Shown one piece after another: positions 1-64,000 of a stretch of DNA of 64,000 nt. The position numbers and the translations under genes were made by a program. The DNA is from Candidatus Poribacteria bacterium (GTDB taxonomy: Bacteria > Poribacteria > WGA-4E > WGA-3G), in contig OZ246979.1 in the NCBI GenBank assembly GCA_965232545.1, forward strand, positions 5,734,077 through 5,798,076, written 5' to 3'. Each line of letters begins with the position of its first letter. Position 1 is the stretch's first letter. The notes under the pieces were generated by a model that was not told where the DNA came from, did no database searches, and saw nothing but the letters and a program-made list of their open reading frames with translations.

Positions 1-2
1 AT

Positions 3-728
3 CTCGTTACGAATGTCCGCAGAGATCGTCGCTTTGCAACCCTTCTCATGCAAATTACGGCATCGGAAGAAGGCGTGCCCTTCAATATCCGAGATGAACG
101 GATCAGCGAACTCGCGACGTATGGGGTGATAGTCAAAGGTGTTGACAATCTCTGCGAAATCTTGAATCCTATCTATCTCTATTGTATCATACAAACTTTC
201 AAACCGCTGATAAACGGATTAGAACACCAATACCTCTCTGAAGACACCGATAGCGGTTTTCGAGATTATCTCACACCTACTGGACACATTGATATCATTC
301 CATTACTTGATAACTTTCGGGATTTCATCGGACGTGCGGGCTTCCAGATTTTGCAAGTGCCAGATACGCCGCAGGAGTCGGTCGGACGGTATCTCTTGTT
401 TGCTTATCTGGACCAATTCGTCAGGATCATAGGGGGTGTGATGCACGTTGAAGTGCAGACCGGACGCGGGCGATTGGATATGCTTATCACGCACAACCAG
501 CGAAAATACATTGTTGAGACGAAGGTGTGGAGAGGACGCAGTTACTATGCGTCAGGGAAAAGACAACTCGCCGCGTATCTTAAATTAGAAGGCGTAGCGG
601 AGGGATATTATATTGTGTTTGATCATCGAAGGACACCAGAGCCACGTGTAGAGACTGAAACGATTGAGGGAGTGACGGTCCGGAGTTACGTAATTCCTGT
701 GATACAGGAACAACCCTCATCTATCTAA
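3..728 (+). CDS. PD-(D/E)XK nuclease family protein, C-terminal part (5' end lies off-window)
   Basis: Reading frame is open from the window edge to the stop at 728. The motif GRGRLDMLITHNQRKYIVETKV and the overall pattern resemble the PDDEXK_9/DUF1703 C-terminal domain of AAA-ATPase-like proteins. Confidence 0.5.
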   Translation, partial: LVTNVRRDRRFATLLMQITASEEGVPFNIRDERISELATYGVIVKGVDNLCEILNPIYLYCIIQTFKPLINGLEHQYLSEDTDSGFRDYLTPTGHIDIIPLLDNFRDFIGRAGFQILQVPDTPQESVGRYLLFAYLDQFVRIIGGVMHVEVQTGRGRLDMLITHNQRKYIVETKVWRGRSYYASGKRQLAAYLKLEGVAEGYYIVFDHRRTPEPRVETETIEGVTVRSYVIPVIQEQPSSI

Positions 729-741
729 CGAGATTCGGAGC

Positions 742-3693
742 ATGCAGACGTATACAGAACAGAGATTTGAAGATCACATTGAAGAACACCTGAACCAGTC
801 GGACTACGAGTCGTTACAATCTGCCGACTATGATAAATCCCTCTGCCTGATACCCGATGAGGTTCTTCAGTTTATTCAGGACACCCAACCGGACGTATAT
901 CAGCGACTGGAACGCCAATACGGTGCGGAGACACCCGATAAACTCCTCGACCGTCTGAGCAAACAGATTGCGAGTCGTGGGGTGCTGGACGTGCTTCGGA
1001 AAGGGTTTAAAGATAGAGGTTGTGATTTTAAGCTTACCTACTTCCACCCCTCAAGCGGTATGAACCCCGACCATCGACGGCTTTACGAGCAGAACCGATT
1101 CTCCCTCATCCGACAACTGCACTACTCGCAGAAAAACGAGAAATCGTTGGATATGACTCTGTTCCTCAACGGGTTGCCGCTCGTGACAATGGAACTGAAG
1201 AACAGCCTCACCGGTCAGATAGTGACGGATGCAGAAAAGCAGTATCAGACGGATCGGGATCCGAGAGAACCGTTGTTCCATTTCAAGCGGTGTCTGGTAC
1301 ATTTCGCCGTCGGCAACGAGAAGGTCTCGATGACAACCCACCTGCAGAGAGACAAGACACGCTTCTTTCCGTTCAACAAGGACATCGAAAACCCCGTGAA
1401 CCCGAACGGACACAAGACCGCCTATCTCTGGGAGGACATCCTACACCCCGATAACCTGATTGAGCTAATTGACAACTTTATCCATGAGCAGGAGACCATA
1501 GAAAAGGTCTACGATCCCAAAATTAAAATGGTGAAAGATGTGAAGCACAACGTGCTTATTTTCCCGCGCTACCATCAACTGGACGTGATTCGTAAATTGC
1601 AAAAGGCTGTCCTGAAAGATGGTGCCGGGCATAACTACCTCATCCAACACACCACCGGTAGCGGCAAATCGAACTCCATCGCGTGGTTGGCGCATCTGCT
1701 GACGCATCTTTTCAGCTCCTCAACAGATACGAATCGGATCTTCGACTCCATCATCGTTGTGACCGATCGGCGCGTGCTTGACAAGCAGTTGCAGGATACA
1801 ATCAGGCAGGTGGAACAGGTCGAGGGTGTGGTGCATGCCGTTGAGAAGACTTCAGCACAACTCAGGGAGTTCCTTGAATCCGGTAAGGACATCATCATCT
1901 CGACGATTCAGAAATTCAGTGTGATTGCCGATGAGATTGGCAAACTTAAGGGCAAACACTTCGCCGTGATTATTGACGAAGCGCACTCTTCACAGAGCGG
2001 TGAGTCGGCGAGAAACCTCAGAACCTCGCTCTCGAAAGGGATTGCGGAAACGGTAGAGGAAGATGACCGCGACGAAGTATCGGATATAGACGCTCGGATT
2101 CTTGAGGAGATGGAACAGCGCAGAATGCAGGATCATATCTCCTATTTCGGTTTCAGTGGCACACCGAAAAACAAGACCTTAGAACTCTTCGGACGGAAGA
2201 AGAAAGACGGAACATTTGTCCCATCCCACGTCTATTCCATGCGCCAGAGTATCAGTGAAGGCTTTACACTCGACGTGCTACAGAACTACACCACCTTTAA
2301 GCGGTATTTTGAACTCGTCAAAAGTGTACCGGAAGATAAAGAATATGAGAAGGCGCGGACGCTCCGGACACTCACCAATTACGTTGACCTGCAACCCCAC
2401 AGCATTGAGACCAAGACCCGGATTATGTTGGAACATTTCACGGCACACACCGCAAAGACGATCGGTGACAGAGGGCGGGCGATGTTGGTTACGCCGTCCC
2501 GACTGCACTGTGTCAAATACAAGCAGGAATTCGATAGACAGATGAAGGAGATGGGGCTTTCCTACGGGTGTCTCGTAGCGTTCAGCGGCACTGTCCACGA
2601 CACCGACAACGGGCAAGATTACACGGAGGACGGGATGAATAACCTACCGCCGAGTGCCGCCATTGCAGACACCTTCAAGGATCCTCAGTATCGTATTCTA
2701 ATTGTCGCGAGTAAGTTCCAGACGGGTTTCGATGAACCGCTACTCCAGACGATGTATGTCGATAAGCGTCTGGACGGATTACAATGTGTTCAGACCTTGA
2801 GTCGCCTGAACCGTGTTACCGCAGGTAAAACCGATACGTTAGTGCTCGACTTTGTGAATGAACCCGAGCAGATACAGGAAGCGTTTCAGCAATACTATCA
2901 AACCACGAAACTCGCCGAGGGGACCGACCCGAATCAGTTGTATGACCTACAGCACCAGTTGGAGGGGTTTGACCTCTACAATGGAGAGATGATCGAGGAA
3001 TTCTGCAATATCTTTTACGATACGAATAAACCTGACGAACTGCTACAAGGAATTCTCGATGACGTTGTTGAGCGATGGAGAGCAATTGAAGCAGAGGACA
3101 GGGAGGCGTTTCGTTCTACCTTACAGAGTTACATTCGGCTCTACGGATACATCTCACAGTTGATTACCTTCACCGATGTGGCGTTGGAGAAGTTGTATAT
3201 ATTGGGTCGCAGTCTCAACAAGAAGTTACCGAAACGGGAACACCCCGACCTGCAAGATGTACTCGCGTCTGTTGATTTGGATTCATTCCGTGTGCAGAGA
3301 ACGCATGAGAGTCTACACCTCTCCCTGGATGCACGGGATAGCGAAGTCGAAGGGATCGGCAGCGATATCGCCGTCATCAGGGATCCTGAGCAGGATTTCC
3401 TCTCCAATATCATTGACGCGCTCAACAGTGCCTATCAGACGGATTTCACACCCGACGATAAGGTTGACCTTGAGACCCTCCAACAAAAAGTACACGAAAA
3501 CGAGGAACTTCGGCAGGTGATTGAAGGCGATAATTCGGAGAGCAACAAACGGTATAAGTTTGATGAGGTATTTGATGAAATCTTATTGGGTTTCGTCAAT
3601 AGTAAGTTGGATCTCTATAAGAAATTATCACAACCGGAGATTAAGGCAGATCTCAAGCGTCACCTCTATCAGGCGTATCTTGCACAACCCTAA
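742..3693 (+). CDS. hsdR: Type I restriction enzyme R subunit-like helicase-endonuclease (HsdR family)
   Basis: 983 aa. N-terminal PD-(D/E)XK nuclease motif D-x13-ELK (SLDMTLFLNGLPLVTMELKNS), SF2 helicase Walker A TTGSGKSNSIAW and DEAH box VIIDEAHSS. Overall architecture matches EcoR124I-type HsdR. No hsdM or hsdS in the window. Confidence 0.75.
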   Translation: MQTYTEQRFEDHIEEHLNQSDYESLQSADYDKSLCLIPDEVLQFIQDTQPDVYQRLERQYGAETPDKLLDRLSKQIASRGVLDVLRKGFKDRGCDFKLTYFHPSSGMNPDHRRLYEQNRFSLIRQLHYSQKNEKSLDMTLFLNGLPLVTMELKNSLTGQIVTDAEKQYQTDRDPREPLFHFKRCLVHFAVGNEKVSMTTHLQRDKTRFFPFNKDIENPVNPNGHKTAYLWEDILHPDNLIELIDNFIHEQETIEKVYDPKIKMVKDVKHNVLIFPRYHQLDVIRKLQKAVLKDGAGHNYLIQHTTGSGKSNSIAWLAHLLTHLFSSSTDTNRIFDSIIVVTDRRVLDKQLQDTIRQVEQVEGVVHAVEKTSAQLREFLESGKDIIISTIQKFSVIADEIGKLKGKHFAVIIDEAHSSQSGESARNLRTSLSKGIAETVEEDDRDEVSDIDARILEEMEQRRMQDHISYFGFSGTPKNKTLELFGRKKKDGTFVPSHVYSMRQSISEGFTLDVLQNYTTFKRYFELVKSVPEDKEYEKARTLRTLTNYVDLQPHSIETKTRIMLEHFTAHTAKTIGDRGRAMLVTPSRLHCVKYKQEFDRQMKEMGLSYGCLVAFSGTVHDTDNGQDYTEDGMNNLPPSAAIADTFKDPQYRILIVASKFQTGFDEPLLQTMYVDKRLDGLQCVQTLSRLNRVTAGKTDTLVLDFVNEPEQIQEAFQQYYQTTKLAEGTDPNQLYDLQHQLEGFDLYNGEMIEEFCNIFYDTNKPDELLQGILDDVVERWRAIEAEDREAFRSTLQSYIRLYGYISQLITFTDVALEKLYILGRSLNKKLPKREHPDLQDVLASVDLDSFRVQRTHESLHLSLDARDSEVEGIGSDIAVIRDPEQDFLSNIIDALNSAYQTDFTPDDKVDLETLQQKVHENEELRQVIEGDNSESNKRYKFDEVFDEILLGFVNSKLDLYKKLSQPEIKADLKRHLYQAYLAQP

Positions 3694-3821
3694 ATATCTG
3701 TAGGAAAAACCACCAAATCCGGACCTCTAAAGTTTGTAGTAGTGCGGTTCATCGCACGTTCTTGCTGACCGTCGACTGCTGATTGCTGACCGCCGATAGT
3801 TAATAACTTTCCATCTTTCTC

Positions 3822-3850
3822 TTGACTGTTTTTACCAAATACCCTATGAT
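3822..3850 (+). promoter_or_regulatory. sigma70-like promoter upstream of hflK (TTGACT-17-TATGAT)
   Basis: TTGACT at 3822-3827, a 17-nt spacer, then TATGAT at 3845-3850, about 185 nt upstream of the hflK start. Confidence 0.4.
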
Positions 3851-4034
3851 TGTAGACGTTTATTGTTACCTACATCCTTAAATGTCATAGGACCTACGCA
3901 CGCGCGCTTTTGTAGCACAAACTGTTAGTTTGTGTCGGTATCCGTATTAGTTTTTAGCCGCTCGTAGTCTAACAGATCGGATTACAGTCCAAACTGCGTA
4001 AGTCCTGTATCGGAGAAAAAAAGGAGAACTCTTC

Positions 4035-5003
4035 ATGCAAGACCTCCAGGACTTGATAACACAGCAACCCTACACGAATCTCATCACTCCCAAACGGATT
4101 CTGTTTGCGGTTCTCGGTGTGATCGTCTTAGCCTGCTTAGCGACAAGTTTTTATATGGTCGAAGCAGACGAAATCGCTGTCGTCCTGATGTTCGGTAAAT
4201 CTGTCCGACAAGCCGAACCGGGACTCCATTTCAAATTACCCCTCGGTATTGAGAGAGCCATTAGCGTGCCCGTCCGGAAAGTCTTCAAAGAGGAATTCGG
4301 TTTTCGGACGCTGAGAGCCGGGGTTCGGACGCAGTATGACACCCGCGATTATGCCGACGAGTCTTTATTACTAACCGGTGATCTAAGCATCGCCGATGTC
4401 GAGTGGGTGGTCCAGTATAAGGTTAAAGATCCGAAAAATTTTCTGTTTTCTGTCAGAAATCCAAGACAGGCTTTACGCGACCTCTCGGAATCCGTGATGA
4501 GCCGGATCATTGGCGACAGGACTGTCACTGAAGTGCTAACCGTCGGGCGTATTGAGATCGCCGCGGAGGTTGAAAAACATCTGCAAGAATTACTGGATCT
4601 CTACCAGACCGGATTAGATGTCGCAACGGTAACCTTGCAGGATGTGAATCCACCAGAAGCCGTGAAGTCCGCCTTTAACGCCGTCAATGAGGCGAAGCAG
4701 GAGAAAGAACGGTTAATCAACAATGCATGGCGCGATTACAACCAATCTGTCCCGAAAGCCAAAGGTGTGGCGATACAGCGGATTTCGGAAGCACAGGGTT
4801 ACGCGCTGAAACGCGTTAACGAGGCGCAAGGCGATGCAGATCGGTTCAAATCGATTCGCACGGAATATCAAAAAGCGAAAGAGGTTACCCGGCGCCGACT
4901 CTATCTCGAAGCGATGCGAGAGGTGTTACCGCAGGTGAAAGAGATTTATATCATTGACGGTAACGCCACCGCACCTATCCCACTTTTGCAACTCAAGGAA
5001 TAA
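4035..5003 (+). CDS. hflK: FtsH protease modulator HflK (SPFH/band-7)
   Basis: N-terminal transmembrane segment plus an SPFH domain, immediately followed by hflC. Confidence 0.85.
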   Translation: MQDLQDLITQQPYTNLITPKRILFAVLGVIVLACLATSFYMVEADEIAVVLMFGKSVRQAEPGLHFKLPLGIERAISVPVRKVFKEEFGFRTLRAGVRTQYDTRDYADESLLLTGDLSIADVEWVVQYKVKDPKNFLFSVRNPRQALRDLSESVMSRIIGDRTVTEVLTVGRIEIAAEVEKHLQELLDLYQTGLDVATVTLQDVNPPEAVKSAFNAVNEAKQEKERLINNAWRDYNQSVPKAKGVAIQRISEAQGYALKRVNEAQGDADRFKSIRTEYQKAKEVTRRRLYLEAMREVLPQVKEIYIIDGNATAPIPLLQLKE

Positions 5004-5017
5004 GAACCGTAAGGTAA

Positions 5018-5244
5018 GTTAGACGCGAAAACGAAGCCTGCAACAACGGCGCGGGGTTTTTGCTTGGGCGTTTCTTCAACTCGAACACAGAAAGCGTCAA
5101 ATCACACATCCCGTTACTTATCCGCAAGGTAAAATTAGGAATCGAGTTAGACGCGAAAACGAAGCCTGCAACAACGGCGCGGGCGACTCGAACACAGAAA
5201 GCGTCAAATCACACATCCCGTTACTTATCCGCAAGGTAAAATTA
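5018..5244 (+). repeat. Tandem duplicated leader module (about 100 nt x2) immediately upstream of the hflC start
   Basis: Unit 1 is 5018-5136, unit 2 is 5146-5244. Each ends in CCGCAAGGTAAAATTA. Unit 1 carries an extra 24-nt insert, GTTTTTGCTTGGGCGTTTCTTCAA. Same family as the 43113-43279 repeat. Confidence 0.8.
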
Positions 5245-5248
5245 AAAA

Positions 5249-6211
5249 ATGAAATCGAAAACAGTTCTTATACCCTTGATTGTTATTGCAGTTGTGGTGC
5301 TGCTAATTGTATCCGGTGTGTTCTATACCGTCCATGAAGGTGAACAGATCGTAATTACCGAATTCGGTCGCCCTATTGGTCAGCCCATTGTCACTGCGGG
5401 TTTGAAAATAAAAACACCCTTTATTCAGCAGGTACACCGCTTTGAAAAGCGCGTGCTTGAATGGGATGGATCCGCTAACCAGATCCCGACAAAAGACAAG
5501 CGATTCATCTGGTTGGATACCACAGCGCGGTGGCGTATTAAAGACGCTCTCAAATTCTATCAAGCACTCGGAACCGAACAGTTCGCACAATCTCGGTTGG
5601 ATGACATTATTGACTCCGCAGCGCGGGATTTAGTGACAGCACAACTCTTGATTGAAGTCGTGCGGGATTCAAATCGGGTGTTAAGTCTCGATCTGGAAGT
5701 CCTTGATGGTGAGGAGGGACAAACCGGTGAACCGTTGGAAGAGATTCAGATCGGTCGGGAACGGATTACACGTATGATCCTTGAGAAGGTCCAAGAGACC
5801 GTTCCACAATTCGGCATTGAACTCGTCGATGTTCAGATAAAACGGATTAACTATGTAGACGAGGTCCGCAAGAAAGTCTTTGACCAAATGATTTCGGAAC
5901 GGCAACGGATCTCTGAGAAATATAAATCCGAGGGGGCAGGCGAAGCCGCTGACATCATGGGACAGAAGCAGAAGGAGTTAGAGCGGATCCAATCTGAAGC
6001 GTATAAGGAAGCCGAGCAGCTTAAAGGTGACGCAGATGCGCAAGCCATTCAGATTTACGCCGAAGCACACGGTCAAGACCCAGAGTTTTACGCCTTTCTC
6101 CAGACGCTTGAAACCTATCGTCAGACGACCGGCGAGAGCACGAAACTCATCTTAACAACGGATAGCGACCTCTATCGGTATCTCAAAAGCAGTGAACCGC
6201 TCCGACGTTGA
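5249..6211 (+). CDS. hflC: FtsH protease modulator HflC
   Basis: N-terminal TM segment, band-7 domain, and the conserved hflK-hflC gene order. Confidence 0.85.
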   Translation: MKSKTVLIPLIVIAVVVLLIVSGVFYTVHEGEQIVITEFGRPIGQPIVTAGLKIKTPFIQQVHRFEKRVLEWDGSANQIPTKDKRFIWLDTTARWRIKDALKFYQALGTEQFAQSRLDDIIDSAARDLVTAQLLIEVVRDSNRVLSLDLEVLDGEEGQTGEPLEEIQIGRERITRMILEKVQETVPQFGIELVDVQIKRINYVDEVRKKVFDQMISERQRISEKYKSEGAGEAADIMGQKQKELERIQSEAYKEAEQLKGDADAQAIQIYAEAHGQDPEFYAFLQTLETYRQTTGESTKLILTTDSDLYRYLKSSEPLRR

Positions 6212-6334
6212 GCCTTGCTTCTATAACATGAGTACCGTATTTGTAGCGTAAACTGTTAGTTTGCGCCTGATGGGATACAATCAAAATAAGGTTTCAATAA
6301 ATGTTTCGGTAATTCCATGTTTCCCCCAGACCCG

Positions 6335-6397
6335 GGTAGGCGAGGTTTCTAACCTCGCCGGTGCAGAGTGTACAATTAATTCTAAAGTTTACCATAG
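6335..6397 (+). repeat. REP/terminator-like hairpin element (GGCGAGGTT-tct-AACCTCGCC plus CTCTTTAGAG...ATCTACCATAG tail)
   Basis: One of eight related copies (6335, 9475, 13487, 16104, 20636, 27169, 42949, 49228); five lie just downstream of plus-strand gene ends. Confidence 0.7.
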
Positions 6398-6743
6398 TTT
6401 GTAGCACCAGTCTTACTGTAGCGCAAACTGTTAGTTTGCGGCACCGGTCTGACGTGTGGACCAGACCAACATTTCAGTTGAGGTTTTCGGTTTAGCAAAA
6501 CTGTTCTCACTGTAGCGCAAACTGTTAGTTTGTAGCACCAGTCTTACTGTAGCGCAAACTGTTAGTTTGCGGCACCGGTTGGCACAAAAATTCGATATAA
6601 GCATACCAAAATCTGACGTGTGGACCAGACCAACATTTCAGTTGAGGTTTTCGGTTTAGCAAAACTGTTCTCACTGTAGCGCAAACTGTTAGTTTGTAGC
6701 ACCAGTCTCACTGTAGCGCAAACTGTTAGTTTGCGGCACGCGG
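6398..6743 (+). repeat. TGTAGC-box array; a 131-bp unit tandemly duplicated with a 164-bp period
   Basis: CTGACGTGTGGACCAGACC...TGTAGCGCAAACTGTTAGTTTGCGGCAC occurs at 6449-6579 and 6613-6743. At least eight TGTAGC boxes sit 17 to 20 nt apart. Each box contains the hairpin CAAACT-GTT-AGTTTG. Confidence 0.8.
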
Positions 6744-6753
6744 AGGTTGAAAC

Positions 6754-7284
6754 ATGAGACGAATTCGTTATTGCGTCGCTATGAGTCTCGACGGCTATAT
6801 CGCTGGACCCAACGGGGAATTCGATTGGATTGTCATGGATCCCGATATCGACTTCGCCGGAATGACCGAGCAGTTCGACACCTATCTACTCGGTAGACGG
6901 ACGTTTGAAGTCACGCGTGGGCACGAAGAGGCGGCGATGCCCGACGGAGAAACGTTCGTGATCTCGCGGACGTTACAACAGAGCGACCACGAGGATGTCA
7001 CAATCGTCGGTGAGAATTGGAAACAGGTCGTGCAGTCGCTCCGAGAGGAAGAAGGGAAAGACATCTGGTTGTTCGGTGGAGGCTCCCTATTTCGGAGTTT
7101 CGCCGAAGAGGGATTCGTTGACACGGTGGAGGTCGCTATCATCCCAATTGTGCTCGGTGGTGGTATTCCGCTCATTGAGGAACCGTCCGAGCAGATCCAA
7201 CTGACGTTAAAAGATCACACGGTGTACGGGAAAACGGGGACCGTTGGGTTGGTATACACCGTGAACAAGCCAAGCCAACCGTGA
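6754..7284 (+). CDS. Dihydrofolate reductase family protein (RibD C-terminal domain-like)
   Basis: 176 aa. Motifs CVAMSLDGYIAGPNGEFDW and LFGGGSLFRSF are typical of the RibD_C/YwjB family. Confidence 0.75.
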   Translation: MRRIRYCVAMSLDGYIAGPNGEFDWIVMDPDIDFAGMTEQFDTYLLGRRTFEVTRGHEEAAMPDGETFVISRTLQQSDHEDVTIVGENWKQVVQSLREEEGKDIWLFGGGSLFRSFAEEGFVDTVEVAIIPIVLGGGIPLIEEPSEQIQLTLKDHTVYGKTGTVGLVYTVNKPSQP

Positions 7285-7541
7285 GAAACCTCGCCTACCG
7301 TAACCTCTTTGTAGCACAACCTAAAAGTTTATGCTACAATAGATTTCCGCCGCGAATGTTTAAGTCGAACGCCTGTTAAAAAGGTTCCGTTATCTATAAA
7401 CTTGACGGATGGGTAATGAATTACCCTACTACAAACAATGGAATCTCACCAAGAGCGGAGGGCGTTTTGTTATCTGTTGTTCCTGAGATGTCTATCTATT
7501 TTCACAGCTGCGATAATACTTCAATACGAATGGTTTCACCT

Positions 7542-7572
7542 CCGATAACTGACAACTGATAACTGACAACTA
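7542..7572 (+). repeat. Heptamer direct-repeat array (CTGAYAA x4)
   Basis: CCGATAACTGACAACTGATAACTGACAACTA lies immediately upstream of the GTG start at 7579. Confidence 0.6.
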
Positions 7573-7578
7573 TTTTCC

Positions 7579-9468
7579 GTGAAGCGTCAACTCTCTCCTC
7601 TCAGTTTAAAAGCCGTTTGCATCGGACTCCTGCTGATTCCAGCGAATGCGATGTGGCAGATGATGGGGTTACGCTGGGACATCGCGCACATGTCGATGAT
7701 CTCACTGCTCTATAACACGATCACGCTCCTGTTCGTGCTGACAATCATCAATCGCTTCGCGAAAAAAGTCTCGCCGCAATTCTCTCTTTCCACTGCCGAA
7801 CTCCTGACGATCTATGTAATGTTGTGCCTCTCGACCGCTATCGGTGGGCACATGTGCGTGCAGATCCTCCTCCCGATTATCAGTTACGCATTCGCCTATG
7901 CATCGCCAGAGAACGATTGGCAGTCCCTGTTTTGGCACTATGTCCCGTCATGGGCATCCGTCACCGATAAGCGAGGACTCGCAAACTTTTTCGATGGTGG
8001 CTCTACGTTCTACCCGCACCTTGAGGCATGGAGCACCCCGTTGTTATGGTGGGGACTCTTTCTCGCCGCACTGTTTTCGGTCATGCTCAGTATCAACTTC
8101 ATCTTCCGAAGGCAGTGGACCGAAAATGAGAAGTTGAGTTATCCACTGATCCAGTTGCCGTTGGCGATGGCGAATCCGAGGAGCGGGTTCTTCCGTAGCA
8201 AGGCGATGTGGATCGGGTTCGGAGTTGCGGCTGCTATTGATCTCCTCAACGGGGTGAATTACCTGTTCCCACAGGTGCCACGACTCAGTGGTATCCGCGC
8301 GTATGACATCGCCGACTTCTTTACCGTCCGTCCATGGAACGCCATTACGTGGTTCCCCATCGGTATCTATCCATTCGCTGTTGGATTGGCGTTTTTTATG
8401 CCGTTGGAGTTGTCGTTTTCGTGTTGGTTCTTTTACCTATATTGGCAGGCGTTCCGCGTATTGGGAAGTGCCGTCGGATTGACAGCACCGTTTCCGTATG
8501 CCGAGGAACAATCTTTCGGAGCATATATCGGTATCGGTCTGGTTGCGGTGTGGAGTGCGCGTCGCTACTTGACGCAAGTGCTCCGTAGGCTGTTTGGCGC
8601 GCGATCTACACTTGATGACGGAGATGAACCGATCTCTTACCGTGCCGCGGTGACATGGATGTTGCTGAGTATGGTATTCCTTGTTGTTTTCTGTTACAAA
8701 CTTGGGATGTCGTTGTGGGTCATTGCGACCTTTTTTGGGTTGTTCTTCGGGTTAGCGACAGGGATTACGCGGATGCGTGCCGAACTCGGATCACCCGTTC
8801 ACGACCAGCATTATGCCGGTCCCGACAGGATGATGTATTCGGTCTTCGGCGCGAAACGGCTCGGTGCGAGTAATCTGACGGGGTTGGCGTATCTCTACTT
8901 TTTCAATCGTGCCTACGATTGCCTGTTGATGCCGCACCATCTTGAGGGGTTGAAGATAGCCGAGCGTGCCGACATCGAAAACAAGACCTTCGCGAAGGCG
9001 GTCATCATCGCTATCGGTGTGAGTATCGTTGCGACGATCTGGGCATATCTACACGTCTCATATCAGGACGGTGTCTATACGGCATGGGCAGGCAGAGAGA
9101 CTTTCAGTCGGCTCGGTAGACGACTCGTCCAACCCGCGGGTCCCGATACCGCAGTGCTGAGCGCAGTCAGTGTGGGGACGGTTATGGCGATTCTCTTGGC
9201 TTTTTTCCGTAGTCGGTGGATGTGGATGCCATTCCATCCAGCGGGTTACGCCGTTACCAGCACCTTCACGATGAATTTCTTCTGGTTTTCGCTCCTCGTG
9301 AGTTTCATCTTGAAATGGATTATTACCAGACATGGCGGCATCGGCGGTTTTCGGAGGGCGGCACCTTTTTTCCTCGGTCTCGTGTTGGGTGAATTCGTCG
9401 TGACGACCTTCTGGGGCACCGTGGCGATTCTATTCCGTGTGGAGACCTATATTACGATCAATTTGTAA
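7579..9468 (+). CDS. Large polytopic membrane protein, uncharacterised family (paralog of 37489-39408)
   Basis: 629 aa, at least 12 predicted TM helices. About 45% identity to the 639-aa protein at 37489. Shared motifs include MPHHLEGLK and RAAPFFLGLVLGEF. The GTG start is uncertain. Confidence 0.6.
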   Translation: MKRQLSPLSLKAVCIGLLLIPANAMWQMMGLRWDIAHMSMISLLYNTITLLFVLTIINRFAKKVSPQFSLSTAELLTIYVMLCLSTAIGGHMCVQILLPIISYAFAYASPENDWQSLFWHYVPSWASVTDKRGLANFFDGGSTFYPHLEAWSTPLLWWGLFLAALFSVMLSINFIFRRQWTENEKLSYPLIQLPLAMANPRSGFFRSKAMWIGFGVAAAIDLLNGVNYLFPQVPRLSGIRAYDIADFFTVRPWNAITWFPIGIYPFAVGLAFFMPLELSFSCWFFYLYWQAFRVLGSAVGLTAPFPYAEEQSFGAYIGIGLVAVWSARRYLTQVLRRLFGARSTLDDGDEPISYRAAVTWMLLSMVFLVVFCYKLGMSLWVIATFFGLFFGLATGITRMRAELGSPVHDQHYAGPDRMMYSVFGAKRLGASNLTGLAYLYFFNRAYDCLLMPHHLEGLKIAERADIENKTFAKAVIIAIGVSIVATIWAYLHVSYQDGVYTAWAGRETFSRLGRRLVQPAGPDTAVLSAVSVGTVMAILLAFFRSRWMWMPFHPAGYAVTSTFTMNFFWFSLLVSFILKWIITRHGGIGGFRRAAPFFLGLVLGEFVVTTFWGTVAILFRVETYITINL

Positions 9469-9676
9469 AACTTCCCCTGCTGGCGAGGTTTCCTAACCTC
9501 ACCTATGAAGTAAACGTAGGAAGGATCTCTGAATCCCGATTACTGATGCCTAATCCTGAAAATCCTGATTCAGACTATGAATACCTACGTTACCCGATTA
9601 AATTCCTAATCTTCATTAGGGGTGTTATGTTTATAAATAGATGGCAACTTGCGTTATTATAGGACTTGGAGGTGAT

Positions 9677-10219
9677 ATGAAAGTCTTGGTCGGTTCCGAA
9701 AATCCAGTGAAAATTCAGAGCGTTCGGGACGGTTTTCTAACATTTTTTGAACATGTAGAGGTCGAAGGTATAAATGTTGATACAGGTGTTGCTGACCAGC
9801 CTATGAATGATGAGACATTTGAGGGTGCCAAACATCGCGCCGAGAACGTTAAGCGAATAAACGATCAACAGAACCTCGGCGCGACGTTTTTTGTCGGAAT
9901 TGAGGGAGGCGTTCTTCAACTGCAGGAGAGATGGTTTAGTGTGAATGTCGTTTATATTTTAGATAACCACAATCGAGACAGTTTTGCCACAACAGGACTT
10001 TATGAATTGCCGGGTGCGATATCGGAAGAACTTCTGATTGGAAAAGGATTAGGACGTGCCATGGGTGAACTTGCCAATGATACCTACGCCGCACGCGAAC
10101 ATGGCACCGTTGGGTTTTTGACAAATGGTAAGATGGATAGGTTCCAAAATCAGGTCCAAGGCATAACTTTAGCATTAATCCCTTTTGTGAATGACACCCT
10201 TTATTTTCCTTCTTCCTAA
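9677..10219 (+). CDS. yjjX: Inosine/xanthosine triphosphatase (YjjX family non-canonical NTPase)
   Basis: MKVLVGSENPVKIQSV aligns with the E. coli YjjX N-terminus. GGAGGT RBS is 5 nt upstream of the ATG at 9677. The 12-codon extension to 9641 in the ORF track is unlikely. Confidence 0.7.
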   Translation: MKVLVGSENPVKIQSVRDGFLTFFEHVEVEGINVDTGVADQPMNDETFEGAKHRAENVKRINDQQNLGATFFVGIEGGVLQLQERWFSVNVVYILDNHNRDSFATTGLYELPGAISEELLIGKGLGRAMGELANDTYAAREHGTVGFLTNGKMDRFQNQVQGITLALIPFVNDTLYFPSS

Positions 10220-10260
10220 TGGGCAACACAGAAAATAGATTGGATTGAGCGATTAAAGAC

Positions 10261-10336
10261 AGAGATTCATCGCTGACTGCTAATTGCTAATCGCTAACCG
10301 CTAATTGCTATTCTTCTGACCGCCGACTGCCGACCG
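10261..10336 (+). repeat. Heptamer direct-repeat array (CTRAYYG x10)
   Basis: ctgactg ctaattg ctaatcg ctaaccg ctaattg ... ctgaccg ccgactg ccgaccg ctgaccg, lying between the convergent 3' ends of yjjX and the Gfo/Idh/MocA gene. Confidence 0.7.
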
Positions 10337-10351
10337 CTGACCGCCATATAT

Positions 10352-11431
10352 TCAATCGATTTCCCATTCCTGTAAACCGAGCGGCACAGGCTCAGGACGT
10401 TCCGTCGTGCTTTCGATGACGACGTGCTCACCCGTTTCAGAAGATTTGTCGAAAGCGCACATCACCTCAAGCACATGATATGCCAACGCGCCGTTCGCAC
10501 GGTGCTTGCGTCCCGAAAGGATAACCGACGCCATATCAATGACCCCAATCATCCGAGCATTGTTCGGGAAAGGGATTTCCTCGGCTTCCCAATCACCCCC
10601 TGCCGGACACACATTCACGGGACCCCCGAAACCGTTCGGATCAGGCACCGTCATTGAGCCGGTTTCACCGTAGATTTCGATGCACGGAAGACTGTGCCGC
10701 CACATGTCGAAACTCATAATCATTGTGATGATCGCACCGTTCTGGAATTCGATTGAGCCGGTGAGGTGAGTTGTAATTTTGACAGGGATACGTAAACCGC
10801 GCACGGCTTGACTCGTCGCGACACGTTCTTCAAAGGCTTTCGTCGTAATCGCGGCAACGCGTTTGACGGGACCGAGAATATTGACGAGGGCAGTCACATA
10901 ATAAGGCCCCATATCCAGCATCGGTCCGCCGCCGAGGTCGTAGTAAAAGGCCGGATTTGGATGCCAACTTTCGTGTCCGTGTCCGCACATAAAAGCGGTG
11001 CCAGCGATAGGTTTCCCAATTTTCCCCGCGTCCAGTGTTTGCCGAGAAGTCTGGATACCCGCACCGAGGAAAGTATCGGGTGCCGATCCGACGCGTAATC
11101 CCTTTTCAGCGGCGGTATCAATGAGTTGTTTTCCGCTCTCGGTGTCCACGCCGAGCGGTTTTTCGCTATAGACGTGTTTACCGGCTTCCAAGACTTGTAA
11201 GCCGACTTCGACGTGTGCCCGCGGGATGGTGAGATTCACAACGAGTTCGATCTCATCGTCTGCGAGCAATTCATCGACGCTGCATGCGTGGGAGTTGTAT
11301 TTTTCGGCTTGCGCCTGTGCGGATTCCATTCGGAGGTCGGCACAGGCTTTGATTTCTAAAATGTCGGTTTTTCGTGCCCCTTCAAAGTAGGCACTGCTGA
11401 TGGTTCCACAACCAATAATTCCAATTTTCAT
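10352..11431 (-). CDS. Gfo/Idh/MocA family NAD(P)-dependent oxidoreductase
   Basis: N-terminal Rossmann motif MKIGIIGCGTIS and the typical C-terminal alpha/beta domain. Confidence 0.8.
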   Translation of the reverse strand: MKIGIIGCGTISSAYFEGARKTDILEIKACADLRMESAQAQAEKYNSHACSVDELLADDEIELVVNLTIPRAHVEVGLQVLEAGKHVYSEKPLGVDTESGKQLIDTAAEKGLRVGSAPDTFLGAGIQTSRQTLDAGKIGKPIAGTAFMCGHGHESWHPNPAFYYDLGGGPMLDMGPYYVTALVNILGPVKRVAAITTKAFEERVATSQAVRGLRIPVKITTHLTGSIEFQNGAIITMIMSFDMWRHSLPCIEIYGETGSMTVPDPNGFGGPVNVCPAGGDWEAEEIPFPNNARMIGVIDMASVILSGRKHRANGALAYHVLEVMCAFDKSSETGEHVVIESTTERPEPVPLGLQEWEID

Positions 11432-11460
11432 ATTTTTAACTATGTGCTCCTGGACTGCCT

Positions 11461-13422
<1,962 letters not shown>

Positions 13423-13432
13423 TCAGTTTGCA

Positions 13433-13755
13433 TTTATGATGAATCCTAAAAATACATAGACATCTTAAAGAAACAACAGTCCTCCTCCGCTGGCGAGGTT
13501 TCTAACCTCGCCTCTTTAGAGTGTCTAAGTAATTCTAAAATCTACCATGTATATTTGCATTTACATAATTGTCTGTGCCACTGCCGCCTGTTATTCTGCA
13601 GCTTGGCTTTTCACATCGTATATCTTTCGCCTCAGTCGAAAAATCAATCTCTATTCCACCTAACATACTAACACAAGTTCGACATTTTCGCAAGTCGCAT
13701 GACAAGGGTAGCACGGGCATTTAATGTCTATTTATTTTTAGGATTCACCATAAAA
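13433..13755. mobile_element. MITE-like insertion with about 36-bp terminal inverted repeats in the thiC leader / glcB upstream region
   Basis: Left end TTTATGATGAATCCTAAAAATACATAGACATCTTAAA (13433-13470) matches the reverse complement of the right end at 13718-13755 at about 33 of 36 positions. The element carries a REP-like hairpin at 13487-13549. Confidence 0.55.
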
Positions 13756-13904
13756 AGCCCTGATTTGTCAAAAAAATGATTGACAAACTACCAATCTATT
13801 GCTATGATTAAATCACAATTGCGGCAAAATTTGTTGTCAGTGCAGTGAAGCATCGATTAACGAGGATCCAACACCTTACAGCATCTTGGAATGGAGAAAA
13901 GAGT

Positions 13905-16088
13905 ATGGGAAACCGAATTGAAGTCGGTAATCTCAGGATAGATGAAGATTTGTATGCATTAGTAAAAGATGAGATCGCACCCGGTACGGGGGTAGAGGCA
14001 GATGCCTTCTGGAAAGCGTTCGGCGACATCATTGCGGCGTTCGTACCAGAAAATAAGGCACTCTTAGAGAAACGGGATACACTCCAACAGCAGATTGACG
14101 AGTGGCATCTGGCGCGCAAAGATGAACCGTTAGACAGTGAGGCGTATTCGGCGTTTCTGAAGGATATAGGCTATCTACTTCCTGAAGGACGCGATTTTAC
14201 TGTGATTACCGAAGACGTTGACACAGAGATTTCGCTCATCTCAGGTCCACAATTGGTTGTCCCGACCGATAACGCTCGCTATGCCCTGAACGCCGCGAAC
14301 GCACGCTGGGGAAGCCTCTACGATGCGCTCTACGGCACCGATGTCATCGATGAATCGGACGGGGCGACACGAGGGACTGCCTATAACCCGATCCGGGGCG
14401 CGAAAGTCATCGCGTACACCGAAAATTTTTTAGATGAAATGACGGAACTTGAAACTGGAAGTTTCTCCGACGTTACGGGATTTTCCCTCAAAACCGTCCG
14501 AGACGAGCAGCAGTTACGGGCAACACTCAGTGATGGCAGTGAGGTCGGGTTAGCCGATCCAACCAAATTTGTAGGTTTTACGCAAAACGATGGCAAACTC
14601 AGTGCTATTCTGTTACGCAACCACGGACTGCACATCGAAATACAAATAGACCGAGATCATCCCGTTGGAAAGGTACACCCTGCCGGTGTTGTTGATGTTA
14701 TCCTTGAATCAGCAATCACGACGATCCAAGATTGCGAGGATTCCGTCGCCGCGGTGGATGCCGCGGACAAGGTACGCGTCTATAGCAATTGGAACGGCAT
14801 TATGAAGGGGACGCTGGAGACAACGTTTGAAAAAAACGGCGAAACGCTTACCCGTCACCTCGCACCGGATAAGACATTTACCGCACCCGATGGCGGTACG
14901 GTGACCTTGCCCGGCAGAAGCCTGCTCCTAATTCGGAATGTGGGACTCCACATGTACACCGATGCCGTCACGACAGCGGACGGTGAGGAGATTCCGGAAG
15001 GCATTCTTGATGCCATGGTAACGAGTTTCGCCGCAATGCATGACCTCCAAGGCAACGGTCCCCGCACCAATAGCAAAACGGGGAGTATCTACATCGTCAA
15101 GCCGAAGTTCCACGGACCTGAAGAGGTTGATATGACGATTCGGATGTTTGAGTGGATTGAATCGGCGCTTGGGCTTCCAACGAATACTATTAAGATTGGG
15201 ATTATGGATGAGGAACGGCGGACGACCGTCAATCTCAAAGAGGCGATCCGAGTCGCACAGGAACGCCTCGTCTTTATTAACACCGGGTTTTTGGATAGAA
15301 CCGGCGATGAAATCCATACGAGTATGGAAGCGGGACCCGTGATTCCGAAGATGGACATCCGCAACGAGCCGTGGATGCTCGCTTATGAGGATTGGAACGT
15401 CGATATCGGGATTGAAACCGCACTGCTCGGTACTGCGCAAATTGGGAAGGGGATGTGGACGAAACCTGACCAGATGGCAGAGATGGTTGAAACGAAGGTG
15501 AATCACCCCTTGGCGGGGGCGACAACCGCATGGGTGCCATCGCCGACAGCCGCAACGCTTCATGCGATGCACTACCACCGGGTTGATGTTGGAAATTGGA
15601 TAAAGGAATTGTCCGCGAGACAACGTGCAAGTTTGGATGATCTGCTAACACCGCCGCTGTTGAAGGATCGCGAGTTACAACCCGATGAGATTCAGCGCGA
15701 ATTGGATAACAACGCCCAGGGTATCTTGGGATACGTCGTCCGATGGGTGGACCAAGGTATCGGTTGCTCGAAGATACCCGATATTAACAACGTCGGGTTA
15801 ATGGAGGATCGAGCGACACTGCGGATTTCGAGTCAACACATCGCAAATTGGCTGCGCCACGCCATCGTTACGAAGGAACAGGTAACCGAAACGTTCCAGC
15901 GGATGGCGAAGATCGTTGACGAGCAGAACGCCGGTGACCCGAATTATCGGGATATGTCACCGAATTATGACCAGAGCACCGCGTTTCAAGCGGCTTTGGA
16001 TCTGGTTTTTAAAGGGTGTGAACTACCGAACGGGTATACCGAGTTCGTGCTACATCCGCGTCGACGAGAGGTCAAAGCAGGCAGCTAA
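13905..16088 (+). CDS. glcB: Malate synthase G
   Basis: Strong N-terminal match to E. coli GlcB (RIDANF.., [31 protein letters not shown]). RBS GGAGAAAAGAGT precedes the ATG at 13905. Confidence 0.9.
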
Positions 16089-16182
16089 GTCTGTCTCCAA
16101 CACGGGTAGGGGCGGTTTCTAACCGCTCCGAGTTAAATACATGCTTATTTGGACTCAGGTTCCTATAAGATGACGAGAACAT

Positions 16183-16225
16183 AAAAAAGGGAAGGGTGAA
16201 TAACGCATCCTTCCCTGTCTTTTTC
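16183..16225. terminator. Bidirectional intrinsic terminator between glcB and the amidohydrolase gene
   Basis: AAAAAA-GGGAAGG-gtgaataacgcat-CCTTCCC-TGTCTTTTT: a 7-bp GC stem flanked by an A-run and a T-run. Confidence 0.7.
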
Positions 16226-16235
16226 GGAATTACTT

Positions 16236-17093
16236 CTATAAATCCAGTCTATAAAATTTAATCGCGTTATCTCGGAAGAGGTTGCCTAACGCCTCAGATG
16301 AGCACCCGGATACTGCCGCTCTCAAGGTCTCTACCCACCGTGGATACGCCGAGGCTTGCGTGGAGACGGGCCAATCGCTACCGTATATGACGCGATCGAA
16401 GCCGAAGCAGTTAATAATGTGTTCGATATACGGTTGTAGATCGGCGGGAGTCCATGCTTCAAAGTCAGCCTCTGTGACCAGACCTGATATTTTACAATGG
16501 ACATTCGGCAACGCCGCGAGCGTTTGGATCTCCTGTTTCCACGGATCAAAAAGTTGATTTTTGATGTCCGGTTTACCGATGTGGTCTAAGATGAATTGGA
16601 CGTGCGGACACTGTTCCACGAGCCGAATGGCATTGGCGAGTTGCGGATGGAAAATACAGATATCGAAACTCAATCCGTAGCGGGAGAGCGTTTTAACACC
16701 ACTCACAAAATCGGGTTGGACGCAGAAATCTACGCTTTCAGATTGGATGAGGCGGCGGATACCTTTGACGAGCGGATTCTCTGCCAACTTTTCAACAAAA
16801 GGGGCGACCTGTTCTCCCTCTTCGAGCGGTGCCCATGCAACAATACCCTGAATCCGGGGATCTACTGTCGTCGCAAGATCCGTAACCCACGTTGTCTCTT
16901 TCAATCCGTCATCCGGATGTGTATCGCACTGGACAAACACGATGGATTCAATATCCAGTTCGCCGGACGCATCGTTGTAATCTTTTAGGAGATAAGGTCT
17001 GTTTAGGGCTGGGACTTCCGTGAGCCACGGGTATCTCAGTTGTTGCGGATGCCATAGGTGAACGTGCGTGTCAACGATCGGGAATTTCTCCAT
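16236..17093 (-). CDS. Amidohydrolase family protein (amidohydrolase-2 / metal-dependent hydrolase)
   Basis: N-terminal metal-binding IVDTHVHLW and a TIM-barrel hydrolase pattern. Confidence 0.7.
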   Translation of the reverse strand: MEKFPIVDTHVHLWHPQQLRYPWLTEVPALNRPYLLKDYNDASGELDIESIVFVQCDTHPDDGLKETTWVTDLATTVDPRIQGIVAWAPLEEGEQVAPFVEKLAENPLVKGIRRLIQSESVDFCVQPDFVSGVKTLSRYGLSFDICIFHPQLANAIRLVEQCPHVQFILDHIGKPDIKNQLFDPWKQEIQTLAALPNVHCKISGLVTEADFEAWTPADLQPYIEHIINCFGFDRVIYGSDWPVSTQASAYPRWVETLRAAVSGCSSEALGNLFRDNAIKFYRLDL

Positions 17094-17295
17094 TGCGGTG
17101 CTCCTATATTTTATCTTTAATTGTATTTAAATTTGAAGGTATTTTAAGGCTTCTCCCCGAAATTGTCAAATATTTTCTTTTTCCAATTCAGGGCATTCCA
17201 CTCTTCAGTAGGAGCGAGTTTTGCTCGCGATTCTTTCACTGACGGGATACGTATCACCCGACCTGCCTGCTGATAGCTATTCTTCGTTCGTAGTA

Positions 17296-17343
17296 GTGCG
17301 ATTTGCGGCGTACTCGCCCAAATGCGACGTGCATTCATCGCAC
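17296..17343 (+). repeat. Conserved 31-nt box GCGGCGTACTCGCCCAAATGCGAMGTGCATT enclosed by a covarying 7-bp stem (copy 1 of 2)
   Basis: The box is identical at 45795-45825 apart from the M position. The closing stems differ between copies (GTGCGAT/ATCGCAC here, GCGCAAT/ATTGCGC there) yet stay complementary. Contains an internal GGCG-TACT-CGCC hairpin. Confidence 0.5.
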
Positions 17344-17348
17344 GTTCT

Positions 17349-17451
17349 TTCTGCCAACTGCCTCTTGACGGCTATTCCTCTGACCGCCGACCGCCGACCG
17401 CTGACCGCCGACCGCTGATTGCTGACTGCTGACTGCTAACCGCTGATAGCC
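17349..17451 (+). repeat. Heptamer direct-repeat array (GCYGAYY, about 14 units)
   Basis: gctgacc gccgacc gccgacc gctgacc gccgacc gctgatt gctgact gctgact gctaacc gctgata, upstream of ThuA copy 1. Confidence 0.75.
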
Positions 17452-17527
17452 ATTCACCAAAAGGGTTTGCCAAAAAGTCTGATGATGTGCTAAACTGATA
17501 GATATTTCCAATGGAGGCGTTAAGGAT

Positions 17528-18331
17528 ATGTCAGAAAAATCTCGAATTGTTATGGTGGCAGGAAGTGCGAGTCATGGCGGTGGCGCGCATGAGCATCCCG
17601 CGGGGTGTGCCTATCTCGCCGATCAGTTGAACAAGGCTGTGGACAGCGTGGAAGTCGTGGTCTCGCAGGGATGGCCCGAAGATCCAGCGACTTTCACCGA
17701 TACAGATGCCATTATTGTTTACTCGGACGGTGGTGCTGGGCATCTTAGCATTCCACACCTTGAACAGATCTCTGGACTGGTGGAACAGGGTATCGGACTT
17801 GGGATGTTACACTATGCTGTGGAAGTGCCGAAGGGGGAACCCGGAGATCGCTTCTTGGAGTGGATCGGCGGCTACTTTGAGACCCACCTTTCGGTCAATC
17901 CGTATTGGACAGCAACGTTTACCGGATTTCCTGAACACCCCACAACACGCGGAATAGAGCCGTTTTCATTGGAAGACGAGTGGTATTACCACATGCGGTT
18001 TCGTGAAAATATGCAGGGTGTGACACCTGTGTTGAGTGCCATCGCACCTGCTTCGACACTTGAGAGACCCGACGGACCGCATAGCGGGAACCCGCATGTG
18101 CGCGCATCGGTAGCCAACGGTGAGCCGCAGCATCTCGGGTGGTGTGTAGAGCGTCCGGATGGAGGACGTGGATTCGGATTTACCGGCGGGCATCTCCATC
18201 GGAATTGGGCGGATGACGACCTCCGTAAATTCATTCTCAACGCGATCGCATGGACAGCAAAGGTAGAAATTCCTGAAGGGGGTATCTCTACGCCAACCCC
18301 GACTGAGGCAGAATTGGAGGCATATCTGTAG
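17528..18331 (+). CDS. ThuA-like (trehalose utilisation) domain protein, copy 1
   Basis: 267 aa ThuA/class-I glutamine amidotransferase-like fold. About 80% aa identity to the copy at 19749. A 40-bp promoter-region block is shared. Confidence 0.75.
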   Translation: MSEKSRIVMVAGSASHGGGAHEHPAGCAYLADQLNKAVDSVEVVVSQGWPEDPATFTDTDAIIVYSDGGAGHLSIPHLEQISGLVEQGIGLGMLHYAVEVPKGEPGDRFLEWIGGYFETHLSVNPYWTATFTGFPEHPTTRGIEPFSLEDEWYYHMRFRENMQGVTPVLSAIAPASTLERPDGPHSGNPHVRASVANGEPQHLGWCVERPDGGRGFGFTGGHLHRNWADDDLRKFILNAIAWTAKVEIPEGGISTPTPTEAELEAYL

Positions 18332-18560
18332 TTTTAGAGTCAATAACCCCAAGCTAAAGCATGGGGCTTGTGCGAAGCGTATGCCAAACGTTCACTCCAC
18401 AAGTTAAACTATTTTCTACAGTAAAATATCGCAGTATCTGGGCGTGGCAGCCTAAACAATGTTTCGGATACTCCCCTCGTCTGACTCACTCTAAGATATT
18501 GTGATCTGTAAGGGGCAATATACAACCCGTAAGGGAGATTACAAACTATGTTTGTTCCGG
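18332..18560 (+). ncRNA. Candidate omega-RNA region for IsrB (placement by analogy with IscB/IsrB systems)
   Basis: IscB/IsrB guide RNAs are encoded immediately upstream of, and overlapping, the ORF 5' end. The region opens with the IS-end hairpin CCCCAAGCTAAAGCATGGGG at 18347-18366. Boundaries not determinable by eye. Confidence 0.3.
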
Positions 18561-19600
18561 TGACGAGTCAAACAGGTCAGAAGTTGATGCCTACGCGTGC
18601 TAACAAGGCGGGTGTGCTGATTAAGAAAGGTTTCGCCACGCCCTATTGGTCTAATGGTATATTCTGTATCCGGCTTAACTATGCTATCGAAGACGCATAC
18701 ACACAAGATATAGTCGTAGGTGTAGACCCCGGTAGTAAGAAGGAAGGCTTTACCGTCAAATCAGAATCTCATACCTATTTGAATGTGCAAGCCGATGCTC
18801 ATAGGGGTGTCGGTAAGAAAGTTGAAAAACGTCGAGAGTTGCGTAGGAGTAGACGCTCTCGTAAATGTCCTAATCGCAAGAATAGAACCAACCGTCTTGC
18901 GAATAGAGAGCGTATCCCCGTAGGCACGCGTGCAAGGTGGGATTGGAAACTTCGTATACTTGATTGGCTTTCAAAGTTGTATCCACTCACACACGTATGT
19001 GTTGAAGATATTAAGGCACGAACAATAGAACGTGCTAAGAAATGGAATACCTCTTTTAGTCCACTTGAAGTCGGTAAGCAGTGGTTTTATACCGAAATCC
19101 GAAAGCAGTGGCAGTTGCTAACACTTCAAGGGTGGGAAACCAAAGAGATACGCGATAGCTTAGGACTCAAGAAGTCGTCAGACAAGATGTCAGAAACTTT
19201 TGACGCACATTGCGTAGATTCCTGGTGCTTGGCGTATCACACGGTTGGTGGTTCGGCTGTCCCTGATAACACGGACTTAATGTGTGTCTCACCGATACCG
19301 ATAAAGCGAAGAGAGTTGCATAGGCAACAGGAAGCGAAGGGGGGTAAACGCTCACGGGTGGGCGGCACTGTATTAGGTCAAGGCTTAGTCAAAAATACAT
19401 TGATTAAGCATGTCAAATACGGTTTAACACGACTTGCTGGCGTTAACGCAAAGGGTTTGTTTTCAATATACAGTATGGGAAACAAACGATTAACCACAGG
19501 GGCGAAGCGGTCTGATTTTAAAGTGCTAACACGCCTCAACTTTTACTACAGGAGTGGGCATTCCTCCCCAACCTAAAGGATGGGGTCTCCTGCCCGAAGA
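18335..19600 (+). mobile_element. IS200/IS605-family non-autonomous element encoding IsrB (no tnpA)
   Basis: Bounded by related subterminal hairpins: CCCCAAGCTAAAGCATGGGG at 18347-18366 and CCCCAACCTAAAGGATGGGG at 19566-19585, which show a compensatory G:C to C:G swap. Lies between two diverged ThuA paralogs. Confidence 0.55.
18548..19576 (+). CDS. isrB: IsrB (HNH-less IscB; OMEGA RNA-guided nickase)
   Basis: 342 aa. N-terminal PLMP-like GQKLMPTRANKAGVLIKKG...IRLNY, RuvC-I VGVDPGS, Arg-rich bridge helix RRELRRSRRSRKCPNRKNR, RuvC-II VCVEDIK, RuvC-III FDAHCVDSW. Only about 45 aa separate RuvC-II and RuvC-III, with no Cys/His HNH insert. Aligns block-for-block with the OgeuIscB N-terminal half. 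Confidence 0.7.
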   Translation: MFVPVTSQTGQKLMPTRANKAGVLIKKGFATPYWSNGIFCIRLNYAIEDAYTQDIVVGVDPGSKKEGFTVKSESHTYLNVQADAHRGVGKKVEKRRELRRSRRSRKCPNRKNRTNRLANRERIPVGTRARWDWKLRILDWLSKLYPLTHVCVEDIKARTIERAKKWNTSFSPLEVGKQWFYTEIRKQWQLLTLQGWETKEIRDSLGLKKSSDKMSETFDAHCVDSWCLAYHTVGGSAVPDNTDLMCVSPIPIKRRELHRQQEAKGGKRSRVGGTVLGQGLVKNTLIKHVKYGLTRLAGVNAKGLFSIYSMGNKRLTTGAKRSDFKVLTRLNFYYRSGHSSPT

Positions 19601-19748
19601 TTGATGATTTGGGTAATTCTGCACGGCTATTAAGTTTTCCTGTCTGGAATCCATTTTGAATACGAAACATTGCTGCCGAGATCCAGGGGACCTTAAGGCA
19701 TAGGGTGTGCTAAACTGATAGATATTCCCAACGGAGGATCCAAAAAAT

Positions 19749-20552
19749 ATGGCAAAGAAATCTCGAATTGTTTTGGTGGCAGGAAGTGGAAGTCGTGGTA
19801 GTGGCGCGCATGAGCATCCCGCTGGGTGTGCCTTTCTTGCCGAGCAGTTAAACAAAAATGTCGACGGCGTAGCGGCAGAGGTCTCTCAGGGGTGGCCCGA
19901 AGATCCAGCGATTTTCACCGATACAGATGCTATTATTGTTTATTCAGGCGGTGGTGAAAAACATCTTAGCATCCCGCATCTTGATCAGATCAGTGAATTG
20001 ATGGCACAGGGCATAGGACTCGCAATGTTACACTTTGCAGTCGAGGTGCCGAAGGGCAAGCCGGGTGATTGTTTCTTAGACTGGATCGGTGGTTACTTCG
20101 AACCAGGCCTTTCGGTGAATCCTTATTGGATAGCAACGTTTACTGAATTTTCTGAACACCCGATAACACGTGGAATGGAACCATTTTCATTGAAAGATGA
20201 GTGGTATTATCACATGCGGTTTCGTGAAAATATGCGGGGCGTGACACCTGTGTTGAGTGCGATTGCACCTGCATCAACGCTCAAAAGACCCGATGGACCA
20301 TATAGCGGCAATCCACAAGTCCGTGCTTCGGTTGCAAAGGGCGAACCACAGCACTTGGGGTGGTGTGTCGAACGTCCCGATGGCGGGCGTGGGTTCGGAT
20401 GTACCGGTGGACATTACCATCAGAATTGGGGGAATGATCAATTCCGTAAGTTAATTCTCAACGGGATTGTCTGGACAGCAAAGATGGAAGTCCCTGAAGG
20501 AGGTATCTCCACGCCGACACCAACCGAAATGGAATTGGAGGCGTATCTGTAA
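19749..20552 (+). CDS. ThuA-like domain protein, copy 2
   Basis: Paralog of 17528-18331, about 80% nt and aa identity. Visibly lower third-position GC than copy 1. Confidence 0.75.
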   Translation: MAKKSRIVLVAGSGSRGSGAHEHPAGCAFLAEQLNKNVDGVAAEVSQGWPEDPAIFTDTDAIIVYSGGGEKHLSIPHLDQISELMAQGIGLAMLHFAVEVPKGKPGDCFLDWIGGYFEPGLSVNPYWIATFTEFSEHPITRGMEPFSLKDEWYYHMRFRENMRGVTPVLSAIAPASTLKRPDGPYSGNPQVRASVAKGEPQHLGWCVERPDGGRGFGCTGGHYHQNWGNDQFRKLILNGIVWTAKMEVPEGGISTPTPTEMELEAYL

Positions 20553-20747
20553 TTGCGGAATAATTCGGGCTATTCTGTGTGTGAGGTTGAATGAAATTTA
20601 AGTATTTAAAACGGTACTCCCGGTTTTCCCAGACTCGGTAGGGGCAGTGTTTTTGCTGGGGTGTTTCCCGCACCGGGCATTGTTAGAAGATTATCGAATT
20701 ATTTTTCAACCGTATCTAACCGCATCTGCTGGGTAAGGAGACGAAAC

Positions 20748-21602
20748 ATGGAGCAAAATCTACAAGATTATCTCTTCGACCTACAAGGCTATCTAATTTT
20801 AGAGAACGCCATCTCGAAATCCGATCTCGATGAAATGAACGCGTGGATCGATGCGCATTGGACTTACGTTGAAGATCCGTGGGAGGAAGAAACCGAGGAC
20901 AGACGGATTCCACGCTGGATCGGGAACATCGAAACGCATACCTACAACATCGAGAACGGTGTGAATTTCCAGAATATCATTGAGGGCGGAGACGTTTTTC
21001 AGAAACTCATCGACCATCCATCATGGATCGGTCTGATACGGAAATACGTCCACGAAGTCAACGGACTTTCTATCCACGAGAATTTCCTTAACGTCCGCGG
21101 TCCCGGCGGTTTCATTCATATCCACTGTGGTGGACATGTCCCACTGAGTTACCTGACATTCCGTCAAGAAAACACCGGCGAATGGATGGTAGGACAGATT
21201 AACGTCCTCATGGCACTCAACGATATTGGACCGGGGGATGGCGCGCCCGTATTGGTTCCGAGTAGCCATAAATGCACAGAGATCCACCCGCGTTTGAATG
21301 CCGATGGGAAAGGTTTAGTCTACGACGGTGTAAGCGGTAAACCCGCAGGGACAGCCTTTGCGACGAAGGAGATCTATCTCAAAGCAGGCGATGTCGTCAT
21401 GTTCACAGACGCGATTACGCACGGCTCGGCAGAACGGACGAATGAGGGGTATCGGCGATCTATCGTCTATCGCTATTCGCCGAGATATGTTCGTGAACGT
21501 TTTGACTATCCGCATTCAAAAGAATTGTTGGCACGTTTGACACCCGATCAACGCAAAATTATCCAACCGACAGCACCGCGTCGCCCGCCACAGGTTGTGT
21601 AA
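20748..21602 (+). CDS. Phytanoyl-CoA dioxygenase (PhyH) family Fe(II)/2OG oxygenase
   Basis: PhyH-like pattern with a HxD...H facial triad (IHIHCGGH ... ITHGSAE). Start MEQNLQDY at 20748 has AAGGAG 7 nt upstream. Confidence 0.65.
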   Translation: MEQNLQDYLFDLQGYLILENAISKSDLDEMNAWIDAHWTYVEDPWEEETEDRRIPRWIGNIETHTYNIENGVNFQNIIEGGDVFQKLIDHPSWIGLIRKYVHEVNGLSIHENFLNVRGPGGFIHIHCGGHVPLSYLTFRQENTGEWMVGQINVLMALNDIGPGDGAPVLVPSSHKCTEIHPRLNADGKGLVYDGVSGKPAGTAFATKEIYLKAGDVVMFTDAITHGSAERTNEGYRRSIVYRYSPRYVRERFDYPHSKELLARLTPDQRKIIQPTAPRRPPQVV

Positions 21603-21644
21603 CAGGCGAATTATGTTTTTATCTCTGAAAGGCAAAGGAGGTTC

Positions 21645-21896
21645 ATGATGCGAAAAGTTGATTTGCAACAGCAGGCAGTTAGGTTAATCAGGCAGCTCTC
21701 TACCGAAAAACTCAAATCTGCTGTTGATTATCTCGTTTATCTTCAAGATGCAGAGACGCAAAGTGTCTCTTCTGATCACGAAATTCCATCACAAAATCTG
21801 GGAACGGCGATCCACGAAATGTTCAAACCTTTTGGCGGAGTGGAACTTGAGATACCCCCACGGGAACCGGCGCGAGAACCGCCTCGCTTTGACTAA
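21645..21896 (+). CDS. Putative antitoxin (VapB-like partner of the PIN toxin)
   Basis: 83 aa, 9 nt upstream of the PIN gene. Shares the motif LSTEKL..V.DYL with the 28454 ORF. Confidence 0.5.
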   Translation: MMRKVDLQQQAVRLIRQLSTEKLKSAVDYLVYLQDAETQSVSSDHEIPSQNLGTAIHEMFKPFGGVELEIPPREPAREPPRFD

Positions 21897-21905
21897 ATAC
21901 CAACC

Positions 21906-22328
21906 ATGATTGTTCTTGACACTAATGTCATCTCGGAACTCATGCGGGACAGTCCAGAACAGGCAGTTCTGGCTTGGTTTGGTACCCAGCCTGCCAGCAG
22001 CTTGTTCGTGACAACTGTCACCGAAGCGGAAATTTTGAGTGGTATAGCACTCTTACCTTATGGAAGGCGACGGCGCGGACTCTCGGAGGCTGCTGCTCGT
22101 GTATTTACTACGTTGTTCGCTGGACGCATCCTTGTTTTTGATAGTGATGCAGCGAACATTTACGCCGAGATTTTTGCTCAACGGCACGCAGCCGGTAGAC
22201 CGATAAGCCAAGCTGATTGTCAGATCGCCGCAATTGCTCGCTCCCGGGGGGCATCCCTCGCAACTCGAAATGTTACGGATTTTGAAGGGATTGAAGTTGA
22301 ACTTATCAATCCTTGGACACATCTCTAA
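21906..22328 (+). CDS. vapC: PIN-domain toxin VapC
   Basis: MIVLDTNVISEL N-terminus with the conserved Asp. 140 aa PIN fold. Confidence 0.75.
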   Translation: MIVLDTNVISELMRDSPEQAVLAWFGTQPASSLFVTTVTEAEILSGIALLPYGRRRRGLSEAAARVFTTLFAGRILVFDSDAANIYAEIFAQRHAAGRPISQADCQIAAIARSRGASLATRNVTDFEGIEVELINPWTHL

Positions 22329-22382
22329 TTGGTTCCTACAGCAAGGTACTGTCGTATTAATCGCTAAAGAGTCTAATAGACT

Positions 22383-23873
22383 ATGGAAAAACCAAACAAA
22401 ACGCTCTGGGGTGGACGTTTCAGCACGAGTCTCACCACAGGGACGATAGCCTTCACGCATTCCATTGAAGCCGATACCCGACTCATTGGATACGATATTT
22501 GGGGAAGCCAAGCGCATGCAATTATGCTCGCTCGGCAAGAAATTATCTCCGATGCCGACCTGCGCGAGATTTTGCGATGGCTCCAGAAAGCAGAAGCGGA
22601 TTTTCAGAACGGCGATTTTACCCTCGATCCGAATAAAGAGGACGTACACATGAACGTCGAATCGTATCTGATTGAGAACGCCGGACGCGAATTTGGTGGT
22701 AGACTCCACACCGCTCGTTCTCGCAACGATCAGGTCCTCGTAGACGCACACCTCTACATTCGGGATGAGATCCTCAATGTCCAGCGCGGTCTCTCCGAAC
22801 TCTGTGAAGCGTTCCTACATATCGCCAAAGAACATGCCGACACCGTCATGCCCGGCTACACACATACCCAACACGCGCAGCCCATTAGCCTCGGTTTCTG
22901 GGCGACGGCTTATGTCAGTATGTTCCTGCGGGATCAGAAGCGTCTGCAAGCTGCATATCGACTCGCCAATACGAACCCGCTCGGCGCGTGTGCCTTGGCT
23001 GGCACGACATTCCCAATTGATCGACACCTAACGACGAAACTGCTCGGTTTTGATGCACCACACGAACACGCTCTCGATGTCATCAGCAGTCGAGATTTCA
23101 TCGCTGAGACACTCTTTGCGGTGTCGCTTGTGATGGCAAACCTCTCGCGAATCAGCGAAGAAATTGTCTATTGGACGACCTACGAATTTGGGATGGCAGT
23201 GCTTGACGATGCCTATAGTTTCGGAAGCTCCATCATGCCACAGAAGAAGAACCCCGATATTGCGGAACTCACACGGGGTCGCACAGGGCGCGTCTATGGC
23301 GCATTGCTCGACCTCTTGACGAATCTCAAGGGCTTACCGATGGGCTACAATCGCGATTTTCAGGAGGATAAACCCCCGCTCTGGGAGGCGTTTGATGTTG
23401 TGAAAGCGTGCCTCGGTCTGCTACCCGAACTCCTCAGAACAACGGATTTCAAAACGGAACGCATGGCTGAATTGGCGAATGCGAACTTCGCAACGGCGAC
23501 GGAGTTAGCAAATTATCTCGTTAAAGAACATCAAATCAGTTTTCGGGAGTGCCACGAGATTGTCGGATGGCTCGTCGGCGAACTCGTGAAACAGGAAAAA
23601 ACGTTCGCCGATTGGGAACTCACACAAGAACTCTTGAAACGGCGAGAGATTGACATCCCTATTGAGCAACTCAAACGGATACTGGACGCGGAATCGGCAA
23701 TTCAGAATAACCAGAGCCTCGGCGGCACATCGCCGGCAGAAGTGCGTCGGATGATAGACGACTTTCAGGGACGACTTAATGAGATTGCGTCACATATTGA
23801 TGCTTGCCGGACCCAGATTGAGTCCGCACACCAAGAAACCCAGCGTATAGTTGATGATGTTTTGAGCAAATGA
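22383..23873 (+). CDS. argH: Argininosuccinate lyase
   Basis: Fumarate-lyase signature GSSIMPQKKNPD. Full-length ArgH similarity. Confidence 0.9.
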   Translation: MEKPNKTLWGGRFSTSLTTGTIAFTHSIEADTRLIGYDIWGSQAHAIMLARQEIISDADLREILRWLQKAEADFQNGDFTLDPNKEDVHMNVESYLIENAGREFGGRLHTARSRNDQVLVDAHLYIRDEILNVQRGLSELCEAFLHIAKEHADTVMPGYTHTQHAQPISLGFWATAYVSMFLRDQKRLQAAYRLANTNPLGACALAGTTFPIDRHLTTKLLGFDAPHEHALDVISSRDFIAETLFAVSLVMANLSRISEEIVYWTTYEFGMAVLDDAYSFGSSIMPQKKNPDIAELTRGRTGRVYGALLDLLTNLKGLPMGYNRDFQEDKPPLWEAFDVVKACLGLLPELLRTTDFKTERMAELANANFATATELANYLVKEHQISFRECHEIVGWLVGELVKQEKTFADWELTQELLKRREIDIPIEQLKRILDAESAIQNNQSLGGTSPAEVRRMIDDFQGRLNEIASHIDACRTQIESAHQETQRIVDDVLSK

Positions 23874-23910
23874 GTTAACGCGTTGTAATTCTATCTCAAA
23901 GGAGATTGCT

Positions 23911-24666
23911 GTGACACAAAATATGGCAAATTTGCCGCTTACAGACATGACACATGGGCAATTTCGGGACTGGATCCGTCGCATTGTGCAACACTCACTA
24001 TTTGCGGATCGTGAGCGACTCCTTGCATTGCTTGCGACAAAGGCTGATAGGGAAACACTGGCAGAGGCGTTCCGTGAATTTTTTGAAGATTACTACTATG
24101 ATGTGGCGTTTGAATTGGATCGTCATGAGGCATGCCTACTTTCAATTTTTAATTCTTGTGATACTTATCCCGCTTTGAGATGTCGTGTTGCAATTGTTGA
24201 AGGCAAGCGAAAGGCATCGCCTATGGGACGTGAAGTTCGGCGGACGGGTTCGTTCCTCCCGAGTGACCCGGTACCAGAGATAAAAGTGTCTGCTTTATCG
24301 AATCGTGCCTTTCAATCGTTTCTTCACACGCTGGTGAACTGTGAATTTTTTGCAGCGCGTGATAGAATAGTTAGGTTAATGAGTCGAGAGTCGACTGCTG
24401 CTTCAAAATTGTCTGCACATGAGAGAGCGGATACTGAGGATAGGCATTTATGGGAGACGGTTTACGAGTTTTTCGTGTGCCATTTGGAATTGGAACAGTT
24501 TCTTGAAGATTATGAATACGATCCGGACGAAGGATTAGAGGTGCATCCAGAAGTTGCTGAAGAGTTGGAACAAAGCATCGCGGATCATAAATCTGAGGGA
24601 GTTAAAGGCAGACCCCTCCAGGAGGTGGCAAAAGAGTTTGGGGTCACGCTGAAATGTACACATTGA
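23911..24666 (+). CDS. Hypothetical protein (251 aa) translationally coupled to a RelE/ParE toxin; possible atypical large antitoxin
   Basis: Its TGA stop overlaps the ATG of the toxin gene (TGATG), followed by a TGA TGA TAA run. No recognisable domain. C-terminus is RPLQEVAKEFGVTLKCTH. Confidence 0.4.
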   Translation: MTQNMANLPLTDMTHGQFRDWIRRIVQHSLFADRERLLALLATKADRETLAEAFREFFEDYYYDVAFELDRHEACLLSIFNSCDTYPALRCRVAIVEGKRKASPMGREVRRTGSFLPSDPVPEIKVSALSNRAFQSFLHTLVNCEFFAARDRIVRLMSRESTAASKLSAHERADTEDRHLWETVYEFFVCHLELEQFLEDYEYDPDEGLEVHPEVAEELEQSIADHKSEGVKGRPLQEVAKEFGVTLKCTH

Positions 24667-24911
24667 TGATAAAATCCCGCGCCGAATCGGATTTGCGCCG
24701 TTTGAGCCCCACGATTTACTCGCTAATATTCAGCAAACTGGAGCGATTGTGCCAGATTTGCGATGACTACCCGCATAAGGCATTGAAAGGTGAGTATAGA
24801 GGGAAGTTCAGTTTATCAGTTGCTAAAGACTATCGAATTCTCTATACCTTCGATAGGCGTTTCCGAGAGATCGTTGTTCACCGAGTTGGGCACCGTAGCA
24901 AGGTCTATTAG
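24666..24911 (+). CDS. Type II toxin RelE/ParE family
   Basis: MIKSRAESDLRRL...YRILYTFDRRFREIVVHRVGHR, the classic RelE/ParE C-terminal motif. Confidence 0.75.
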   Translation: MIKSRAESDLRRLSPTIYSLIFSKLERLCQICDDYPHKALKGEYRGKFSLSVAKDYRILYTFDRRFREIVVHRVGHRSKVY

Positions 24912-25004
24912 ACGTGTATAAAAGTCCAGTGTCCGTATACTTAGAAAAAACATAAGGAGATATGCAGTGGGTAAATCACAATCTGTCCTAAAGGAGATGA
25001 AAAG

Positions 25005-25718
25005 TTGGAAAGCAGACTAATCGTTGCATTGGATACCGACGATGGTGAGGAGATTGACTGGCTATCGGGAACGCTTATGGATACAGTCGCTTGGTTTAAA
25101 ATCGGCTTTCAGGCGTTCAGTGCTCTTGGAATGGAGGCTTTTCCATGGTTTGAACAAAACAGACATAAAGTCTTTGTTGACCTGAAGTTCCACGACATCC
25201 CCAACACAGTCGCACGCGATGTCGGTATGATGACGAAACATGGCGCAAATATGATTAACATGCACGCCTCTGGTGGACTTATAATGATGAAGACGGCAAG
25301 AGCAAGGGCAGACGAAGTATCTGCCGAACGCGATATTCCGCCGCCAATACTACTCGGCGTGACCATTCTGACAAGCATTGAAGAAACTAACTTTCGGTTA
25401 AGTTTTGCCTCAGCACGGACGCTTTCGGAACAGGTTGTCTATCTCGCACAGTTGGCGCAGGAAGCCGGACTGGACGGCGTTGTCGCATCACCGTTAGAAA
25501 TCGAGCCGATACGAAAAGCGTGTGGCGACAATTTTGTAATCGTCACGCCGGGCATTCGACCGAAATGGGCAGAAACTGGCGATCAGCGGCGTATCACCAC
25601 GCCAGCGGAGGCGATTCAACGAGGCGCGGATTATATTGTTGTTGGCAGACCTATTATTGAGGCAGAGGATCCGTTGGCAGCCGCCGAAACGATCCTTGAG
25701 GAGATGAAAGGGGCATAA
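25005..25718 (+). CDS. pyrF: Orotidine 5'-phosphate decarboxylase
   Basis: Motifs FVDLKFHDIPNTV and VVGRPI. Confidence 0.85.
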   Translation: MESRLIVALDTDDGEEIDWLSGTLMDTVAWFKIGFQAFSALGMEAFPWFEQNRHKVFVDLKFHDIPNTVARDVGMMTKHGANMINMHASGGLIMMKTARARADEVSAERDIPPPILLGVTILTSIEETNFRLSFASARTLSEQVVYLAQLAQEAGLDGVVASPLEIEPIRKACGDNFVIVTPGIRPKWAETGDQRRITTPAEAIQRGADYIVVGRPIIEAEDPLAAAETILEEMKGA

Positions 25719-25722
25719 GACT

Positions 25723-27159
25723 ATGAACATTGTCTGTATCTGTTTAGACACGTTTCGTGCGGACATCATCGGTGAAGGCAAGAAGTATAGCCACGTACAA
25801 ACACCGAACCTCGATGCCTTGGCATCGGAGTCCGTCCGTTTCACACGCGCCTTTGGTGAAGGACAACCGACGCTTCAGATCCGTCGCGGCAATTTTACCG
25901 GGATGCGGAGTTTTCCGTGGAAGTATAATTTTGACCGACGCGGACATTGGCACCATGCCCCAGGTTGGCATAAGATTCCACCCGAACAGGATACAATCGC
26001 TGAAGTCTTGCTTGAACGCGGGTATCTCACTGCTCTGATTGCGGATACGTATCACATGTTCAAGCCGACGATGAATTTCTCGCGCGGGTTCGCACATTTC
26101 GATTTCATTCGCGGACAGGAATCGGATAACTGGCACAGTGGGGATCCGAGGTTGGTTGAAGACCAACTCCGAAAACACGTCCGTGAACCGCTCAACTGGC
26201 AACGGCATGCTGGACTCGTCAACTACCTCTTGTCGCAACGGCACCGCCAATCGGAGGATGACTATAGTTGCGCACGTGTCTTCCGCGCCGCCGCGGATTG
26301 GCTCCAAGACAATCACACCGTCGGTCCGTTTTTCTTATGGGTCGATAGTTTCGACCCACATGAGCCGTGGGATCCACCGAAGTCCTATGCTGATCTCTAT
26401 TTCTCTGACTATTCGGGTAAGGATTTCATTACGCCGGGCAACGCAAACGAAGGCGATGGACCTACAGAAGATGAACTCCGTCGGATTGAGGCACTCTATC
26501 TCGGTGAAGTGACGTTTGTTGATAAATGGGTCGGCGTGCTACTTGACAAAATAGAGCAGTTAAACATCCGAGACGAGACGCTGATTGTTTTAATGTCCGA
26601 CCACGGCACACAACTCCGCGATCACGGAAGTTTCGGAAAGGGACCAAATAAGTTGCATCCGTTTAATACGCAACTGAACCTGATGATGCGGCACCCAGAC
26701 GGACCACATGATAAAGACATTTCGGCGTTTGTGCAGAATCACGATCTGATGCCCACACTCCTAAATATGCTTGACATTCCGTGCGGTTGGACCGATGGTG
26801 AGGATATGTGGCAGCTCGTTAAACAGGAAAAAGCACTCCTCCGCGAACGGATTATCACTGGTTGGGCAGGGTTTATCACGGGGAATGCGCGCGGCCGCGT
26901 CAGTGTCCGCGATAATCACTGGAACTTCTGCACTTCAGTCGGCTACAAAGCTGGGAACGGCGATGAACTCTTTGATGTCCGAAATGATCCCGAAGAAAAA
27001 GTGAACATTGCGAGTGACCATCCAGCGATTATCGCAGAACGACGACGGGACATCGAGGCATTGATCGGACAACCCTTACCCGGACATTTCATTGAGGTCT
27101 GCGATCCAGAGCAGGCACCCATGACGCGATGGCTTGAAAAGAAATTGGCGGAGATGTAG
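25723..27159 (+). CDS. Sulfatase-like hydrolase (alkaline-phosphatase superfamily); no canonical C/S-x-P-x-R formylglycine motif
   Basis: CICLDTFRAD, SDHG and sulfatase-fold blocks. The expected CxPxR position reads GEGQPTLQIRRGNFTG. Confidence 0.6.
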   Translation: MNIVCICLDTFRADIIGEGKKYSHVQTPNLDALASESVRFTRAFGEGQPTLQIRRGNFTGMRSFPWKYNFDRRGHWHHAPGWHKIPPEQDTIAEVLLERGYLTALIADTYHMFKPTMNFSRGFAHFDFIRGQESDNWHSGDPRLVEDQLRKHVREPLNWQRHAGLVNYLLSQRHRQSEDDYSCARVFRAAADWLQDNHTVGPFFLWVDSFDPHEPWDPPKSYADLYFSDYSGKDFITPGNANEGDGPTEDELRRIEALYLGEVTFVDKWVGVLLDKIEQLNIRDETLIVLMSDHGTQLRDHGSFGKGPNKLHPFNTQLNLMMRHPDGPHDKDISAFVQNHDLMPTLLNMLDIPCGWTDGEDMWQLVKQEKALLRERIITGWAGFITGNARGRVSVRDNHWNFCTSVGYKAGNGDELFDVRNDPEEKVNIASDHPAIIAERRRDIEALIGQPLPGHFIEVCDPEQAPMTRWLEKKLAEM

Positions 27160-27168
27160 GAAGCAACA

Positions 27169-27263
27169 ACCTCGCCTCTTTCGTCCCCGCTGGCGAGGTG
27201 TTTTTGATAGGGTGTTTCTCTCGCCTCTTTAGAGCGTCCAAATAATTCTAATATCTACCATAG
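27169..27263 (+). repeat. REP/terminator-like hairpin element, expanded copy with a 21-nt box inserted in the loop
   Basis: GGCGAGG-TGTTTTTGATAGGGTGTTTCT-CTCGCC, then CTCTTTAGAGCGTCCAAATAATTCTAATATCTACCATAG. Confidence 0.65.
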
Positions 27264-27284
27264 TTGTCGGTGAGAGCCTCTTTA

Positions 27285-27433
27285 CTGATGGCTGAAAGCC
27301 GACTGCTGACCACTATTTGAGTACTTCCGAATCCCAAAGAAAGATTGTACCGTCGTCGCTACCGCTTGCGAGTGTGTTCCCATCTGGAGAGAACATCAAC
27401 ACACGAACAGCCGCTGATAACTGACTGCTATTC
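27285..27433 (+). repeat. Split heptamer array flanking a 93-bp relic of a WD40-repeat gene
   Basis: Heptamers at 27285-27321 and 27410-27433. The minus strand of 27320-27412 translates to AVRVLMFSPDGNTLASGSDDGTIFLWDSEVL with no stop. Confidence 0.55.
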
Positions 27434-27564
27434 GTATAAAAAAACTTGATTTCAATTTTCGTTTTGAGTATAATGTGTCAAAAAGGTCATCAAATTTTTA
27501 TTATTTTCTTTTTGACGTAATTTGCAAGTCGAAACCTATCATCGAAAATTTGAAGGGAAATATT

Positions 27565-28341
27565 ATGGGAAGAAGAAGACGCTCCAGAGCGCAATATTGT
27601 AAAGGTGAATTGATTGAACGCGAAGACTTTTCTGAAGATTTAGCCGCGTTCAAATTCCGTGTTGATAAGCAGTTGCCATTCATACCTGGGCAATACGCTA
27701 CGATCGGTTTTCAGGTGGGTGAAAAGATTGTCCAGCGTCCGTATTCGATCGTCTCCTCACCACACGAACCGTTTATGGAGGTTTTCGTGGAATTGGTGCC
27801 GGAGGGTGCGACGACTCCCCTGTTTTGGGAACTGAAATTGGGGGACAGCGTGTTTATTCGGGACCGTCTCGTTGGAAAGTTTGTCTTGGACACGGAAAGC
27901 GGGATGACACGCCACGTCATGGCAGGAACTGTCACAGGTGCGGCACCGTATATTAGCATTGCGCGGACGCAAAAAATTGAGCAGGAACAGGGCAAAGCGA
28001 GTCCACATCAGATATTGGCGATCGTCGGTGCGAGCCTTTCATGGGAACTTGGATATTACGCCGATGAACTCAACGAACTCGCGACACAAGAAGAGTGGTT
28101 CACGTTTGTCCAGACGGTAAGTCGTCCATGGGAGGACCCAGCGTGGCAAGGTGAGAGTGGACGTGCCGAAGATGTGATTCGGAAGTATGGCGATCAACTC
28201 GGTTATGATCACACGAATGCGGTCGTCTATGCGTGTGGACATCCACAGATGATCGAGAATGCCAAAGCGATCTGGGCGCGTGCGCGTTTCCCTGAAGAAC
28301 GGATTAAAGAGGAAAAATTCTTCGTGATTAAAGAAGAGTAG
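27565..28341 (+). CDS. Ferredoxin-NADP+ reductase (plant-type FNR/FPR family)
   Basis: RPYSI FAD-binding motif and GTGAAP NADP motif. Start MGRRRRS at 27565 has GAAGGGA 6 nt upstream. Confidence 0.75.
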   Translation: MGRRRRSRAQYCKGELIEREDFSEDLAAFKFRVDKQLPFIPGQYATIGFQVGEKIVQRPYSIVSSPHEPFMEVFVELVPEGATTPLFWELKLGDSVFIRDRLVGKFVLDTESGMTRHVMAGTVTGAAPYISIARTQKIEQEQGKASPHQILAIVGASLSWELGYYADELNELATQEEWFTFVQTVSRPWEDPAWQGESGRAEDVIRKYGDQLGYDHTNAVVYACGHPQMIENAKAIWARARFPEERIKEEKFFVIKEE

Positions 28342-28453
28342 ACAGGAATCTACACAAATCCGCGTCTAATAGCGGCGGCAGATCAAATAGGAACCCGCGA
28401 AAAATGTGGTAACGGAAACCTTAGTTGTCGTGGGTATATCACTTTGGAGCATC

Positions 28454-28732
28454 ATGAAGAACGTTGAACTTAAACAACAAGCGATTGCTTATATTGAGCG
28501 ACTTTCGACTGAAAAGCTTGAAGTCGTTCTTGACTACCTCGCTGCTCTTGAGAGTTCTGATCTTTGGGCGACTGAAGCGGAGTCGGAAGCACTAAAAAGT
28601 TCGGATAAGACGGAACCGCTCCTTGCATTGGCAGGGACGTTGGAATGTGACGAAGAAAATATCAGTGATCGCCACGATGAGTTGATCGGTGACGGGTTAC
28701 TGGCAGAATTATCGGGGCGTGTGCATGAATGA
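28454..28732 (+). CDS. Putative antitoxin (paralog of 21645-21896)
   Basis: MKNVELKQQAIAYIERLSTEKLEVVLDYL matches the 21645 protein's N-terminus. Stop overlaps the downstream PIN gene. Confidence 0.5.
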   Translation: MKNVELKQQAIAYIERLSTEKLEVVLDYLAALESSDLWATEAESEALKSSDKTEPLLALAGTLECDEENISDRHDELIGDGLLAELSGRVHE

Positions 28733-29138
28733 GGTCTTCGCCGATACCTCCGGATGGGCCTCTTTCCTTCGAGAGTAGGAACGCCATCATGTGAAGGCTG
28801 TTACCTTAATGACGCGGTGGGCAGCAGAAAATCGGCACGTTGTCACAACAAACTATGTGCTGGGTGAGCTCATCGCCCTCTGCGCGCGTTTGCGGATACC
28901 GCGTTCGAGAAGTGTTTCTTATATTCAGAGCATCCGCGCCGAGACTTGGGTCGAAATCGTACATATCGACGAGCGACTTGACGCACGAGCGTGGGAGTTA
29001 CTGGAAAACAGATTGGATAAGACGTGGAGCCTGGTTGACTGTGCAAGTTTTGTTGTCATGGAACACCGGGGCTTGACAGATGCGCTAACGACGGATCATC
29101 ACTTTGAACAAGCTGGCTTTGTCCGACTCCTTTCGTGA
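28725..29138 (+). pseudogene. VapC-like PIN toxin gene interrupted by an in-frame TAG at 28776-28778
   Basis: ATG at 28725 encodes MNEVFADTSGWASFLRE, a PIN N-terminus with the catalytic Asp. TAG follows, then the same frame continues ERHHVKAVTLMTR... to 29138. Confidence 0.55.
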
Positions 29139-29241
29139 TTTGAAAGACTTCTACTATTGTCTTAACCCAAGTTGTGACTTACAAAATTTTGGGTATGCAG
29201 TCCCTATTTTTAACGTAAGATGCTTTATTCTTCACAGTGCT

Positions 29242-29304
29242 TTGTAGCGTACCCTGTTCGTCTGTCCCATAATGGGAAACCCAATCTAACGGGTTATGCT
29301 ACAA
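29242..29304 (+). promoter_or_regulatory. Nested-hairpin element (13-bp outer stem TTGTAGCGTACCC/GGGTTATGCTACAA, inner CCCAT-A-ATGGG) in the DUF4351 gene leader
   Basis: Belongs to the TTGTAGCR...YGCTACAA inverted-repeat family also seen at 7309-7339 and 29807-29833. Confidence 0.4.
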
Positions 29305-29519
29305 GAGTGACAACTTGCGTTATTATCGTAAAATCCGAACAGCGATATGACGTTTCATATCCGCTTGCCGGATGGAGAAGCGATCCTCCATATGGAACGA
29401 CAACACAGCAAGCATCGGTAGATCAAGCGACACGGGGAACATTGTTATTTGCCCTCTCACTTTTCGGGAGTTTAGTACATCCACCAGAGCTTTTTCAAAA
29501 CCCTATATCGGAGGCAATC

Positions 29520-29774
29520 ATGCAAGAATCTCCTTTTTACCAACGCGTCATGCAACGCGGCATAGAACAAGGCATAGAACAAGGTATTGAACAAGGTATT
29601 GAACAAGGAGCAACACGCGCCACGCGCGAAGCTGTTCTCAAACTCCTGCGGCACCGATTTGGCGAAGTTCCCGAATCCATCACGAGCCAGATGACCGAAC
29701 TCCGCCATATTTCACAGTTAGAGGCGTTCTTTGAGAAGGTGATGAACGCAGAAACACTCGATGATATTCAATAG
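29520..29774 (+). CDS. DUF4351-like small protein (Rpn/YhgA-family C-terminal domain) with (IEQG)4 repeat
   Basis: MQESPFYQRVMQRGIEQGIEQGIEQGIEQG...LLRHRFGEVPE. GGAGG sits 8 nt upstream of the ATG at 29520. Four 12-bp DNA repeats at 29566-29616. The 100-codon upstream extension in the ORF track is rejected. Confidence 0.55.
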   Translation: MQESPFYQRVMQRGIEQGIEQGIEQGIEQGATRATREAVLKLLRHRFGEVPESITSQMTELRHISQLEAFFEKVMNAETLDDIQ

Positions 29775-29909
29775 TGAATCCTTTAGGACTTACGCGAGGC
29801 ACTCTTTTGTAGCATAACCTGTTAGGTTGTGCCACGAAACCATCCGCATTTCTTTCGAGCATCCCCATCTAACAATGCACGCTATGGTCAAAACTGCATA
29901 AGCCTTACG

Positions 29910-31232
29910 TTATTGACTCTCTGCTCTCTGTCGCATTTGATAGACAAACATATTCGTCATGAACCGGTAGACATCCGAGGAACGTCTCGCTGATAATGGC
30001 GCGCGGCTATCGATCTCTGCGGTCTCCATACTGCATAAATAATCGAGCGGGCAAAACACAACTGCCAGGCGATCTTTGCCGAACCGCCCTTGCACCGATA
30101 TCCCTTTTATATGTCTCCATTTGTTGTTTCCACCTTTATAATTCGTTCCCCAAAACGTCGAGCCCCCGACAGGTGTTCTCTCTAGCTTGAAATAGCATTG
30201 AAATACTTCATGTTGGGTGTTGAGCGTTGTCAATGGATACTCAGGGAATACCGTGCGTAACTCGGTTTCCACGAGCGTCGCGAACGATTTTTCGTTGCCA
30301 CCGTTACCACAATAGTCGAAAAACAGCATGCCGTTATAATCGAGAATGTATTTCCGAAGGGCTGCACGCTCAGCGTCACTAAACCCCGATCCCTGCGAAT
30401 TGCGTTCAGCTAACCGTTGGTAGGACACTGACATGGCTTGGTCGTGTCCTGTCATAATTATCAAGGGGGCCTCCATAATTTTTTTATTCGTTAGCGGTAA
30501 CGCGCCACCTTCGTAATCCATATCTGTGCTAATTGTCTTTACATGCTCCTGCAACCATTTGGTGAGAGAGGTAATAGCAGTTGGGTCTTGCCACCAATCG
30601 CTCATATCGTGCTTTAGACGGATAAGGCTAATGTGTCCACGCACAATGCCGTTTTCTTCATCAATGTGACTACCGAATTCGTCTCCAGTTCCGTCTCCAC
30701 TATTGTCGATGATATCTGATATCCCGCCACCGAATGCATCTTGTCCAGTGCTATCCAATTCCGTTATATTGCTAAGGTCATCTCCCGATATGCGATCTCC
30801 TGTCTTGATATTTGGTTCAATGCGCGTATCATCATGTTCACCGTTCTCTATTTCTATTGTCGGTGACTTGTTCTTAAGACTAACGTCGGGTGAAGCGGTA
30901 AGATTTGCTAACGTGAAGTCTGGGGGAGGCTCTACGCTCGATGGCACCACAGGTTTTGGGATTGGTGTTAATTTGGAGAATGGTTGTGCTGCTGCGTTCT
31001 GAATGGCTGCCCCAGTCTTGTTCTGTGGTATCTCTTGCACTCTCTGTCTCTGTCTCTGTTGTGTTGGTGAAACAAAATCCACAACGAAACTATCTTTTTC
31101 CTGCTCTACCACGGGTTTTAATAACCATATCGCGATTGCGATAATCGCGATGATATGTCCTCCTAAAGCGAGTAGCAGTGCCCTATTTCTTTGTTGTGTA
31201 GCGTAATACTTCTTAACCGTGCGGGTGTTCAT
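29910..31232 (-). CDS. Membrane-anchored protein with Pro/Gln-rich linker and C-terminal uncharacterised globular domain (possibly DUF4159-like)
   Basis: N-terminal TM (LLLALGGHIIAIIAIAIWLL) and a low-complexity linker. C-terminal domain has IIMTGH and DYCGNGG motifs. Last gene of the minus-strand cluster 37338-29910. Confidence 0.4.
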   Translation of the reverse strand: MNTRTVKKYYATQQRNRALLLALGGHIIAIIAIAIWLLKPVVEQEKDSFVVDFVSPTQQRQRQRVQEIPQNKTGAAIQNAAAQPFSKLTPIPKPVVPSSVEPPPDFTLANLTASPDVSLKNKSPTIEIENGEHDDTRIEPNIKTGDRISGDDLSNITELDSTGQDAFGGGISDIIDNSGDGTGDEFGSHIDEENGIVRGHISLIRLKHDMSDWWQDPTAITSLTKWLQEHVKTISTDMDYEGGALPLTNKKIMEAPLIIMTGHDQAMSVSYQRLAERNSQGSGFSDAERAALRKYILDYNGMLFFDYCGNGGNEKSFATLVETELRTVFPEYPLTTLNTQHEVFQCYFKLERTPVGGSTFWGTNYKGGNNKWRHIKGISVQGRFGKDRLAVVFCPLDYLCSMETAEIDSRAPLSARRSSDVYRFMTNMFVYQMRQRAESQ

Positions 31233-31330
31233 AGTGATGCCTGTATTGCCACTCGAATTGTGTGGTATTAGAAAGGATATGCTGAATGGGTATAGTGAAC
31301 TCCCTTGGTCTTATTTTTTTACCTTAGGAA

Positions 31331-33754
31331 CTATCGCACCTCGCTGAGCAGTGCCTTGAGATAATTTGACGGAACAGCGAAATTAAGATTTTGGGTGTGA
31401 GCCTCTTGGTAACCTGAGACGGAGATCCCTATAACCTTACCTTTCTCGTTTAAGACGGGACCACCACTGTTGCCGGGCGAGATGGGAGCATCAATCTGGA
31501 TGCGGGTTCCAGTCCCAAAGTCTCGTATGCTACTGACAATTCCTTTTGATACTGTTCCCTCTAAGCCTATGGGATTGCCAACAGTGTAGATAGTTTCACC
31601 AATCTCAATTTCATCACTGTTCTCAAGATCCAGGATTGGCGGATTTGGACCGGAGATCCTGAGAATAGCCAGATCCTGTTTTTCATCTATGGCGACAATC
31701 TCTTCAATAGTGTATCTTCTCTGGTCGCCAACGGACTTCGCGTAAAGTTGTTTTTGCCCTTTAATGACGTGATAGTTCGTTGCGACATAACCTATGTCTA
31801 TAAAAAATCCACTACCGATTGTGGTTTGTGCTTCTCTATTTCCTACTGTCACTGCCAGACGGACAGTCGCATTCAAAGCTAACTGGATAAAAGGTTTGGC
31901 TTTATGCGATTTCAGCCTATAGTCTGTTTTTTGTGGTCTCACCTGTTTTGCCATATCCCATCGGAGAATCGTGCCATCCTCGCTCCCGCTGACGAGGGTG
32001 CGCCCGTCTTTGGAAAATGCTAAAGCCGTAATTTTACGGGTGTGTTGTGTGAATATTCTTTTTCCCGTTCCTGCTGTCAGGTCATACAACCAAATTTCAC
32101 CGCTTGCGTCACCGACTGAGAGAAAACGTGTGTTGGGGGAAAATGTAAGAGCCTCAATTGCACGAGATTCCAGTCGGAAGCTTTTTATCTCCTCACCAAC
32201 GAGGGAATCCCAGTATCGTAGCGTCCTATTCTCTTCGCCACTCGCAAGAAAAGTGCCATCAACAGCGAATGTCAGTGTTGTAACAGTGCTCTCTGGTCCA
32301 CGGAACGTTTTTAGTTCGCGCCCCGTTGCAATATCTAACAGATGAATTTTACCGTCTAAACCGCCGCTTGCAAGTGTGGTGCCGGCAGGTGAGAACGCTA
32401 ACGCCGTAATCCCTTCGCTGTTCCCCGTGAGTATCGTCTTCAGTGTGCTATTATTCCAACTTGCATTATTGACAAAAAGTTTATTGACATCTGATAAGAA
32501 AATTTTACCGTCTTCAAGGCCACTGCTCGCAAGCGTCTTCCCGTCCCAAGAAAAGGCAGCCGCCGCTGTTAAACCCGTGTGTTCTCGGATGACTGACAGA
32601 ACAGTGCCTGTACCCGCATCCCATAAGCGGAGTTTACCGTCTAAGCCGGGGCCGCAAGCGTAGATACGGTTATCTGCTGTGTATGCCAATGCCTTAACCA
32701 TGCCGGTATGTCCGGTTAAGATGACACGCGGGGCCCTTCTCCTCATATCCCATAATCGGACAGTTCCATCAAAACTGGCGGTGGCAAGTGTGCGGCCATC
32801 CGGTGAAAACCTAACTTCATTGACTGAATCTCCGTGACCATCAAAGACTGAATCGGGGTTTTGGTCAAACGAGTTTACAAGATGATCGGCTGTTGTGTTC
32901 CAAACTCGAATTAATTTGTCTTCGCTTCCGCTCGCGAAGGTGTATTCGTCCGCATCTGATGCGGAGGGATTTGAGGTGAAAGCAACTGCATGGACGGGCG
33001 CACTGTGTCGCCTCGGAGGGGATAGGCTACCGCCAGAAGCAACGAGATCCCACAACCGAATTGTGCCATCTAAACTGGAACTAACGAGAATTCTGTCGTA
33101 ATGCAGGAAAATTACGCCTGAAACCAGTTCTGTATGCCCATTGAATTCGTAAATTTTCTCGCCAGTGCCTGTATCCCATATCCGAATCGTGCCATCTTTA
33201 CTGCCGCCGGCAAGCATACTGCTATCTGATGAGAATGCTATCGAAGAAACCGCAGAAGTATATCCAGGCAGAATCGCTCGGAGCTTGTTAGCGTGAACAT
33301 CCCATATCCGAATGGTGTTATCTGTTCCGCCACTGGCAACCATACTATCATCGTCTGAAAAGGCGATAGCGCGAATATGCCCGGTATGCCCTGGAAAAGC
33401 TCGCGCACTTCCGTTAAAGGTATTCCATAGATAGACAGTGCGGTCCTCATGTGCAGCAGCAAGGGTGCGCCCATCACTGGAATACGCGATTGCATTGGCA
33501 CCGCCCATCGGACCTCTTAGCAAGTCTCTTTCGTTCCCAGTACTGACATCATAAATCCAAATACCGATAGTGGTTGCAACGGCGAGTTCTCTACCGTCTG
33601 GCGAAAATAGAATATCTTTGACCCATCCTTTGCCAAAACGCGCTGTCGCCCCTTCCGGTAACTTAAAGTGTGTAGAACCTTGGGCAAAAACGTTCGGTAA
33701 AAATAGAATTGCGGTTAACAACGTCACGGTGACTAAAATAGATTTACGTCTCAT
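31331..33754 (-). CDS. Secreted WD40 beta-propeller repeat protein fused to a C-terminal trypsin-like (S1/HtrA-type) serine protease domain
   Basis: Signal peptide, about 12 WD40 repeats, then protease triad motifs TNYHV (His), DLAIL (Asp) and GNSGGP (Ser). Confidence 0.8.
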   Translation of the reverse strand: MRRKSILVTVTLLTAILFLPNVFAQGSTHFKLPEGATARFGKGWVKDILFSPDGRELAVATTIGIWIYDVSTGNERDLLRGPMGGANAIAYSSDGRTLAAAHEDRTVYLWNTFNGSARAFPGHTGHIRAIAFSDDDSMVASGGTDNTIRIWDVHANKLRAILPGYTSAVSSIAFSSDSSMLAGGSKDGTIRIWDTGTGEKIYEFNGHTELVSGVIFLHYDRILVSSSLDGTIRLWDLVASGGSLSPPRRHSAPVHAVAFTSNPSASDADEYTFASGSEDKLIRVWNTTADHLVNSFDQNPDSVFDGHGDSVNEVRFSPDGRTLATASFDGTVRLWDMRRRAPRVILTGHTGMVKALAYTADNRIYACGPGLDGKLRLWDAGTGTVLSVIREHTGLTAAAAFSWDGKTLASSGLEDGKIFLSDVNKLFVNNASWNNSTLKTILTGNSEGITALAFSPAGTTLASGGLDGKIHLLDIATGRELKTFRGPESTVTTLTFAVDGTFLASGEENRTLRYWDSLVGEEIKSFRLESRAIEALTFSPNTRFLSVGDASGEIWLYDLTAGTGKRIFTQHTRKITALAFSKDGRTLVSGSEDGTILRWDMAKQVRPQKTDYRLKSHKAKPFIQLALNATVRLAVTVGNREAQTTIGSGFFIDIGYVATNYHVIKGQKQLYAKSVGDQRRYTIEEIVAIDEKQDLAILRISGPNPPILDLENSDEIEIGETIYTVGNPIGLEGTVSKGIVSSIRDFGTGTRIQIDAPISPGNSGGPVLNEKGKVIGISVSGYQEAHTQNLNFAVPSNYLKALLSEVR

Positions 33755-33790
33755 CTAACATAACTCCTTTTGATCTGAAGTATATTCTAC

Positions 33791-35167
33791 TTACCGGTTT
33801 TGGTCGTTTTGTTCTCTGATAGTATTCAACAATCGACGCGCATCTCCATAACTTGGATCGATGTTTAAGGCCTTAAGGGCAGCCTCTTCCGCATAAGCAA
33901 GGTTGTGCAGGTTAAAATAAGCAACACCAAGATTGCAGTAAGCTTCTTTACACTGTGAATCAATACTGATAGCCCGTTCAAATTCAATAATAGCGTTGTC
34001 ATACTGGTTGTCGTCAAGATATGAAAGTCCTTGTTTGTAGTAATTCTTTTTTATCTCTGCTAACAGTTGGTGGGCGGGCTGATAGGTCGCATTGATGTGT
34101 AGTGCTTTTCTTGCCTTCTCCTCAGCGAGTTCCAATTCACCTCTATCAAAATGTTCACGTCCTTGGTTGGTGATTATCTCTTCTATCGGCGGCTCCGGAG
34201 GACGCGGTTTATCGGTCTTATACTCTTCTACCTGACGTTTAATTTTTTTCATAAGACGGAGAACTTCCTGATCCAAAGCAGCACGACTGCCAGCATATTC
34301 CTGATCGGCATTCTCAATGGTCTGAATCACCAATTGGCATTTAGATGTATCCTGATCTCTTTTTGCCCAGTCGAAGTATACCACTGACAACCCGTGATAT
34401 GCTTCAATAGTGTTCGAGGTATAAGCATAGTCATCAATGAGTTCTGCAAACGCATCAACGGATTGCTGGAACAGACCGGCTTTGTGATAGCATCTGCCTG
34501 CCCAATAGAGGGCATATACTGCAGTTTCAGCAGGTAGATGATTACTCGAGAAGGCTTCGTATTGTGTAGCTGCTTCTTTGAAACGTTTTTCAAAGCGAAG
34601 GGAGGTCGCCTCTGTGAGTGCTGCAAAATTCGGAGTGTTGATCTCTTCCGGTTCTGGCGGAGGTGGCGGCAGTGGATTTATAAAAGCGAGTGCTATTTGA
34701 TATTTTTGATTAATTTGCTCTCTGCGCCTCGCCTCCTCTGTCATCTCTAACGCACGTTTGTATTCTTCACTGGCGGCTTCATAATCCTCACGATCGAAAT
34801 AGATGTCTCCACTGTCAACATAGGAATCGGTCACATATCGACTTTCCGGAAAATTTACAATGACTTCCCTGTAGCGTTCAAGTGCTACATTTGAATTGCC
34901 TAACTGTTTCTCACATTGTGCTATTTTGTAGTGGATATATGCTTGGAACTCTGGAACAATTGTGTCTGTCTTTACACCGAACTTTTTTGATTCTTCCAGG
35001 GCTTTGTTATATCTTTCGAGTGCATCTTCGTACCGCTGCTCTTTGTACGATGTTTCCGCTTCTTCAAACACTTGTTTTACTTTTTTCGTGCTACCCAACA
35101 CAAATGGGGATAGCAGGGCAAGGACCAAAGCAATACCCCCGATGACTCCCCAGATTTTTTTGTCCAT
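33791..35167 (-). CDS. TPR-repeat protein with N-terminal membrane anchor
   Basis: N-terminal TM, multiple TPR units (AYCNLGVAYFNL.., ALERYREVI..), and a PPPPPEPEE linker. Confidence 0.7.
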   Translation of the reverse strand: MDKKIWGVIGGIALVLALLSPFVLGSTKKVKQVFEEAETSYKEQRYEDALERYNKALEESKKFGVKTDTIVPEFQAYIHYKIAQCEKQLGNSNVALERYREVIVNFPESRYVTDSYVDSGDIYFDREDYEAASEEYKRALEMTEEARRREQINQKYQIALAFINPLPPPPPEPEEINTPNFAALTEATSLRFEKRFKEAATQYEAFSSNHLPAETAVYALYWAGRCYHKAGLFQQSVDAFAELIDDYAYTSNTIEAYHGLSVVYFDWAKRDQDTSKCQLVIQTIENADQEYAGSRAALDQEVLRLMKKIKRQVEEYKTDKPRPPEPPIEEIITNQGREHFDRGELELAEEKARKALHINATYQPAHQLLAEIKKNYYKQGLSYLDDNQYDNAIIEFERAISIDSQCKEAYCNLGVAYFNLHNLAYAEEAALKALNIDPSYGDARRLLNTIREQNDQNR

Positions 35168-37338
35168 TACCGTCTCCTTACGCCTCGAATTTTGAGAGAA
35201 AAGTTTTTAGATGCGAGGAGGGTTCCATCCCTGTCTAACGCCTCAATTTTCAAGGATTGCGTTCGTGTGCGTGCATGATCAGATACAGTCATCTCTACAG
35301 CGACATCTTCTTTGCCGTTTTTCCCCAATTTTGAAATGATATCAGGCTGTTTGTACTCGATTCCAGTAATAAATGCCGGGTCAAACTTGATCCGGATATT
35401 ACGGGTTGTACCGCCCTGATTGCTGATGGTTAACCTGAGACGTGCGTCTTCACCCGCATCAAGAAACCCGTTCCTTGATGGTTCCTCTAAAGAGACTTCG
35501 ATTAAAATGATGGGTGGTATAGGTCGGAGCAGCGGGATTATACCTAACCTGATAGCGACAAACAAACACACCGCGATACTCCCGAAAACCGCGGCATATT
35601 TCAGAATTTTTTTTCGGGTTTTCCGATTTTTCTCCCTGTTTCTGGCGAACTGGATCACTTGAAGGAGTTCGCGGGCCGGCGGATGGGTTGGATTGCGCTT
35701 TAAGGCTTCTTCCGTGGCAGATTTGGCATCATCGAATGCTTCTATTTCCAGATACGCCTGTCCTAAACCGTAGTGTGCCTCTATCGAATCCGGATCTGCC
35801 TTTATCACCCTTTTGAATGCAGCCGCGGCTTGGTTATACTGCCTATTGTTGAGAAAAATGAGTCCGCGTTCTAAATCTTGTTTCGCATCCGGGGGGTCTG
35901 CTGACGGAGTACTTTCTGGCTTCGTCGGTGATGGTTGAGGGGGAGTAGGACGTGCTTGTTTTATAGCGTCCAAAAGTTGGCGCGCAGGTTGGGAATTAGC
36001 ATCAATCCTTAACGCTGTGTTCGCTGCGTTTTCTGCGTCATCAAGCCGTCCGGTTTCAAGGTAGACTTCGCCTAACCCCGTATGTGCTGACACGAAATTA
36101 GTCTCCAAGTCTATCGCCTTTTGAAACTCCGCGATTGCCTCCGTATACATTTTCGAGTTTTTGTAGGCAATACCGAGCTCATAATGCGTTTCCTGTCTCG
36201 GTTTCACAACTATCTGTTGATTTACTGGCTGCTCCGGTTCTGGAGGCGGGGTCGTGTGTGTCTCAGGCGGTGTGAAACTCGGATCTATGGCTTCTAAGAA
36301 AGAGAGTGCGGGTTGATAGTTCGGATCCAGTTTCAACGCATCCCTCGCGGCATCTCTTGCCTTTCCGAGTTCTTGCTGTCCGAGATAGGCGAGGGCAAGC
36401 GCATGGTGCGCGGCTTTGTAGCTGCGATCCAGAGTTATCGTCTTCTGGAGTGCATCTACAGCGCGGGAGTAGGTTTCCATCTTCAGATAGGTTAACCCGA
36501 GGTTATAGTGCGCAGTAGTGAAATCAGCATCGAGTGTTATGGCGTTCTGGAAGGTTGTAATGGCTTCGCTATAGCGTTCGTCGTTGAGATAGGTGATGCC
36601 CTTATTGTAGTGCGCTTGTTTTATCGAGTTTGCGAGTTCATGAGCACGTTGGTAGTTAGGGTCGAGTCTTAATGTCTCTGTGATAGCATGTGTCGCCGCT
36701 TCCAAATTACCTAATTCTCGGTGGGCACGGGCAAGGTTATAGTGGGTACGCTTGAGATTCGGAGCGATGACGATAGCACGCTCAAGATGTGGTATCGCTT
36801 TGTCGTAATGTCCCTGTTCGACGTAAGCGTATCCGAGGTTGTAGTGTGCATCGACGAGATCGGCATCTAAGGCGATCGCACTTTGTAACGCATCAATCGC
36901 CTCTTGATACGCTTTGAGTCTGATGTAGGCGGCACCGAGATGGGCATAGATATGCTTATTTTCAATATCGGAGACCTGTGAGTTGCCTTCCAAGTCTGCA
37001 TCAAAGGTGAGTGCTTTCTGGAACGTAGAAACGGCTTCTGTATACCGTTCAGTATTGAGATATTCTTTACCTTTATCGTAGTATGCTTGGGTGATGGTAT
37101 TGCAGAGTAGCCGTGCAGGTTGGTGGGTAGCATCGAGTTTTAATGCTGCTATGACAGAGGCACTGGCTTTCTCTAATTCGTCCTGTTCAAGATACGCTCG
37201 GCAGAGCGCGCAGTGAGCACCTATGAAATCCGCATCCAACTTAATGGCTGCTTCAAACTCAGGGACTGCTCTGTTGTATTGCCCCGCCTCCAGATAAGCG
37301 ATACCGAGGTTATAGTGTGCCTCTTTTATAGCGTTCAT
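35167..37338 (-). CDS. TPR-repeat protein (about 14 TPRs) with TM helix and C-terminal beta-rich domain
   Basis: Repeated AHYNLG.AY... TPR units, a TM segment (AAVFGSIAVCLFVAIRLGII) and a roughly 120-aa C-terminal domain. Start overlaps the stop of the downstream TPR gene. Confidence 0.7.
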   Translation of the reverse strand: MNAIKEAHYNLGIAYLEAGQYNRAVPEFEAAIKLDADFIGAHCALCRAYLEQDELEKASASVIAALKLDATHQPARLLCNTITQAYYDKGKEYLNTERYTEAVSTFQKALTFDADLEGNSQVSDIENKHIYAHLGAAYIRLKAYQEAIDALQSAIALDADLVDAHYNLGYAYVEQGHYDKAIPHLERAIVIAPNLKRTHYNLARAHRELGNLEAATHAITETLRLDPNYQRAHELANSIKQAHYNKGITYLNDERYSEAITTFQNAITLDADFTTAHYNLGLTYLKMETYSRAVDALQKTITLDRSYKAAHHALALAYLGQQELGKARDAARDALKLDPNYQPALSFLEAIDPSFTPPETHTTPPPEPEQPVNQQIVVKPRQETHYELGIAYKNSKMYTEAIAEFQKAIDLETNFVSAHTGLGEVYLETGRLDDAENAANTALRIDANSQPARQLLDAIKQARPTPPQPSPTKPESTPSADPPDAKQDLERGLIFLNNRQYNQAAAAFKRVIKADPDSIEAHYGLGQAYLEIEAFDDAKSATEEALKRNPTHPPARELLQVIQFARNREKNRKTRKKILKYAAVFGSIAVCLFVAIRLGIIPLLRPIPPIILIEVSLEEPSRNGFLDAGEDARLRLTISNQGGTTRNIRIKFDPAFITGIEYKQPDIISKLGKNGKEDVAVEMTVSDHARTRTQSLKIEALDRDGTLLASKNFSLKIRGVRRR

Positions 37339-37421
37339 TTACTTGGGAAAAAAGAAGATTATTTTCGGGTTAATTTTAGTGGCATTTTACCATATCCGCT
37401 TTAATGTTGCAAACAAAAATC

Positions 37422-37450
37422 TTGAGTGCAGTTCAGTTGTGCGGTATAAT
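37422..37450 (+). promoter_or_regulatory. sigma70-like promoter TTGAGT-17-TATAAT for the membrane-protein gene
   Basis: TTGAGT at 37422-37427, TATAAT at 37445-37450, about 40 nt before the TTG/ATG start. Confidence 0.45.
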
Positions 37451-37488
37451 GGCGTTGCGATTTATGGGTGACACGACACACACCTTGA

Positions 37489-39408
37489 TTGGGACTATCT
37501 ATGCAGCAACACTCGCCTGCCCCCTCTACGTCTCCTCATCAGAAAATCCGTTGGCGGATTATATGGCTTGGACTCGCGCTGATTCCCTTCAATAACTATT
37601 GGGTCTTCGCATCGCTGCGTTGGGATCAGGGGTTCCCGACAACGATGTCCCTCTTTTTCAATACCATCTTCGCACTCGCTGTCCTAATCGCCATCAATAC
37701 CATCCTGCATCGGTTCGCACCCCGCGCCGCACTCACTCAAGGCGAATTGTTGACGCTCTACGCAATGCTGTCTGTGGCATCCGCTATCTGTGGACACGAC
37801 CTGTTTGAGGTAATTATCACGAACATCGCCACGGTCGGTTGGCTGGCAACAGAGGAGAATGAGTGGGCGACGCTTTTTCATCGTTATCTTCCGGATTGGC
37901 TCGCCTTGACGGACAAGAATCGTTTGACCGTCTACTTTACAGGTGAGTCGAGCCTCTATCTGCGTCCGCACCTTGAGATGTGGTGGAAACCTGTGCTTGC
38001 GTGGAGCGGATTTATCATCGTCCTGCTGTTCACGACTTTTTGTATCAACGTGATGCTACGAAGACAGTGGATTGAAATTGAACGGCTCAGTTATCCGATT
38101 ATTGAGTTACCGTATCAGATGACAACCGCGCGTTTCTTCCGCTCAAAACCGTTGTGGGTCGGCATCATCCTCGCCGGTGGGATAGATGTCGTGAACGGAC
38201 TGCATTTTCTATTTCCAAGCTTTCCGGGACTCGGAGGTGAATTCTATGATTTGCATCCGTTGTTTACAACGAAACCGTGGAATGCCATCGGTTGGACACC
38301 CATCGTTTTCTTTCCATTCGTTGTCGGGATGGCGTATTTTATCCCGCTCGACCTCTCGTTTACGTTCTGGTTTTTCTATGTCTTCTGGAAATTTGAAATG
38401 ATCTTCGGGAGTATTGCTGGCTTGCAACGGATTCCAGGGTTCCCGTTCATCTTCGATCAGTCATTCGGGGTTTGTGTCGGTGTCCTTGGTATGGCGTTGT
38501 GGAGTGCGCGGGACCATTTGCGAAATGTTTTTAGGCAGGCATGGCATGGAGGCAGAAGAACCGAGTCCAACGAACCGATGTCCTATCGCACTGCCGTGTT
38601 AGGCTTAATCTGTGGGTTTCTGTTGCTCGCCGGTTTTTGGTGGGTTGCGGGGATGTCTTTTTGGGTAGCAATCCTCGTCTTTGCTATCCATCTGACGACA
38701 GTGACCGTGATTACGCGTATCCGTGCCGAACTGGGTCCGCCGATCCACGATCTACGTTCTATGGGACCCGATGTCTTACTCCCCAAGATGTTCGGAATGC
38801 GTAAACTCGGAGGACAGAATCTCGCGCTGTTTTCATTGATATTCTGTTTCAATCGTGCCTACCGAGGCAATACGATGCCGCACCAGTTAGAGGGCTTGAA
38901 ATTGGCGGAACGGTCGCGTAGTTCTACACGACGGATTGCCGTCGCGATGCTCCTCGCGATGGTATTAAGCCCCTTTGCGGCGTTTTGGGGCGCGCTTCAC
39001 CTCGGCTATGAGAGCGGTGCGATTGAGGTTTGGTCGGGGTCTGTGTTCAACCGTACCCAGAGTTGGCTGACGAACCCGATGCCTGTGGACATCCCGTCGT
39101 TAATCGCCATGGTTTACGGTCTTCTGTTCGCGTTCGGTCTGACGCTGGTTCGGCTCCGCTTTTTCTGGTGGCCCCTGTATCCGATAGGATATGCCATCTC
39201 TGGGACGTGGGCAGTGAATTTCTTCTGGTTTTCGGTTTTCATCAGTTATTTCGTCAAGTTAGCAATTCTGCGTTTCGGGGGTGTCCGGACGTTTCGGCGG
39301 GTCGCACCCTTCTTTTTGGGGCTAATTTTGGGCGAATTTTTGGTGGGGAGTGTCTGGGGACTGCTCGGTATTTTCCTTGAAAAGCCTATGTATCGGTTTA
39401 TTTGGTGA
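37489..39408 (+). CDS. Large polytopic membrane protein, paralog of 7579-9468
   Basis: 639 aa, co-linear similarity to the 7579 protein. Start may be the ATG at 37501. Confidence 0.6.
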   Translation: MGLSMQQHSPAPSTSPHQKIRWRIIWLGLALIPFNNYWVFASLRWDQGFPTTMSLFFNTIFALAVLIAINTILHRFAPRAALTQGELLTLYAMLSVASAICGHDLFEVIITNIATVGWLATEENEWATLFHRYLPDWLALTDKNRLTVYFTGESSLYLRPHLEMWWKPVLAWSGFIIVLLFTTFCINVMLRRQWIEIERLSYPIIELPYQMTTARFFRSKPLWVGIILAGGIDVVNGLHFLFPSFPGLGGEFYDLHPLFTTKPWNAIGWTPIVFFPFVVGMAYFIPLDLSFTFWFFYVFWKFEMIFGSIAGLQRIPGFPFIFDQSFGVCVGVLGMALWSARDHLRNVFRQAWHGGRRTESNEPMSYRTAVLGLICGFLLLAGFWWVAGMSFWVAILVFAIHLTTVTVITRIRAELGPPIHDLRSMGPDVLLPKMFGMRKLGGQNLALFSLIFCFNRAYRGNTMPHQLEGLKLAERSRSSTRRIAVAMLLAMVLSPFAAFWGALHLGYESGAIEVWSGSVFNRTQSWLTNPMPVDIPSLIAMVYGLLFAFGLTLVRLRFFWWPLYPIGYAISGTWAVNFFWFSVFISYFVKLAILRFGGVRTFRRVAPFFLGLILGEFLVGSVWGLLGIFLEKPMYRFIW

Positions 39409-39531
39409 GGATACCGCCTCTACCGTTTTTCACTTGACAAAGCGTTATGGATTCCCATAAAATATAATCAGATTTCTACCTGTCGAGTATACCATGATAT
39501 ACTCACAAATTGAAGGGTTCCGAGACTGGCT

Positions 39532-40437
39532 ATGGGACAAATACAACAACTTCGTCGAATTACAATATGGGGTGTCGGCTTAATCGGTGGGTCGCTTGGA
39601 CTTGCACTGAAAAAAAATGGATTTCGAGGACAACGTGTCGGGTTGGGCCGAAACATCGGTAGACTTGAAAAAGCACGCCAACACGATGCGGTTGATGTGG
39701 TTACGACAGACACGGCGGAAGGGCTACATGAAAGCGACCTTGTCGTCCTGTGTACCCCCGTTGAGATGGTTCCAGTATTCGTCCAGCAAATTATTGAAAG
39801 TGTTGGCTCGCAGCAGTCTATGGTGCTGACAGATGTCGGTAGTACGAAATCGGTGTTGGTGGAAGCGGTCGAAGCACAGTTGAGGCAACACGGTTCGGAC
39901 ACCCTTTCTTTTGTAGGCGGGCATCCGATGGCAGGTTCACACGAAACCGGCGTTGACGCGGCGCGGGCGACGCTTTTTGAAAACGCCACGTGTATTGTAA
40001 CACCCACAGAAAATACTGATCCGGATTCCCTACAGCGGGTTAAAAATCTGTGGGACTTTGTCGGCGCAGTCCCCCATCTCCTCTCTCCTGATATCCATGA
40101 TTTACTTATCGGTGCCGCAAGTCATCTCCCACATCTCATGGCGAGTCTACTCGCCAATACTGTTGCGAATGTGGAAATGGAGCAGCATAAAGCATTGGAC
40201 TTTACGGCGACCGGTTTTCAGGATTCCACACGTATCGCCGCGGGGTCGCCTGACTTATGGACCGGCATTTTTACCCAAAATAGAGACGTCCTTTTACCAC
40301 TCATTGATGACATTGTTGACAATTTAATCGAATTCAAATCCCTGCTTCAGGCGAATGATCTTGCTGAGATAGAACGTGTGCTTCTCGAGGCACAGGTTAT
40401 CGTCGAAAAGCGTAAAAAAGCATTAGGAGGCTCATGA
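39532..40437 (+). CDS. tyrA: Prephenate/arogenate dehydrogenase
   Basis: Rossmann motif WGVGLIGGS and a TyrA-family catalytic domain. Stop overlaps the cmk start (ATGA). Confidence 0.8.
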   Translation: MGQIQQLRRITIWGVGLIGGSLGLALKKNGFRGQRVGLGRNIGRLEKARQHDAVDVVTTDTAEGLHESDLVVLCTPVEMVPVFVQQIIESVGSQQSMVLTDVGSTKSVLVEAVEAQLRQHGSDTLSFVGGHPMAGSHETGVDAARATLFENATCIVTPTENTDPDSLQRVKNLWDFVGAVPHLLSPDIHDLLIGAASHLPHLMASLLANTVANVEMEQHKALDFTATGFQDSTRIAAGSPDLWTGIFTQNRDVLLPLIDDIVDNLIEFKSLLQANDLAEIERVLLEAQVIVEKRKKALGGS

Positions 40438-41108
40438 AAGAAGCTGGATCTCAGGTAACGATTGCGATGGATGGACCCGCTGGGTCCGGGAAAAGCACCG
40501 TAGCTCGACGCATCGCAGAAAAACTTGGATTGCTTTATCTCGATTCCGGGGCAATGTACCGAGCGGTGACGCTCTTGGCATTACAAGAAGGACTCGCAGC
40601 GGATAGCCCGAAACTCATTGATCGCGTGAAAGCGTGCCATATTGAGTTCACGGATAATGGCAGAACCATTCTACTCGATACCGAGGATGTGTCTGTCCAG
40701 ATTCGAACGCCAGCAGTCAACAGATTGGTCGCTGATGTCGCGAAAATTCCAGAGATTCGTCGTGAAATTGTGAAACATCAACAGCGGATCGGTGCCGAAG
40801 GGAGCATCGTTGCTGAAGGTAGAGATTTAACGACGATCGTCTTTCCGAACGCCGATTTTAAGTTTTATCTTGATGCTTCTGTGACAGAGCGTGCAAAACG
40901 TAGGCTTGCCGATCTCCAAGCACAGAACGAAAAGGCAACGTTAGCCGCGGTTGAGTCAGAGATTTGCGAGCGAGATAAAAAAGATACGACACGAGAACAC
41001 AGTCCACTGCGTGCGGCTGACGATGCGGTTACCGTTGATACGACCGATAAAACGATTGAAGAAGTGGTTGACCTTATTATTGCACACGTGTATCCAAACG
41101 AGCGGTAA
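40434..41108 (+). CDS. cmk: Cytidylate kinase
   Basis: P-loop IAMDGPAGSGKST and a CMP-binding LDSGAMYR block. Confidence 0.9.
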   Translation: MKEAGSQVTIAMDGPAGSGKSTVARRIAEKLGLLYLDSGAMYRAVTLLALQEGLAADSPKLIDRVKACHIEFTDNGRTILLDTEDVSVQIRTPAVNRLVADVAKIPEIRREIVKHQQRIGAEGSIVAEGRDLTTIVFPNADFKFYLDASVTERAKRRLADLQAQNEKATLAAVESEICERDKKDTTREHSPLRAADDAVTVDTTDKTIEEVVDLIIAHVYPNER

Positions 41109-41146
41109 TGGTAAAGTAGGAGGGGGTTGTAGCCTCGATATTTTTT

Positions 41147-41815
41147 ATGTGGTATACCAATAATCAGTTCTGGACACCCCGAGCACTCTACCGATGGGGA
41201 CATCGACTTACAAATCTCTTCTGTAAAACGATGGGACACCTTGATGCGCAAGGCGTTCACCATATTCCGAGAGAGGGTGGGGTGCTCTTCGTCTCAAATC
41301 ACGTCAGTTTTCTTGACCCAGTTATCGTTGGGTCTGCTGCCAACCGTGAGATCCATTATATGGCGAGGAGTAATGCATTCGACATTCCCGGCTTAGGGAA
41401 ACTCATCTCAACCTATAATGCCTATCCCGTCAATAGAGGTGCCCCTGACTTAGGGGCGTTGCGGCGGACTATTTCGCTTTTGAAAGCTGGGAACGCTGTG
41501 CTTATCTTTCCCGAAGGCACTCGTAGCGTAGATGGCACGTTAGGTAAAGCGCGGGACGGGGCATGTTTTATCGCACATCGGGCAGGCGTGCCAACTATTC
41601 CTGTTTTCCACAGCGGCGCGGAGCGGATGTTGCCACGTAACAGTAAACGCTTGCGTCGAGCAAAATTAACTGTCGCGTTCGGTGCTCCTCTTGAACTTAC
41701 TGCCGAAGAATTCGAGACGAAACGCGAGATGTATCAACAGATGGGCAATCAGATGATGGAAGCGATCGTGGATTTACGGGATAATATGTTTAGTTCGTTG
41801 GGTTTGCCAAAATGA
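41147..41815 (+). CDS. plsC: 1-acyl-sn-glycerol-3-phosphate acyltransferase
   Basis: NHVSFLDP (HX4D) and FPEGTRS motifs. Confidence 0.8.
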   Translation: MWYTNNQFWTPRALYRWGHRLTNLFCKTMGHLDAQGVHHIPREGGVLFVSNHVSFLDPVIVGSAANREIHYMARSNAFDIPGLGKLISTYNAYPVNRGAPDLGALRRTISLLKAGNAVLIFPEGTRSVDGTLGKARDGACFIAHRAGVPTIPVFHSGAERMLPRNSKRLRRAKLTVAFGAPLELTAEEFETKREMYQQMGNQMMEAIVDLRDNMFSSLGLPK

Positions 41816-42884
41816 GTAAAACGTCACCCTCTTGAACCTGATAAGTCTTGCCCTCGGCTCTCAGCAAACCTTTACTTCGCGCGTGTGGATAGCTGCCGCA
41901 TGCTATTAAGTCCGCCCAATTAATTGTTTCCGAGCGAATGAAACCTTTTGCGAAATCGGTATGCACGCGCCCCGCAGCCTCGACAGCCGTTTGCCCCTCA
42001 CGCAGTGTCCACGCTCGCGTCTCGACTGGACCGGTTGTAAAGAACGTTAGCAGCCTTAATAACCGGTACGAAGTCTGGATGAACCGCTCTAAAGCGGATT
42101 CCTGCAATCCCATTTCCGCCATGAAAATCTCGGCATCCGTTTTATCGAGTTGTGCCAGTTCCATTTCCAACTGCGCAGCGAGTACAATGACTGCCGTTTG
42201 TGGTTCCGTTTCATATTTAGTGAAGCGTTCAAGAATGTCGTCAGCCGCGTCGAGTTGCGATTCACCGATATTGCAGACTAACAGCAACGGTTTCTGGGTC
42301 AAGAACCCGTAACCGCGTATCAACTTCTCTTCATTGGCAGATAGGTCGAGGATTCGGAGCGGTTTTTCAGCCTCAAGCGTTTTCTGACACGTCTCTAAAA
42401 GTTTGATTTCAGTCTGCTGTTCCGGGAGTTTCTGATTTTGAAATTGTTTGCGGAGTCGGGTAAGTCTACCTTCAACGATTTGTAAATCTGCCAGTGCGAA
42501 CTCAAGGGCGACACTCTCAATATCGCGTTCTGCGTCAACGCTCCCGTCAACGTGTGGAACCGCTTCGTCTTCAAAAAGCCTAACGACATGGGCAAGGGCA
42601 TCGACTGTGCGGAGTTCTGCGATCATGCCAGAATCTAATTCCGCTCGCTCCATCTCTGATTTCGTTACCCCGGCAACGTCTACGTAGTCAATTGTAGCGG
42701 GCGTTGTTTTTGTAGACTCAGATATCTTTGCAATCTGTTCCAGACGTTCGTCTGGGATGTTGGCAGTACTCAGGTTTATTTGCCCGCGGCTGGTGTAGCC
42801 CCCAACTTCTGCATTGGATTGGGCTAAGGTATTAAATACCGTTGTTTTTCCGATCTGTGGTCTGCCTACAATTCCTATTTTCAT
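41790..42884 (-). CDS. ychF: Redox-regulated ribosome-binding ATPase YchF
   Basis: MKIGIVGRPQIGKTTVFN G1 motif, a TGS-like C-terminus, 364 aa. Confidence 0.9.
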   Translation of the reverse strand: MKIGIVGRPQIGKTTVFNTLAQSNAEVGGYTSRGQINLSTANIPDERLEQIAKISESTKTTPATIDYVDVAGVTKSEMERAELDSGMIAELRTVDALAHVVRLFEDEAVPHVDGSVDAERDIESVALEFALADLQIVEGRLTRLRKQFQNQKLPEQQTEIKLLETCQKTLEAEKPLRILDLSANEEKLIRGYGFLTQKPLLLVCNIGESQLDAADDILERFTKYETEPQTAVIVLAAQLEMELAQLDKTDAEIFMAEMGLQESALERFIQTSYRLLRLLTFFTTGPVETRAWTLREGQTAVEAAGRVHTDFAKGFIRSETINWADLIACGSYPHARSKGLLRAEGKTYQVQEGDVLLILANPTN

Positions 42885-42948
42885 CTGTTTTTATCAACCT
42901 ATAGTAGCTTCCGAAAATAAGTTTACATTTTGGTAAACAGGTCCCGCC

Positions 42949-43046
42949 GTTTCGCTGGCGAGGTTTCTAACCTCGCCTCTTTGTAAGTAAGTGCGGGCTT
43001 TACTATATTTGTTTCGCTGGTAAGGTTCTAACTACCTTGATACTCC
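42949..43046 (+). repeat. REP/terminator-like hairpin element, two copies in tandem (second degenerate)
   Basis: GTTTCGCTGGCGAGGTTTCTAACCTCGCCTCTTTG ... GTTTCGCTGGTAAGGTTCTAACTACCTT. Confidence 0.6.
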
Positions 43047-43112
43047 AGAAAATCTGTTGACAAAATCTGCCTTAAGTATTAAGATTAAGTGTTAAATAAG
43101 AAGCCAAACAGT

Positions 43113-43279
43113 AGCCTGCAACAGCGGCGCAGGCGGATATGAGGAACGCGCGAGATAGACATAACGGACGTGCTTCCTCCGCAAGGTATAATTAGAAAGC
43201 CTGCAACAGCGGCGCAGGCGGATATGAGGAACGCGCGAGATAGACATAACGGACGTGCTTCCTCCGCAAGGTATAATTA
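43113..43279 (+). repeat. Tandem duplicated leader module (82 nt x2) ending in CCGCAAGGTATAATTA, immediately upstream of the 43301 gene
   Basis: Unit 1 is 43113-43194, unit 2 is 43198-43279. Contains the palindrome GCCTGC-aacagcggc-GCAGGC. TATAAT at 43272-43277, then AAAAACA, RBS GAGGAGG, and the ATG at 43301. Confidence 0.8.
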
Positions 43280-43300
43280 AAAAACAGAGGAGGATCAAAC

Positions 43301-43690
43301 ATGGCAGCTGAGAGCGGAACGAGGAAGCGGCACATCGTTAAGGTCTTGACGGTTCTCTTAATCCTCACGATATGCCTCGCCGTTTTGCAATGGTTCATCA
43401 TCAAAGAATTATTTAGTTTCGGCGCGGATATGGTGAAAGACGCGTTAATTCGACAAGCCCCTGACGGAGTGGACCGCTATGACATTGAGGCGACCTTTGA
43501 TCGGGTCAAATCCGCCGGGATGCAGTTGCCATTCAGTTTCCTTACCGGAAGAATCAGTCTCCGTAAAATCAGAGCCGTTGGTAGATATGCGATAGAAGCA
43601 AACGCTGATGAATCTTGGGACGCCGATGAGATTAACACGCTCCTGAGGATGATGGACGCTTCTGTCGGAGTTAAAGGAGGAACCGAGTAA
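43301..43690 (+). CDS. Hypothetical membrane-anchored protein
   Basis: 129 aa, single N-terminal TM segment, strong RBS. Confidence 0.5.
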   Translation: MAAESGTRKRHIVKVLTVLLILTICLAVLQWFIIKELFSFGADMVKDALIRQAPDGVDRYDIEATFDRVKSAGMQLPFSFLTGRISLRKIRAVGRYAIEANADESWDADEINTLLRMMDASVGVKGGTE

Positions 43691-43724
43691 CTTGCACTAC
43701 TAACTTGCAAGCGACACGTAAACG

Positions 43725-44483
43725 ATGCGGACACAACTAACTCCCCCTTATGAGAAATTCGCCTACGCCTACGACAGGATGATGACAAACGTCAACTACA
43801 CGCGTTGGACCCATTACATTGAATCGCTTTTCGACAAATATGATTGCAAGCCACACACGGTTCTGGATTTGGCATGTGGCACCTGTGCTTTGACGATAGA
43901 ACTCGCATTGAGAGGCTATGAGATGACTGGGGTAGACCGGGCAGTTGGCATGCTGGACATTGCGAAGGAAAAAGCCGCGGCACACGATATAGACATTGAA
44001 CTCCATGACGGCGACATGCGCGAATTCCAGCTCAACCAACGGTTTGATGCCGTCCTCTGCACCTACGATAGCATTAATTATGCTTACGATGAAACCGAAT
44101 TAAGCAACGTCTTTCAGCGTGTCGCTGAGCATCTCGAACCGGACGGCTTATTTATCTTTGACGTGACAACAGAACGGAATATCGTTGAACATTTCCACAA
44201 CAAAACGTTCGCGTCAAATCATAATGATTATACCTACATCTGGAAAAACAACTACCTCCATCATTCCAAAATGTGCCGAACCGTCCTAACCTTTTTCATC
44301 CGAGAAGGCGATCTGTTTCGTCGTTATGAGGAGGTTCACCAGCAACGAATCTTTGAAGTTAGCACTGTTAATGACTCGCTTAAGAGCTCCGGCTACAAGC
44401 CATTGAGTGCTTACGACATGTACACCTTCAATCGTTGGAACCGCTATTCAGATCGGATTAATTTTACAGCACGTCTGCTCTGA
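43725..44483 (+). CDS. Class I SAM-dependent methyltransferase
   Basis: Motif I VLDLACGTC and a typical Methyltransf_25-like layout. Confidence 0.75.
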   Translation: MRTQLTPPYEKFAYAYDRMMTNVNYTRWTHYIESLFDKYDCKPHTVLDLACGTCALTIELALRGYEMTGVDRAVGMLDIAKEKAAAHDIDIELHDGDMREFQLNQRFDAVLCTYDSINYAYDETELSNVFQRVAEHLEPDGLFIFDVTTERNIVEHFHNKTFASNHNDYTYIWKNNYLHHSKMCRTVLTFFIREGDLFRRYEEVHQQRIFEVSTVNDSLKSSGYKPLSAYDMYTFNRWNRYSDRINFTARLL

Positions 44484-44516
44484 ACATGAGTGGTGTCCAA
44501 AAATGAAGAAACGTTA

Positions 44517-44600
44517 GCATGTAGGGGCAGGTCTTGTGCCTGCCCGCATATTACCGAATATGAGAAAACGCATGTAGGGGCAGGTCTCGTGCCTGCCCGC
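44517..44600. terminator. Pair of tandem GC hairpins between convergent genes (GCATGTAGGGGCAGG-TCTYGTG-CCTGCCCGC x2)
   Basis: Two 31-nt copies at 44517-44547 and 44570-44600, each with a 7-bp GC stem. They share the GTAGGGGCAGG prefix with the REP-like family. Confidence 0.5.
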
Positions 44601-44609
44601 TGTGAACGA

Positions 44610-45662
44610 TTACAACCCTTCCGCAACAAGATCGCCAACTTCCTCAGTCGTGTAGCCCATGCGTCCGGCACCCAGATCTTTGATTTTTCCGCTTGCAAGC
44701 AGATCACTGATAGATGTCTCTACTTTTGTCGCCGCTTCTGCATGCCCAAGATGGTCAAGCATCATGCCAGCCGCGCCTATCGCCGCGATGGGATTAATCT
44801 GATTTTTGCCGGTATAACGTGGGGCGGAGCCGTGAATCGGTTCAAACATAGCGACGCTTTCTGGGTTCAGGTTACCAGAAGCCGCGACCCCCATGCCTCC
44901 CTGAATCATCGCACCGAGATCAGTAATAATGTCTCCAAACATGTTACACGTCACAATGACATCGAACCACTCCGGATTTTTTACCATCCACATTGTTGTC
45001 GCATCAACAAAGGCATATTCCTTCTTAATATCGGGATAATCTTCGCCTACTTCGTCAAAGACCCGTCGCCACAGATCGTGGGCATAGGTGAGGACGTTTG
45101 CTTTGTCGCAGAGCGTCAGCGTATTTTCCTTGTTGCGCTTTTTGGTGAGCTCAAACGCATAGCGGATGCAGCGTTCTACGCCTTTATAAGTATTAATCAT
45201 TTCCTGAATCGCAACTTCATCACGGGTGCCGCGTTTCAGGAAACCACCGATGCCAGCGTATAAGCCTTCGGTATTCTCGCGAACGATGATGAAATCAATT
45301 TCTTCAGGTCCCTTGTCTTTCAGAGGGGTTGGGACACCGGGGTAGAGTTTGACAGGGCGGAGGTTGATATAGAGATCAAGTTCAAACCGGACTTTCAGCA
45401 GGATACCTTTCTCTAAAATACCGGGTTTGACATCGGGGTGCCCGATTGCACCGAGGTAGATAGCATCTAATCCTCGGAGTTCCTCTAAAACTGAATCCGG
45501 CAACACTTCGCCGGTTGCCAGATACCGGTCACCGCCGACATCGTATTCGACTGTCTCGTATTGAATTCCTGCTTGTTCAGCGGCTGCCCCGAAGACTTTC
45601 ATCGCTTCACGCGTCACTTCGGGGCCGATTCCATCGCCAGGGATAAGACCGATTTTGTACAT
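44610..45662 (-). CDS. Isocitrate/isopropylmalate dehydrogenase family protein (tartrate dehydrogenase / D-malate dehydrogenase-like)
   Basis: [21 protein letters not shown] and [11 protein letters not shown] blocks, 350 aa. Confidence 0.7.
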
Positions 45663-45784
45663 AAATTTTCTCCAAGATGTTAGTATGTTAAATAGAACTT
45701 ACGCATGATACGATAAATCGCATCACTACAAACAGAAGTGCCTTTGAAGGACACCGTTTTTCAAAGGGAGCATGGTTCGTAATC

Positions 45785-45832
45785 GCGCAATTCTGCGGCG
45801 TACTCGCCCAAATGCGAAGTGCATTATTGCGC
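45785..45832 (+). repeat. Conserved 31-nt box with covarying closing stem (copy 2 of 2)
   Basis: GCGCAAT-tct-GCGGCGTACTCGCCCAAATGCGAAGTGCATT-ATTGCGC. See copy 1 at 17296-17343. Confidence 0.5.
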
Positions 45833-45908
45833 TTTGCGTAGGTCCTGTTGAATTTTAAACCCTTTATATTCTACCACATCTGGGACGATATTGCAAATTG
45901 GGTGGGAC

Positions 45909-47057
45909 TTACTCATAGGCTTTCACAACAGTGTGTTCCTGCGGTTGGCCATCAATAATTTTCAACACGCGGATACCGGAAGCAGGTTTGACAGGATGAC
46001 GGTTCCCATCAAAACCGGAAATAGTTGTCGCCCCTTGGTAGTCAGTGATAGCAGCAACTGCATCCCGAATCATAACAGGGTCTGTTGATTGGGCGTTTTC
46101 AATCGCTATTGCCAATAACCGCATGGCGTCGTAACCTAATGGCGCGATACCAATCGCCTGATTTTTAAACATTGTTTCATAAGCGTCCGTAAAATCTACA
46201 GCAAGTTCATCCGAGATACTACAATAGTAGGAATTTTCGAGAGGGGTGTTATCCTCTAAAATTTCTAACATCAACGAATCATCCCAACCATCGCTGCCGA
46301 TAAAGATGGACTTAATGCCCATCTCCCGTGCCTGTTTCACTATGATCGGGTTCTCTGGCGGAAAACTTGCGAGAAGCAGGACATCTGGGTTAGCATCTTT
46401 GATGATCCCAAGTTGTCCATCAAACATTGTATCGCCTTGTTCATAGATTTGATTCGCAACAATGCGACCGCCAAGTTCCTTGAAATTCGCATCAAATGCG
46501 TTAACGAAACCTTTAGAGTAGACATCCCCGTTCTGCCAAATCATCGCTGCAGTTTTCTTGCCGAGGTCGTTCACCACAAAACCTGCCATGACTTTTGCTT
46601 GCAAGGCATTTGAATTCGCCACCAGAAAAAGAAAATCTCCCGGATCATTCCCAGTATTCGTCACGTCAGCACCTGTGGCACCCACAATAACAGGGATATT
46701 GATGATCGGTCCAACTTTAACAGCACTACTTGAAAACATCGGACCTAATATAGCGACAACATTTTCCATTTCAGCTAATTCTGTTGCAGAATCAGCAATG
46801 GTTCCTGTTTCTACTTTGTAGATAAGTTCTACCTGTCTCCCAAGAACACCGCCTGCCTTGTTGATTTCGGCTAAGGCGAGTTTTGCACCGTCACCAAAAG
46901 TGGCATAATTTAGCAACGGATGAATCAAACCCACTTTGAGTGTAGGCATTGGTTCTTCAGTTATTCCGGCATCTTCTGTTCTCGCTCCGTCAGGAAGGTA
47001 AGTGACTGAGAGTACGAGTAATACGCATAGTGTTAACCTAAAAATTTTCGGATTCAT
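45909..47057 (-). CDS. ABC transporter substrate-binding protein, branched-chain amino acid (LivK/Peripla_BP_6) type
   Basis: Signal peptide and a type I periplasmic binding fold. No cognate permease or ATPase genes adjacent. Confidence 0.7.
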   Translation of the reverse strand: MNPKIFRLTLCVLLVLSVTYLPDGARTEDAGITEEPMPTLKVGLIHPLLNYATFGDGAKLALAEINKAGGVLGRQVELIYKVETGTIADSATELAEMENVVAILGPMFSSSAVKVGPIINIPVIVGATGADVTNTGNDPGDFLFLVANSNALQAKVMAGFVVNDLGKKTAAMIWQNGDVYSKGFVNAFDANFKELGGRIVANQIYEQGDTMFDGQLGIIKDANPDVLLLASFPPENPIIVKQAREMGIKSIFIGSDGWDDSLMLEILEDNTPLENSYYCSISDELAVDFTDAYETMFKNQAIGIAPLGYDAMRLLAIAIENAQSTDPVMIRDAVAAITDYQGATTISGFDGNRHPVKPASGIRVLKIIDGQPQEHTVVKAYE

Positions 47058-47117
47058 AAACTGCTCCTATGTTTTTAGACCAACGCACCCAGTGCAGGAT
47101 AGTCTAATATTCTGTTT

Positions 47118-47316
47118 GAGGGTTTTCGGTTAGATAATGATGGTTCGATAATCCATCCTAATACTGCTATCGTATCATTCTTCACTCTTCAAAAGTATAA
47201 CAAGCGTAAGAAAATAGTCAAGAAAAAATTAGAGGGTTTTCGGTTAGATAATGATGGTTCGGTAATCCATTCTAATGTTGGTATCGCATCATTGTTCACT
47301 CTTCAAAAGTATAACA
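47118..47316 (+). repeat. Tandem duplicated leader module (about 85 nt x2, 114-bp period) upstream of the PfkB-kinase gene
   Basis: GAGGGTTTTCGGTTAGATAATGATGGTTCG...CACTCTTCAAAAGTATAACA occurs at 47118-47202 and 47232-47316, about 85% identical. Confidence 0.75.
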
Positions 47317-47339
47317 TTAAAAAATACGGATGTGCTATA

Positions 47340-48437
47340 ATGGTTATCCACATTGCAGGGTATGTGAAGCACTGGAGAAACACCTTGATTAGCGAAGCGC
47401 GCCTGAAGACAATTCTCAATCAATTTCAAAATCAACGTATCCTCGTTGTTGGCGATTTTTACCTTGATGCCTACTGGTACATAGACAAAACCCGTTCGAC
47501 ACTATCGTTGGAAACACCGTGGCATACCAATCCCGTCGTTGCGCAGCACTATAGTCCGGGTGCCGCTGGAACTGTCACAAATAACCTGAAGGCGTTAGGC
47601 GTAGGTACGGTCTACACGTTAGGGGTTATCGGTGAAGACGGATTTGGTGGAACGTTGCTGGATTGTCTGCAGACGAACGGGTGCCTGACGGATTTTATGA
47701 TACAGGTGCCGGAATGGGTAACCCCTACGTATCTTAAACCGATGCATCGTGGATATGAGGGCGTGGAGACGGAGGGACCGCGGTTCGATATTGAGAACCA
47801 GTCAGCGATGGATGAGGCGATTGAAACTGATGTTATTGATGCCCTTCAAAATTGTATGCCGCTTGTTGACGGTATCATTGTCGGTGATCAGATGCCAATT
47901 GAGAACTTAGGTGTTGTCACCAACGGGGTGAGAGACGAACTATGCGAGTTGGGAGCGGCATTTCCTGACAAAATCTTTTTCGCTGATGCCCGCACGCGGA
48001 TTGGTAAGTATCGAAACGTTATCATTAAACCGAACCGGTTTGAGGCGAAACGCGCTGTTCAGCCAGAGTGGAATGGACAGCACGTTAGCATTGAAGAGGC
48101 AAGACAATGTGCTGTCGCACTCGCGGAACAAACCCAACGGACGGTATACGTCACCCTCGGTGAAAATGGGATTCTCATCTACCATAGAGGTGAGTTTACA
48201 CATATCCCCGGTGTTTCGATCGATGATGAGATCGATCCTGTTGGGGCGGGTGACAGTGTTTCGGCGGGGCTTGTCGCAACGCTCTGTAGCCTACACGCTT
48301 CACAAGGGGAGGCAACTGTTGAAGCGGCTTATGTCGGCAATTTGGTGGCTTCAATTACCGTTACCAAGATCGGGACCACCGGGACCGCATCGCCAACAGA
48401 AATTCTACAACGCCATCGGGACCACGTGGATCTATGA
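47340..48437 (+). CDS. PfkB-family carbohydrate kinase (RfaE kinase-domain-like)
   Basis: ILVVGDFYLDAYWY N-terminal motif and the DPVGAGDSVSAG PfkB signature. Start taken as the ATG at 47340. Confidence 0.7.
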   Translation: MVIHIAGYVKHWRNTLISEARLKTILNQFQNQRILVVGDFYLDAYWYIDKTRSTLSLETPWHTNPVVAQHYSPGAAGTVTNNLKALGVGTVYTLGVIGEDGFGGTLLDCLQTNGCLTDFMIQVPEWVTPTYLKPMHRGYEGVETEGPRFDIENQSAMDEAIETDVIDALQNCMPLVDGIIVGDQMPIENLGVVTNGVRDELCELGAAFPDKIFFADARTRIGKYRNVIIKPNRFEAKRAVQPEWNGQHVSIEEARQCAVALAEQTQRTVYVTLGENGILIYHRGEFTHIPGVSIDDEIDPVGAGDSVSAGLVATLCSLHASQGEATVEAAYVGNLVASITVTKIGTTGTASPTEILQRHRDHVDL

Positions 48438-49204
48438 ATGTGTTTGACGCAATCACACAGCGACGCAGCCATCGCGGCACGTTTCAGAACCGCGCAATTG
48501 ATGCCGCAGACCTTGAAAAACTCATTGAAGCCGCGCGATGGACACCCTCGCCGTTCAATGTTCAACCTTGGGAACTTGTGCTCGTTCAGGAGGCAGACGG
48601 CAAGACGGCACTCGCCGATGTAACCGAGCGTGCTATCGTTGAACAATTCAAAGATGCCAAGTTTCTTGATGATAATAGCCGTTGGATGCGTCTCACAGAG
48701 ACAGACTTGGAGGAGTTCGGTGATGGCGTGCTACTTACGGACCACGTTACGCTGCCGAAATTACTTCAGGACGCACCAGATGGGTTATTGGAGGGTGTGT
48801 TGAAAAATGCGAAGGCGTTCACACTATTGGGGCATTTAGGGGCAGGGAAGATACCCGCTAAAGAGATCGCGGCACAGGTTCGTGAAGCACCACTACTCAT
48901 CTTGGTTACGATGAATTGCAAGAGATATCCACCTGGGGACGGCGGAACGCGATGGATGTGGTTGAGTATGGGGATGCTAATTCAGAATGTACTCCTCGCT
49001 GCAACTGCTTTAGACATCGGTGTGCAATTTGTCAGTGCACCTCTGGAGCACCCCGAAAATCGTGAACGGGTGCGTCAACTTTTCAATATCCCGACTGCTC
49101 ATGAAGTGATTACGCTGCTGAGGATGGGATATGTGGAGGAGCGTCGTGGGGACTCTGTTCGGTTGCAGTCATCAGAGTTTGTTCACTTTGAAAAGAGAGA
49201 GTAG
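48434..49204 (+). CDS. Nitroreductase family protein
   Basis: RRSHRGTF...ARWTPSPFNVQPWE motif. Overlaps the upstream stop (ATGA). Confidence 0.75.
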   Translation: MNVFDAITQRRSHRGTFQNRAIDAADLEKLIEAARWTPSPFNVQPWELVLVQEADGKTALADVTERAIVEQFKDAKFLDDNSRWMRLTETDLEEFGDGVLLTDHVTLPKLLQDAPDGLLEGVLKNAKAFTLLGHLGAGKIPAKEIAAQVREAPLLILVTMNCKRYPPGDGGTRWMWLSMGMLIQNVLLAATALDIGVQFVSAPLEHPENRERVRQLFNIPTAHEVITLLRMGYVEERRGDSVRLQSSEFVHFEKRE

Positions 49205-49442
49205 GTGGGCACAGCAACCCGCCGTTGCACCGCTGGCGAGGTTTCCTAACCTCGTCGGTTCCAAACTCACATGAGTGTAGGCGGGCACAGCGACCCGCCG
49301 CTATCGAGATGTAGTATATTAAGTGCCGCTGTTCTGTAATAGTTCTTTCAATGCTGCTTTCTTTCTTTTCAGTCGACGTTGTTGGCGTTGGCGGATTTGT
49401 GTCCTACGTCGGACCTGTCCGCTTTTACTCCGTGGCATAATG

Positions 49443-50684
49443 TTACCCCCTTTCTTCGATTGTTTGGGCGAGGTACATGACTGCTGATGTGCACTGTGCT
49501 TCTACCTCTGCCATTGCAATAGTAAGTTCTGCTTTTGAGCGTGCGTGTAACTGCAACCGCTCCTCAGTAACCGTGATGTAGCGTTCATTTTCCGCGTCAA
49601 CAAATTCAACCTGTTCCGCGCTTTCATTCACCAACGCGTAATTGGTGAGTCCCTTTTGTAAGGATGTGTCGTTTGTCCGCGCCTCAAAGCTCTGCTTGAT
49701 TGCCAAGCCGTAGAAGTTTTTATAAAGTGCCCGAGCAGGAAGTTCATCGGGATTCACTGTCGGTGTTACTACCTGTGAGGTAGGTGGGGCAGGGACATTG
49801 ACTGGCTCTGGAAGCAGTGTGGAATCCTCTGCAGGCGAAGGCAAAACCCGTTCGATATCGGTTAACTGCGTATTTACCGAGTCCAAATCCGGTGAAACCG
49901 GTGCTGTTTTGGTAGATTCGGATCCCTCTGCTCTGTGGGGTGCTGGGTTTTGTCCGGTGTCTGAAAAGACGGAAATCGGTTGGGATTTATACGTTTCTGC
50001 GTCTTCGTATTCCAGAACGTTAGAAAAAATTTCTTTGACTTCTTCATGTCTGTCGATAATCATATCCGGTTCTTCCACAAGTATCCGTAGGGTTTCGATA
50101 CCGATGGTTTGGATCATTGGATGGAACGTCAATATTTCCGGTGGAGCGGCTTCAAAAAGTGAGCGGGTAACAAAAGCGACCTCTGCAAGTTCTCGGCTGC
50201 CTGTGAATTTGAGACGTTTTTCACACGCCGTGAGTGCTTGCACTAATTGTTGCATAAAGCCTGGCGTAATAAGATGTGGGAGTACTTCTAACCGAAAATG
50301 TTCGCAAGCACGTTCCGCTTCCGGCAAAGAATTTAGCTCCTCTTCACTGGTGGTTTCTTCTGTTACACTTATTAGATAGGTGGAGTCTTCTTCAGATTCA
50401 TCTGTCCGGATATCCGTCTCGTCTGCTTGGTAATTGTCAAGTACTTCCGTCACCCGGGCATACATCAGTTCAGCATCGAAAAGAATACCTTCAAGTTCAG
50501 GTTCGTCAAGGAGTTTTCGGCTCTGTGAGATACAGGCGTGTAAATGCTCTTCTTCTGACTTTTCATAAGGGAGTCTACGTTGCTTTTCGATAGCAAGTTG
50601 TTTTTGTCTAAATTTCCGGTCGCGGTTTCGTTTCTCGCGCTTCCGAGCCACATTTACGGAGCGGCGTCCTTTTTTCTTTGCCAT
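49443..50684 (-). CDS. Hypothetical protein with highly basic N-terminus and acidic core
   Basis: 413 aa. Starts MAKKKGRRSVNVARKREKRNRDRKFRQKQ. No recognisable domain. Confidence 0.4.
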   Translation of the reverse strand: MAKKKGRRSVNVARKREKRNRDRKFRQKQLAIEKQRRLPYEKSEEEHLHACISQSRKLLDEPELEGILFDAELMYARVTEVLDNYQADETDIRTDESEEDSTYLISVTEETTSEEELNSLPEAERACEHFRLEVLPHLITPGFMQQLVQALTACEKRLKFTGSRELAEVAFVTRSLFEAAPPEILTFHPMIQTIGIETLRILVEEPDMIIDRHEEVKEIFSNVLEYEDAETYKSQPISVFSDTGQNPAPHRAEGSESTKTAPVSPDLDSVNTQLTDIERVLPSPAEDSTLLPEPVNVPAPPTSQVVTPTVNPDELPARALYKNFYGLAIKQSFEARTNDTSLQKGLTNYALVNESAEQVEFVDAENERYITVTEERLQLHARSKAELTIAMAEVEAQCTSAVMYLAQTIEERG

Positions 50685-50966
50685 GGTAGTATTTTCACTA
50701 TTGGAGTAGCTATTGGATGAACTTTTTTTCAGGGTGTTTTTAATTCCAAACGTAGCATAACATCAAGTTCAGCGTGCTATTAAGTATATAGCATTGCGAA
50801 TTTATTGTCAAGTTTAAATTTTTTAGAGGAATATGGTGTTTTAGGTGAGGCTCTCCGTTCTTTTGTAGAGCGGAAACGGATGAAAAACGCGGTTAATATT
50901 GCCCTTGAACCCTCTCCAGTCTAAAGACTGGAGATTCCTTTTGTTCCTCGTGGGAACATTCTCCGC

Positions 50967-51584
50967 TCAAGCGGAACAACATCGGACTTCTAAGCGAATA
51001 CCGACGGGCGATGCCATAGTCGCCGCTACTGGGACACCTAAGTGTCCAAGATACTTTTGTCTTATATTGATTGCGCCTACACCATCGCGATGATATGTAA
51101 AGCCACATTTACAGGTGTAGTTACGATTAGTAGGCTTCTTTCTATTGCCACAATGCGGACAAGTCTGCGAAGTGTAAGACTCATCAATCACTTCCACTTT
51201 GATACCTAAAGTCCTGGCTTTGTAGGTGATGAGTTGTGTGATTTTACCAAATGCCCACTGGTGTAACTTTTGATTCGCATGCTTGCCATAGTTGATATTT
51301 TCACGAATGCCAGTTAAATCGCCAAGCACAATGGTGCCAATACCACGCGATTCACACAACTTTACAAACTTTGTAGTGTGTTTGTGTAAGCCGTCCATTA
51401 TCTGGTTATCAATCTTTTTGATGCGTTTCCATTTGCGTTTCACCAGATGCCACCAGCGTTGAGAATGACGTTCGCACCTATCTATTTTCTTGCCAAATGA
51501 CGCGATTACCTTATGCCTCAACCGGTATAGACTTCTAATATACCGCCCATTAAAGATGTTAGTAATCACACCATCATGACTCAC
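50967..51584 (-). pseudogene. tnpB: N-terminally truncated TnpB (IS200/IS605 OrfB) remnant
   Basis: Retains RuvC-II IVLGDLTGIRE, zinc finger CPHCG...CKCG and RuvC-III HRDGVGAINIR, but lacks the RuvC-I region. Downstream hairpin CTCCAGTC-taaa-GACTGGAG at 50915-50934. Confidence 0.65.
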
Positions 51585-51848
51585 TTTTTTTTAGAAATTT
51601 GACGAATGACAAAATTTGTGTTATTATATATAGAAAATAGAGCGAATTTTGCTGTTAGAACACGCTCTGTGTAAGAGGGAGCAACCTAACGCTCCTCTTG
51701 AATTGCTAAATTCTTAATTTGGATACACCTTGATTGTAGTAATCTTATGAGGGAAAGCGGGGTTGCTAACTTCGTTTTAGTGTTTCATTTTTTTAATAGC
51801 AGTTTTCAAAATTTGACGTTTACGTCGAAATCGAAGAGGGAAAATTAT

Positions 51849-54542
51849 ATGTATTACAGTAAATATCTCAAACCGATCATCTTCGCACTCAGTATCTTTG
51901 TAGTTATTGCGATGTGTACGTTTACAACGGTCATTGCACAGGAAGAAGCCAGCGATGCGGAGGAAACAGAAGCCACCGCGGACGAGGCTGAAGCATCTGA
52001 AGAAGCATCTGAGGCGGATGCGCCTGTGAGACTTGAGAGTCTTGTCGTGGTGGGATCGCGTTCCCAACCGCGCTCCGTCTTGGATTCAGCGGTCCCGATC
52101 GATATTGTGTCAAACGAATCCTTTCAAAAACAGGGTGGCGCAGATCTACCGGATTTATTGAGAGCTTTGGTGCCGTCTTATAACATCAATACACAGCCGA
52201 TTAGCGATGCGTCAACAGTGGTCCGTCCGGCGAATTTACGGGGACTTGCCCCAGACCATACATTGGTGTTGGTCAACAACAAGCGGCGACACCGTGCCGC
52301 AGTGATTCACTGGCTCGGGAACGGTCTGTCTGATGGTTCACAGGGACCTGACCTGGCACCGATTCCCGCAATTGCGCTGCGACAGGTGGAGATCCTCCGT
52401 GATGGCGCATCCGCACAATACGGTTCTGATGCCATTGCCGGCGTGATGAACTTTCAGCTGAAAGACAACCACGAAGGCGGTTCGTTTGAATTCAAACCCG
52501 GTATCTACCAATACGGCGATGGTCGACAATTTGCTGTCGCAGGGAATATCGGTTTAGGGAATCCAGACGCGTGGAGTAGCCTCAGCTTTGAATACGGTGG
52601 TGCAGATCCGACCATCCGGTCTGTCCAACGTAATGATGCCATAGCCATGATTAACGCAGGCAATTTTAGTGTGAAAGACCCGGCGCAAATTTGGGGACAA
52701 CCGATTATAGAGAATGACATCAAATTGTTTGCCAACTACGGTGCCACCCTCACAGATACCATCAATTTCTATGGACATGCCAACTACGCCCGAAAGCGGG
52801 TTGAAGGCGGATTCTATTTCCGTAACCCGAATACCCGCGGCGGTGTGTTTAGTACGACCGGTGGCGATACGTTGCTCGTCGGGGATATGCGGGGTTTGAC
52901 AGCAGAAATGGCGGATTGGGAAACCCGAAAAGCGGCAGCAGAGGCTGCTGGGCAGGAGTTTACTGAACTGTCACCTCACGATGCTGACGATATTCCGATA
53001 ACCAATCACGTCCCTGATCCCGAACGTTTGCAAGCCGTCAAGAGTGACCCGAATCTATTCACATTCCAAGAGATGTTCCCAGGCGGATTCACACCCAGAT
53101 TTGGGGCATTCATGTGGGATAGTTCCGTCGTCGTTGGTGTTAAAGGCACCGCGCTCAAAGACACATTGGGTAAGGACTTAACGTGGGATCTGAGTGGTTC
53201 TTTTGGACGGAACCATGCTGATTTCTTTATCTTCAACACCGTTAATGCTTCGCTCGGACCAGACACACCGACATATTTTGATCCGGGCGACTATATCCAG
53301 ACGGATTATAACCTCAACTTCGATGTAACCTATCCGCTCAGCGACATGGTGTTCCTCGCTTCTGGTTTGGAATATCGGGACGAAGGATTTGAAATCATAG
53401 AGGGCGAACGCGAGTCGCATCAGATCGGCCCCCTCGCAGCGCAAGGCTTTACGGCTGCCTCCAACGGATTTTCGGGGTTCAGTCCAGTTGCGGCAGGCAA
53501 GTGGCACCGTTACAACGTTGCCGCATATCTGGAGACTGAAATCAGACCGATTGATCCGCTCCTGATCGCACTGGCTGTGCGCGGTGAACAATTTGAGCTT
53601 TTCGGTGGTGCCCTGAACTACAAAGTCGCTGCAAACTACAAGGTTACGGAAACGATGCGGTTGCGGGGAAGTTATAGTACCGGGTTCCGCGCTCCCACAC
53701 CCGGGCAGCAAAATACGTTCAACATTACCACTGAATACGATTTTGCGAAGGGGGATCTCGTTAATAAAGGAACAATTCCTTCCACCAACCCTGCTGTCGA
53801 TGTTGTGACAGGTAAGGAAGATAACTCGCTTGACCCGGAAACATCAAATAACTTCTCAGGTGGATTTACCGTTGATATTTTGGGCGTAAATGTCACGATG
53901 GACTTTTTTGATGTTCGGTTGAAAAACCGGTTATCGGTGTCACAACACTTTACATTGACTGACGGACAGAAGGCAGATCTCATCGCCGCAGGTGTAACCA
54001 GTGCAGCGAATCTGGAAACATTCCAGTTCTTTATCAATGACTTCGCTACTACAACCAATGGTATTGACTTTGTCGTTACAGCACCAATACCCAACGGAAA
54101 CCTCATCGCCGTGTATAACTTCACGAACACCACAGTTACCGATCACAATCCGGACACGCTGGACGATCATCGAATCAGGGAACTGCAAGAGAATTTACCC
54201 GCACACCGCGCCAGCGCGACTGTTATTCAATCCATAACGGACATGTGGTCGGTCCTCGGGCGCGCCAGTTATTTCAGTGGTTGGTTCGATTCTGAAGATT
54301 TCTTACAGAATCCAGATGTGCCAGGCACTGGAGAATACACTGGAAGGGTTATTTTCGACTTAGAAACCACTTACACCGTCGGGTCGGGAATCGCTCTCAC
54401 GCTCGGTGGAAGAAATATCCTTAATACCTTTCCCGATGAAAATCCGAATGGTGCTGATTCTGTCGGTAACAAATACGGACAGTTCAGTCCGTTCGGTTTT
54501 GATGGGGCGTACTGGTATGCCAAAGTCGGATACCAATTCTAA
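51849..54542 (+). CDS. TonB-dependent outer-membrane receptor
   Basis: Signal peptide, plug domain, long beta-barrel, and a C-terminal aromatic residue (...AKVGYQF). Start MYYSKYLK at 51849. Confidence 0.8.
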   Translation: MYYSKYLKPIIFALSIFVVIAMCTFTTVIAQEEASDAEETEATADEAEASEEASEADAPVRLESLVVVGSRSQPRSVLDSAVPIDIVSNESFQKQGGADLPDLLRALVPSYNINTQPISDASTVVRPANLRGLAPDHTLVLVNNKRRHRAAVIHWLGNGLSDGSQGPDLAPIPAIALRQVEILRDGASAQYGSDAIAGVMNFQLKDNHEGGSFEFKPGIYQYGDGRQFAVAGNIGLGNPDAWSSLSFEYGGADPTIRSVQRNDAIAMINAGNFSVKDPAQIWGQPIIENDIKLFANYGATLTDTINFYGHANYARKRVEGGFYFRNPNTRGGVFSTTGGDTLLVGDMRGLTAEMADWETRKAAAEAAGQEFTELSPHDADDIPITNHVPDPERLQAVKSDPNLFTFQEMFPGGFTPRFGAFMWDSSVVVGVKGTALKDTLGKDLTWDLSGSFGRNHADFFIFNTVNASLGPDTPTYFDPGDYIQTDYNLNFDVTYPLSDMVFLASGLEYRDEGFEIIEGERESHQIGPLAAQGFTAASNGFSGFSPVAAGKWHRYNVAAYLETEIRPIDPLLIALAVRGEQFELFGGALNYKVAANYKVTETMRLRGSYSTGFRAPTPGQQNTFNITTEYDFAKGDLVNKGTIPSTNPAVDVVTGKEDNSLDPETSNNFSGGFTVDILGVNVTMDFFDVRLKNRLSVSQHFTLTDGQKADLIAAGVTSAANLETFQFFINDFATTTNGIDFVVTAPIPNGNLIAVYNFTNTTVTDHNPDTLDDHRIRELQENLPAHRASATVIQSITDMWSVLGRASYFSGWFDSEDFLQNPDVPGTGEYTGRVIFDLETTYTVGSGIALTLGGRNILNTFPDENPNGADSVGNKYGQFSPFGFDGAYWYAKVGYQF

Positions 54543-54582
54543 ACCTGTCTCGTGAAAAGTGCTGAATATGCTTTTCGTAAAA

Positions 54583-54612
54583 GGCGCGGTTCCAACCGCG
54601 CCTTTTCAATTT
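54583..54612 (+). terminator. Intrinsic terminator after the TonB-dependent receptor gene
   Basis: GGCGCGGTT-cc-AACCGCGCC followed by TTTTCAATTT. The stem matches the REP-like family. Confidence 0.65.
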
Positions 54613-54699
54613 GTTTAAGCGTAGAAAATCGTGTATGCGAGTCGCTACTTCCGTAGCCGTGCTATGTCTATGGAAAGGGATCTTCATTCACCTTGAATC

Positions 54700-56135
54700 A
54701 GCTTAAATTTATCAATCTTCCGTCAAAACCCCATGCTTTAGCTTGGGGATGTAGACGGCGTATGAGTTTGTCGTTGAAAAAAGATTTGACATTTCGTGAA
54801 AAATGTCGTATAATTGATAGTATCAAGTTGGCAGACAGTTGAAGCGTAATCGCAAGGTTACGTGTCTGCCTACCCACTTCAACGGGGTTAAAGACTTGAT
54901 ACTTGATAGTCCATGAAAACCTATAAATACCCATTAGGGAAACAATCTAATACGATCCGCATTGGCAATCTGCTTGACGACATGTGGCAAGTTCATGAGT
55001 ATTTCCACAAGTGGCAAGACCAAAGATACAAAGACGGCTTGCCGTATGCGAACTATAACGCCATGTCTGCTCACGTGAAAACGTTGAAACGCACCACACA
55101 CCCACATTGGAAGGCGTTGCCAAGCCAAGCGATTCAAGCAGAACTCGAACGTATTGATAATGCGTATCAAAGGTTCTTTGATAAACTCGGTGGCAAGCCC
55201 CATATTAAAGCCCGCCATAAGTTTAAGTCTATCACACTTAAACAAACTGGATATAAACTGACGAATAATCGTATTACGCTCACATTTCGTCAATGGGCTA
55301 AGGGTAAGTGGAGGTTTGATAAAGTGCCATATACTTTCCATAAACACCGGCAATGGCATGGAACTATCAGTCGTATCACGATTAAGCGAGATAACTGCGG
55401 TGATTATTGGATTTGCATAACAACCACCTACACAGATTTCAAACTGCTGCCAGCAACAGGTAAAAGCGTTGGGGCAGACTTCGGTATGAAAGACGCGTAC
55501 TTGACACTTAGCACGGGTAAGAAGAAACAACACCCACAACCCTTGAAACAGTCCTTGAACAAACTTCGGTCTCTCAACAAAGACCTTTCTCGTAAAGTGA
55601 AAGGTTCTAACGGTTGGTGGCGGTGTGTGAGCCAAATCGCCCGTCTGTATCGGAAAATAAGCAACCAACGCAAAGATTTCCATTGGCAACTCGCCTCTGA
55701 ACTTTGTAAGAAGTTTGATACGATTGCGATTGAAACGCTGAACCTTGACGGTATGAAACGCTTGTGGGGACGTAAAGTCTCCGACCTTGCGTTCTATCAG
55801 TTTGTTGAGATATTGAAGTATAAGTGTCAAAAACATAAGCGTCTTTTGAAGCAAGTCGGTCCATGGACGGCGACAACGAAACCGTGTAGTGAGTGTGGTT
55901 TTCATAACGAAACGCTAACTTTGGACGATAGGCAGTGGACGTGTCCTGACTGTGGTTCACACCACGATAGAGACATCAACGCTGCGATAAACATATTGCG
56001 GGCAGGGATAGCCATCACTTGACGATATGCCTTGTCTCTGACAAGGGAAATGCCCGCAGGTGGAGCGACAGTTAGACGGTGGACTCTCCGAGAAAACCGC
56101 AGTTGCGACGAAGCCGAAGCCCCTGCCTTTAGGTA
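54700..56135 (+). mobile_element. IS200/IS605-family tnpB-only element (IS1341-like)
   Basis: Left-end hairpin CCCCATGCTTTAGCTTGGGG at 54729-54748, which is the reverse complement of the IsrB-element end hairpin. Consensus promoter TTGACA-17-TATAAT at 54785-54813. Right-end hairpin CCTTGTC-tct-GACAAGG at 56030-56046. Confidence 0.7.
54913..56022 (+). CDS. tnpB: TnpB (RNA-guided RuvC-like endonuclease, IS200/IS605 OrfB)
   Basis: RuvC-I GADFGM, RuvC-II IAIETLNLDGMKR, zinc finger CSECG..CPDCG, RuvC-III HDRDINAAINI. Confidence 0.85.
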   Translation: MKTYKYPLGKQSNTIRIGNLLDDMWQVHEYFHKWQDQRYKDGLPYANYNAMSAHVKTLKRTTHPHWKALPSQAIQAELERIDNAYQRFFDKLGGKPHIKARHKFKSITLKQTGYKLTNNRITLTFRQWAKGKWRFDKVPYTFHKHRQWHGTISRITIKRDNCGDYWICITTTYTDFKLLPATGKSVGADFGMKDAYLTLSTGKKKQHPQPLKQSLNKLRSLNKDLSRKVKGSNGWWRCVSQIARLYRKISNQRKDFHWQLASELCKKFDTIAIETLNLDGMKRLWGRKVSDLAFYQFVEILKYKCQKHKRLLKQVGPWTATTKPCSECGFHNETLTLDDRQWTCPDCGSHHDRDINAAINILRAGIAIT

Positions 56136-56851
56136 GTGGGTGCTATCACTGTGATCATACCAACGTCTGCCGTTGTGAATTCCGCGGAGTCGCTGATACG
56201 GATCATAATCGCGAATAATCTGGAAGAACCGATCCCAAATGGATAGTAGACGGGTTCGTTTTTGTTGTAAGAGTAATCTTTTGGAAAAATGCACATCCGC
56301 ATCTTGTTAAAGGGCGCATCAGCAAGGGTTTCGAGCGTCTGTTTTTCCATCGCTTCCCCTTGATGTGCCCAAGCATAACACGTCGTTCCGAATTGATGGT
56401 AGGGTGTATCGTCGGCATAGCGGAGATAGAACTCTTTATAGACGCGGACAGGTCCGTGATTTCCATCGGACGGTGCAACGCACGTAAACTGCCCTGTCTT
56501 ACCGTTAAGTTCAGCGGTGTTACTTTTTGTGATATACGTCCATTCGCCGACTGCGTCGGGCATAAACCGGATTTTGTAAACACCGTCTCCGTCGTAGAAA
56601 CCCTGCGGCTCGAACGTCTGTCCTTCGTTTGTATCACGGTGTTTAAATTCTGCTGTTAATTCAACCTCAGTGAACGGATTTCCTGTGTCCGGTCCACTCA
56701 GAGTTACTTCATATACTCCCCAGCGTTCAACCATATTCACCTCCGATTTTGGTGCATTTTGCGGGTTTCCAAAACTTGTTGTTAAAAAGTGTGTATTTAC
56801 GAGCGAAAACGCAACCGCAAAAACCACTATTGTCAAAATTTTTCTTATCAT
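56129..56851 (-). pseudogene. DUF5060/DUF4038-type glycoside-hydrolase-like gene, frameshifted and 3'-truncated by the tnpB element
   Basis: N-terminal DUF5060 signature [11 protein letters not shown]...[15 protein letters not shown]. After ...[15 protein letters not shown] the homologous sequence continues in another frame ([28 protein letters not shown] 55902-56294) and then runs into the IS right end. Confidence 0.5.
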
Positions 56852-56884
56852 TAAAAATCTCCATAAATGAAAACTTTGGGGTGG

Positions 56885-57961
56885 CTATGGAGGACTTATA
56901 CACCAGTCTGCCCGTTCCTTGAACTCCGCCTGATAGTCGGAACGCCACTTGGAGATACTCGACCCACCGGGTCCATCAACATAGTGATTAGTGTTCTTGA
57001 CTCGTTTGAATTGTCCGCCCCAACTTTCTTGGGTGGGGTCATCGGGATCGTTCAACCCGCGGTTGGCACTCACCAGCCACAGAAATGAAGGCGAATCCCC
57101 TTCACAGACTCCAGTGCATCCCATCCCTTCATGCGGATACACATCGCAGAGCGGTCCGTGGTTATTGCGAATGTGCTCATTGACCCAGGCGAGGTCTGAA
57201 ATCGGATCACGTCCGCCGAACATACCTTGATAAGTCTTTTGCGAGTGAATGATGAACAACTTTGGAAAATTATCGCGTAACCAACCAATCGTGCCGTCTT
57301 GGGTCGCAATTTGATGGATACGCAATTTGCTTAAAAACGCTTCCAGATCGGCAGCACTGCGCGTATTCTGGACCTTCCACACCGCTTGTGCTACAACGCT
57401 GCAATCGCCCCAGATGCCAATATAGATCGGACGAGGATCGGGCTTGTCCACGATGCTGATGATTGCTTCCGAAGCCTCACTGTTTTTGCCTTCGCCAATA
57501 TTGACAGTGCCCTTTTTGCCCCAGGTGCCGCTACGCCCCTGAAAAGTAACCGAACGCAGAGCGTCCGAGGTCGGATACAAGGTATCATGTTTTTTTAGAT
57601 TCTCATATACCATTTCATAGCGATCAATCACATCCAGTATGTTCTGTTTCTTAGCTATGTTGGCAAAGGTGCCCGCCGAAGCTACCAGTGCTTCTATGTC
57701 AAACTCATTGGCATACAATAGGAATCGAACTATCGACTGCATATCATCTGGATCACTCTTTTGATCGTTGGGCACATTTCCACCCTTGACAACGCCAATC
57801 GGTGGAAAATCCGAAATCATGATGACACGCAATCTATTCGTTGACTGGTTCTCACTTTCTTTGCGCTCCATATTCGTCTCCTGTGCAAAAGGGATGGCAG
57901 TAAATAGTAGCAGGATTATTACTGTGAAATAGAGTTTGAAATTCTTCATTTCTCTCAACAT
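56885..57961 (-). CDS. DUF1593 domain protein (nucleoside-hydrolase-like secreted protein)
   Basis: RFLLYANEFDIEAL, HGPLCDVYP, EGDSPSFLWL and ADWC blocks are characteristic of DUF1593. Has a signal peptide. Confidence 0.65.
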   Translation of the reverse strand: MLREMKNFKLYFTVIILLLFTAIPFAQETNMERKESENQSTNRLRVIMISDFPPIGVVKGGNVPNDQKSDPDDMQSIVRFLLYANEFDIEALVASAGTFANIAKKQNILDVIDRYEMVYENLKKHDTLYPTSDALRSVTFQGRSGTWGKKGTVNIGEGKNSEASEAIISIVDKPDPRPIYIGIWGDCSVVAQAVWKVQNTRSAADLEAFLSKLRIHQIATQDGTIGWLRDNFPKLFIIHSQKTYQGMFGGRDPISDLAWVNEHIRNNHGPLCDVYPHEGMGCTGVCEGDSPSFLWLVSANRGLNDPDDPTQESWGGQFKRVKNTNHYVDGPGGSSISKWRSDYQAEFKERADWCISPP

Positions 57962-58140
57962 CGGTTGATCTCCTTAATGCGATATTTGATCCCGACTACT
58001 TTTTTGATACACCGCTTCCACCGACGGCTAAGCATATACTCACCGAAGCCCCCGATGTGCTGAAAAGTTCCATTGGAGAATTGGCTCCTAAAGGGTTGCA
58101 AGCGTCGATAAAAACGTGAGTTCGATAAAAAAAGAGGAGA

Positions 58141-59091
58141 CTATTGTCTTTTCGGTGGTTTAATCATCAGACCTTCAATAATACGGACGAACTCGCTATC
58201 TGACAACCGAACTTCCAGATAAGAACGGAAACCCGGTTTCATCTCCCATTCATACCCATTCGATAACCTCCCTTTACCATCTGTAACTTCGGTGAAATAG
58301 TCGCTGAGACCGCGCACACCGTATAAAACAGCGATCTGGTCCCAACTGGAGCGTCCCTTATATTGACCGTTGAACCGCCGATAGAACGCTTCCCGTACCG
58401 GATTCTCAGTAGCCGTCTCTCCAAGTCTCGCCCCAGTATATACAGACTCACCATGCTGACTGATAACAAGGGGTGTCGGCCAATTGTCGATAACATACTC
58501 CGATGTATCAATCAGGTCGTGGCGCACCGTGTTGTAAGGGTCATCGATAAGTAACGCCATCACCACAAGTTCGGTAACCTTTTCAGCAACAAGGTCGGGA
58601 TTCGCTTTCAGAACATCGTAGAGATTGTTGAGGAATCCGACGCTGATGATTGTCACGGAGTTATCCGGTTGTTCACTCAGTACCTGTTGATAAAGTTCCA
58701 AGGAGCTGGGCGTTGGAGAGGTCGGGAGATCGTGCGCAAAATTAGCCGCGATACTCTCCAGATAACTCGATTCATCGGGATCGGCGAGGTCACCTTTATA
58801 GATACCGATGGGAATATCACCTCGGTTATACCATGTATTTATCGCACAAATAGTGCCAGCACCGCTTGGGTGGACTTCGTTGTAACTGATACCGAGGATT
58901 TCAACCTCTCCGTCATCTGCAAGCGCGTGTAGCACAGCAAGTGCCCCGACATCATCCACGTCGGTACACATATCAGTCTCAAATATGACCCGTTTGGGGT
59001 TCGTTTTTTCAGCATCTTCTGCCAGCAAATTGGAGGGTGTCATTGTCATAATAAAAAACGTCAATATTGTCACAAGATACAATACTTTCAA
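58141..59091 (-). CDS. Nucleoside hydrolase (IUNH family)
   Basis: N-terminal DTDMCTDVDDVGAL aspartate cluster, signal peptide. Confidence 0.75.
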   Translation of the reverse strand: MKVLYLVTILTFFIMTMTPSNLLAEDAEKTNPKRVIFETDMCTDVDDVGALAVLHALADDGEVEILGISYNEVHPSGAGTICAINTWYNRGDIPIGIYKGDLADPDESSYLESIAANFAHDLPTSPTPSSLELYQQVLSEQPDNSVTIISVGFLNNLYDVLKANPDLVAEKVTELVVMALLIDDPYNTVRHDLIDTSEYVIDNWPTPLVISQHGESVYTGARLGETATENPVREAFYRRFNGQYKGRSSWDQIAVLYGVRGLSDYFTEVTDGKGRLSNGYEWEMKPGFRSYLEVRLSDSEFVRIIEGLMIKPPKRQ

Positions 59092-59130
59092 GTTTCACTC
59101 CCAATAGAAAAGAAAGACTGAACACTGCAT

Positions 59131-60168
59131 TTACATCTTCGCACTGTCGGTCTCCCGAAAAAAAGTCTCTTTCTTACTGAAATGCCGCCATCTCTCAATA
59201 ATTTCGCTGTAAAGTTCGGGTTCATCTTCGTCGTGAATGCGTTCGCGAGCCTCAAGCCAACCAACAATGCGACGCACACCCTCAACGAACGGAATCGTAT
59301 AGCGGAAATTCAGGTCTGCTTTCGCAGCGGCGTTATCAAAAATATTGTTGTACTGGAAATTCTCCCGACACCATTCGGCTGCCTTCGGCGCGATCTCAAA
59401 TAGCATATCGGTTGGAATGTGAATGAGTTCAGGTTCTGGCGCGTTCATCGCTTGTGCAACCGCCTGATGGTACTGATTCCAAGTCATGGGTTCTTCGCTC
59501 GCCGTGTGGTAACCTTTGCCGAACGTGTTTTCGTTGCCGACCGCTTCAGCAAACGCCTGTCCTACATCGTCACGGTGGCACGCCGCCCAGAGAGAAGAAC
59601 CATCGCCGTGCGTAAGAATCGGCTTCCCGAGACGGATACGATGGAAGTAGTACGCACCGCCAAGCCCGAACGAATGAATCAGTCCTCGTCCCTCACCGTA
59701 AGTGTGGGCAGGTCGGATAATCGTGACTGGAAAATCACCGCGCTCGTGCGCCGCCTCCAAAAGTCGCTCACACTTTGCCTTGTTGTAGGCGTAGGGAAAA
59801 GATGGCATCGGTTGCCGTTCTGCATCCTCACGAATAGGGTAGCACTGCGCCGGTTTCGTATAAACATCGACCGTGCTACAGAAGATAAATTGTCCGATAC
59901 TCCCGCGAAACGCCCGTATCGCACTCTCAATATCAGCAGGAACGAAACCGATCATGTCAATGACAGCATCGAAATTCCCGACTTCTGCCATCTGTGCTTC
60001 AAACGCGGCGTAGTCTTTCCGATTGCCAGTAAGAGTGTTATATCCTTCTGGAATATCTGCCTCAGTCTGTCCACGGTTGTAGAGCGTCACATCGTCCCCA
60101 CGTGCAACGAGAGCGCGAGTAATCGCCGTGCTAATCAGACCCGTGCCACCAATAATCAAAACCCGCAT
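59131..60168 (-). CDS. NAD-dependent epimerase/dehydratase family protein
   Basis: Start MRVLIIGGTGLISTAI (GxxGxxG) at 60168, with GGAGGT 5 nt upstream. The 94-codon N-terminal extension in the ORF track is rejected. Confidence 0.75.
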   Translation of the reverse strand: MRVLIIGGTGLISTAITRALVARGDDVTLYNRGQTEADIPEGYNTLTGNRKDYAAFEAQMAEVGNFDAVIDMIGFVPADIESAIRAFRGSIGQFIFCSTVDVYTKPAQCYPIREDAERQPMPSFPYAYNKAKCERLLEAAHERGDFPVTIIRPAHTYGEGRGLIHSFGLGGAYYFHRIRLGKPILTHGDGSSLWAACHRDDVGQAFAEAVGNENTFGKGYHTASEEPMTWNQYHQAVAQAMNAPEPELIHIPTDMLFEIAPKAAEWCRENFQYNNIFDNAAAKADLNFRYTIPFVEGVRRIVGWLEARERIHDEDEPELYSEIIERWRHFSKKETFFRETDSAKM

Positions 60169-60564
60169 GCATACCTCCAATCCGTGTAAAAAATGATATT
60201 CTCTCTCACCCCCAAGTATACTTGGAAAATCAATGGATGTCAAGAACTTCCATTTTTGCACGTATGGGCAAAAAACATATACAAAGATAGGAGGACACAT
60301 GTATATCATTGCAGCAACGACATCGTTGGGTGTACCACTGATCCGTTCGAGTCGAAGCGCGAGTCTCTCCTTCAAAATACTGGAACGCTTCAAAACAGTG
60401 AGTTTGTGAGAGTAGCATAGCACCAAACTATAATTTGTGATACAATACATCTATGCTTTCGGTACATGTGTACTGCGTGGCAATGCGGCTTATGACACAC
60501 ATGAAATGCCTGAGTTAATTCACGTTAATTGGGATATATTACAAATGCGAAACAGGAGAAGCCC

Positions 60565-63384
60565 ATGCGTATTATTACAATAGCCTTATGTTTTCTTGTA
60601 CTACTCAGTGGGTGTGGCGTGAAATCACGCTTACAACAGCGCGCGCCTGTTAAAGCGGAAATCGTTAGAAAAGCTGACTGGGAAGTAGAATTCAGGGATG
60701 TCTTCTTTTTCGACGCAAAGCACGGCTGGGTCATCGGAGAGAAAGGGACAATCCTCTACACAACAGATGGTGGCAAAAATTGGGAGGCACAGAACAGTGG
60801 TACCGAAGCGCGTCTGAATAAAATGCAGTTCATAGATAACAAACGGGGCTGGATCGTCGGCAACGATGGAATTTTATTACAGACACAAGACGGAGGCATA
60901 CACTGGCGGCAGAAGATTATAACAGACGGGAGTCTCATCAGCCTTCACTTTTTGGATGGGTTGCGAGGATGGATAACTGGAGAAGGCGGCGCACTCTACT
61001 ATACCGCAAACGGTGGAAAAACTTGGAAGTTCCGTTCCAGCGGTGTGGGGGAAGCACTTCTTGGTGTCCACTTCGTTAGTGAAAACGAAGGTTGGTTGAT
61101 CGCACAACTCGGCACCACACTGCACACGACGGATGGCGGGAAAACATGGGATAATGAAACGGTAGCCCCTGAGCATAGTTTACTCAATATACACTTTGAT
61201 CGCAACCAACAGAATGGTTGGGCAGTCGGAATTGGATCTACTGTTCTCTCAACAAGAGACGGCGGGAAAACGTGGATCCGCGGAGAACCTGACATTGAGG
61301 ACACGCACGCAATCTATGATCTCTGCTTTACAGACGCTAAAAGAGGATGGTTGGCAGCGCAAGCTGGTGAAGTGCTGCACACACAAGATGGTGGACAGAC
61401 ATGGACGGTACACAAAACAGGCACACACAGTGATCTATTAGCTGTGCATTCGCCTGACGCTAAACATGTATGGGCAGTCGGTAGCTACGGAACGATACTT
61501 CATTCCAGCAATGGTGGAGAGACGTGGATAATCGACGCGGAAAGCAGTGCGGAACCCTTAGCAGGCGTGGAGATGGCAGATGACGGACGCGGCTGGGCTG
61601 TCGGTCGTCGTGGCGCAATCTTCCGGACCGAGAACGAAGGACGCTCTTGGGAACGGCAGGAAACTGGTCTCTCTGTCGGCTTAAATAAAGTAACCGCTGT
61701 CAACCAAGAAGAGGCGTGGGCAATCGGAGATTCCGGCTATATTCTACACACTAAGGACGGAGAAACATGGGAAGTCCAAAAAGGATACGACTGGATCGGA
61801 CTACACGATGTGCAGTTCTTAAATCCTGAACGTGGCTGGGCTGTTGGGGATATGGGGGGTATATTCTACACCAACAACGGCGGCGAAAACTGGATTGAGC
61901 AGCGCGGTTATATCTTTGAACTCTTAAAAGGTCTCTGCTTCATCTCGCCGAATGAAGGATGGACGATCGGTTGGCCCGGCAAAATCCTCCACACCGTCGA
62001 TGGCGGGAAAACATGGGAACCTCAAGAGAGTGGGACATTTAACGAACTCTATTCGGTCTACTTTCTGGATGCGAACCTCGGTTGGGTCTCTGGACAATAT
62101 GGACTCATCCTTCATACCACCGATGGCGGGAAAACATGGAAATTGCAGTATACACGCACACAGGCAAATCTTAACAAAGTCTTTTTCGCCTCTCCCGCCG
62201 TAGGAATAGCGGTCGGTGACGAAGGTACCCTCCTACTTACACTGGACAGCGGGAAAACATGGACACGGGAAGACAGTGGAACGGACAAAAATCTTAGCGA
62301 CATCAGTATCACGGAGGATAAGATATTTGCTGTTGGCGAAGATGGTATCGCCGTCGCGTATACGATCCCCTCAATATCAAAATATATACCACGCAAGCGC
62401 TCCTTTGAGGAGATCGAAACCGAACTGCCGAGGATAGATGCTGGATGGAATATCTTACGCAACGACGGACCCTTCCGAATAATGGGTGTGGATTCCGGCA
62501 TAAAATCAGCGGATATCTCCTTTATCAATGCTATCGAAGGATGGGCAGTCGGTAATTCCAGTACGATGCTCCACACCTTGGACGGGGGCAACACTTGGAA
62601 GAGTATTGAATCTCCTGTGGACACGCCCCTGATTGCCGTGCATTTTGCCTCTTCAGAAATCGGTTGGATATTTACAGAAGACGGGAGTTTCTTATCCACG
62701 ACTGACAGCGGCAGGACATGGCAGGTTTTGAACGAAATCACGAAGCCCGTTATAAGTGGCTACGACCAAAACAGTCAACCCATAGAAGAAGCGTGTCAAC
62801 TTTATGCCGCACATTTTCAGGGATTCGGTGAAGGATGGGCTGCCGGTCAGCAAGGCGTTATCCTTCACAATGAGGATGGGAACACAATCTGGACACACCA
62901 AAAAAATGAAACTTCCGCATCCTATCGGGATATCCAGATGGTCGGAGAGCATTACGGGTGGGCTGTCGGATCATGGGGGAAGGTACTCTGGACAAACGAT
63001 CAAGGAAATACATGGCATCTTCAGACGACTCATACAGGATACGATCTGTATGGCGTGTCCTTCCTGAACCGCCTAAAAGGATGGACTGTCGGAAGAGATG
63101 GCATCGTCCTCCGCACGTCAGACGGAGGCTTGGCATGGTCAGCAATCGATGTCGGAATAAGTACACATCTCTATGGAGTCTCTTTCATCAACGAAATGGA
63201 AGGCTGGATTGTCGGGAAAGGTGGACTCATCCTGCATACCAAGGACCGCGGCGCAACATGGGTAATTGAAGAATCCGGCACTGACGAAGATTTGTACCAT
63301 GTTGACTACGTTGAAGGGCTTGGGATAGTTGTGCTCGGGGCACACGGCACTATTCTCAAGCGAAAATTAGGAACGCAATCTTAG
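60565..63384 (+). CDS. Lipoprotein with about 20 BNR/Ycf48-like beta-propeller repeats
   Basis: Lipobox LLSGC. Recurring T-x-D/N-G-G-K/Q-T-W motifs about every 40 aa (TTDGGKTW, HTQDGGQTW, TVDGGKTW ...). AGGAGA RBS before the ATG at 60565. Confidence 0.7.
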   Translation: MRIITIALCFLVLLSGCGVKSRLQQRAPVKAEIVRKADWEVEFRDVFFFDAKHGWVIGEKGTILYTTDGGKNWEAQNSGTEARLNKMQFIDNKRGWIVGNDGILLQTQDGGIHWRQKIITDGSLISLHFLDGLRGWITGEGGALYYTANGGKTWKFRSSGVGEALLGVHFVSENEGWLIAQLGTTLHTTDGGKTWDNETVAPEHSLLNIHFDRNQQNGWAVGIGSTVLSTRDGGKTWIRGEPDIEDTHAIYDLCFTDAKRGWLAAQAGEVLHTQDGGQTWTVHKTGTHSDLLAVHSPDAKHVWAVGSYGTILHSSNGGETWIIDAESSAEPLAGVEMADDGRGWAVGRRGAIFRTENEGRSWERQETGLSVGLNKVTAVNQEEAWAIGDSGYILHTKDGETWEVQKGYDWIGLHDVQFLNPERGWAVGDMGGIFYTNNGGENWIEQRGYIFELLKGLCFISPNEGWTIGWPGKILHTVDGGKTWEPQESGTFNELYSVYFLDANLGWVSGQYGLILHTTDGGKTWKLQYTRTQANLNKVFFASPAVGIAVGDEGTLLLTLDSGKTWTREDSGTDKNLSDISITEDKIFAVGEDGIAVAYTIPSISKYIPRKRSFEEIETELPRIDAGWNILRNDGPFRIMGVDSGIKSADISFINAIEGWAVGNSSTMLHTLDGGNTWKSIESPVDTPLIAVHFASSEIGWIFTEDGSFLSTTDSGRTWQVLNEITKPVISGYDQNSQPIEEACQLYAAHFQGFGEGWAAGQQGVILHNEDGNTIWTHQKNETSASYRDIQMVGEHYGWAVGSWGKVLWTNDQGNTWHLQTTHTGYDLYGVSFLNRLKGWTVGRDGIVLRTSDGGLAWSAIDVGISTHLYGVSFINEMEGWIVGKGGLILHTKDRGATWVIEESGTDEDLYHVDYVEGLGIVVLGAHGTILKRKLGTQS

Positions 63385-63408
63385 ATTCGATCAAGGGAAA
63401 TTTTATTG

Positions 63409-64000
63409 ATGAAACGAATATCATTTCTGTTTACGTTACTGTTCACAAGTTGCCTATTGACAATGACTGTTTGGGGTAGCGGTCGGGTTTCTTTCACTTC
63501 CGGTAGGACAGGAAACCTTGACATCTATATGATAGATATAAACGGTAAGAATCTCGCCAACTTAACCGATCATCCATCAGACGACTTCTCGCCGACGTGG
63601 TCTCCAGACGGTCGCGCTTTCGCCTACGTTTCAAACAGGGATGGGAATCCAGAGATTTACGTAATGGATGTGAATACGAAGGAATCTCGGAGGCTGACAA
63701 ACCATCGCGCTACCGATATCAATCCGGCATGGTCACCGGATGGCAAATGGATCGCGTTCGCATCCAACCAAGCGCGCGACCATGCAGCGGACACTGACAT
63801 CTACACAATGGACGTGAACGGCAAGAAAGTTCAGAGACTCACAAATAAAGGCGGACACAATTCAACGCCTGCATGGTCCCCAGACGGGGAGTGGATCGCG
63901 TTTCGTTCCACGCTGGACGGCATTGGGGGTATCCATGTCATGAACGCTGATGGTGAAAAACAGAGAGCACTCACCCAGGTTTCTGCAACAGGTCCCACTT
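63409..64000 (+). CDS. PD40 (TolB-like) beta-propeller repeat protein, 3' end off-window
   Basis: Signal peptide, then repeated units SPDGRAFAYVSNRDGNPEIYVMD / SPDGKWIAFASN / SPDGEWIAFRS typical of PD40 repeats. Frame open to the window end. Confidence 0.65.
   Translation, partial: MKRISFLFTLLFTSCLLTMTVWGSGRVSFTSGRTGNLDIYMIDINGKNLANLTDHPSDDFSPTWSPDGRAFAYVSNRDGNPEIYVMDVNTKESRRLTNHRATDINPAWSPDGKWIAFASNQARDHAADTDIYTMDVNGKKVQRLTNKGGHNSTPAWSPDGEWIAFRSTLDGIGGIHVMNADGEKQRALTQVSATGPT

Follow-up and report, generated by a model that had tools for sequence, protein, structure and literature searches.

Two probable nested kinds of non-coding mobile DNA in Candidatus Poribacteria: a GTAG-tagged REP-type hairpin inside and outside a TA-flanked MITE

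The window analyzed here is a stretch of 64,000 nucleotides from Candidatus Poribacteria bacterium (GCA_965232545.1 OZ246979.1:5734077-5798076). Around genes that include thiC and those for malate synthase, a sulfatase, YchF, a nitroreductase and a TonB receptor, it carries short hairpins, solo or enclosed in MITEs, the latter scored with nhmmer using an HMM built from 40 MITEs (E-values below):

6294-6396, plus strand: MITE of the GTAGG-head subfamily (E = 1.2e-16; exact core; subfamily alignment), with the tag GTAG at 6336-6339, the hairpin at 6339-6359, a right terminal repeat at 6360-6396 ending in ...TTTACCATA, and a degenerate left end.
7287-7299, minus strand: half-site AACCTCGCCTACC, the reverse complement of GGTAGGCGAGGTT, directly past the stop of the RibD_C gene.
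7420-7510, minus strand: degenerate left half of a MITE (E = 6e-3, model positions 13-68).
9479-9503, plus strand: solo REP-type hairpin GCT-GGCGAGGTT-TCCT-AACCTCACC (RNA fold -13.4 kcal/mol), 14 nt past the stop of gene 7579-9468; the hairpin proper, 9482-9503, has a TCCT loop and one C.A mismatch.
13435-13549, plus strand: full-length MITE (E = 4.9e-23, model positions 1-115) with left repeat TATGATGAATCCTAAAAATACATAGACA, hairpin 13492-13512 and right repeat ...TCTAAAATCTACCATG, in the divergent thiC/malate synthase spacer, 19 nt off the thiC ORF start.
13695-13752, minus strand: lone MITE terminal repeat TATGGTGAATCCTAAAAATAAATAGACAT... (E = 1e-4, model positions 1-50).
16106-16129, plus strand: solo variant hairpin GTAG-GGGCGGTT-TCT-AACCGCTCC (family D13; RNA fold -14.6 kcal/mol), 18-21 nt past the malate synthase stop (tag 16106, stem 16109, stop end 16088).
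20638-20678, plus strand: degenerate GTAGG-headed relative GTAGGGGCAG-GTGTTTTTGCTGGGGTGTTTCC-CGCACC, recognized by comparison with the large-loop copies of L040/L046 and the L116 hybrid; it has in common with the family only the tag and a loop-insert module of ~22 nt (as at 27199-27219), its stem is nearer to the GTAGGGGCAGG family, and the MITE HMM scan of the window gave no match here.
27156-27262, plus strand: degenerate REP (27156-27176), tagged large-loop hairpin (27189-27225) and MITE right terminal repeat (27226-27262), with no left terminal repeat (E = 3.2e-8, model positions 47-116); the large-loop hairpin has the arms of the 16109-16129 variant around a 20-nt loop insert, with an arm relic at 27168-27176.
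42900-43007, plus strand: full-length MITE (E = 5.1e-20) with hairpin 42957-42977 and TA on each side (42900-42901, 43006-43007), 16 nt upstream of ychF.
43014-43040, plus strand: old degenerate solo hairpin TCGCTGGTAAGGTTCTAACTACCTTG, which L114, L116 and L117 also have at this position.
49201-49299, plus strand: three REP-type hairpins clustered head-to-tail in the spacer between convergent genes, namely GTAGGTGGGCACAGCAACCCGCC at 49201-49223, the family copy GCT-GGCGAGGTT-TCCT-AACCTCGTC at 49232-49256 (RNA fold -18.7 kcal/mol; TCCT loop and one G.U pair in 49235-49256) and GTAGGCGGGCACAGCGACCCGCC at 49277-49299.
54579-54606, no strand assigned: bidirectional intrinsic terminator AAAAGGCGCGGTT-CC-AACCGCGCCTTTT (A-run, hairpin, T-run) after the TonB-receptor gene.

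The copies at 7287-7299, 7420-7510, 13695-13752 and 43014-43040 are additional to those listed in the first-pass annotation of this DNA.

Perfect hairpins of the form GGCGAGGTT-TCT-AACCTCGCC (9-bp stem, TCT loop) occur three times in the window, at 6339-6359, 13492-13512 and 42957-42977, compared to a mean of 0.14 in shuffled sequence, and the observed count was matched in none of 100 shuffles; with the variants at the listed sites, the repeated family recognized by the first-pass annotation is real. A 3' extension of ~37 nt (family D9) follows at 6360-6396, 13513-13549 and 27226-27262. The proposal that the copies lie mostly just after plus-strand stop codons holds for six window sites (7-125 nt past the stop), whereas those at 13492 and 42957 are in divergent spacers, with the upstream gene on the minus strand. 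The receptor terminator at 54583 had been counted as a family member related by paired substitutions; its stem indeed equals that of a minor subfamily, GGCGCGGTT/AACCGCGCC, which is GTA-headed in 4 of 6 copies elsewhere, but it is an ordinary terminator that lacks the tag, which makes it no more than a possible member of the family.

Beyond the window, the exact 21-mer core was found in more than 113 stretches from 37 assemblies, all of them Poribacteria save two MAGs that carry no label beyond 'uncultured bacterium' and a 2.3-kb contig assigned to Dehalococcoidia, and was not found in viral contigs; the elements are thus essentially restricted to Candidatus Poribacteria, which are sponge symbionts. 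The hairpin unit spans 24-25 nt, with a tag G(T/C)(A/T)G that overlaps the foot of the 9-bp G+C-rich stem GGCGAGGTT/AACCTCGCC and a loop of 3-4 pyrimidines. In the loci sampled for holding the exact core, for which gene calls are crude, 119 of the 126 hairpin copies are intergenic although 82% of the sequence is coding, and the head is GCT-G in 69 copies and GTA-G in 42, which bears out a REP-like extragenic family with a GTAGG/GCTGG head; the same choice of loci partly accounts, as an artefact, for the conservation of the core over its flanks. Neighboring copies form 50 head-to-tail pairs compared to 9 inverted ones, and tandem arrays that consist of hairpins only have periods of 27, 42 and 58 nt. 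Orthologous sites carry from one to three family hairpins, or from one to nine tandem sister GTAGG hairpins, and some clusters combine the family hairpin with other GTAGG hairpin types, without terminal repeats.

The MITEs, 103-160 nt in length, share the frame TA-TAGTAAA…TTTACTA-TA, with the hairpin at the center in a fixed polarity and imperfect terminal inverted repeats of ~28 nt (TAGTAAAnCCnAAAAATAAGT..ACA ... TGTnnAAnTAATTnnnnnnTTTACTA). A search anchored on these repeats yielded 45 elements whose lengths cluster at 103-104 and 115-119 nt, the others ranging from 94 to 160 nt. Their ends are of two types, with the hairpin invariably 3' of the one of AAAAATAA type; otherwise similar frames hold different hairpin families as the central REP-type module. 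When folded, the entire MITE forms a single long hairpin (z = -5.4 to -6.3), as does the minus strand of the copy at 13435-13549 (RNA fold -42.1 kcal/mol, z = -6.3). The extension recurs in mirror image at the opposite end of the element and is therefore not a 3'-UTR module but the right-hand terminal inverted repeat of a MITE that duplicates TA, an assignment for which empty sites also speak.

Such an empty site, ...AACC-TA-TTTGTTTCGC, is present in L114, L116 and L117, whereas the filled site in the window reads ...AACC-TA-[TAGTAGC...TTTACTA]-TA-TTTGTTTCGC; YchF of L114 is 98% identical to that of the window, and all three relatives keep the hairpin 43014-43040, which adjoins the insertion site, without the MITE. 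This comparison shows that the MITE at 42900-43007 is a precise, lineage-specific insertion with TA duplication; one TA could formally also be read as carried by the MITE, with none duplicated. Similarly, L063 contains three nested MITEs, each inserted in AAT-TA-ATT of the repeat of its host element, with TA on either side. A clean empty site was obtained for the MITE and not for the solo hairpin; that the latter moves independently is inferred from the tandem arrays and from the 57 exact cores, whose flanks are unrelated. No RAYT, IS200-type transposase or DDE transposase was found in the ~0.93 Mb examined (113 loci and the window), nor was an autonomous partner that has matching terminal repeats.

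When genomic context was compared, solo copies followed a co-oriented upstream gene in 32 cases and an opposed one in 14 (p = 0.011), with 11 in convergent spacers, which total 13.8 kb, and 5 in divergent ones, which total 26.8 kb, whereas full MITEs were unbiased in orientation (19 vs. 19), with 2 convergent and 8 divergent. Thus, solo hairpins and full MITEs differ in genomic distribution, and the orientation expected by the first-pass annotation is borne out, among these 126 sampled copies, by the solo hairpins, which favor the 3' side of co-oriented genes, and not by the MITEs. The strand with TCT in the loop runs in the sense direction of the surrounding genes at 83 loci and antisense to them at 41 (p = 7e-5).

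These observations make it likely that two nested kinds of non-coding mobile DNA are present, a GTAG-tagged REP-type hairpin that occurs both inside and outside a TA-duplicating MITE. A TA-duplicating DDE transposase of the IS630/Tc1-mariner type, recognizing the terminal repeats, would mobilize the MITE in trans, and the solo hairpin would propagate by a REP-type route that yields single copies and head-to-tail arrays, possibly through a Y1/HUH RAYT-like enzyme that works on the single strand once folded, together with local tandem duplication.

A simpler account, in which only the MITE is mobile and the 'solo' hairpins are its remnants, stripped of terminal repeats by deletion or decay with no REP-type propagation, appears unlikely. 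HMM sorting of the 126 exact cores gave 42 full MITEs, 27 copies that retain just one terminal repeat and 57 with the core only, the last an upper bound on solo copies because a regex-based classifier called the MITE 13435-13549 'solo'; the one-repeat copies, and the many half-elements that break at the hairpin, are what decay of a MITE would leave. However, the 57 core-only copies are identical to the core at 21 of 21 positions with no HMM-detectable flank, although neutral decay should strike both equally. The distinct distributions of solo copies and full MITEs, the hairpin-only arrays with 27-, 42- and 58-nt periods and the clusters that mix the family hairpin with other GTAGG types lacking terminal repeats also argue against this account.

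The earlier view was that these are host-selected 3'-UTR intrinsic terminators or RNA stabilizers, each copy kept for its function by selection on RNA structure at its site, and we regard this as quite improbable, even though the tendency of solo copies to follow co-oriented genes and to occupy convergent spacers, the sense-strand excess (83 vs. 41 loci), the stability of the hairpins (-13 to -19 kcal/mol), the T-tracts in 9 of 40 solo copies behind co-oriented genes and the retention of some copies at orthologous sites across species are all in its favor. A T-tract follows only 17 of the 126 hairpins (13%), and a terminator scan picked up none of the window copies within 6000-17000, placing instead a canonical terminator (16188-16216) 60 nt beyond the hairpin at 16109. 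One third of the solo copies lie in divergent spacers or run antisense to their upstream gene, the orientation bias is absent from full MITEs, and identity over 21 of 21 nt at more than 100 unrelated sites indicates copying rather than convergence. In L107/L108, the hairpin is only 8 nt before the ATG of the next gene, where a terminator would presumably cut the transcription of that gene. The hairpin is thus probably selfish non-coding DNA and not a dedicated terminator family.

Compensatory stem changes had also been taken as a sign of selection on structure. At the family level, the stems do co-vary: 90% of the stem cells pair, 24 cells show double changes compared to 8.1 +/- 2.1 after shuffling (0 of 500 shuffles as high), four stem pairs show compensatory change, and there are discrete stem subfamilies such as GGTGCGGTT/AACCGCACC (12 copies in 11 loci); in the window, the variant GGGGCGGTT-tct-AACCGCTCC at 16109-16129 has one full compensatory pair and one wobble pair. 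G.U-preserving changes predominate, another point for the terminator view: C>T in the right arm, which leaves a G.U pair, occurs 54 times, vs. 14 times for G>A in the left arm. At individual sites, however, the old orthologous copy past the DUF6785 gene (9479-9503 in the window, with orthologs in L118-L120 and L123) has a different uncompensated mismatch in each of three lineages, which argues against per-site selection on structure. Given this mismatched old copy, the 13% of T-tracts and the unbiased MITEs, the covariation probably reflects the needs of propagating copies and not per-site terminator selection. The compensatory changes would stem from a requirement that source copies fold in order to be propagated, and dispersed copies would decay. 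A sense-transcribed hairpin (about -15 to -19 kcal/mol) may nevertheless stabilize 3' ends, and the minority with T-tracts may terminate transcription as a secondary use.

It is very improbable that the extension is a portable promoter which, with the hairpin, forms an insulator-promoter cassette for the downstream gene. The extension ends in hexamers resembling TAAAAT or TACTAT(AAT), TTGACT is present in some subfamilies, full MITEs are relatively common in divergent spacers, and Correia elements create promoters at their ends (PMC2649163); however, a sigma-70 scan detected no promoter in the window copies but did detect a canonical TTGACA-17-TATGAT one at 13780-13808 for the same downstream gene, the hexamers are wrongly spaced (15 nt or 3 nt), 11-13 of ~40 full copies have the downstream gene in antisense, and mirroring marks the extension as a terminal inverted repeat. 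Finally, the perfect 9-3-9 inverted repeat, with conserved arms and loops that vary more than the stems, could suggest an operator for a dimeric DNA-binding regulator or, in inverted pairs, a DNA-uptake-type signal, a reading that is barely credible given that most copies are downstream of genes, copy number far exceeds that of any regulon, loops of 2 to ~25 nt would break half-site spacing, neither outside hairpins nor in coding DNA are single arms in excess, and changes are strand-asymmetric with G.U pairs tolerated.

Both layers of the nested arrangement belong to known kinds, GTAG-REPs and Correia-like MITEs. Like the Correia elements of Neisseria (CREE/NEMIS), described as unique to that genus (PMC5039591), the Poribacteria MITE is non-coding, 100-160 bp long, with terminal inverted repeats of ~26-28 bp that begin with TATAGT, TA at both ends, discrete length classes, a directional core and a fold of the whole element into a long hairpin; both have two inner repeat versions (AACAAAAA or AAATTTAAA in Neisseria, AAAAATAA or AATTAAT in Poribacteria), and for neither is a cognate transposase known. 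The Poribacteria ends are sometimes TATGGTGGATTA or TATAGTGGATTT, compared to TATAGTGGATTA in Correia elements. Sequence similarity is confined to the outer ~12 nt, where shuffles exceeded the mean score in 1 of 300 cases and the best score in 33 of 300, and is only suggestive. The core differs, being a GTAG-REP hairpin rather than an IHF site, and the promoter and RNase III roles of Correia elements are only putative for the Poribacteria MITE. In being small and intergenic, with terminal inverted repeats, TA target duplication and presence/absence among close relatives, the MITE also resembles IS630/Tc1-mariner-derived MITEs such as RUP of Streptococcus pneumoniae, but its central REP-type module varies and no parent IS with matching repeats was found in the ~0.93 Mb. 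REPINs, the RAYT-moved inverted REP doublets of Pseudomonas, likewise place a short palindrome within a larger hairpin-forming mobile unit and conserve the fold at the family level; the Poribacteria unit, in contrast, has TA flanks, terminal repeats unrelated to the hairpin and one hairpin instead of two inverted REPs.

Among REPs, which include those of E. coli (REP/BIME), Pseudomonas and Stenotrophomonas (SMAG), the hairpin matches the GTAG-REPs (Di Nocera, De Gregorio & Rocco 2013, PMC3733652), and Poribacteria are a host phylum previously unreported for REPs. Both are extragenic palindromes of 20-40 nt that bear at one end a GTAG-type tag, either unpaired or overlapping the foot; stems measure 6-13 bp and loops 2-4 nt. 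A single genome holds several stem families, and subfamilies are set apart by complementary changes in the stem, G.T pairs being frequent. Copies tend to lie near gene 3' ends, in unidirectional and convergent spacers, and clusters are repeated in tandem along with flanking DNA. The location inside a longer palindrome also has a parallel, in that REPs of Anabaena variabilis lie inside long palindromes starting with TATAGGA... (PMC3733652). The differences are that the majority tag, GCTG, is absent from the listed degenerate forms (GYAG, GYRG, GTRG, GTMG), that neighbors are overwhelmingly head-to-tail and not inverted dimers as in most REP families, and that one copy in three forms the core of a MITE flanked by TA, with no RAYT found in the ~0.93 Mb sampled. 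As in GTAG-REPs, the tag at times provides a TAG stop codon: the sulfatase gene ends in the TAG (27157-27159) supplied by the GTAG of the degenerate REP at 27156-27176, and the nitroreductase gene in the TAG (49202-49204) of the first hairpin of the 49201-49299 cluster.

The perfect hairpin core GGCGAGGTT-TCT-AACCTCGCC occurs three times in the window (6339, 13492 and 42957) against 0.14 occurrences expected, in a search with three mismatches allowed; the hairpin family described in the first-pass annotation is real and far beyond chance. Reading of nine reported sites, together with a single-arm search, confirmed the following variants.

Variant members of the hairpin family in the window
9482: TCCT loop, one C.A mismatch
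49235: TCCT loop, one G.U pair
16109: stem arms GGGGCGGTT/AACCGCTCC
27168/27189: arm relic, followed by the same arms with 20 nt inserted in the loop
7287, reverse: half-site

The site at 20638 has just two features in common with the family, its GTAGG tag and its loop-insert module. The tag is absent from the hairpin at 54579-54606, an ordinary terminator made up of A-run, hairpin and T-run. All true members in the window are intergenic, six of them behind a plus-strand stop codon; the 13492 copy lies in the divergent thiC/malate synthase spacer and the 42957 copy in the divergent spacer between ychF and a 129-aa ORF, for which an exact-protein look-up gave no record. In the sulfatase (27156-27159) and nitroreductase (49201-49204) genes, the stop codon TAG comes from the tag, GTAG, of a REP-type hairpin. 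Neither Rfam nor tRNA scanning of the window gave a match, and no TPP riboswitch was detected upstream of thiC (window 13380-13435; Rfam gathering scan). An element of the type described below begins 19 nt from the thiC longest-ORF start; the likelier start is an internal ATG at ~13392 with GGAGG before it.

When copies were sorted by their flanks, several subfamilies emerged in which approximately 45-60 nt are conserved on each side of the hairpin, the two sides being mutually inverted repeats. A search with the ends only (left end TATAGTAAA..., right end ...TTTACTATA, 90-165 nt apart) identified 45 such elements (hereafter MITEs), with imperfect terminal inverted repeats of ~28 nt and no ORF, whose lengths cluster at 103-104 and 115-119 nt, the remainder being distributed across 94-160 nt. 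The ends of a MITE can be told apart, one being TATAGTAAAnCCnAAAAATAAGT..ACA and the other GTGTnnAAnTAATTnnnnnnTTTACTATA in reverse complement, and the AAAAATAA-type end is always on the 5' side of the hairpin. The whole MITE folds into one long hairpin (−42.1 kcal/mol, z = −6.3, for window 13435-13551 on the minus strand; z = −5.4 for the MITE of L045, one of the stretches carrying the exact core). An HMM built from 40 elements and run on the window gave the following matches.

Matches of the MITE HMM in the window
13435-13549: E = 5e-23
42900-43007: E = 5e-20
6294-6396: E = 1e-16
27155-27262: E = 3e-8
9447-9519, 13695-13752 (minus strand), 49181-49282, 16071-16147 and 7420-7510 (minus strand): weaker partial matches

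The 3' extension CTCTTTAGAGYGTCYAARTAATTCTAAWATCTACCATAG noted in the first-pass annotation is thus the right terminal repeat of a MITE. MITE frames that are alike carry different hairpin families as cores.

Neighbourhoods of ychF were compared with those in four relatives, L114 (98% YchF identity), L115 (92%), L116 and L117 (both 91%), among which the gene order of the locus is conserved. In L114, L116 and L117 the site is empty and reads ...AACC-TA-TTTGTTTCGC... with a single TA; the filled site in the window reads ...AACC-TA-{TAGTAGCTTCC...GGGCTTTACTA}-TA-TTTGTTTCGC.... The MITE at this site in the window is a precise, recent insertion with TA on both sides. In L063, another stretch with the exact core, three MITEs are nested, each splitting the right repeat of its host at AAT-TA-ATT, with TA at both junctions. 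The first 113 loci yielded no clean empty site. In formal terms, the same sequence is expected if the element carries one TA and duplicates none; both IS630/Tc1-mariner transposition and Correia elements are marked by TA duplication.

Classification of the 126 exact cores (perfect 21-mers) with the HMM yielded 42 full MITEs, 27 copies with one terminal repeat and 57 solo hairpins (core only), and these two layers, solo hairpin and MITE, differ in behaviour. Full MITEs are oriented with the upstream gene as often as against it (19 vs. 19) and are found in 8 divergent vs. 2 convergent spacers. In solo hairpins, the conserved unit consists of the tag and the hairpin only, flanked 5' by pyrimidine-rich and 3' by T-rich sequence; these are co-oriented with the upstream gene in 32 cases and opposed in 14 (p = 0.011), and occupy 26 unidirectional, 11 convergent and 5 divergent spacers, divergent spacer DNA being twice as abundant as convergent (26.8 vs. 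13.8 kb). The assumption that every copy is a gene-end element is not upheld. The proposal that the hairpins are REP-like is borne out at the family level. Half of what had been described is a TA-duplicating MITE.

In a scan of species-representative genomes, the exact 21-mer was detected in more than 113 stretches from at least 37 assemblies, among the matches listed. Among the matches listed, the host label is Candidatus Poribacteria; the exceptions are two MAGs without a label ('uncultured bacterium') and a contig of 2.3 kb assigned to Dehalococcoidia. The exact 21-mer is absent from viral contigs. The polarity of the palindrome is set by the loop, TCT on one strand and AGA on the other, and the 126 exact copies were oriented by it. 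The 5' tag is conserved (GCTG in 69/126 exact copies, GTAG in 42/126), the hairpin unit measures 24-25 nt (9-bp stem, 3-4 nt loop) and 119 of the 126 copies are intergenic (crude gene calls; 82% coding). Neighbouring copies form 50 same-orientation, head-to-tail pairs vs. 9 inverted ones, arrays have periods of 27, 42 and 58 nt, and orthologous spacers contain 1, 2 or 3 copies depending on the species. A CRISPR reading of the arrays was dropped because the 'spacers' are identical in L004 and L109. The TCT strand coincides with the sense strand of the genes around it at 83 loci vs. 41 (p = 7e-5). No link between its orientation and GC skew was found, and a replication-strand bias was rejected, the apparent strand uniformity within single chromosomes being a sampling artefact of the matches listed.

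To examine covariation in the stem, we collected sequences at most 5 substitutions from the core in which the tag was present, a criterion independent of pairing, and obtained 44 distinct sequences. Among the alignment cells, 90.2% pair, compared to only 33-49% in slid controls; 24 cells are double-changed vs. 8.1 ± 2.1 in shuffles (0/500 as high), and the covariation score is 0.254 vs. 0.155 (0/500). Compensatory types are found at 4 of the 9 stem pairs, and the stems fall into discrete subfamilies.

Stem subfamilies, by arms
GGTGCGGTT/AACCGCACC: 12 copies, 11 loci
GGCGCGGTT/AACCGCGCC
GGCGGGGTT/AACCCCGCC
GGCTGGGTT/AACCCAGCC
GGCGAGGAT/ATCCTCGCC

There are 54 changes of C to T in the 3' arm, where a G.U pair is retained, vs. 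14 mirror changes of G to A in the 5' arm (counts of copies, not of independent events). This excess suggests that the TCT strand is the folding strand, as RNA or single-stranded DNA. One solo copy, behind the DUF6785 gene, speaks against selection at each site. Its orthologues in the window, L118-L120 (93% neighbour-protein identity) and L123 (86%) carry uncompensated mismatches, each lineage its own (C.A in the window, G.G in L118-L120, A.C in L123); in L121 and L122 the region has been replaced. The covariation claim is borne out at the level of the family. On the simplest reading, propagating copies would have to fold and dispersed copies would then drift.

The hairpins had been read as terminators or stabilisers in 3'-UTRs. 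A T-tract (at least 5 T in the 8 nt after the hairpin) follows only 17 of the 126 hairpins, or 9/40 among solo copies behind co-oriented genes, and a terminator scan of window 6000-17000 flagged no family hairpin; the terminator reading is not upheld. The same scan flagged a canonical terminator at 16188-16216, 60 nt past the 16109 copy; by the definition of a Rho-independent terminator, only 54579-54606 qualifies. In L107 and L108, the hairpin ends 8 nt ahead of the ATG of the next gene. Termination may be a secondary role of the minority with T-tracts, and protection of RNA 3' ends by sense copies is a plausible, putative function. A canonical promoter for malate synthase, TTGACA-17-TATGAT at 13780-13808, lies well outside the MITE; its −35 hexamer is overlapped by a palindrome, TTTGTCAA-aaaaatga-TTGACAAA (window 13764-13808), that may be an operator.

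We also searched for an enzyme that could mobilise the family. Tblastn of all loci for Y1 transposases, with the E. coli RAYT and the TnpA of ISHp608 as queries, gave only noise; no RAYT flanked by hairpins was found by tblastn or by inspection of inverted pairs in ~0.93 Mb, and none of the inverted hairpin pairs encloses a RAYT-sized ORF. The ORF at 6754-7284, near a repeat cluster, was considered as a RAYT and rejected, since it encodes a RibD_C/DHFR-like protein. The sampled loci contain no autonomous parent with matching terminal repeats and a transposase gene: terminal-repeat pairs 0.6-3 kb apart enclose ordinary genes (truA, response regulator, enolase-family), no multi-copy protein family was found among 669 ORFs, and 'unpaired' terminal repeats are half-MITEs, the break often being at the hairpin. 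A 5'-truncated TnpB relic of 205 aa (50967-51584, minus strand) with Cas12f1-like TNB and OrfB_IS605 domains indicates that IS200/IS605-type elements were once present, with no TnpA near it; as the mover of the family it was rejected, its flanks carrying an unrelated hairpin. The hairpin downstream of the relic, at 50913-50934, is possibly omega-RNA-like. REPtrons, cognate RAYT genes with REPs on their flanks, have also been reported missing from some REP-bearing strains (PMC3733652).

In most respects, the Poribacteria hairpin fits the GTAG-tagged REPs (Di Nocera et al. 2013, PMC3733652), with which it has in common its size, the dimensions of stem and loop, the presence of several families in a genome, complementary subfamilies, G.T pairs, unidirectional or convergent location, TAG stops derived from tags and clusters reiterated with flanking DNA. 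As to the tag, GTAG is found in 42 of the 126 copies; the majority form, GCTG, is absent from those allowed in GTAG-REPs (GYAG, GYRG, GTRG and GTMG; PMC3733652). The sister hairpin families in the same genomes are all GTAGG-tagged. Furthermore, the copies are arranged head-to-tail and inverted dimers do not predominate, whereas in GTAG-REPs such dimers are usual but not obligatory (PMC3733652). In Anabaena, REP dimers lie within long palindromes beginning TATAGGA... (PMC3733652), the closest precedent for a REP core in a terminal-inverted-repeat frame.

The MITE frame shares with Correia elements the TA flanks, the TATAGT repeat start, two alternative repeat versions, discrete lengths, a directional core and the lack of a known transposase. 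The outer 9-12 nt of some Poribacteria ends match the 26-bp Correia repeat TATAGTGGATTAA(CAAAAA/ATTTAAA)..., an only suggestive similarity: of 300 shuffles matched in composition, 1 beat the mean alignment score and 33 beat the best score. Correia elements have an IHF-binding core, RNase III processing and a Neisseria host. In Poribacteria the core is a GTAG-REP hairpin, and CREE have been described as unique to Neisseria (PMC5039591). Because the end statistics are only suggestive, we filed the MITE as Correia-like in architecture, not as a member. It seems to us unlikely that Correia-type MITEs constitute a wider class that extends beyond Neisseria and in Poribacteria has different GTAG-REP hairpin families as cores. 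If it did, REP-type and MITE-type propagation would be mechanistically linked, possibly through one hairpin-reading enzyme or through REPs repeatedly inserting into, or seeding, terminal-inverted-repeat scaffolds, and the many complete Poribacteria MAG chromosomes could expose the long-missing mobilising enzyme.

Poribacteria live as uncultivated symbionts of sponges, and the searchable literature yielded no account of REPs or MITEs in them. The family belongs to known repeat classes and is new, apparently undescribed, in an uncultivated phylum; to a specialist, the addition is solid but not surprising. Three features are of moderate interest: the REP-in-MITE composite, the varied hairpin cores in similar frames and the Correia-like ends. 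A REP core in a TA-duplicating MITE, with varied REP cores, provides a natural system for studying REP and MITE propagation, and the composite may bear on the mover of Correia-like elements. For annotation, these elements occupy much intergenic DNA, approach the starts of genes (thiC, ychF) to less than 20 nt and even supply stop codons, and are better masked than called terminators, promoters or small RNAs. Presence or absence and tandem number vary at 91-98% neighbour-protein identity, which makes them usable as strain-level markers for the sponge microbiome.

Several sister hairpins, with the GTAGG tag in common but stems of their own, were identified in the window.

Sister hairpins in the window
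3902-3934, 6233-6743, 7301-7333 and 29799-29831: family GTAG-CGCAAACT-GTT-AGTTTGCG
6233-6735: GTAGG-tagged hairpin GTAGCGCAAACTGTTAGTTTGCG
44521-44601: family GTAGGGGCAGGTCTTGTGCCTGCCCGC, read GTAGGGGCAGGTCT(T/C)GTGCCTGCCCGC, two head-to-tail copies
49201 and 49277: family GTAGG(T/C)GGGCACAGC(A/G)ACCCGCC
~41115-41145: degenerate single GTAGGAGGGG...CCTCGAT hairpin with T-run, behind the cytidylate kinase gene

The 5249/6754 spacer contains six copies of the first family, among them a 164-nt tandem duplication (6448-6575 vs. 6612-6739, 99% identical); in L082, a MITE that has the same terminal repeats is built around this hairpin type. The pair at 44521-44601 lies in the convergent methyltransferase/isocitrate-dehydrogenase spacer; both copies are present in L114, a hybrid single copy in L116 and none in L117. 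At the cytidylate kinase site, relatives carry tandem 44-nt GTAGGAGGGGTTTGTAACCCCGAT-ATTTTT... units, 9 in L116 (4238-4626) and 7 in L117 (4238-4516), so that copy number has changed rapidly between relatives with YchF 91% identical to that of the window.

Other repeats were noted as well. An 85-nt unit, AGCCTGCAACAGCGGCGCAGGCGGATATGAGGAAC...CCGCAAGGTATAATTA, occurs twice at window 43113-43282, directly upstream of the 129-aa ORF, once each in L114 and L117 and four times in L116; a repeat of 107 nt that is related to it precedes the second SPFH gene (window 5002-5244). Rfam gave no match to either repeat; they may be leader or cis-regulatory RNAs or promoter-bearing repeats. A 342-aa ORF with an RRXRR domain (HNH-associated; window 18548-19576) lies between ThuA paralogues (17528-18331 and 19749-20552) whose first 300 nt (17526-17825 vs. 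19747-20046) are 81% identical. A homologous 340-aa RRXRR ORF (L115 1449-2471) is present in the ychF upstream spacer of L115 only, and therefore the gene looks mobile.

The loop of the family hairpin is itself split (GGTTTC^...^TAACC) by a small element in L121 (~960-1100), L122, L118/L119 (~1170-1210) and L004; the element has ends ATGAAG...CTTCAT and internal CGGTAAT/ATTACCG, with a possible relic at window 6297-6320, and recalls IS elements that target REP loops. A module of ~22 nt, GTGTTTTTG(A/C)T(A/G)GGG(T/C)GTTTC, forms the loop insert in different GTAGG hairpin families (window 27199-27219 and 20647-20668; L040 5330-5466, L046 1731-1866, L116 and L118). Finally, runs of 7-nt repeats (CTGACCG/CTGACAA/CTGATAA) are found in spacers, often just upstream of gene starts (window 3756-3794, 7549-7575, 10307-10345, 17371-17451 and 27276-27314), and the same runs are common in other Poribacteria loci.

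Follow-up and report, generated by a model that had tools for sequence, protein, structure and literature searches.

A probable intact, non-autonomous IsrB element of the IS200/IS605 type between two ThuA genes of a Candidatus Poribacteria bacterium

Two ThuA genes flank the element described here in a 64,000-nucleotide stretch of Candidatus Poribacteria DNA (contig OZ246979.1), referred to below as the window. ThuA1 (17528..18331, +), a host gene upstream of the element and co-oriented with it, and the downstream paralog ThuA2 (19749..20552, +) each code for 267 aa and match Pfam ThuA, and the regions 17486-18333 and 19706-20554 are 80% identical in nucleotide sequence. The insertion between two ThuA paralogs that had been proposed in an earlier note on this DNA was thus confirmed. 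Between both genes lies a 342-aa open reading frame, isrB (18548..19576, +), named for the HNH-less relative of IscB, itself the ancestor of Cas9; it was present on the plus strand without internal stops, as the same note had claimed, and was assigned from the ORF call, profile searches and alignment with the IsrB of Desulfovirgula thermocuniculi (DtIsrB).

When 66 copies of the element from Poribacteria genomes were compared, sharp edges of conservation were found at 18339, where the element starts with GTCAATAACCCC, and at 19603, where it ends with ...CCCGAAGATTG. The whole IS200/IS605-type element thus covers 18339..19603 (1265 bp, + in the IsrB orientation) and starts 7 nt past the ThuA1 stop codon; these bounds, followed by ATGA at 19604-19607, replace the interval 18332-19600 given previously. 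The 5′ flanks showed no similarity from copy to copy in the 66 copies, whereas RTGA or ATAA was found directly 3′ of the conserved end in 66/66 distinct insertions, with ATGA(A) by far the commonest, so that a fixed short motif adjoins only one side of the insertions. No flank repeats were seen by eye among the copies listed. In the window, ATGAT at 19604..19608 (+), directly 3′ of the element, is the predicted transposon-adjacent motif (TAM), matching the NTGA/TTGA TAM of DtIsrB (PMC9581776); the TAM of GstIscB, TTCAT, is the reverse complement of ATGAA (bioRxiv 10.1101/2023.03.14.532601). The split between the last base of the element and the first base of the TAM was placed provisionally by the end of a co-resident TnpB element, CAATCTTC, and by the published TAMs.

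According to the rule that the right end (RE) lies upstream of iscB (Meers et al. 2023, bioRxiv 10.1101/2023.03.14.532601), the element is on the minus strand in the TnpA frame, with its RE at 18339, its left end (LE) at 19603 and ATCAT, the reverse complement of ATGAT, as the motif targeted by TnpA on the 5′ side of the LE. Terminal inverted repeats were absent, and one and the same imperfect-palindrome hairpin was found at both ends in a common orientation, 8 and 18 nt from them. The hairpin of the guide-side end, CCCCAAGCTAAAGCATGGGG (18347..18366, +), is presumably the TnpA-binding hairpin of the RE, whereas that of the other end, CCCCAACCTAAAGGATGGGG (19566..19585, +), overlaps the final isrB codons and has the TAA stop (19574-76) inside its loop. 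This hairpin motif occurs three times in the 64-kb window, compared to 0.02 occurrences expected. The third occurrence, at 54729-54748, could be taken for what a deletion had left of an IsrB element, but this reading was rejected, as the hairpin forms the left end of an intact TnpB element distinct from it; no further copy of the element was detected in the window by blastn. A search of the metagenome contigs for an empty site with the exact donor-joint pattern CTGTAGTTTTAGA N{0,15} TTTGGGTAATTC gave 0 matches.

The 342-aa product matched Pfam RRXRR at 1e-28 in a Pfam profile search, and DtIsrB (8DMB) was its best solved relative, with E=4.6e-30 over residues 3-290 from the single sequence and E=1e-84 from a family profile built from 26 diverse relatives, the latter alignment spanning DtIsrB residues 7-339 and including the TAM-interacting domain. 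All the blocks listed in the earlier note were located in the protein: the PLMP domain (KLMP, aa 12-15), aligning to DtIsrB residues 7-59 including P17/P20; RuvC-I (VGVDPGS, aa 57-63); the arginine-rich bridge helix that follows it (RRELRRSRRSRK, aa 95-106); RuvC-II (CVEDIK, aa 151-156); and RuvC-III (DAHCVDS, aa 219-225). The catalytic residues D60, E153 and H221/D224 aligned in the profile to DtIsrB D65/E159/H226/D229 and were unchanged in 82-83 of 83 copies, in all of which M14 and P15 of the PLMP domain were also invariant. In the C-terminal TAM-interacting domain, R314 corresponds by profile alignment to the TAM-reading Arg R323 of DtIsrB, and T317 occupies the position of its A4-reading Q326. 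A single-sequence AlphaFold2 model reached a pLDDT of 32.6, too low for fold comparison.

No HNH family matched the 342-aa protein even at E<=1 in the Pfam search. From E153 in RuvC-II to H221 in RuvC-III there are 68 aa, compared to 67 aa in DtIsrB, collinear and with no insertion; as the spacing is that of DtIsrB, an HNH domain cannot fit there. An IscB with its HNH domain, a TnpB or some other RuvC protein could in principle have been misread as IsrB, and the NCBIfam model guided_IscB does match the N-terminal half of the protein; however, this match ends at model position 157/314 and reaches 83 bits where the cut-off is 175. In addition, solved IscB structures align to the N-terminal 112-160 residues only, whereas DtIsrB aligns end to end, and full-length relatives measure ~330-350 aa. 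With these results a misreading is next to impossible, and the profile searches place the protein in the IscB/IsrB lineage. [quoted passage not shown]

Upstream of isrB, the 209 nt from the end of the element to the ATG (18339..18547, +) were analysed for covariation in 56 distinct copies. Among 61 pairs, 93.9% paired, 29 showed compensatory changes on both sides, and the covariation score was 0.279 compared to 0.121 in shuffles and <=0.059 in slid controls; the observed values were reached by 0 of 500 shuffles. Support was obtained for 11 helices on the plus strand: S1 (18339-45 with 18410-16), SL1 (18347..18366), SL2 (18367-18403), S2 (18419-21 with 18506-08), S3/S4 (18428-39 with 18494-18505), SL4 (18441-52), SL5 (18464-84), SL7 (CCCGTAAGGG, 18526..18535) and two pseudoknots, each of which contained a covarying pair. 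In the adaptor pseudoknot, the SL2 loop TGCCA (18382..18386) pairs with the SL4 loop TGGCA (18445-18449); this helix was 91.8% paired, and its pair 49:144 varied between A-U and G-C (27 copies each). In the nexus-type pseudoknot, the SL5 loop CCCCT (18473..18477) pairs with AGGGG (18511-18515); it was 96.8% paired, with U-A (25 copies) or A-U (23 copies) at pair 174:208. Compensatory changes were found in 4 of 7 pairs of SL1 and in 2 of 3 of SL7, and folding the window copy by itself to minimum free energy gave the same helices as the covariation set.

A part of this leader would also serve the DNA or the mRNA. SL1 coincides with the RE hairpin that would be needed by TnpA, and SL1 was found earlier to be dispensable for nicking and tied to transposition (PMC9581776); SL7 sequesters the Shine-Dalgarno GGGAG just before the ATG, an arrangement also present in the DtIsrB omega-RNA (PMC9581776). 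Both features would suit a reading in which the 209 nt are no guide RNA but combine a transposon end with a 5′ UTR whose hairpins control translation. Nevertheless, nine more helices also covary, the two long-range pseudoknots among them, and such pairing is required neither by a DNA end nor by a simple UTR; the layout is that of the published group A IsrB omega-RNAs, and matches to HEARO (RF02033) return at a single register, so the UTR reading is very improbable. In the window the HEARO match scored 19.9 bits, against a gathering score of 83, and began exactly at element base 1, where sub-threshold matches of 24-35 bits also began in 6 of 9 sister copies. The leader is thus a distant HEARO relative that falls outside RF02033 by Rfam's gathering criterion, and its covarying helices mark it as an omega-RNA scaffold that is conserved, contains two pseudoknots and follows the layout published for group A. 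As for the earlier suggestion that an omega-RNA is encoded by about 215 nt upstream plus the 5′ end of the ORF, the upstream part was borne out by these 209 covarying nucleotides with their HEARO match, but the extension into the ORF was not, as the structure ends around the start codon.

Because the 5′ flanks are unrelated between copies, the sequence directly 5′ of the scaffold, GGCATATCTGTAGTTTTAGA (18319..18338, +), which differs in every copy, was taken as the predicted guide. It consists of the final 10 coding nucleotides of ThuA1, the TAG stop and the 7-nt spacer, and thus maps to the end of ThuA1, outside the interval originally delimited. The length of 20 nt, and with it the 5′ end at 18319, would follow the 20-nt guide of DtIsrB (PMC9581776). 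The 3′ end of ThuA2 (20540) was considered as a second target of the guide, but with 5/20 mismatches it is unlikely to be one. A promoter-like site was detected only at 17467-17496, and no terminator-like site was detected between ThuA1 and the element. Among the 54 insertions with a callable upstream ORF, 41 were co-oriented with it and 13 were opposite. Transcripts that read through into the guide and the scaffold therefore probably come from ThuA1.

Many copies of IsrB were found per Poribacteria genome; OZ253447.1, OZ244616.1 and OX639973.1 are examples of chromosomes with high copy numbers. Two copies (L005 and L006), located on one chromosome at 2.11 and 4.54 Mb, are 100% identical, and others at different loci are 98-99.6% identical; therefore, the family has moved recently. 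The dN/dS values of 0.065-0.27 indicate that the family is under purifying selection. No tnpA was detected in the 64-kb window by tblastn with the TnpA of IS608 and a Poribacteria TnpA as queries, and the element is non-autonomous for this reason, a point on which the earlier note also stood for this window. The second query came from a Poribacteria metagenome-assembled genome (L010) in which a tnpA-tnpB element with the same type of hairpin carries a gene matching Y1_Tnp (4.5e-39). Near the sister loci, tnpA was found at 1 of 80.

As no tnpA lies within the 64 kb and so few sister loci have one nearby, the copy could be a stranded relic, intact but immobile or inactive for want of a compatible TnpA, its ORF preserved by youth or by hitch-hiking with the ThuA block; in addition, four further metagenome contigs carry the same insertion as a fixed one, their elements differing by 0-7 substitutions. 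However, mobilisation in trans is the rule in this class, as tnpA lies close to just ~1.5% of iscB genes (bioRxiv 10.1101/2023.03.14.532601), the near-identical copies elsewhere point to recent movement of the family, and in the window copy nothing is lost from the two hairpins, the TAM, the catalytic residues or the RNA helices, so that a relic is rather unlikely. The stability of the locus across samples, which include ERZ23495228, JGI 3300002150, Ga0209543 and Ga0209544, could also be expected of a domesticated protein serving the host as an RNA-guided DNA binder or regulator instead of a transposon nuclease. This is highly improbable given that the catalytic tetrad is invariant, that the guide is whatever flanks each copy, and that the transposon ends and TAM are kept in many copies per genome. 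We thus favour, with a probability of roughly 0.88, the reading of 18339-19603 as an intact, non-autonomous transposon of the IS200/IS605 family (ISC1-type) that encodes IsrB and its omega-RNA and that would home by analogy with its relatives.

Compared to DtIsrB (8DMB; Hirano et al. 2022, PMC9581776), the Poribacteria protein has an identical domain order (PLMP, RuvC-I, bridge helix, REC linker, RuvC-II, HNH linker, RuvC-III, phosphate-lock/WED and TAM-interacting domain) and shares its D/E/H/D residues and TAM-reading Arg. In both systems the omega-RNA is encoded upstream with the guide at its 5′ end, SL1 is the transposon-end hairpin, SL7 contains the Shine-Dalgarno and the TAM includes TGA. 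In contrast, identity is merely ~30-35%, T317 stands in place of Q326, the scaffold has 209 nt instead of 262 nt and lacks SL3, SL6 and SL8, and its pseudoknots are of group A (SL2-SL4 and SL5-pre-SL7 linker) instead of group B1; the hosts also differ, being a mesophilic marine sponge symbiont and a thermophile, respectively. By description, the group A2 omega-RNA of BbIsrB (Burkholderiales; Hirano et al. 2022, Fig. 4) has identical pseudoknot partners, also lacks SL3/SL6/SL8 and has unpaired linkers at matching places, although its TAM is NTGG whereas ATGA flanks the Poribacteria element.

The ISGst5 IscB element of Geobacillus stearothermophilus (Meers et al. 2023) is also a non-autonomous IS200/IS605 element in which the RE bounds the omega-RNA and the gene of the nuclease lies on the strand opposite the TnpA frame. 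Its TAM, TTCAT, corresponds in reverse complement to the commonest motif of the Poribacteria copies, and the two systems are alike in having an RE-internal motif with two mismatches to the TAM (GTCAA vs ATGAA), co-resident TnpB elements whose ends are of the same type, and insertions biased to the orientation of the upstream gene. However, the ISGst5 IscB has an HNH domain and makes double-strand breaks, whereas the Poribacteria element encodes a predicted nickase. With RF02033 HEARO, the leader has in common a 5′ part composed of GUCAA..., a CCCC-CUAAAG-GGGG hairpin and a CUUG...CAAG stem, and the match covers the full model from element base 1; it differs in a rearranged internal domain and in scores of 19.9-34.8 bits compared to the gathering score of 83.

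A mechanism for the element can be drawn from work on DtIsrB, IscB and TnpB (PMC9581776; bioRxiv 10.1101/2023.03.14.532601; PMC13565253). Transcription of the omega-RNA would begin outside the element, read-through from ThuA1 being the probable source; the RNA would therefore have ~20 nt of flank (18319-18338) at its 5′ end as the guide, and IsrB would bind it. A TnpA acting in trans would excise the element as single-stranded DNA and reseal the flanks, leaving a donor joint that would read GGCATATCTGTAGTTTTAGA|ATGAT, that is, a guide match plus TAM; at this locus the empty-site junction would read ThuA1 | ATGATTTGGG. IsrB would then nick the non-target strand at the donor joint, and repair from the element-bearing sister chromosome would restore the element (‘restorative homing’), while the occupied site would escape attack because there the guide match runs into GTCAA and not into ATGAA. 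Restorative homing has been demonstrated with TnpB and IscB, not with the nickase IsrB (PMC13565253), and both nicking and homing by the IsrB element are proposed here by analogy.

The surroundings of the element were also compared between strains. Relatives found with ThuA1 as seed have a single ThuA gene followed by PhyH, with intergenic DNA too diverged for reconstruction of the junction. The ThuA1-IsrB-ThuA2 block is nearly identical between strains, whereas its outer flanks differ by 5-10%; inside the block, 0 substitutions were found in the element compared to ~2% in the ThuA genes. As 17 of 19 differences in ThuA1 and 16 of 19 in ThuA2 are equal to the base of the paralog in one strain or the other, they are exchanges, or assembly cross-talk, between the paralogs. 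A sweep of the element alone between strains was considered and is weakened by the near identity of the whole block and by the paralog-matching differences. A broader reading would have a currently active and highly expanded IsrB lineage with a compact omega-RNA in sponge-symbiont Poribacteria, sharing one TnpA ‘end code’ with co-resident TnpB elements and, in addition, recombinational repair of nicks helping to make or spread the ThuA1-IsrB-ThuA2 block. It takes the single-ThuA relatives, the near-identical block and the paralog exchanges that make up most inner differences as its facts, and we regard it as improbable; if true, a natural RNA-guided nickase would be driving gene conversion or duplication of adjoining host DNA.

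IsrB elements are an already described class of selfish DNA of which the Poribacteria copy is a well-supported but ordinary member, and knowledge of the class itself is unaltered by it. What it adds is a natural IsrB system that is new, clearly delimited and derived from a marine lineage of mesophiles, with defined ends, a predicted guide and TAM, a covariation-backed 209-nt fold and catalytic residues. Its many recently mobile copies are a resource for searches for small nickase editors, and the lineage is suited to asking whether a nickase supports the restorative homing of a transposon.

By every feature that could be tested, the element at 18339-19603 (+) is an IsrB element, which supports the overall interpretation of the earlier note. 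The 342-aa ORF at 18548-19576 (+) is free of internal stops and contains all of the motifs named in that note, in the order stated: KLMP (residues 12-15), VGVDPGS (57-63), RRELRRSRRSRK (95-106), CVEDIK (151-156) and DAHCVDS (219-225). In Pfam, it matched RRXRR (PF14239, 1e-28) and otherwise nothing notable, with no HNH family matched even at E<=1. The NCBIfam model guided_IscB was matched over its first half only (model positions 3-157 of 314), with a score of 83 bits compared to a cut-off of 175. The best match among solved structures was 8DMB, the IsrB of Desulfovirgula thermocuniculi (DtIsrB; E=4.6e-30, residues 3-290), and IscB structures aligned with the N-terminal 110-150 residues of the ORF only. 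With the RRXRR match and DtIsrB as the best structure, the profile comparison proposed earlier came out in favour of this assignment.

Searching 1.84 billion cluster representatives exhaustively yielded 1085 relatives at E<=1e-3, those of full length being about 330-350 aa in size. When a profile made from 26 of these relatives (31-49% identity to the query) was compared to 8DMB, the alignment with DtIsrB ran end to end (E=1e-84, DtIsrB residues 7-339), including the domain that interacts with the transposon-adjacent motif (TAM). The chain numbering of 8DMB was calibrated on Pro17, Pro20 and Asn265, residues given in the structure paper (PMC9581776), and in this alignment the catalytic residues D60, E153, H221 and D224 correspond to D65, E159, H226 and D229 of DtIsrB. 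The spacing from Glu to His is 68 aa in the ORF and 67 aa in DtIsrB; therefore, an HNH domain cannot be present, and the claim that the protein lacks one holds on both this spacing and the zero HNH family matches. In DtIsrB, R323 reads the G of the TAM and Q326 its fourth base (PMC9581776); the former is conserved as R314, whereas the position of the latter is occupied by T317.

From a scan that took one genome for each species, 349 stretches encoding relatives were obtained, of which the best 80 were used. These 80 came from Candidatus Poribacteria metagenome-assembled genomes, one being labelled as uncultured bacterium only, and the highest number of IsrB copies on a single chromosome among them was at least 9. 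Homologues in a large protein collection also belonged to Poribacteria wherever they were named. When the flanks of the copies were aligned, conservation began sharply at 18339 (GTCAATAACCCC...), with unrelated sequences 5' of this boundary, and the conserved 3' end was ...CCCGAAGATTG (19603). The element is thus where the earlier note had located it, but the limits proposed there, 18332-19600, are replaced by 18339 and 19603. Directly after the conserved end, RTGA or ATAA was present in 66 of 66 distinct insertions, overwhelmingly as ATGA(A), and beyond this motif the 3' flanks diverge between copies; in the window copy the predicted TAM is ATGAT (19604-19608). One 20-nt hairpin, CCCCAAsCTAAAGsATGGGG, is found at both element ends (18347-66 and 19566-85), the second containing the isrB stop codon within its loop, and the motif was observed three times in the window compared to 0.02 expected.

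Following the orientation rule of Meers et al., by which the right end (RE) sits upstream of iscB (bioRxiv 10.1101/2023.03.14.532601), the element lies on the minus strand in the TnpA frame. The target motif in this frame is ATCAT for the window copy and TTCAT for most copies, the latter matching that of a Geobacillus IscB element (bioRxiv 10.1101/2023.03.14.532601). The element opens with GTCAA, which departs from ATGAA at two positions, so the occupied site would be no target; the element-internal motif and the TAM of the Geobacillus element stand in the same relation (same preprint).

The leader of the ORF gave a sub-threshold Rfam match to HEARO (19.9 bits, gathering score 83) that covers the full model and has its first base exactly at 18339. 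HEARO was matched in the same register in six of nine sister copies, at 24-35 bits (best E=0.0016). RNAalifold on an alignment of 56 distinct leaders revealed 38 pairs, with compensatory changes in 20. An extended structure, written by hand by adding the stem S1 and two pseudoknots and then counted on the alignment, comprises 61 pairs in 11 helices. Its cells were paired in 93.9% of cases, compared to 33-42% with slid partners; 29 pairs were changed on both sides, a number reached in 0 of 500 shuffles; cells changed on both sides numbered 281 compared to 71 in shuffles; and the covariation score was 0.279, compared to 0.121 in shuffles and at most 0.059 with slid partners. A structured RNA is thus found upstream of the ORF, where it had been expected, with covariation above both controls.

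Pseudoknot 1 joins the loops of SL2 and the first inner hairpin, and pseudoknot 2 joins the second inner hairpin, through its loop, to the linker 5' of the Shine-Dalgarno hairpin. The covarying pair of one pseudoknot is A-U in 27 copies and G-C in 27, and that of the other is U-A in 25 and A-U in 23. Folded by itself to minimum free energy, the window copy gives the same helices as the extended structure. The wiring is that of the published 'group A' (A2-like) layout of IsrB omega-RNAs (PMC9581776), with a scaffold of 209 nt compared to 262 nt in DtIsrB (PMC9581776), and the stem-loops SL3, SL6 and SL8 are absent. SL3 is present in some published IsrB omega-RNAs (PMC9581776). Two sister copies (L025 and L065; columns 93-117 of alignment A1) carry at the SL3 position an insertion of about 25 nt, CTTTGCGAATGCCACACGCGCATTCGC, with arms that are self-complementary by eye; the window copy is without it.

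As the earlier note had stated, the element lies between two ThuA paralogs, ThuA1 (17528-18331) and ThuA2 (19749-20552), both co-oriented with the ORF, 267 aa long and matched by Pfam ThuA, with 80% DNA identity (17486-18333 against 19706-20554). The order ThuA1-IsrB-ThuA2 recurs in other metagenome contigs, and more distant relatives have an amidohydrolase, one ThuA and then PhyH; therefore, duplication of ThuA and insertion of the element are both lineage-specific. An empty insertion site was not recovered with the donor-joint pattern in metagenome contigs or among ThuA1-seeded loci. Compared to the contigs L082 and L083, the element showed 0 substitutions (1265 nt), the ThuA genes about 2% differences in clustered patches, and the outer flanks roughly 1-17% per 250-nt bin, mostly about 5-10%. 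The near-identity between strains spans the whole ThuA1-IsrB-ThuA2 block, beyond the element alone. At 17 of 19 differences in ThuA1 and 16 of 19 in ThuA2, one of the two strains holds the base of the other paralog, and these differences resemble the outcome of gene conversion, or of assembly cross-talk, between the paralogs.

Degenerate short repeats run upstream of ThuA1 at 17380-17450 (CCGCCGACCGCTGAC..., GCTGACTGCTGACTGCTAACCGCTGA). Downstream of PhyH, at 21645-22328, lie a small antitoxin-like ORF of 83 aa and, after it, an ORF of 140 aa. A PIN-domain (VapC-type) gene of equal length occupies the position matching the 140-aa ORF in L081, a contig with a 100% identical ThuA1 locus, and is missing from the otherwise syntenic L082.

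No Y1 transposase was detectable in the 64-kb window by tblastn with two TnpA queries; the element is therefore non-autonomous, in line with the earlier claim that it lacks tnpA, and non-autonomy is the rule for the IscB-type class (bioRxiv 10.1101/2023.03.14.532601). At one sister locus (L010; CATOTL010000001.1, 2650-5770), the IsrB element is inserted exactly at an ATGAA that provides the start codon for a Y1 tnpA (Pfam Y1_Tnp, 4.5e-39). This tnpA is part of a tnpA-tnpB IS605 element, whose left-end hairpin is of the IsrB-element type and precedes the IsrB element by about 113 nt. Here, one OMEGA element has landed in the transposase gene of another, probably silencing it.

An intact TnpB element is present in the window at 54717-56145, with a tnpB CDS at 54913-56022 (+) encoding 369 aa that match Pfam OrfB_IS605 and Cas12f1-like TNB. 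Its left end reads TTTAT, then CAATCTTC...CCCCATGCTTTAGCTTGGGG, also written TTTAT, then CAATCTTCCGTCAAAAC-CCCCATGCTTTAGCTTGGGG. Taken as its reverse complement, the hairpin at 54729-54748 is identical to the IsrB-element hairpin at 18347-66, and a similar one, CCCCTGCCTTTAGGTAGTGGG, lies 3' of tnpB at about 56121-56141. From these hairpins, a single TnpA end code seems common to both kinds of element in this genome, and it is plausible that one trans-acting TnpA serves IsrB and TnpB elements alike. A truncated tnpB at 50967-51584 (-; 205 aa), corresponding to the C-terminal half of TnpB, has 73% identity to residues 204-413 of the L010 TnpB and matches Pfam TNB and OrfB_IS605; this copy is presumably dead.

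The protein family, catalytic residues, RNA fold, ends, flanking motif, copy number and selection are directly supported. From IsrB structure and biochemistry and from TnpB and IscB work, the omega-RNA guide would be 18319-18338. The resealed donor joint would read GGCATATCTGTAGTTTTAGA, then ATGAT, its non-target strand would be nicked by IsrB, and recombinational repair of the nicked joint would put the element back. Such restorative homing has been shown for TnpB and IscB, with IsrB not listed, according to a 2026 review (PMC13565253). The sole promoter-like site upstream in the window stands before ThuA1, and no terminator-like site was found between ThuA1 and the element, a pattern compatible with ThuA1 read-through that would supply the guide. 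By a crude ORF-based count, 41 insertions shared the orientation of the upstream gene and 13 had the opposite one; an orientation bias of like kind has been reported for IscB elements (bioRxiv 10.1101/2023.03.14.532601).

IsrB subfamilies of 78-88% identity coexist in one genome with near-identical copies. Among 83 copies examined, the ORF was full-length in 82 and the catalytic residues were invariant, and when 16 sister copies were compared with the window copy, dN/dS was 0.065-0.27 for 13 of them, the remaining three being too close or too far diverged for a ratio. Published work already covers IsrB (ISC1) elements along with their omega-RNAs, TAMs and structure; none of the papers searched links Poribacteria with IsrB, IscB or TnpB, so the Poribacteria IsrB lineage and its expansion are probably undescribed. 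Two copies (L005 and L006) at 2.11 and 4.54 Mb of OX639973.1 have 100% identity over 1269 nt within unrelated flanks, and other copies, such as L040/L046, L013/L015 and the L056/L062/L069/L070/L075 group, are 98.2-99.6% identical at different sites of one chromosome. These sequence comparisons point to several IsrB lineages coexisting in Poribacteria, with recent bursts of transposition.

What the first reader, a model, noticed from the sequence alone, without database searches (positions are those of the whole stretch)
18347..19585. IS-end hairpins with a compensatory base-pair swap, shared in inverted form with the unrelated tnpB element
CCCCAAGC-taaa-GCATGGGG at 18347-18366 and CCCCAACC-taaa-GGATGGGG at 19566-19585 flank isrB. 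The second hairpin overlaps the isrB stop codon. Position 7 pairs with position 14 in both copies, as G:C in the first and C:G in the second, so the pair is preserved while both bases changed. The reverse complement, CCCCATGCTTTAGCTTGGGG, marks the left end of the tnpB element at 54729-54748. This suggests both elements are mobilised by the same trans-acting Y1 transposase, presumably encoded elsewhere in the genome.
Basis: seen in the sequence. Interest (0 to 1): 0.55.

Follow-up and report, generated by a model that had tools for sequence, protein, structure and literature searches.

The report
Transposon-end hairpins of isrB and tnpB elements

Summary
The three 20-nt hairpins lie exactly where reported, and none is expected by chance. 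A fourth, diverged hairpin (56120-56140) closes the tnpB element.

All four are subterminal imperfect palindromes of two non-autonomous IS608-like elements:
- isrB element: 18339-19603, top strand is the window's minus strand.
- tnpB element: 54713-56149, top strand is the plus strand.

The borders rest on multi-copy alignments, an empty site for the isrB insertion (…TTTTAGA|ATGATTT…), and a homology break next to TTAT for tnpB.

Every end follows the IS608 rule. The four bases 5' of the hairpin foot match the cleavage tetranucleotide, and these pairs co-vary across copies (TTAC/AAAG, TTAG/AAAC, TTAT/AAAA, TCAA/GAAT, TCAG/GAAC).

The 7:14 swap is real covariation: GC 77, CG 50, TA 3 and GT 1, against 8 unpaired, in 139 instances.

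Hairpin 1 is also the first stem-loop of the IsrB ωRNA (HEARO). The inverted orientation follows from isrB lying on the bottom strand.

I found no Y1 TnpA in the window or in 68 Poribacteria loci, so mobilisation in trans by one shared transposase remains an inference.

Published work (IS608; Meers et al. 2023) already describes this arrangement. It is a new member of a known kind, of low to moderate interest.

The parts
18339..19603 (-). Complete non-autonomous isrB element (1265 bp). The transposon top strand is the window's minus strand.
   Evidence: Seven full-length copies lose similarity exactly at GTCAATAA on one side and at …GATTG|ATGA on the other. The empty site in L131 reads …GTAGTTTTAGA|ATGATTTGGG….
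18319..18338 (+). Predicted guide segment of the IsrB ωRNA. It is flank sequence and overlaps the stop codon of the upstream ThuA gene. Its length is assumed.
   Evidence: This is an inference. The ωRNA scaffold starts at the right-end border. IscB/IsrB guides lie 5' of the scaffold, outside the transposon.
18339..18342 (-). Right-end cleavage tetranucleotide, TGAC on the top strand.
   Evidence: It sits at the border defined. Its last base, C, pairs with the G of the guide tetranucleotide CAAG, following the IS608 rule.
18347..18366 (-). Transcribed on the plus strand, it is also the first stem-loop of the ωRNA.
   Evidence: Searches give the sequence. The HEARO consensus holds CCCCcgcccUaAAggAgGGGG at the same model positions. 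The ssDNA fold has z = -3.2.
18367..18370 (-). Right-end guide tetranucleotide, CAAG on the top strand.
   Evidence: These are the four bases 5' of the hairpin foot on the top strand, the position of the IS608 guide.
18339..18547 (+). IsrB ωRNA scaffold, a diverged HEARO-type RNA.
   Evidence: The Rfam HEARO hit spans 18339-18523 at 19.9 bits, E = 0.18, below the gathering score. The region is conserved in 14 Poribacteria copies, and the consensus fold starts with this hairpin and the CUUGUG/CACAAG stem.
18548..19576 (+). isrB gene (342 aa).
   Evidence: Pfam RRXRR, E = 1e-28. The best solved relative is DtIsrB, 8DMB, E = 4.6e-30, with the RuvC motifs aligned.
19566..19585 (-). Its loop supplies the isrB stop codon.
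19555..19596 (-). Extended left-end structure. An outer stem (19555-19560 with 19591-19596) encloses an internal loop and the hairpin. The guide tetranucleotide GAGA (top strand) is at 19586-19589.
   Evidence: Across 18 distinct copies, 99.6% of cells are paired and 3 of 6 outer-stem pairs change on both sides. No shuffle out of 500 reached the observed score.
19604..19607 (-). Target and transposon-adjacent motif: TCAT on the top strand, which reads ATGA 3' of the IsrB target.
   Evidence: It is retained in the empty site. All seven aligned full-length isrB copies end in GATGA, and 31 of 32 scorable distinct class B left ends read TCAT. It matches the NTGA motif reported for DtIsrB.
54709..54712 (+). 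Target and transposon-adjacent motif TTAT of the tnpB element.
   Evidence: The copy alignment places it at the border. An uninterrupted homologue reads …CACGGCTTAT|TGTGGTCATACC… at the matching position. TTAT pairs with the guide AAAA.
54713..56149 (+). Complete non-autonomous tnpB element (1437 bp).
   Evidence: Similarity to L009 and L044 starts after TTAT/TTAG and ends after TGCTATCAC. Homology to L133 resumes exactly at 56150.
54720..54758 (+).
   Evidence: The ssDNA fold has z = -3.2 and the same layout as the IS608 left end. In 13 distinct copies the outer stem co-varies, with 0 of 500 shuffles reaching the observed score.
54786..54814 (+). Promoter-like site for tnpB, inside the element.
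   Evidence: TTGACA-17-TATAAT, matching 12 of 12 consensus positions. It is conserved in L009 and L044.
54913..56022 (+). tnpB gene (369 aa).
   Evidence: Pfam OrfB_IS605 and Cas12f1-like TNB. It matches ISDra2 TnpB structures at E = 1.4e-43.
56116..56149 (+). Right end of the tnpB element: guide GAAG (56116-56119), hairpin CCCCTGCCTTTAGGTAGTGGG (56120-56140, with a bulged T), and tail TGCTATCAC ending in the cleavage tetranucleotide TCAC.
   Evidence: The hairpin co-varies among copies (TG…TA, AA…TT, TA…TA). TCAC/GAAG parallels TCAA/GAAT in IS608.
56150..56165 (+). Predicted guide segment of the TnpB ωRNA. It is flank sequence, and its length is assumed.
   Evidence: This is an inference from the right-end border and from the published position of TnpB guides 3' of the right end.

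Best explanation
The hairpins are the subterminal imperfect palindromes of two non-autonomous IS200/IS605-family (IS608-like) insertion sequences.

Proposed mechanism:
1. On the single-stranded top strand, each end folds into the hairpin. This is the structure a Y1 HUH transposase (TnpA) recognises.
2. The four bases 5' of the hairpin foot pair with a cleavage tetranucleotide. This sets the cut 3' of TCAT (isrB element) or TTAT (tnpB element) at the left end, and 3' of TGAC or TCAC at the right end.
3. Excision is scarless, and re-insertion occurs 3' of the same tetranucleotide.
4. That tetranucleotide also serves as the motif read by the element's RNA-guided nuclease. Its guide RNA runs across the right end into the flank.

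Two consequences follow. IsrB carries its guide at the RNA's 5' end, so isrB lies on the bottom strand. Its right-end hairpin is therefore transcribed as the first stem-loop of the ωRNA, and the hairpins appear inverted relative to the tnpB element. The G:C to C:G swap is ordinary covariation that keeps the stem.

Shown here: element borders, hairpins, guide/cleavage complementarity, covariation, and one empty site.

Inferred: TnpA binding and cleavage, a TnpA encoded elsewhere in the genome, and the same TnpA acting on both elements.
For: (1) All four hairpins of this type in the 64-kb window sit at the ends of the two elements. Within each element both hairpins lie on the same strand.

(2) Borders:
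- Alignment of seven isrB copies and three tnpB copies.
- The empty site in L131 joins window 18338 directly to 19604, with no duplication.
- L133 homology starts at 56150, directly after a TTAT.

(3) IS608 read from H. pylori pUM157:
- Left end: TTAC|…AAAG-CCCCTAGCTTTTAGCTATGGGG-ATAC, with an outer stem.
- Right end: GAAT-CCCCTAGCTTTAGCTATGGGG-AGTATGTCAA|.
- These have the same layout as the window elements and nearly the same hairpin.
- One Poribacteria right-end class is GAAT-hairpin-AGTATGTCAA, identical in both flanks to IS608.

(4) The IS608 rule is taken from the literature. The cleavage/guide pairs seen are:
- Window: TTAT/AAAA, TCAC/GAAG, TCAT/GAGA, TGAC/CAAG.
- Other loci: TTAC/AAAG, TTAG/AAAC, TCAA/GAAT, TCAG/GAAC.
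- The fourth position is always Watson-Crick, apart from a few copies.

(5) Covariation in the hairpin and in the left-end outer stem.

(6) Poribacteria distribution:
- 84 of 86 instances fall in four IS-end classes.
- 53 lie next to isrB or tnpB homologues.
- Short gene-less pairs also occur, resembling palindrome-associated transposable elements (PATEs).

(7) The same left-end class serves both isrB elements and a second tnpB family.

(8) The identical hairpin flanks a Pfam Y1_Tnp gene in an Ignavibacteriaceae contig.

(9) The predicted IsrB motif ATGA fits the published NTGA.

(10) Published precedent: one TnpA mobilises related tnpB and iscB elements, the HEARO/ωRNA is bounded by the right end, and the motif co-varies with the DNA guide.
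Against: - No Y1 transposase gene was found in the window or in the 68 Poribacteria 8-kb loci (tblastn; IS608-type HMM).
- The exact isrB protein occupies the same genomic site in all six places examined, out of 20 contigs that carry it. This particular copy therefore shows no sign of recent spread.
- The tnpB right-end hairpin differs from the other three, and whether one TnpA accepts both forms is untested.
- Short-DNA fold energies are modest: z = -1.3 for the isrB left end and -0.3 for the tnpB right end.
- All hairpin positions except 7 and 14 were fixed by the search pattern, so their invariance across loci carries no information.
- In taxa other than Poribacteria, the hairpin was not found next to detectable isrB or tnpB homologues.
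Confidence: 0.87

Rival explanations
1. The ends are genuine IS200/IS605 ends but are now fossils. On this reading the lineage has no matching TnpA, and the elements persist only by vertical descent, possibly helped by RNA-guided homing by IsrB or TnpB.
For: No Y1_Tnp gene was found in the window or in about 0.5 Mb around 86 Poribacteria hairpins. The exact isrB protein occupies one conserved site in all six places examined, out of 20 contigs that carry it. The ωRNA 5' stem of the window copy is weakened relative to other copies.
Against: The site is polymorphic, since an empty allele exists. Ends, hairpins and guide/cleavage complementarity are intact in many diverged copies. One genome (OZ244616.1) carries many copies, including gene-less derivatives. 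Only small parts of each genome were sampled, and tnpA is known to be rare near iscB and tnpB genes.
Confidence: 0.2
2. The hairpin is conserved only as an RNA element, the first stem-loop of the IsrB ωRNA, and has nothing to do with a transposase.
For: It matches the first hairpin of the Rfam HEARO consensus. It heads the conserved ωRNA fold.
Against: The same hairpin occurs at the isrB 3' end and at the tnpB left end, neither of which is part of an ωRNA. It also occurs in IS608 and beside a Y1_Tnp gene. The neighbouring tetranucleotides co-vary with the cleavage sites, which an RNA-only role does not predict.
Confidence: 0.04
3. The hairpins are REP-like repeats serviced by a domesticated RAYT-type Y1 transposase, not insertion-sequence ends.
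For: In L041 and L010 the nearby Y1_Tnp proteins look RAYT-like. In L041 the hairpin is part of a roughly 128-bp direct repeat. In non-Poribacteria taxa no isrB or tnpB homologue lies nearby.
Against: In the window and in Poribacteria, the hairpins occur as left/right pairs bounding discrete elements with defined borders, a target motif and an empty site.
Confidence: 0.04
4. The hairpins are transcription terminators or chance palindromes.
For: The second hairpin sits at the end of the isrB reading frame.
Against: No T-tract follows any of them, and the terminator scan found none at these positions. Zero matches are expected by chance.
Confidence: 0.01

Closest known systems
IS608 of Helicobacter pylori (IS200/IS605 family, IS605 group)
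   Same: The hairpin is nearly the same: CCCC-4 nt-TTTA-4/5 nt-GGGG, with an irregular T just before the G run. The guide tetranucleotide lies 5' of the hairpin foot. The left-end cut lies upstream of the hairpin, about 20 nt in the pUM157 copy (19 nt as published) and 16-18 nt here. The right-end cut lies 10 nt downstream in IS608 and 8-9 nt here. The left end has an outer stem. Insertion occurs 3' of a tetranucleotide without duplication.
   Different: IS608 encodes its own TnpA, and neither window element does. The window hairpin carries a T·T mismatch (top strand) where IS608 has an extra-helical T; only the tnpB right end has a bulged T. The target tetranucleotides are TCAT and TTAT instead of TTAC.
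ISGst families of Geobacillus stearothermophilus (Meers et al. 2023)
   Same: Related non-autonomous tnpB and iscB elements share end sequences. One TnpA mobilises them in trans. The adjacent motif co-varies with the DNA guide. The ωRNA is bounded by the right end. Gene-less derivatives carry ωRNAs.
   Different: The host phylum differs (sponge-associated Candidatus Poribacteria). The nuclease here is IsrB, which lacks the HNH domain, not IscB. No cognate TnpA has been identified, and nothing has been tested experimentally.
HEARO RNA (Rfam RF02033) / IsrB ωRNA of Desulfovirgula thermocuniculi
   Same: The RNA lies directly upstream of isrB and starts at GUCA. Its first stem-loop is CCCC…CUAAAG…GGGG, followed by the CUUG…CAAG stem. 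The predicted motif ATGA fits NTGA.
   Different: The scaffold is about 200 nt, against about 260-300 nt. The Rfam score is 19.9 bits against a gathering score of 83. I did not verify the pseudoknots.
REP elements with RAYT transposases
   Same: Both involve short GC-clamped hairpins recognised by Y1 HUH enzymes. The identical hairpin flanks a RAYT-like gene in L041.
   Different: In the window the hairpins bound discrete mobile elements that carry nuclease genes, and no RAYT gene is present.

Membership tests
IS200/IS605 (IS608-like), non-autonomous | Subterminal imperfect palindromes at both ends, on the same strand, with no terminal inverted repeats. | tested here: met
   There are two hairpins per element in the same orientation, 8-18 nt inside the mapped borders.
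IS200/IS605 (IS608-like), non-autonomous | The cleavage tetranucleotide is complementary to the guide tetranucleotide 5' of the hairpin foot. | tested here: met
   The window pairs are TTAT/AAAA, TCAC/GAAG, TCAT/GAGA and TGAC/CAAG. Co-varying pairs occur in other copies.
IS200/IS605 (IS608-like), non-autonomous | Insertion 3' of a specific tetranucleotide, with no target duplication and a scarless empty site. | tested here: met
   The L131 empty site reads …TTTTAGA|ATGATTT… for the isrB element. For tnpB only the right flank could be compared, and it reads TTAT|TGTGG in L133.
IS200/IS605 (IS608-like), non-autonomous | A Y1 HUH transposase (TnpA, Pfam PF01797) that acts on the ends, here necessarily in trans. 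| tested here: inconclusive
   None was found in the window or in 68 Poribacteria loci. The whole source genome could not be searched.
IS200/IS605 (IS608-like), non-autonomous | TnpA binds the hairpins and cleaves the top strand at the predicted sites. | not testable with these tools
   This needs biochemistry or an excision assay.
IS200/IS605 (IS608-like), non-autonomous | The cargo is a tnpB, iscB or isrB RNA-guided nuclease gene. | tested here: met
   Pfam RRXRR, and OrfB_IS605 with TNB. The PDB relatives are 8DMB and 8BF8/8EXA.
HEARO / IsrB ωRNA | The Rfam RF02033 gathering score is reached. | tested here: not met
   19.9 bits against 83, E = 0.18.
HEARO / IsrB ωRNA | The RNA lies directly upstream of isrB on the same strand, starts at the transposon right end, and has the conserved 5' stem-loops. 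| tested here: met
.
HEARO / IsrB ωRNA | Adaptor and nexus pseudoknots. | not tested
   I saw a candidate CUCCCC/GGGG pairing by eye but did not analyse it.
REP/RAYT | Isolated extragenic hairpin repeats together with a RAYT gene. | tested here: not met
   The window holds only four copies, all at element ends, and no Y1 gene.
Intrinsic terminator | A GC-rich stem followed by a T-tract. | tested here: not met
   The scan reported no terminator-like site at any of the hairpins.

The most novel reading that the evidence does not exclude
The 20-nt hairpin may be a nearly invariant Y1-transposase recognition module shared across bacterial and archaeal phyla, which the IsrB ωRNA has taken over as its first stem-loop. 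If so, the transposase (on DNA) and the nuclease (on RNA) read the same sequence and might regulate each other. In Poribacteria these elements and their gene-less derivatives may spread with a very rare transposase, a non-canonical one, or none at all.
Probability: 0.08. Interest if true: 0.55.

Novelty: new member of a known kind. Interest (0 to 1): 0.25.

Why it matters
For annotation, the result gives exact borders and end structures for both elements. It also gives their predicted target motifs (ATGA for IsrB, TTAT for TnpB) and the predicted guide segments. These details would be needed to test either nuclease as a genome-editing tool or to trace IS activity in sponge symbionts.

It also documents a large IS608-like family in Candidatus Poribacteria, including gene-less derivatives that carry only an ωRNA.

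Conceptually it adds nothing new. Shared ends between tnpB and iscB/isrB elements, mobilisation in trans, guide/cleavage covariation and the overlap of the ωRNA with the right end are all published.

Tried and rejected
- An Rfam scan of the whole window at gathering thresholds found nothing. Only a permissive scan showed the weak HEARO hit.
- I searched for a Y1 transposase with tblastn using IS608 TnpA and with an HMM built from 120 IS608-type TnpA sequences, against all six-frame ORFs of the window and loci. The only hits were in Ignavibacteriaceae (L041) and Marinimicrobia (L010). None came from Poribacteria.
- A metagenome scan with the tnpB left-end pattern returned one contig, again tnpB only.
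- Exact-protein look-ups for the TonB-dependent receptor, the DUF5060 fragment and TnpB found no records. A full empty site for the tnpB element was therefore not obtained. I could compare only the right junction, through a homologue.
- H. pylori plasmid hits to my recalled IS608 right-end sequence were initially solo remnants. A complete IS608 copy came from a protein search.
- I considered whether the roughly 111 bp present in the window but absent from L131, downstream of the isrB element, was another mobile element. I rejected this. Part of it resembles the upstream region of the paralogous ThuA gene, so a deletion in L131 is more likely.
- The terminator reading was rejected.
Full report
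**Observation**

The three sequences are exactly as reported. They are CCCCAAGCTAAAGCATGGGG at 18347-18366, CCCCAACCTAAAGGATGGGG at 19566-19585, and the reverse complement of the first at 54729-54748. With up to three mismatches allowed, the 64-kb window holds only these three matches, and no shuffle produced any.

The stem pairs positions 1-5 with 16-20 and 7-8 with 13-14. Positions 6 and 15 form an A·A mismatch, and the loop is TAAA. Pair 7:14 is G:C in the first copy and C:G in the second. The isrB stop codon (19574-19576) lies in the loop of the second hairpin.

A looser scan finds one more hairpin of the same design: CCCCTGCCTTTAGGTAGTGGG at 56120-56140, downstream of tnpB.

**The genes**

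- ORF 18548-19576 is an IsrB. It matches Pfam RRXRR at 1e-28. Its best solved relative is the Desulfovirgula IsrB, 8DMB, at 4.6e-30, with the RuvC motifs aligned.
- ORF 54913-56022 is a TnpB. It matches OrfB_IS605 and the TNB domain and the ISDra2 TnpB structures at about 1e-43.
- isrB sits between two tandem ThuA paralogues.

**Related copies**

Of these, 68 come from Candidatus Poribacteria MAGs. The rest come from Methanosarcina, Methanothrix, Marinimicrobia, Bacteroidales, Microcoleus and others. The exact IsrB protein of the window occurs in sponge-metagenome contigs and in a Poribacteria assembly.

Across the 139 hairpin instances, pair 7:14 reads GC 77, CG 50, TA 3, GT 1, and is unpaired in 8. 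Many copies share descent, so this is not a count of independent events. However, GC and CG both occur within a single flank class.

In Poribacteria the flanks fall into four classes:
- Class A, gtcaataa-[hairpin]-cttgtgcgaagcg: the 5' side of isrB.
- Class B, gcgggcattcct-[hairpin]-tctcctgcccgaagattgatga: the 3' end of isrB. It is also the start of a second tnpB family that is 51-55% identical to the window's TnpB.
- Class C, tgacatact-[hairpin]-attcttag: downstream of a third tnpB family.
- Class D, cgtctacat-[hairpin]-ttttgacgg…gataa: upstream of tnpB, as in the window.

Of the 86 Poribacteria instances, 84 belong to these classes. Of all 86, 53 lie within 450 bp of an isrB or tnpB homologue, and 8 form short gene-less pairs.

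**Borders**

Seven full-length isrB copies lose similarity immediately left of GTCAATAA (window 18339) and immediately right of …GAAGATTGATGA (19607).

A contig that carries the same two ThuA genes without isrB (L131) reads …GCATATCTGTAGTTTTAGA|ATGATTTGGGTAATTCTGC…. This joins window 18338 directly to 19604. The element is therefore 18339-19603 (1265 bp). It inserted without duplication, and ATGA belongs to the target.

For tnpB, the copies in L009 and L044 align from just after TTAT/TTAG (window 54713) to TGCTATCAC (56149). A homologue of the disrupted DUF5060 gene aligns to the window starting exactly at 56150. At that point it reads …CACGGCTTAT|TGTGGTCATACC…. The left flank of the tnpB element has no counterpart there, so a complete empty site is lacking. 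The region has evidently also suffered a deletion.

**Comparison with IS608**

I fetched a complete IS608 from H. pylori plasmid pUM157. Its TnpA is 99% identical to the query.
- Left end: TTAC|…AAAG-CCCCTAGCTTTTAGCTATGGGG-ATAC, enclosed by an outer stem.
- Right end: GAAT-CCCCTAGCTTTAGCTATGGGG-AGTATGTCAA|.

The published mechanism is as follows. TnpA binds the hairpins on the top strand. The cleavage tetranucleotides (TTAC at the left end, TCAA at the right) are recognised by pairing with the four bases 5' of each hairpin foot (AAAG and GAAT).

Read on their top strands, the window elements have the same layout.

| Element | End | Sequence |
|---|---|---|
| tnpB | left | TTAT\|CAATCTT-CCGTC-AAAA-[hairpin]-ATGTA-GACGG |
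| tnpB | right | GAAG-[hairpin]-TGCTA-TCAC\| |
| isrB | left | TCAT\|CAATCTT-CGGGCA-GGAGA-[hairpin]-AGGAA-TGCCCA |
| isrB | right | CAAG-[hairpin]-TTAT-TGAC\| |

In all six ends, IS608 included, the last base of the cleavage site is Watson-Crick complementary to the base next to the hairpin foot.

Across other copies this pair co-varies:

| End type | Cleavage / guide | Where seen |
|---|---|---|
| Left | TTAC / AAAG | L008, L022 |
| Left | TTAG / AAAC | L009, L024 |
| Left | TTAT / AAAA or AAGA | 16 distinct sequences |
| Right | TCAA / GAAT | class C copies |
| Right | TCAG / GAAC | L002, L030, L082 |

A few copies are exceptions.

Class C right ends are GAAT-[hairpin]-AGTATGTCAA. Both flanks are identical to the IS608 right end.

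The left-end outer stem co-varies strongly:
- Class B: 99.6% of cells paired, and three of six pairs change on both sides.
- Class D: 95.5% of cells paired.
- In both classes, no shuffle out of 500 reached the observed score, and slid controls give below 46% paired.

All inner-hairpin positions except 7 and 14 were fixed by the search pattern, so they say nothing about conservation.

**Dual role and orientation**

A permissive Rfam scan places HEARO (RF02033) at 18339-18523. The score is only 19.9 bits, against a gathering score of 83. However, the model consensus begins GUCAacuaCCCCcgcccUaAAggAgGGGGCuUg…cAaG. The hairpin is therefore the conserved first stem-loop of this RNA family.

Fourteen Poribacteria copies give a consensus fold that starts with this hairpin and the CUUGUG/CACAAG stem.

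[quoted passage not shown] It also states that DtIsrB reads an NTGA motif. The ATGA retained in the empty site fits that motif.

The IsrB guide is at the 5' end of its RNA and must read into the flank beyond the right end. So isrB lies on the bottom strand, whereas tnpB, whose guide is at the 3' end, lies on the top strand. This explains why the tnpB copy of the hairpin is inverted. The isrB left end overlaps the last codons of the gene, and the invariant loop supplies the stop codon.

**What is not shown**

No Y1 transposase gene is present in the window or in the Poribacteria loci. The only Y1_Tnp genes near this hairpin were found in an Ignavibacteriaceae contig and a Marinimicrobia contig. 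In the first, the identical hairpin flanks the gene on both sides. Both proteins look RAYT-like.

Only a small part of each genome was sampled, and tnpA is known to be rare near iscB and tnpB genes.

Mobilisation in trans by one TnpA thus rests on three things: identical hairpins, a left-end class shared between isrB and tnpB elements, and published precedent. It is not directly demonstrated. The filled/empty polymorphism shows that the isrB element was gained or lost within the population. All six places examined for the exact isrB protein, out of 20 contigs that carry it, show the same site.

**Rivals**

- An RNA-only role does not explain the copies outside ωRNAs, or the covariation between guide and cleavage site.
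- A REP/RAYT reading may hold in other phyla. It does not fit the paired, bordered elements seen here.
- None of the hairpins is followed by a T-tract.

**Verdict**

The observation and its main interpretation are right. The arrangement matches what is already described for IS608 and for the Geobacillus ISGst families. It is a new member of a known kind, useful for annotation, and of low to moderate interest.

Noticed in passing
window 54786-54912 (+): A perfect sigma-70 consensus promoter (TTGACA-17-TATAAT, 54786-54814) is followed by a roughly 100-nt tnpB leader. The leader is conserved in L009, L044 and L122. It shows compensatory changes in three helices and a candidate pseudoknot (AGUUGAAG/CUUCAAC, AGUUUCAG/CUGAAAC, UGUUUAG/CUAAACA). 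It has no Rfam match, and its function is unknown.
   Followed up: partly
L017, L050, L054, L057, L102 (class A + B pairs); L031, L058, L066, L085, L105 (class C + D pairs): These are short gene-less elements. Some are 290-400 bp and carry the isrB-type ωRNA scaffold between a right and a left end. Others are about 250 bp and have tnpB-type ends. They resemble the published palindrome-associated transposable elements, and are numerous in Poribacteria genome OZ244616.1.
   Followed up: partly
L100 741-760 (Poribacteria OZ253447.1): A single hybrid hairpin, GTCAATAA-CCCCAAGCTAAAGGATGGGG-TCTCCTGCC…GATGA, joins the right-end left arm to the left-end right arm, with a G/G mismatch at 7:14. It looks like a solo remnant left by deletion between the two hairpins, or a fixed left/right-end junction.
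   Followed up: no
L051, L084 (left ends); L017, L054, L057 (right ends), all from OZ244616.1: In one subfamily, AAAC or AAC is inserted directly beside the hairpin foot, at the guide-tetranucleotide position, at both a left end and several right ends. This breaks the usual guide/cleavage complementarity. I have no explanation for it.
   Followed up: no
window 56129-56851 (-) and 54543-54712: The DUF5060 gene to the right of the tnpB element is a pseudogene. It has a roughly 266-bp internal deletion relative to L133, and its 3' part is missing. The left flank of the element is unrelated to the homologue. This suggests an IS-associated deletion or recombination between two copies.
   Followed up: partly
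L041 2440-3260 (Ignavibacteriaceae): A RAYT-like Y1_Tnp gene (2517-2960) is flanked by the identical 20-nt hairpin, embedded in a roughly 128-bp direct repeat with three copies. Multi-copy occurrences of the identical hairpin at contig ends in Methanosarcina and Methanothrix MAGs suggest related repeats in archaea. In Methanothrix the left-end-like flank gives TTAA/AATT complementarity.
   Followed up: partly
window 19624-19734 versus L131: About 111 bp upstream of the second ThuA gene is present in all isrB-filled contigs but absent from the empty-site contig. Part of it resembles the upstream region of the first ThuA gene, so a deletion in L131 is more likely than another insertion.
   Followed up: partly
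L050 2847-3566 and L067 1-343: ORFs that look like MerR-type serine recombinases (by eye from the sequence, no family search run) occur in Poribacteria. The L050 ORF lies beside a tnpB homologue, an IS607-like arrangement. A second, hairpin-independent tnpB mobilisation system therefore probably coexists in these genomes.
   Followed up: no
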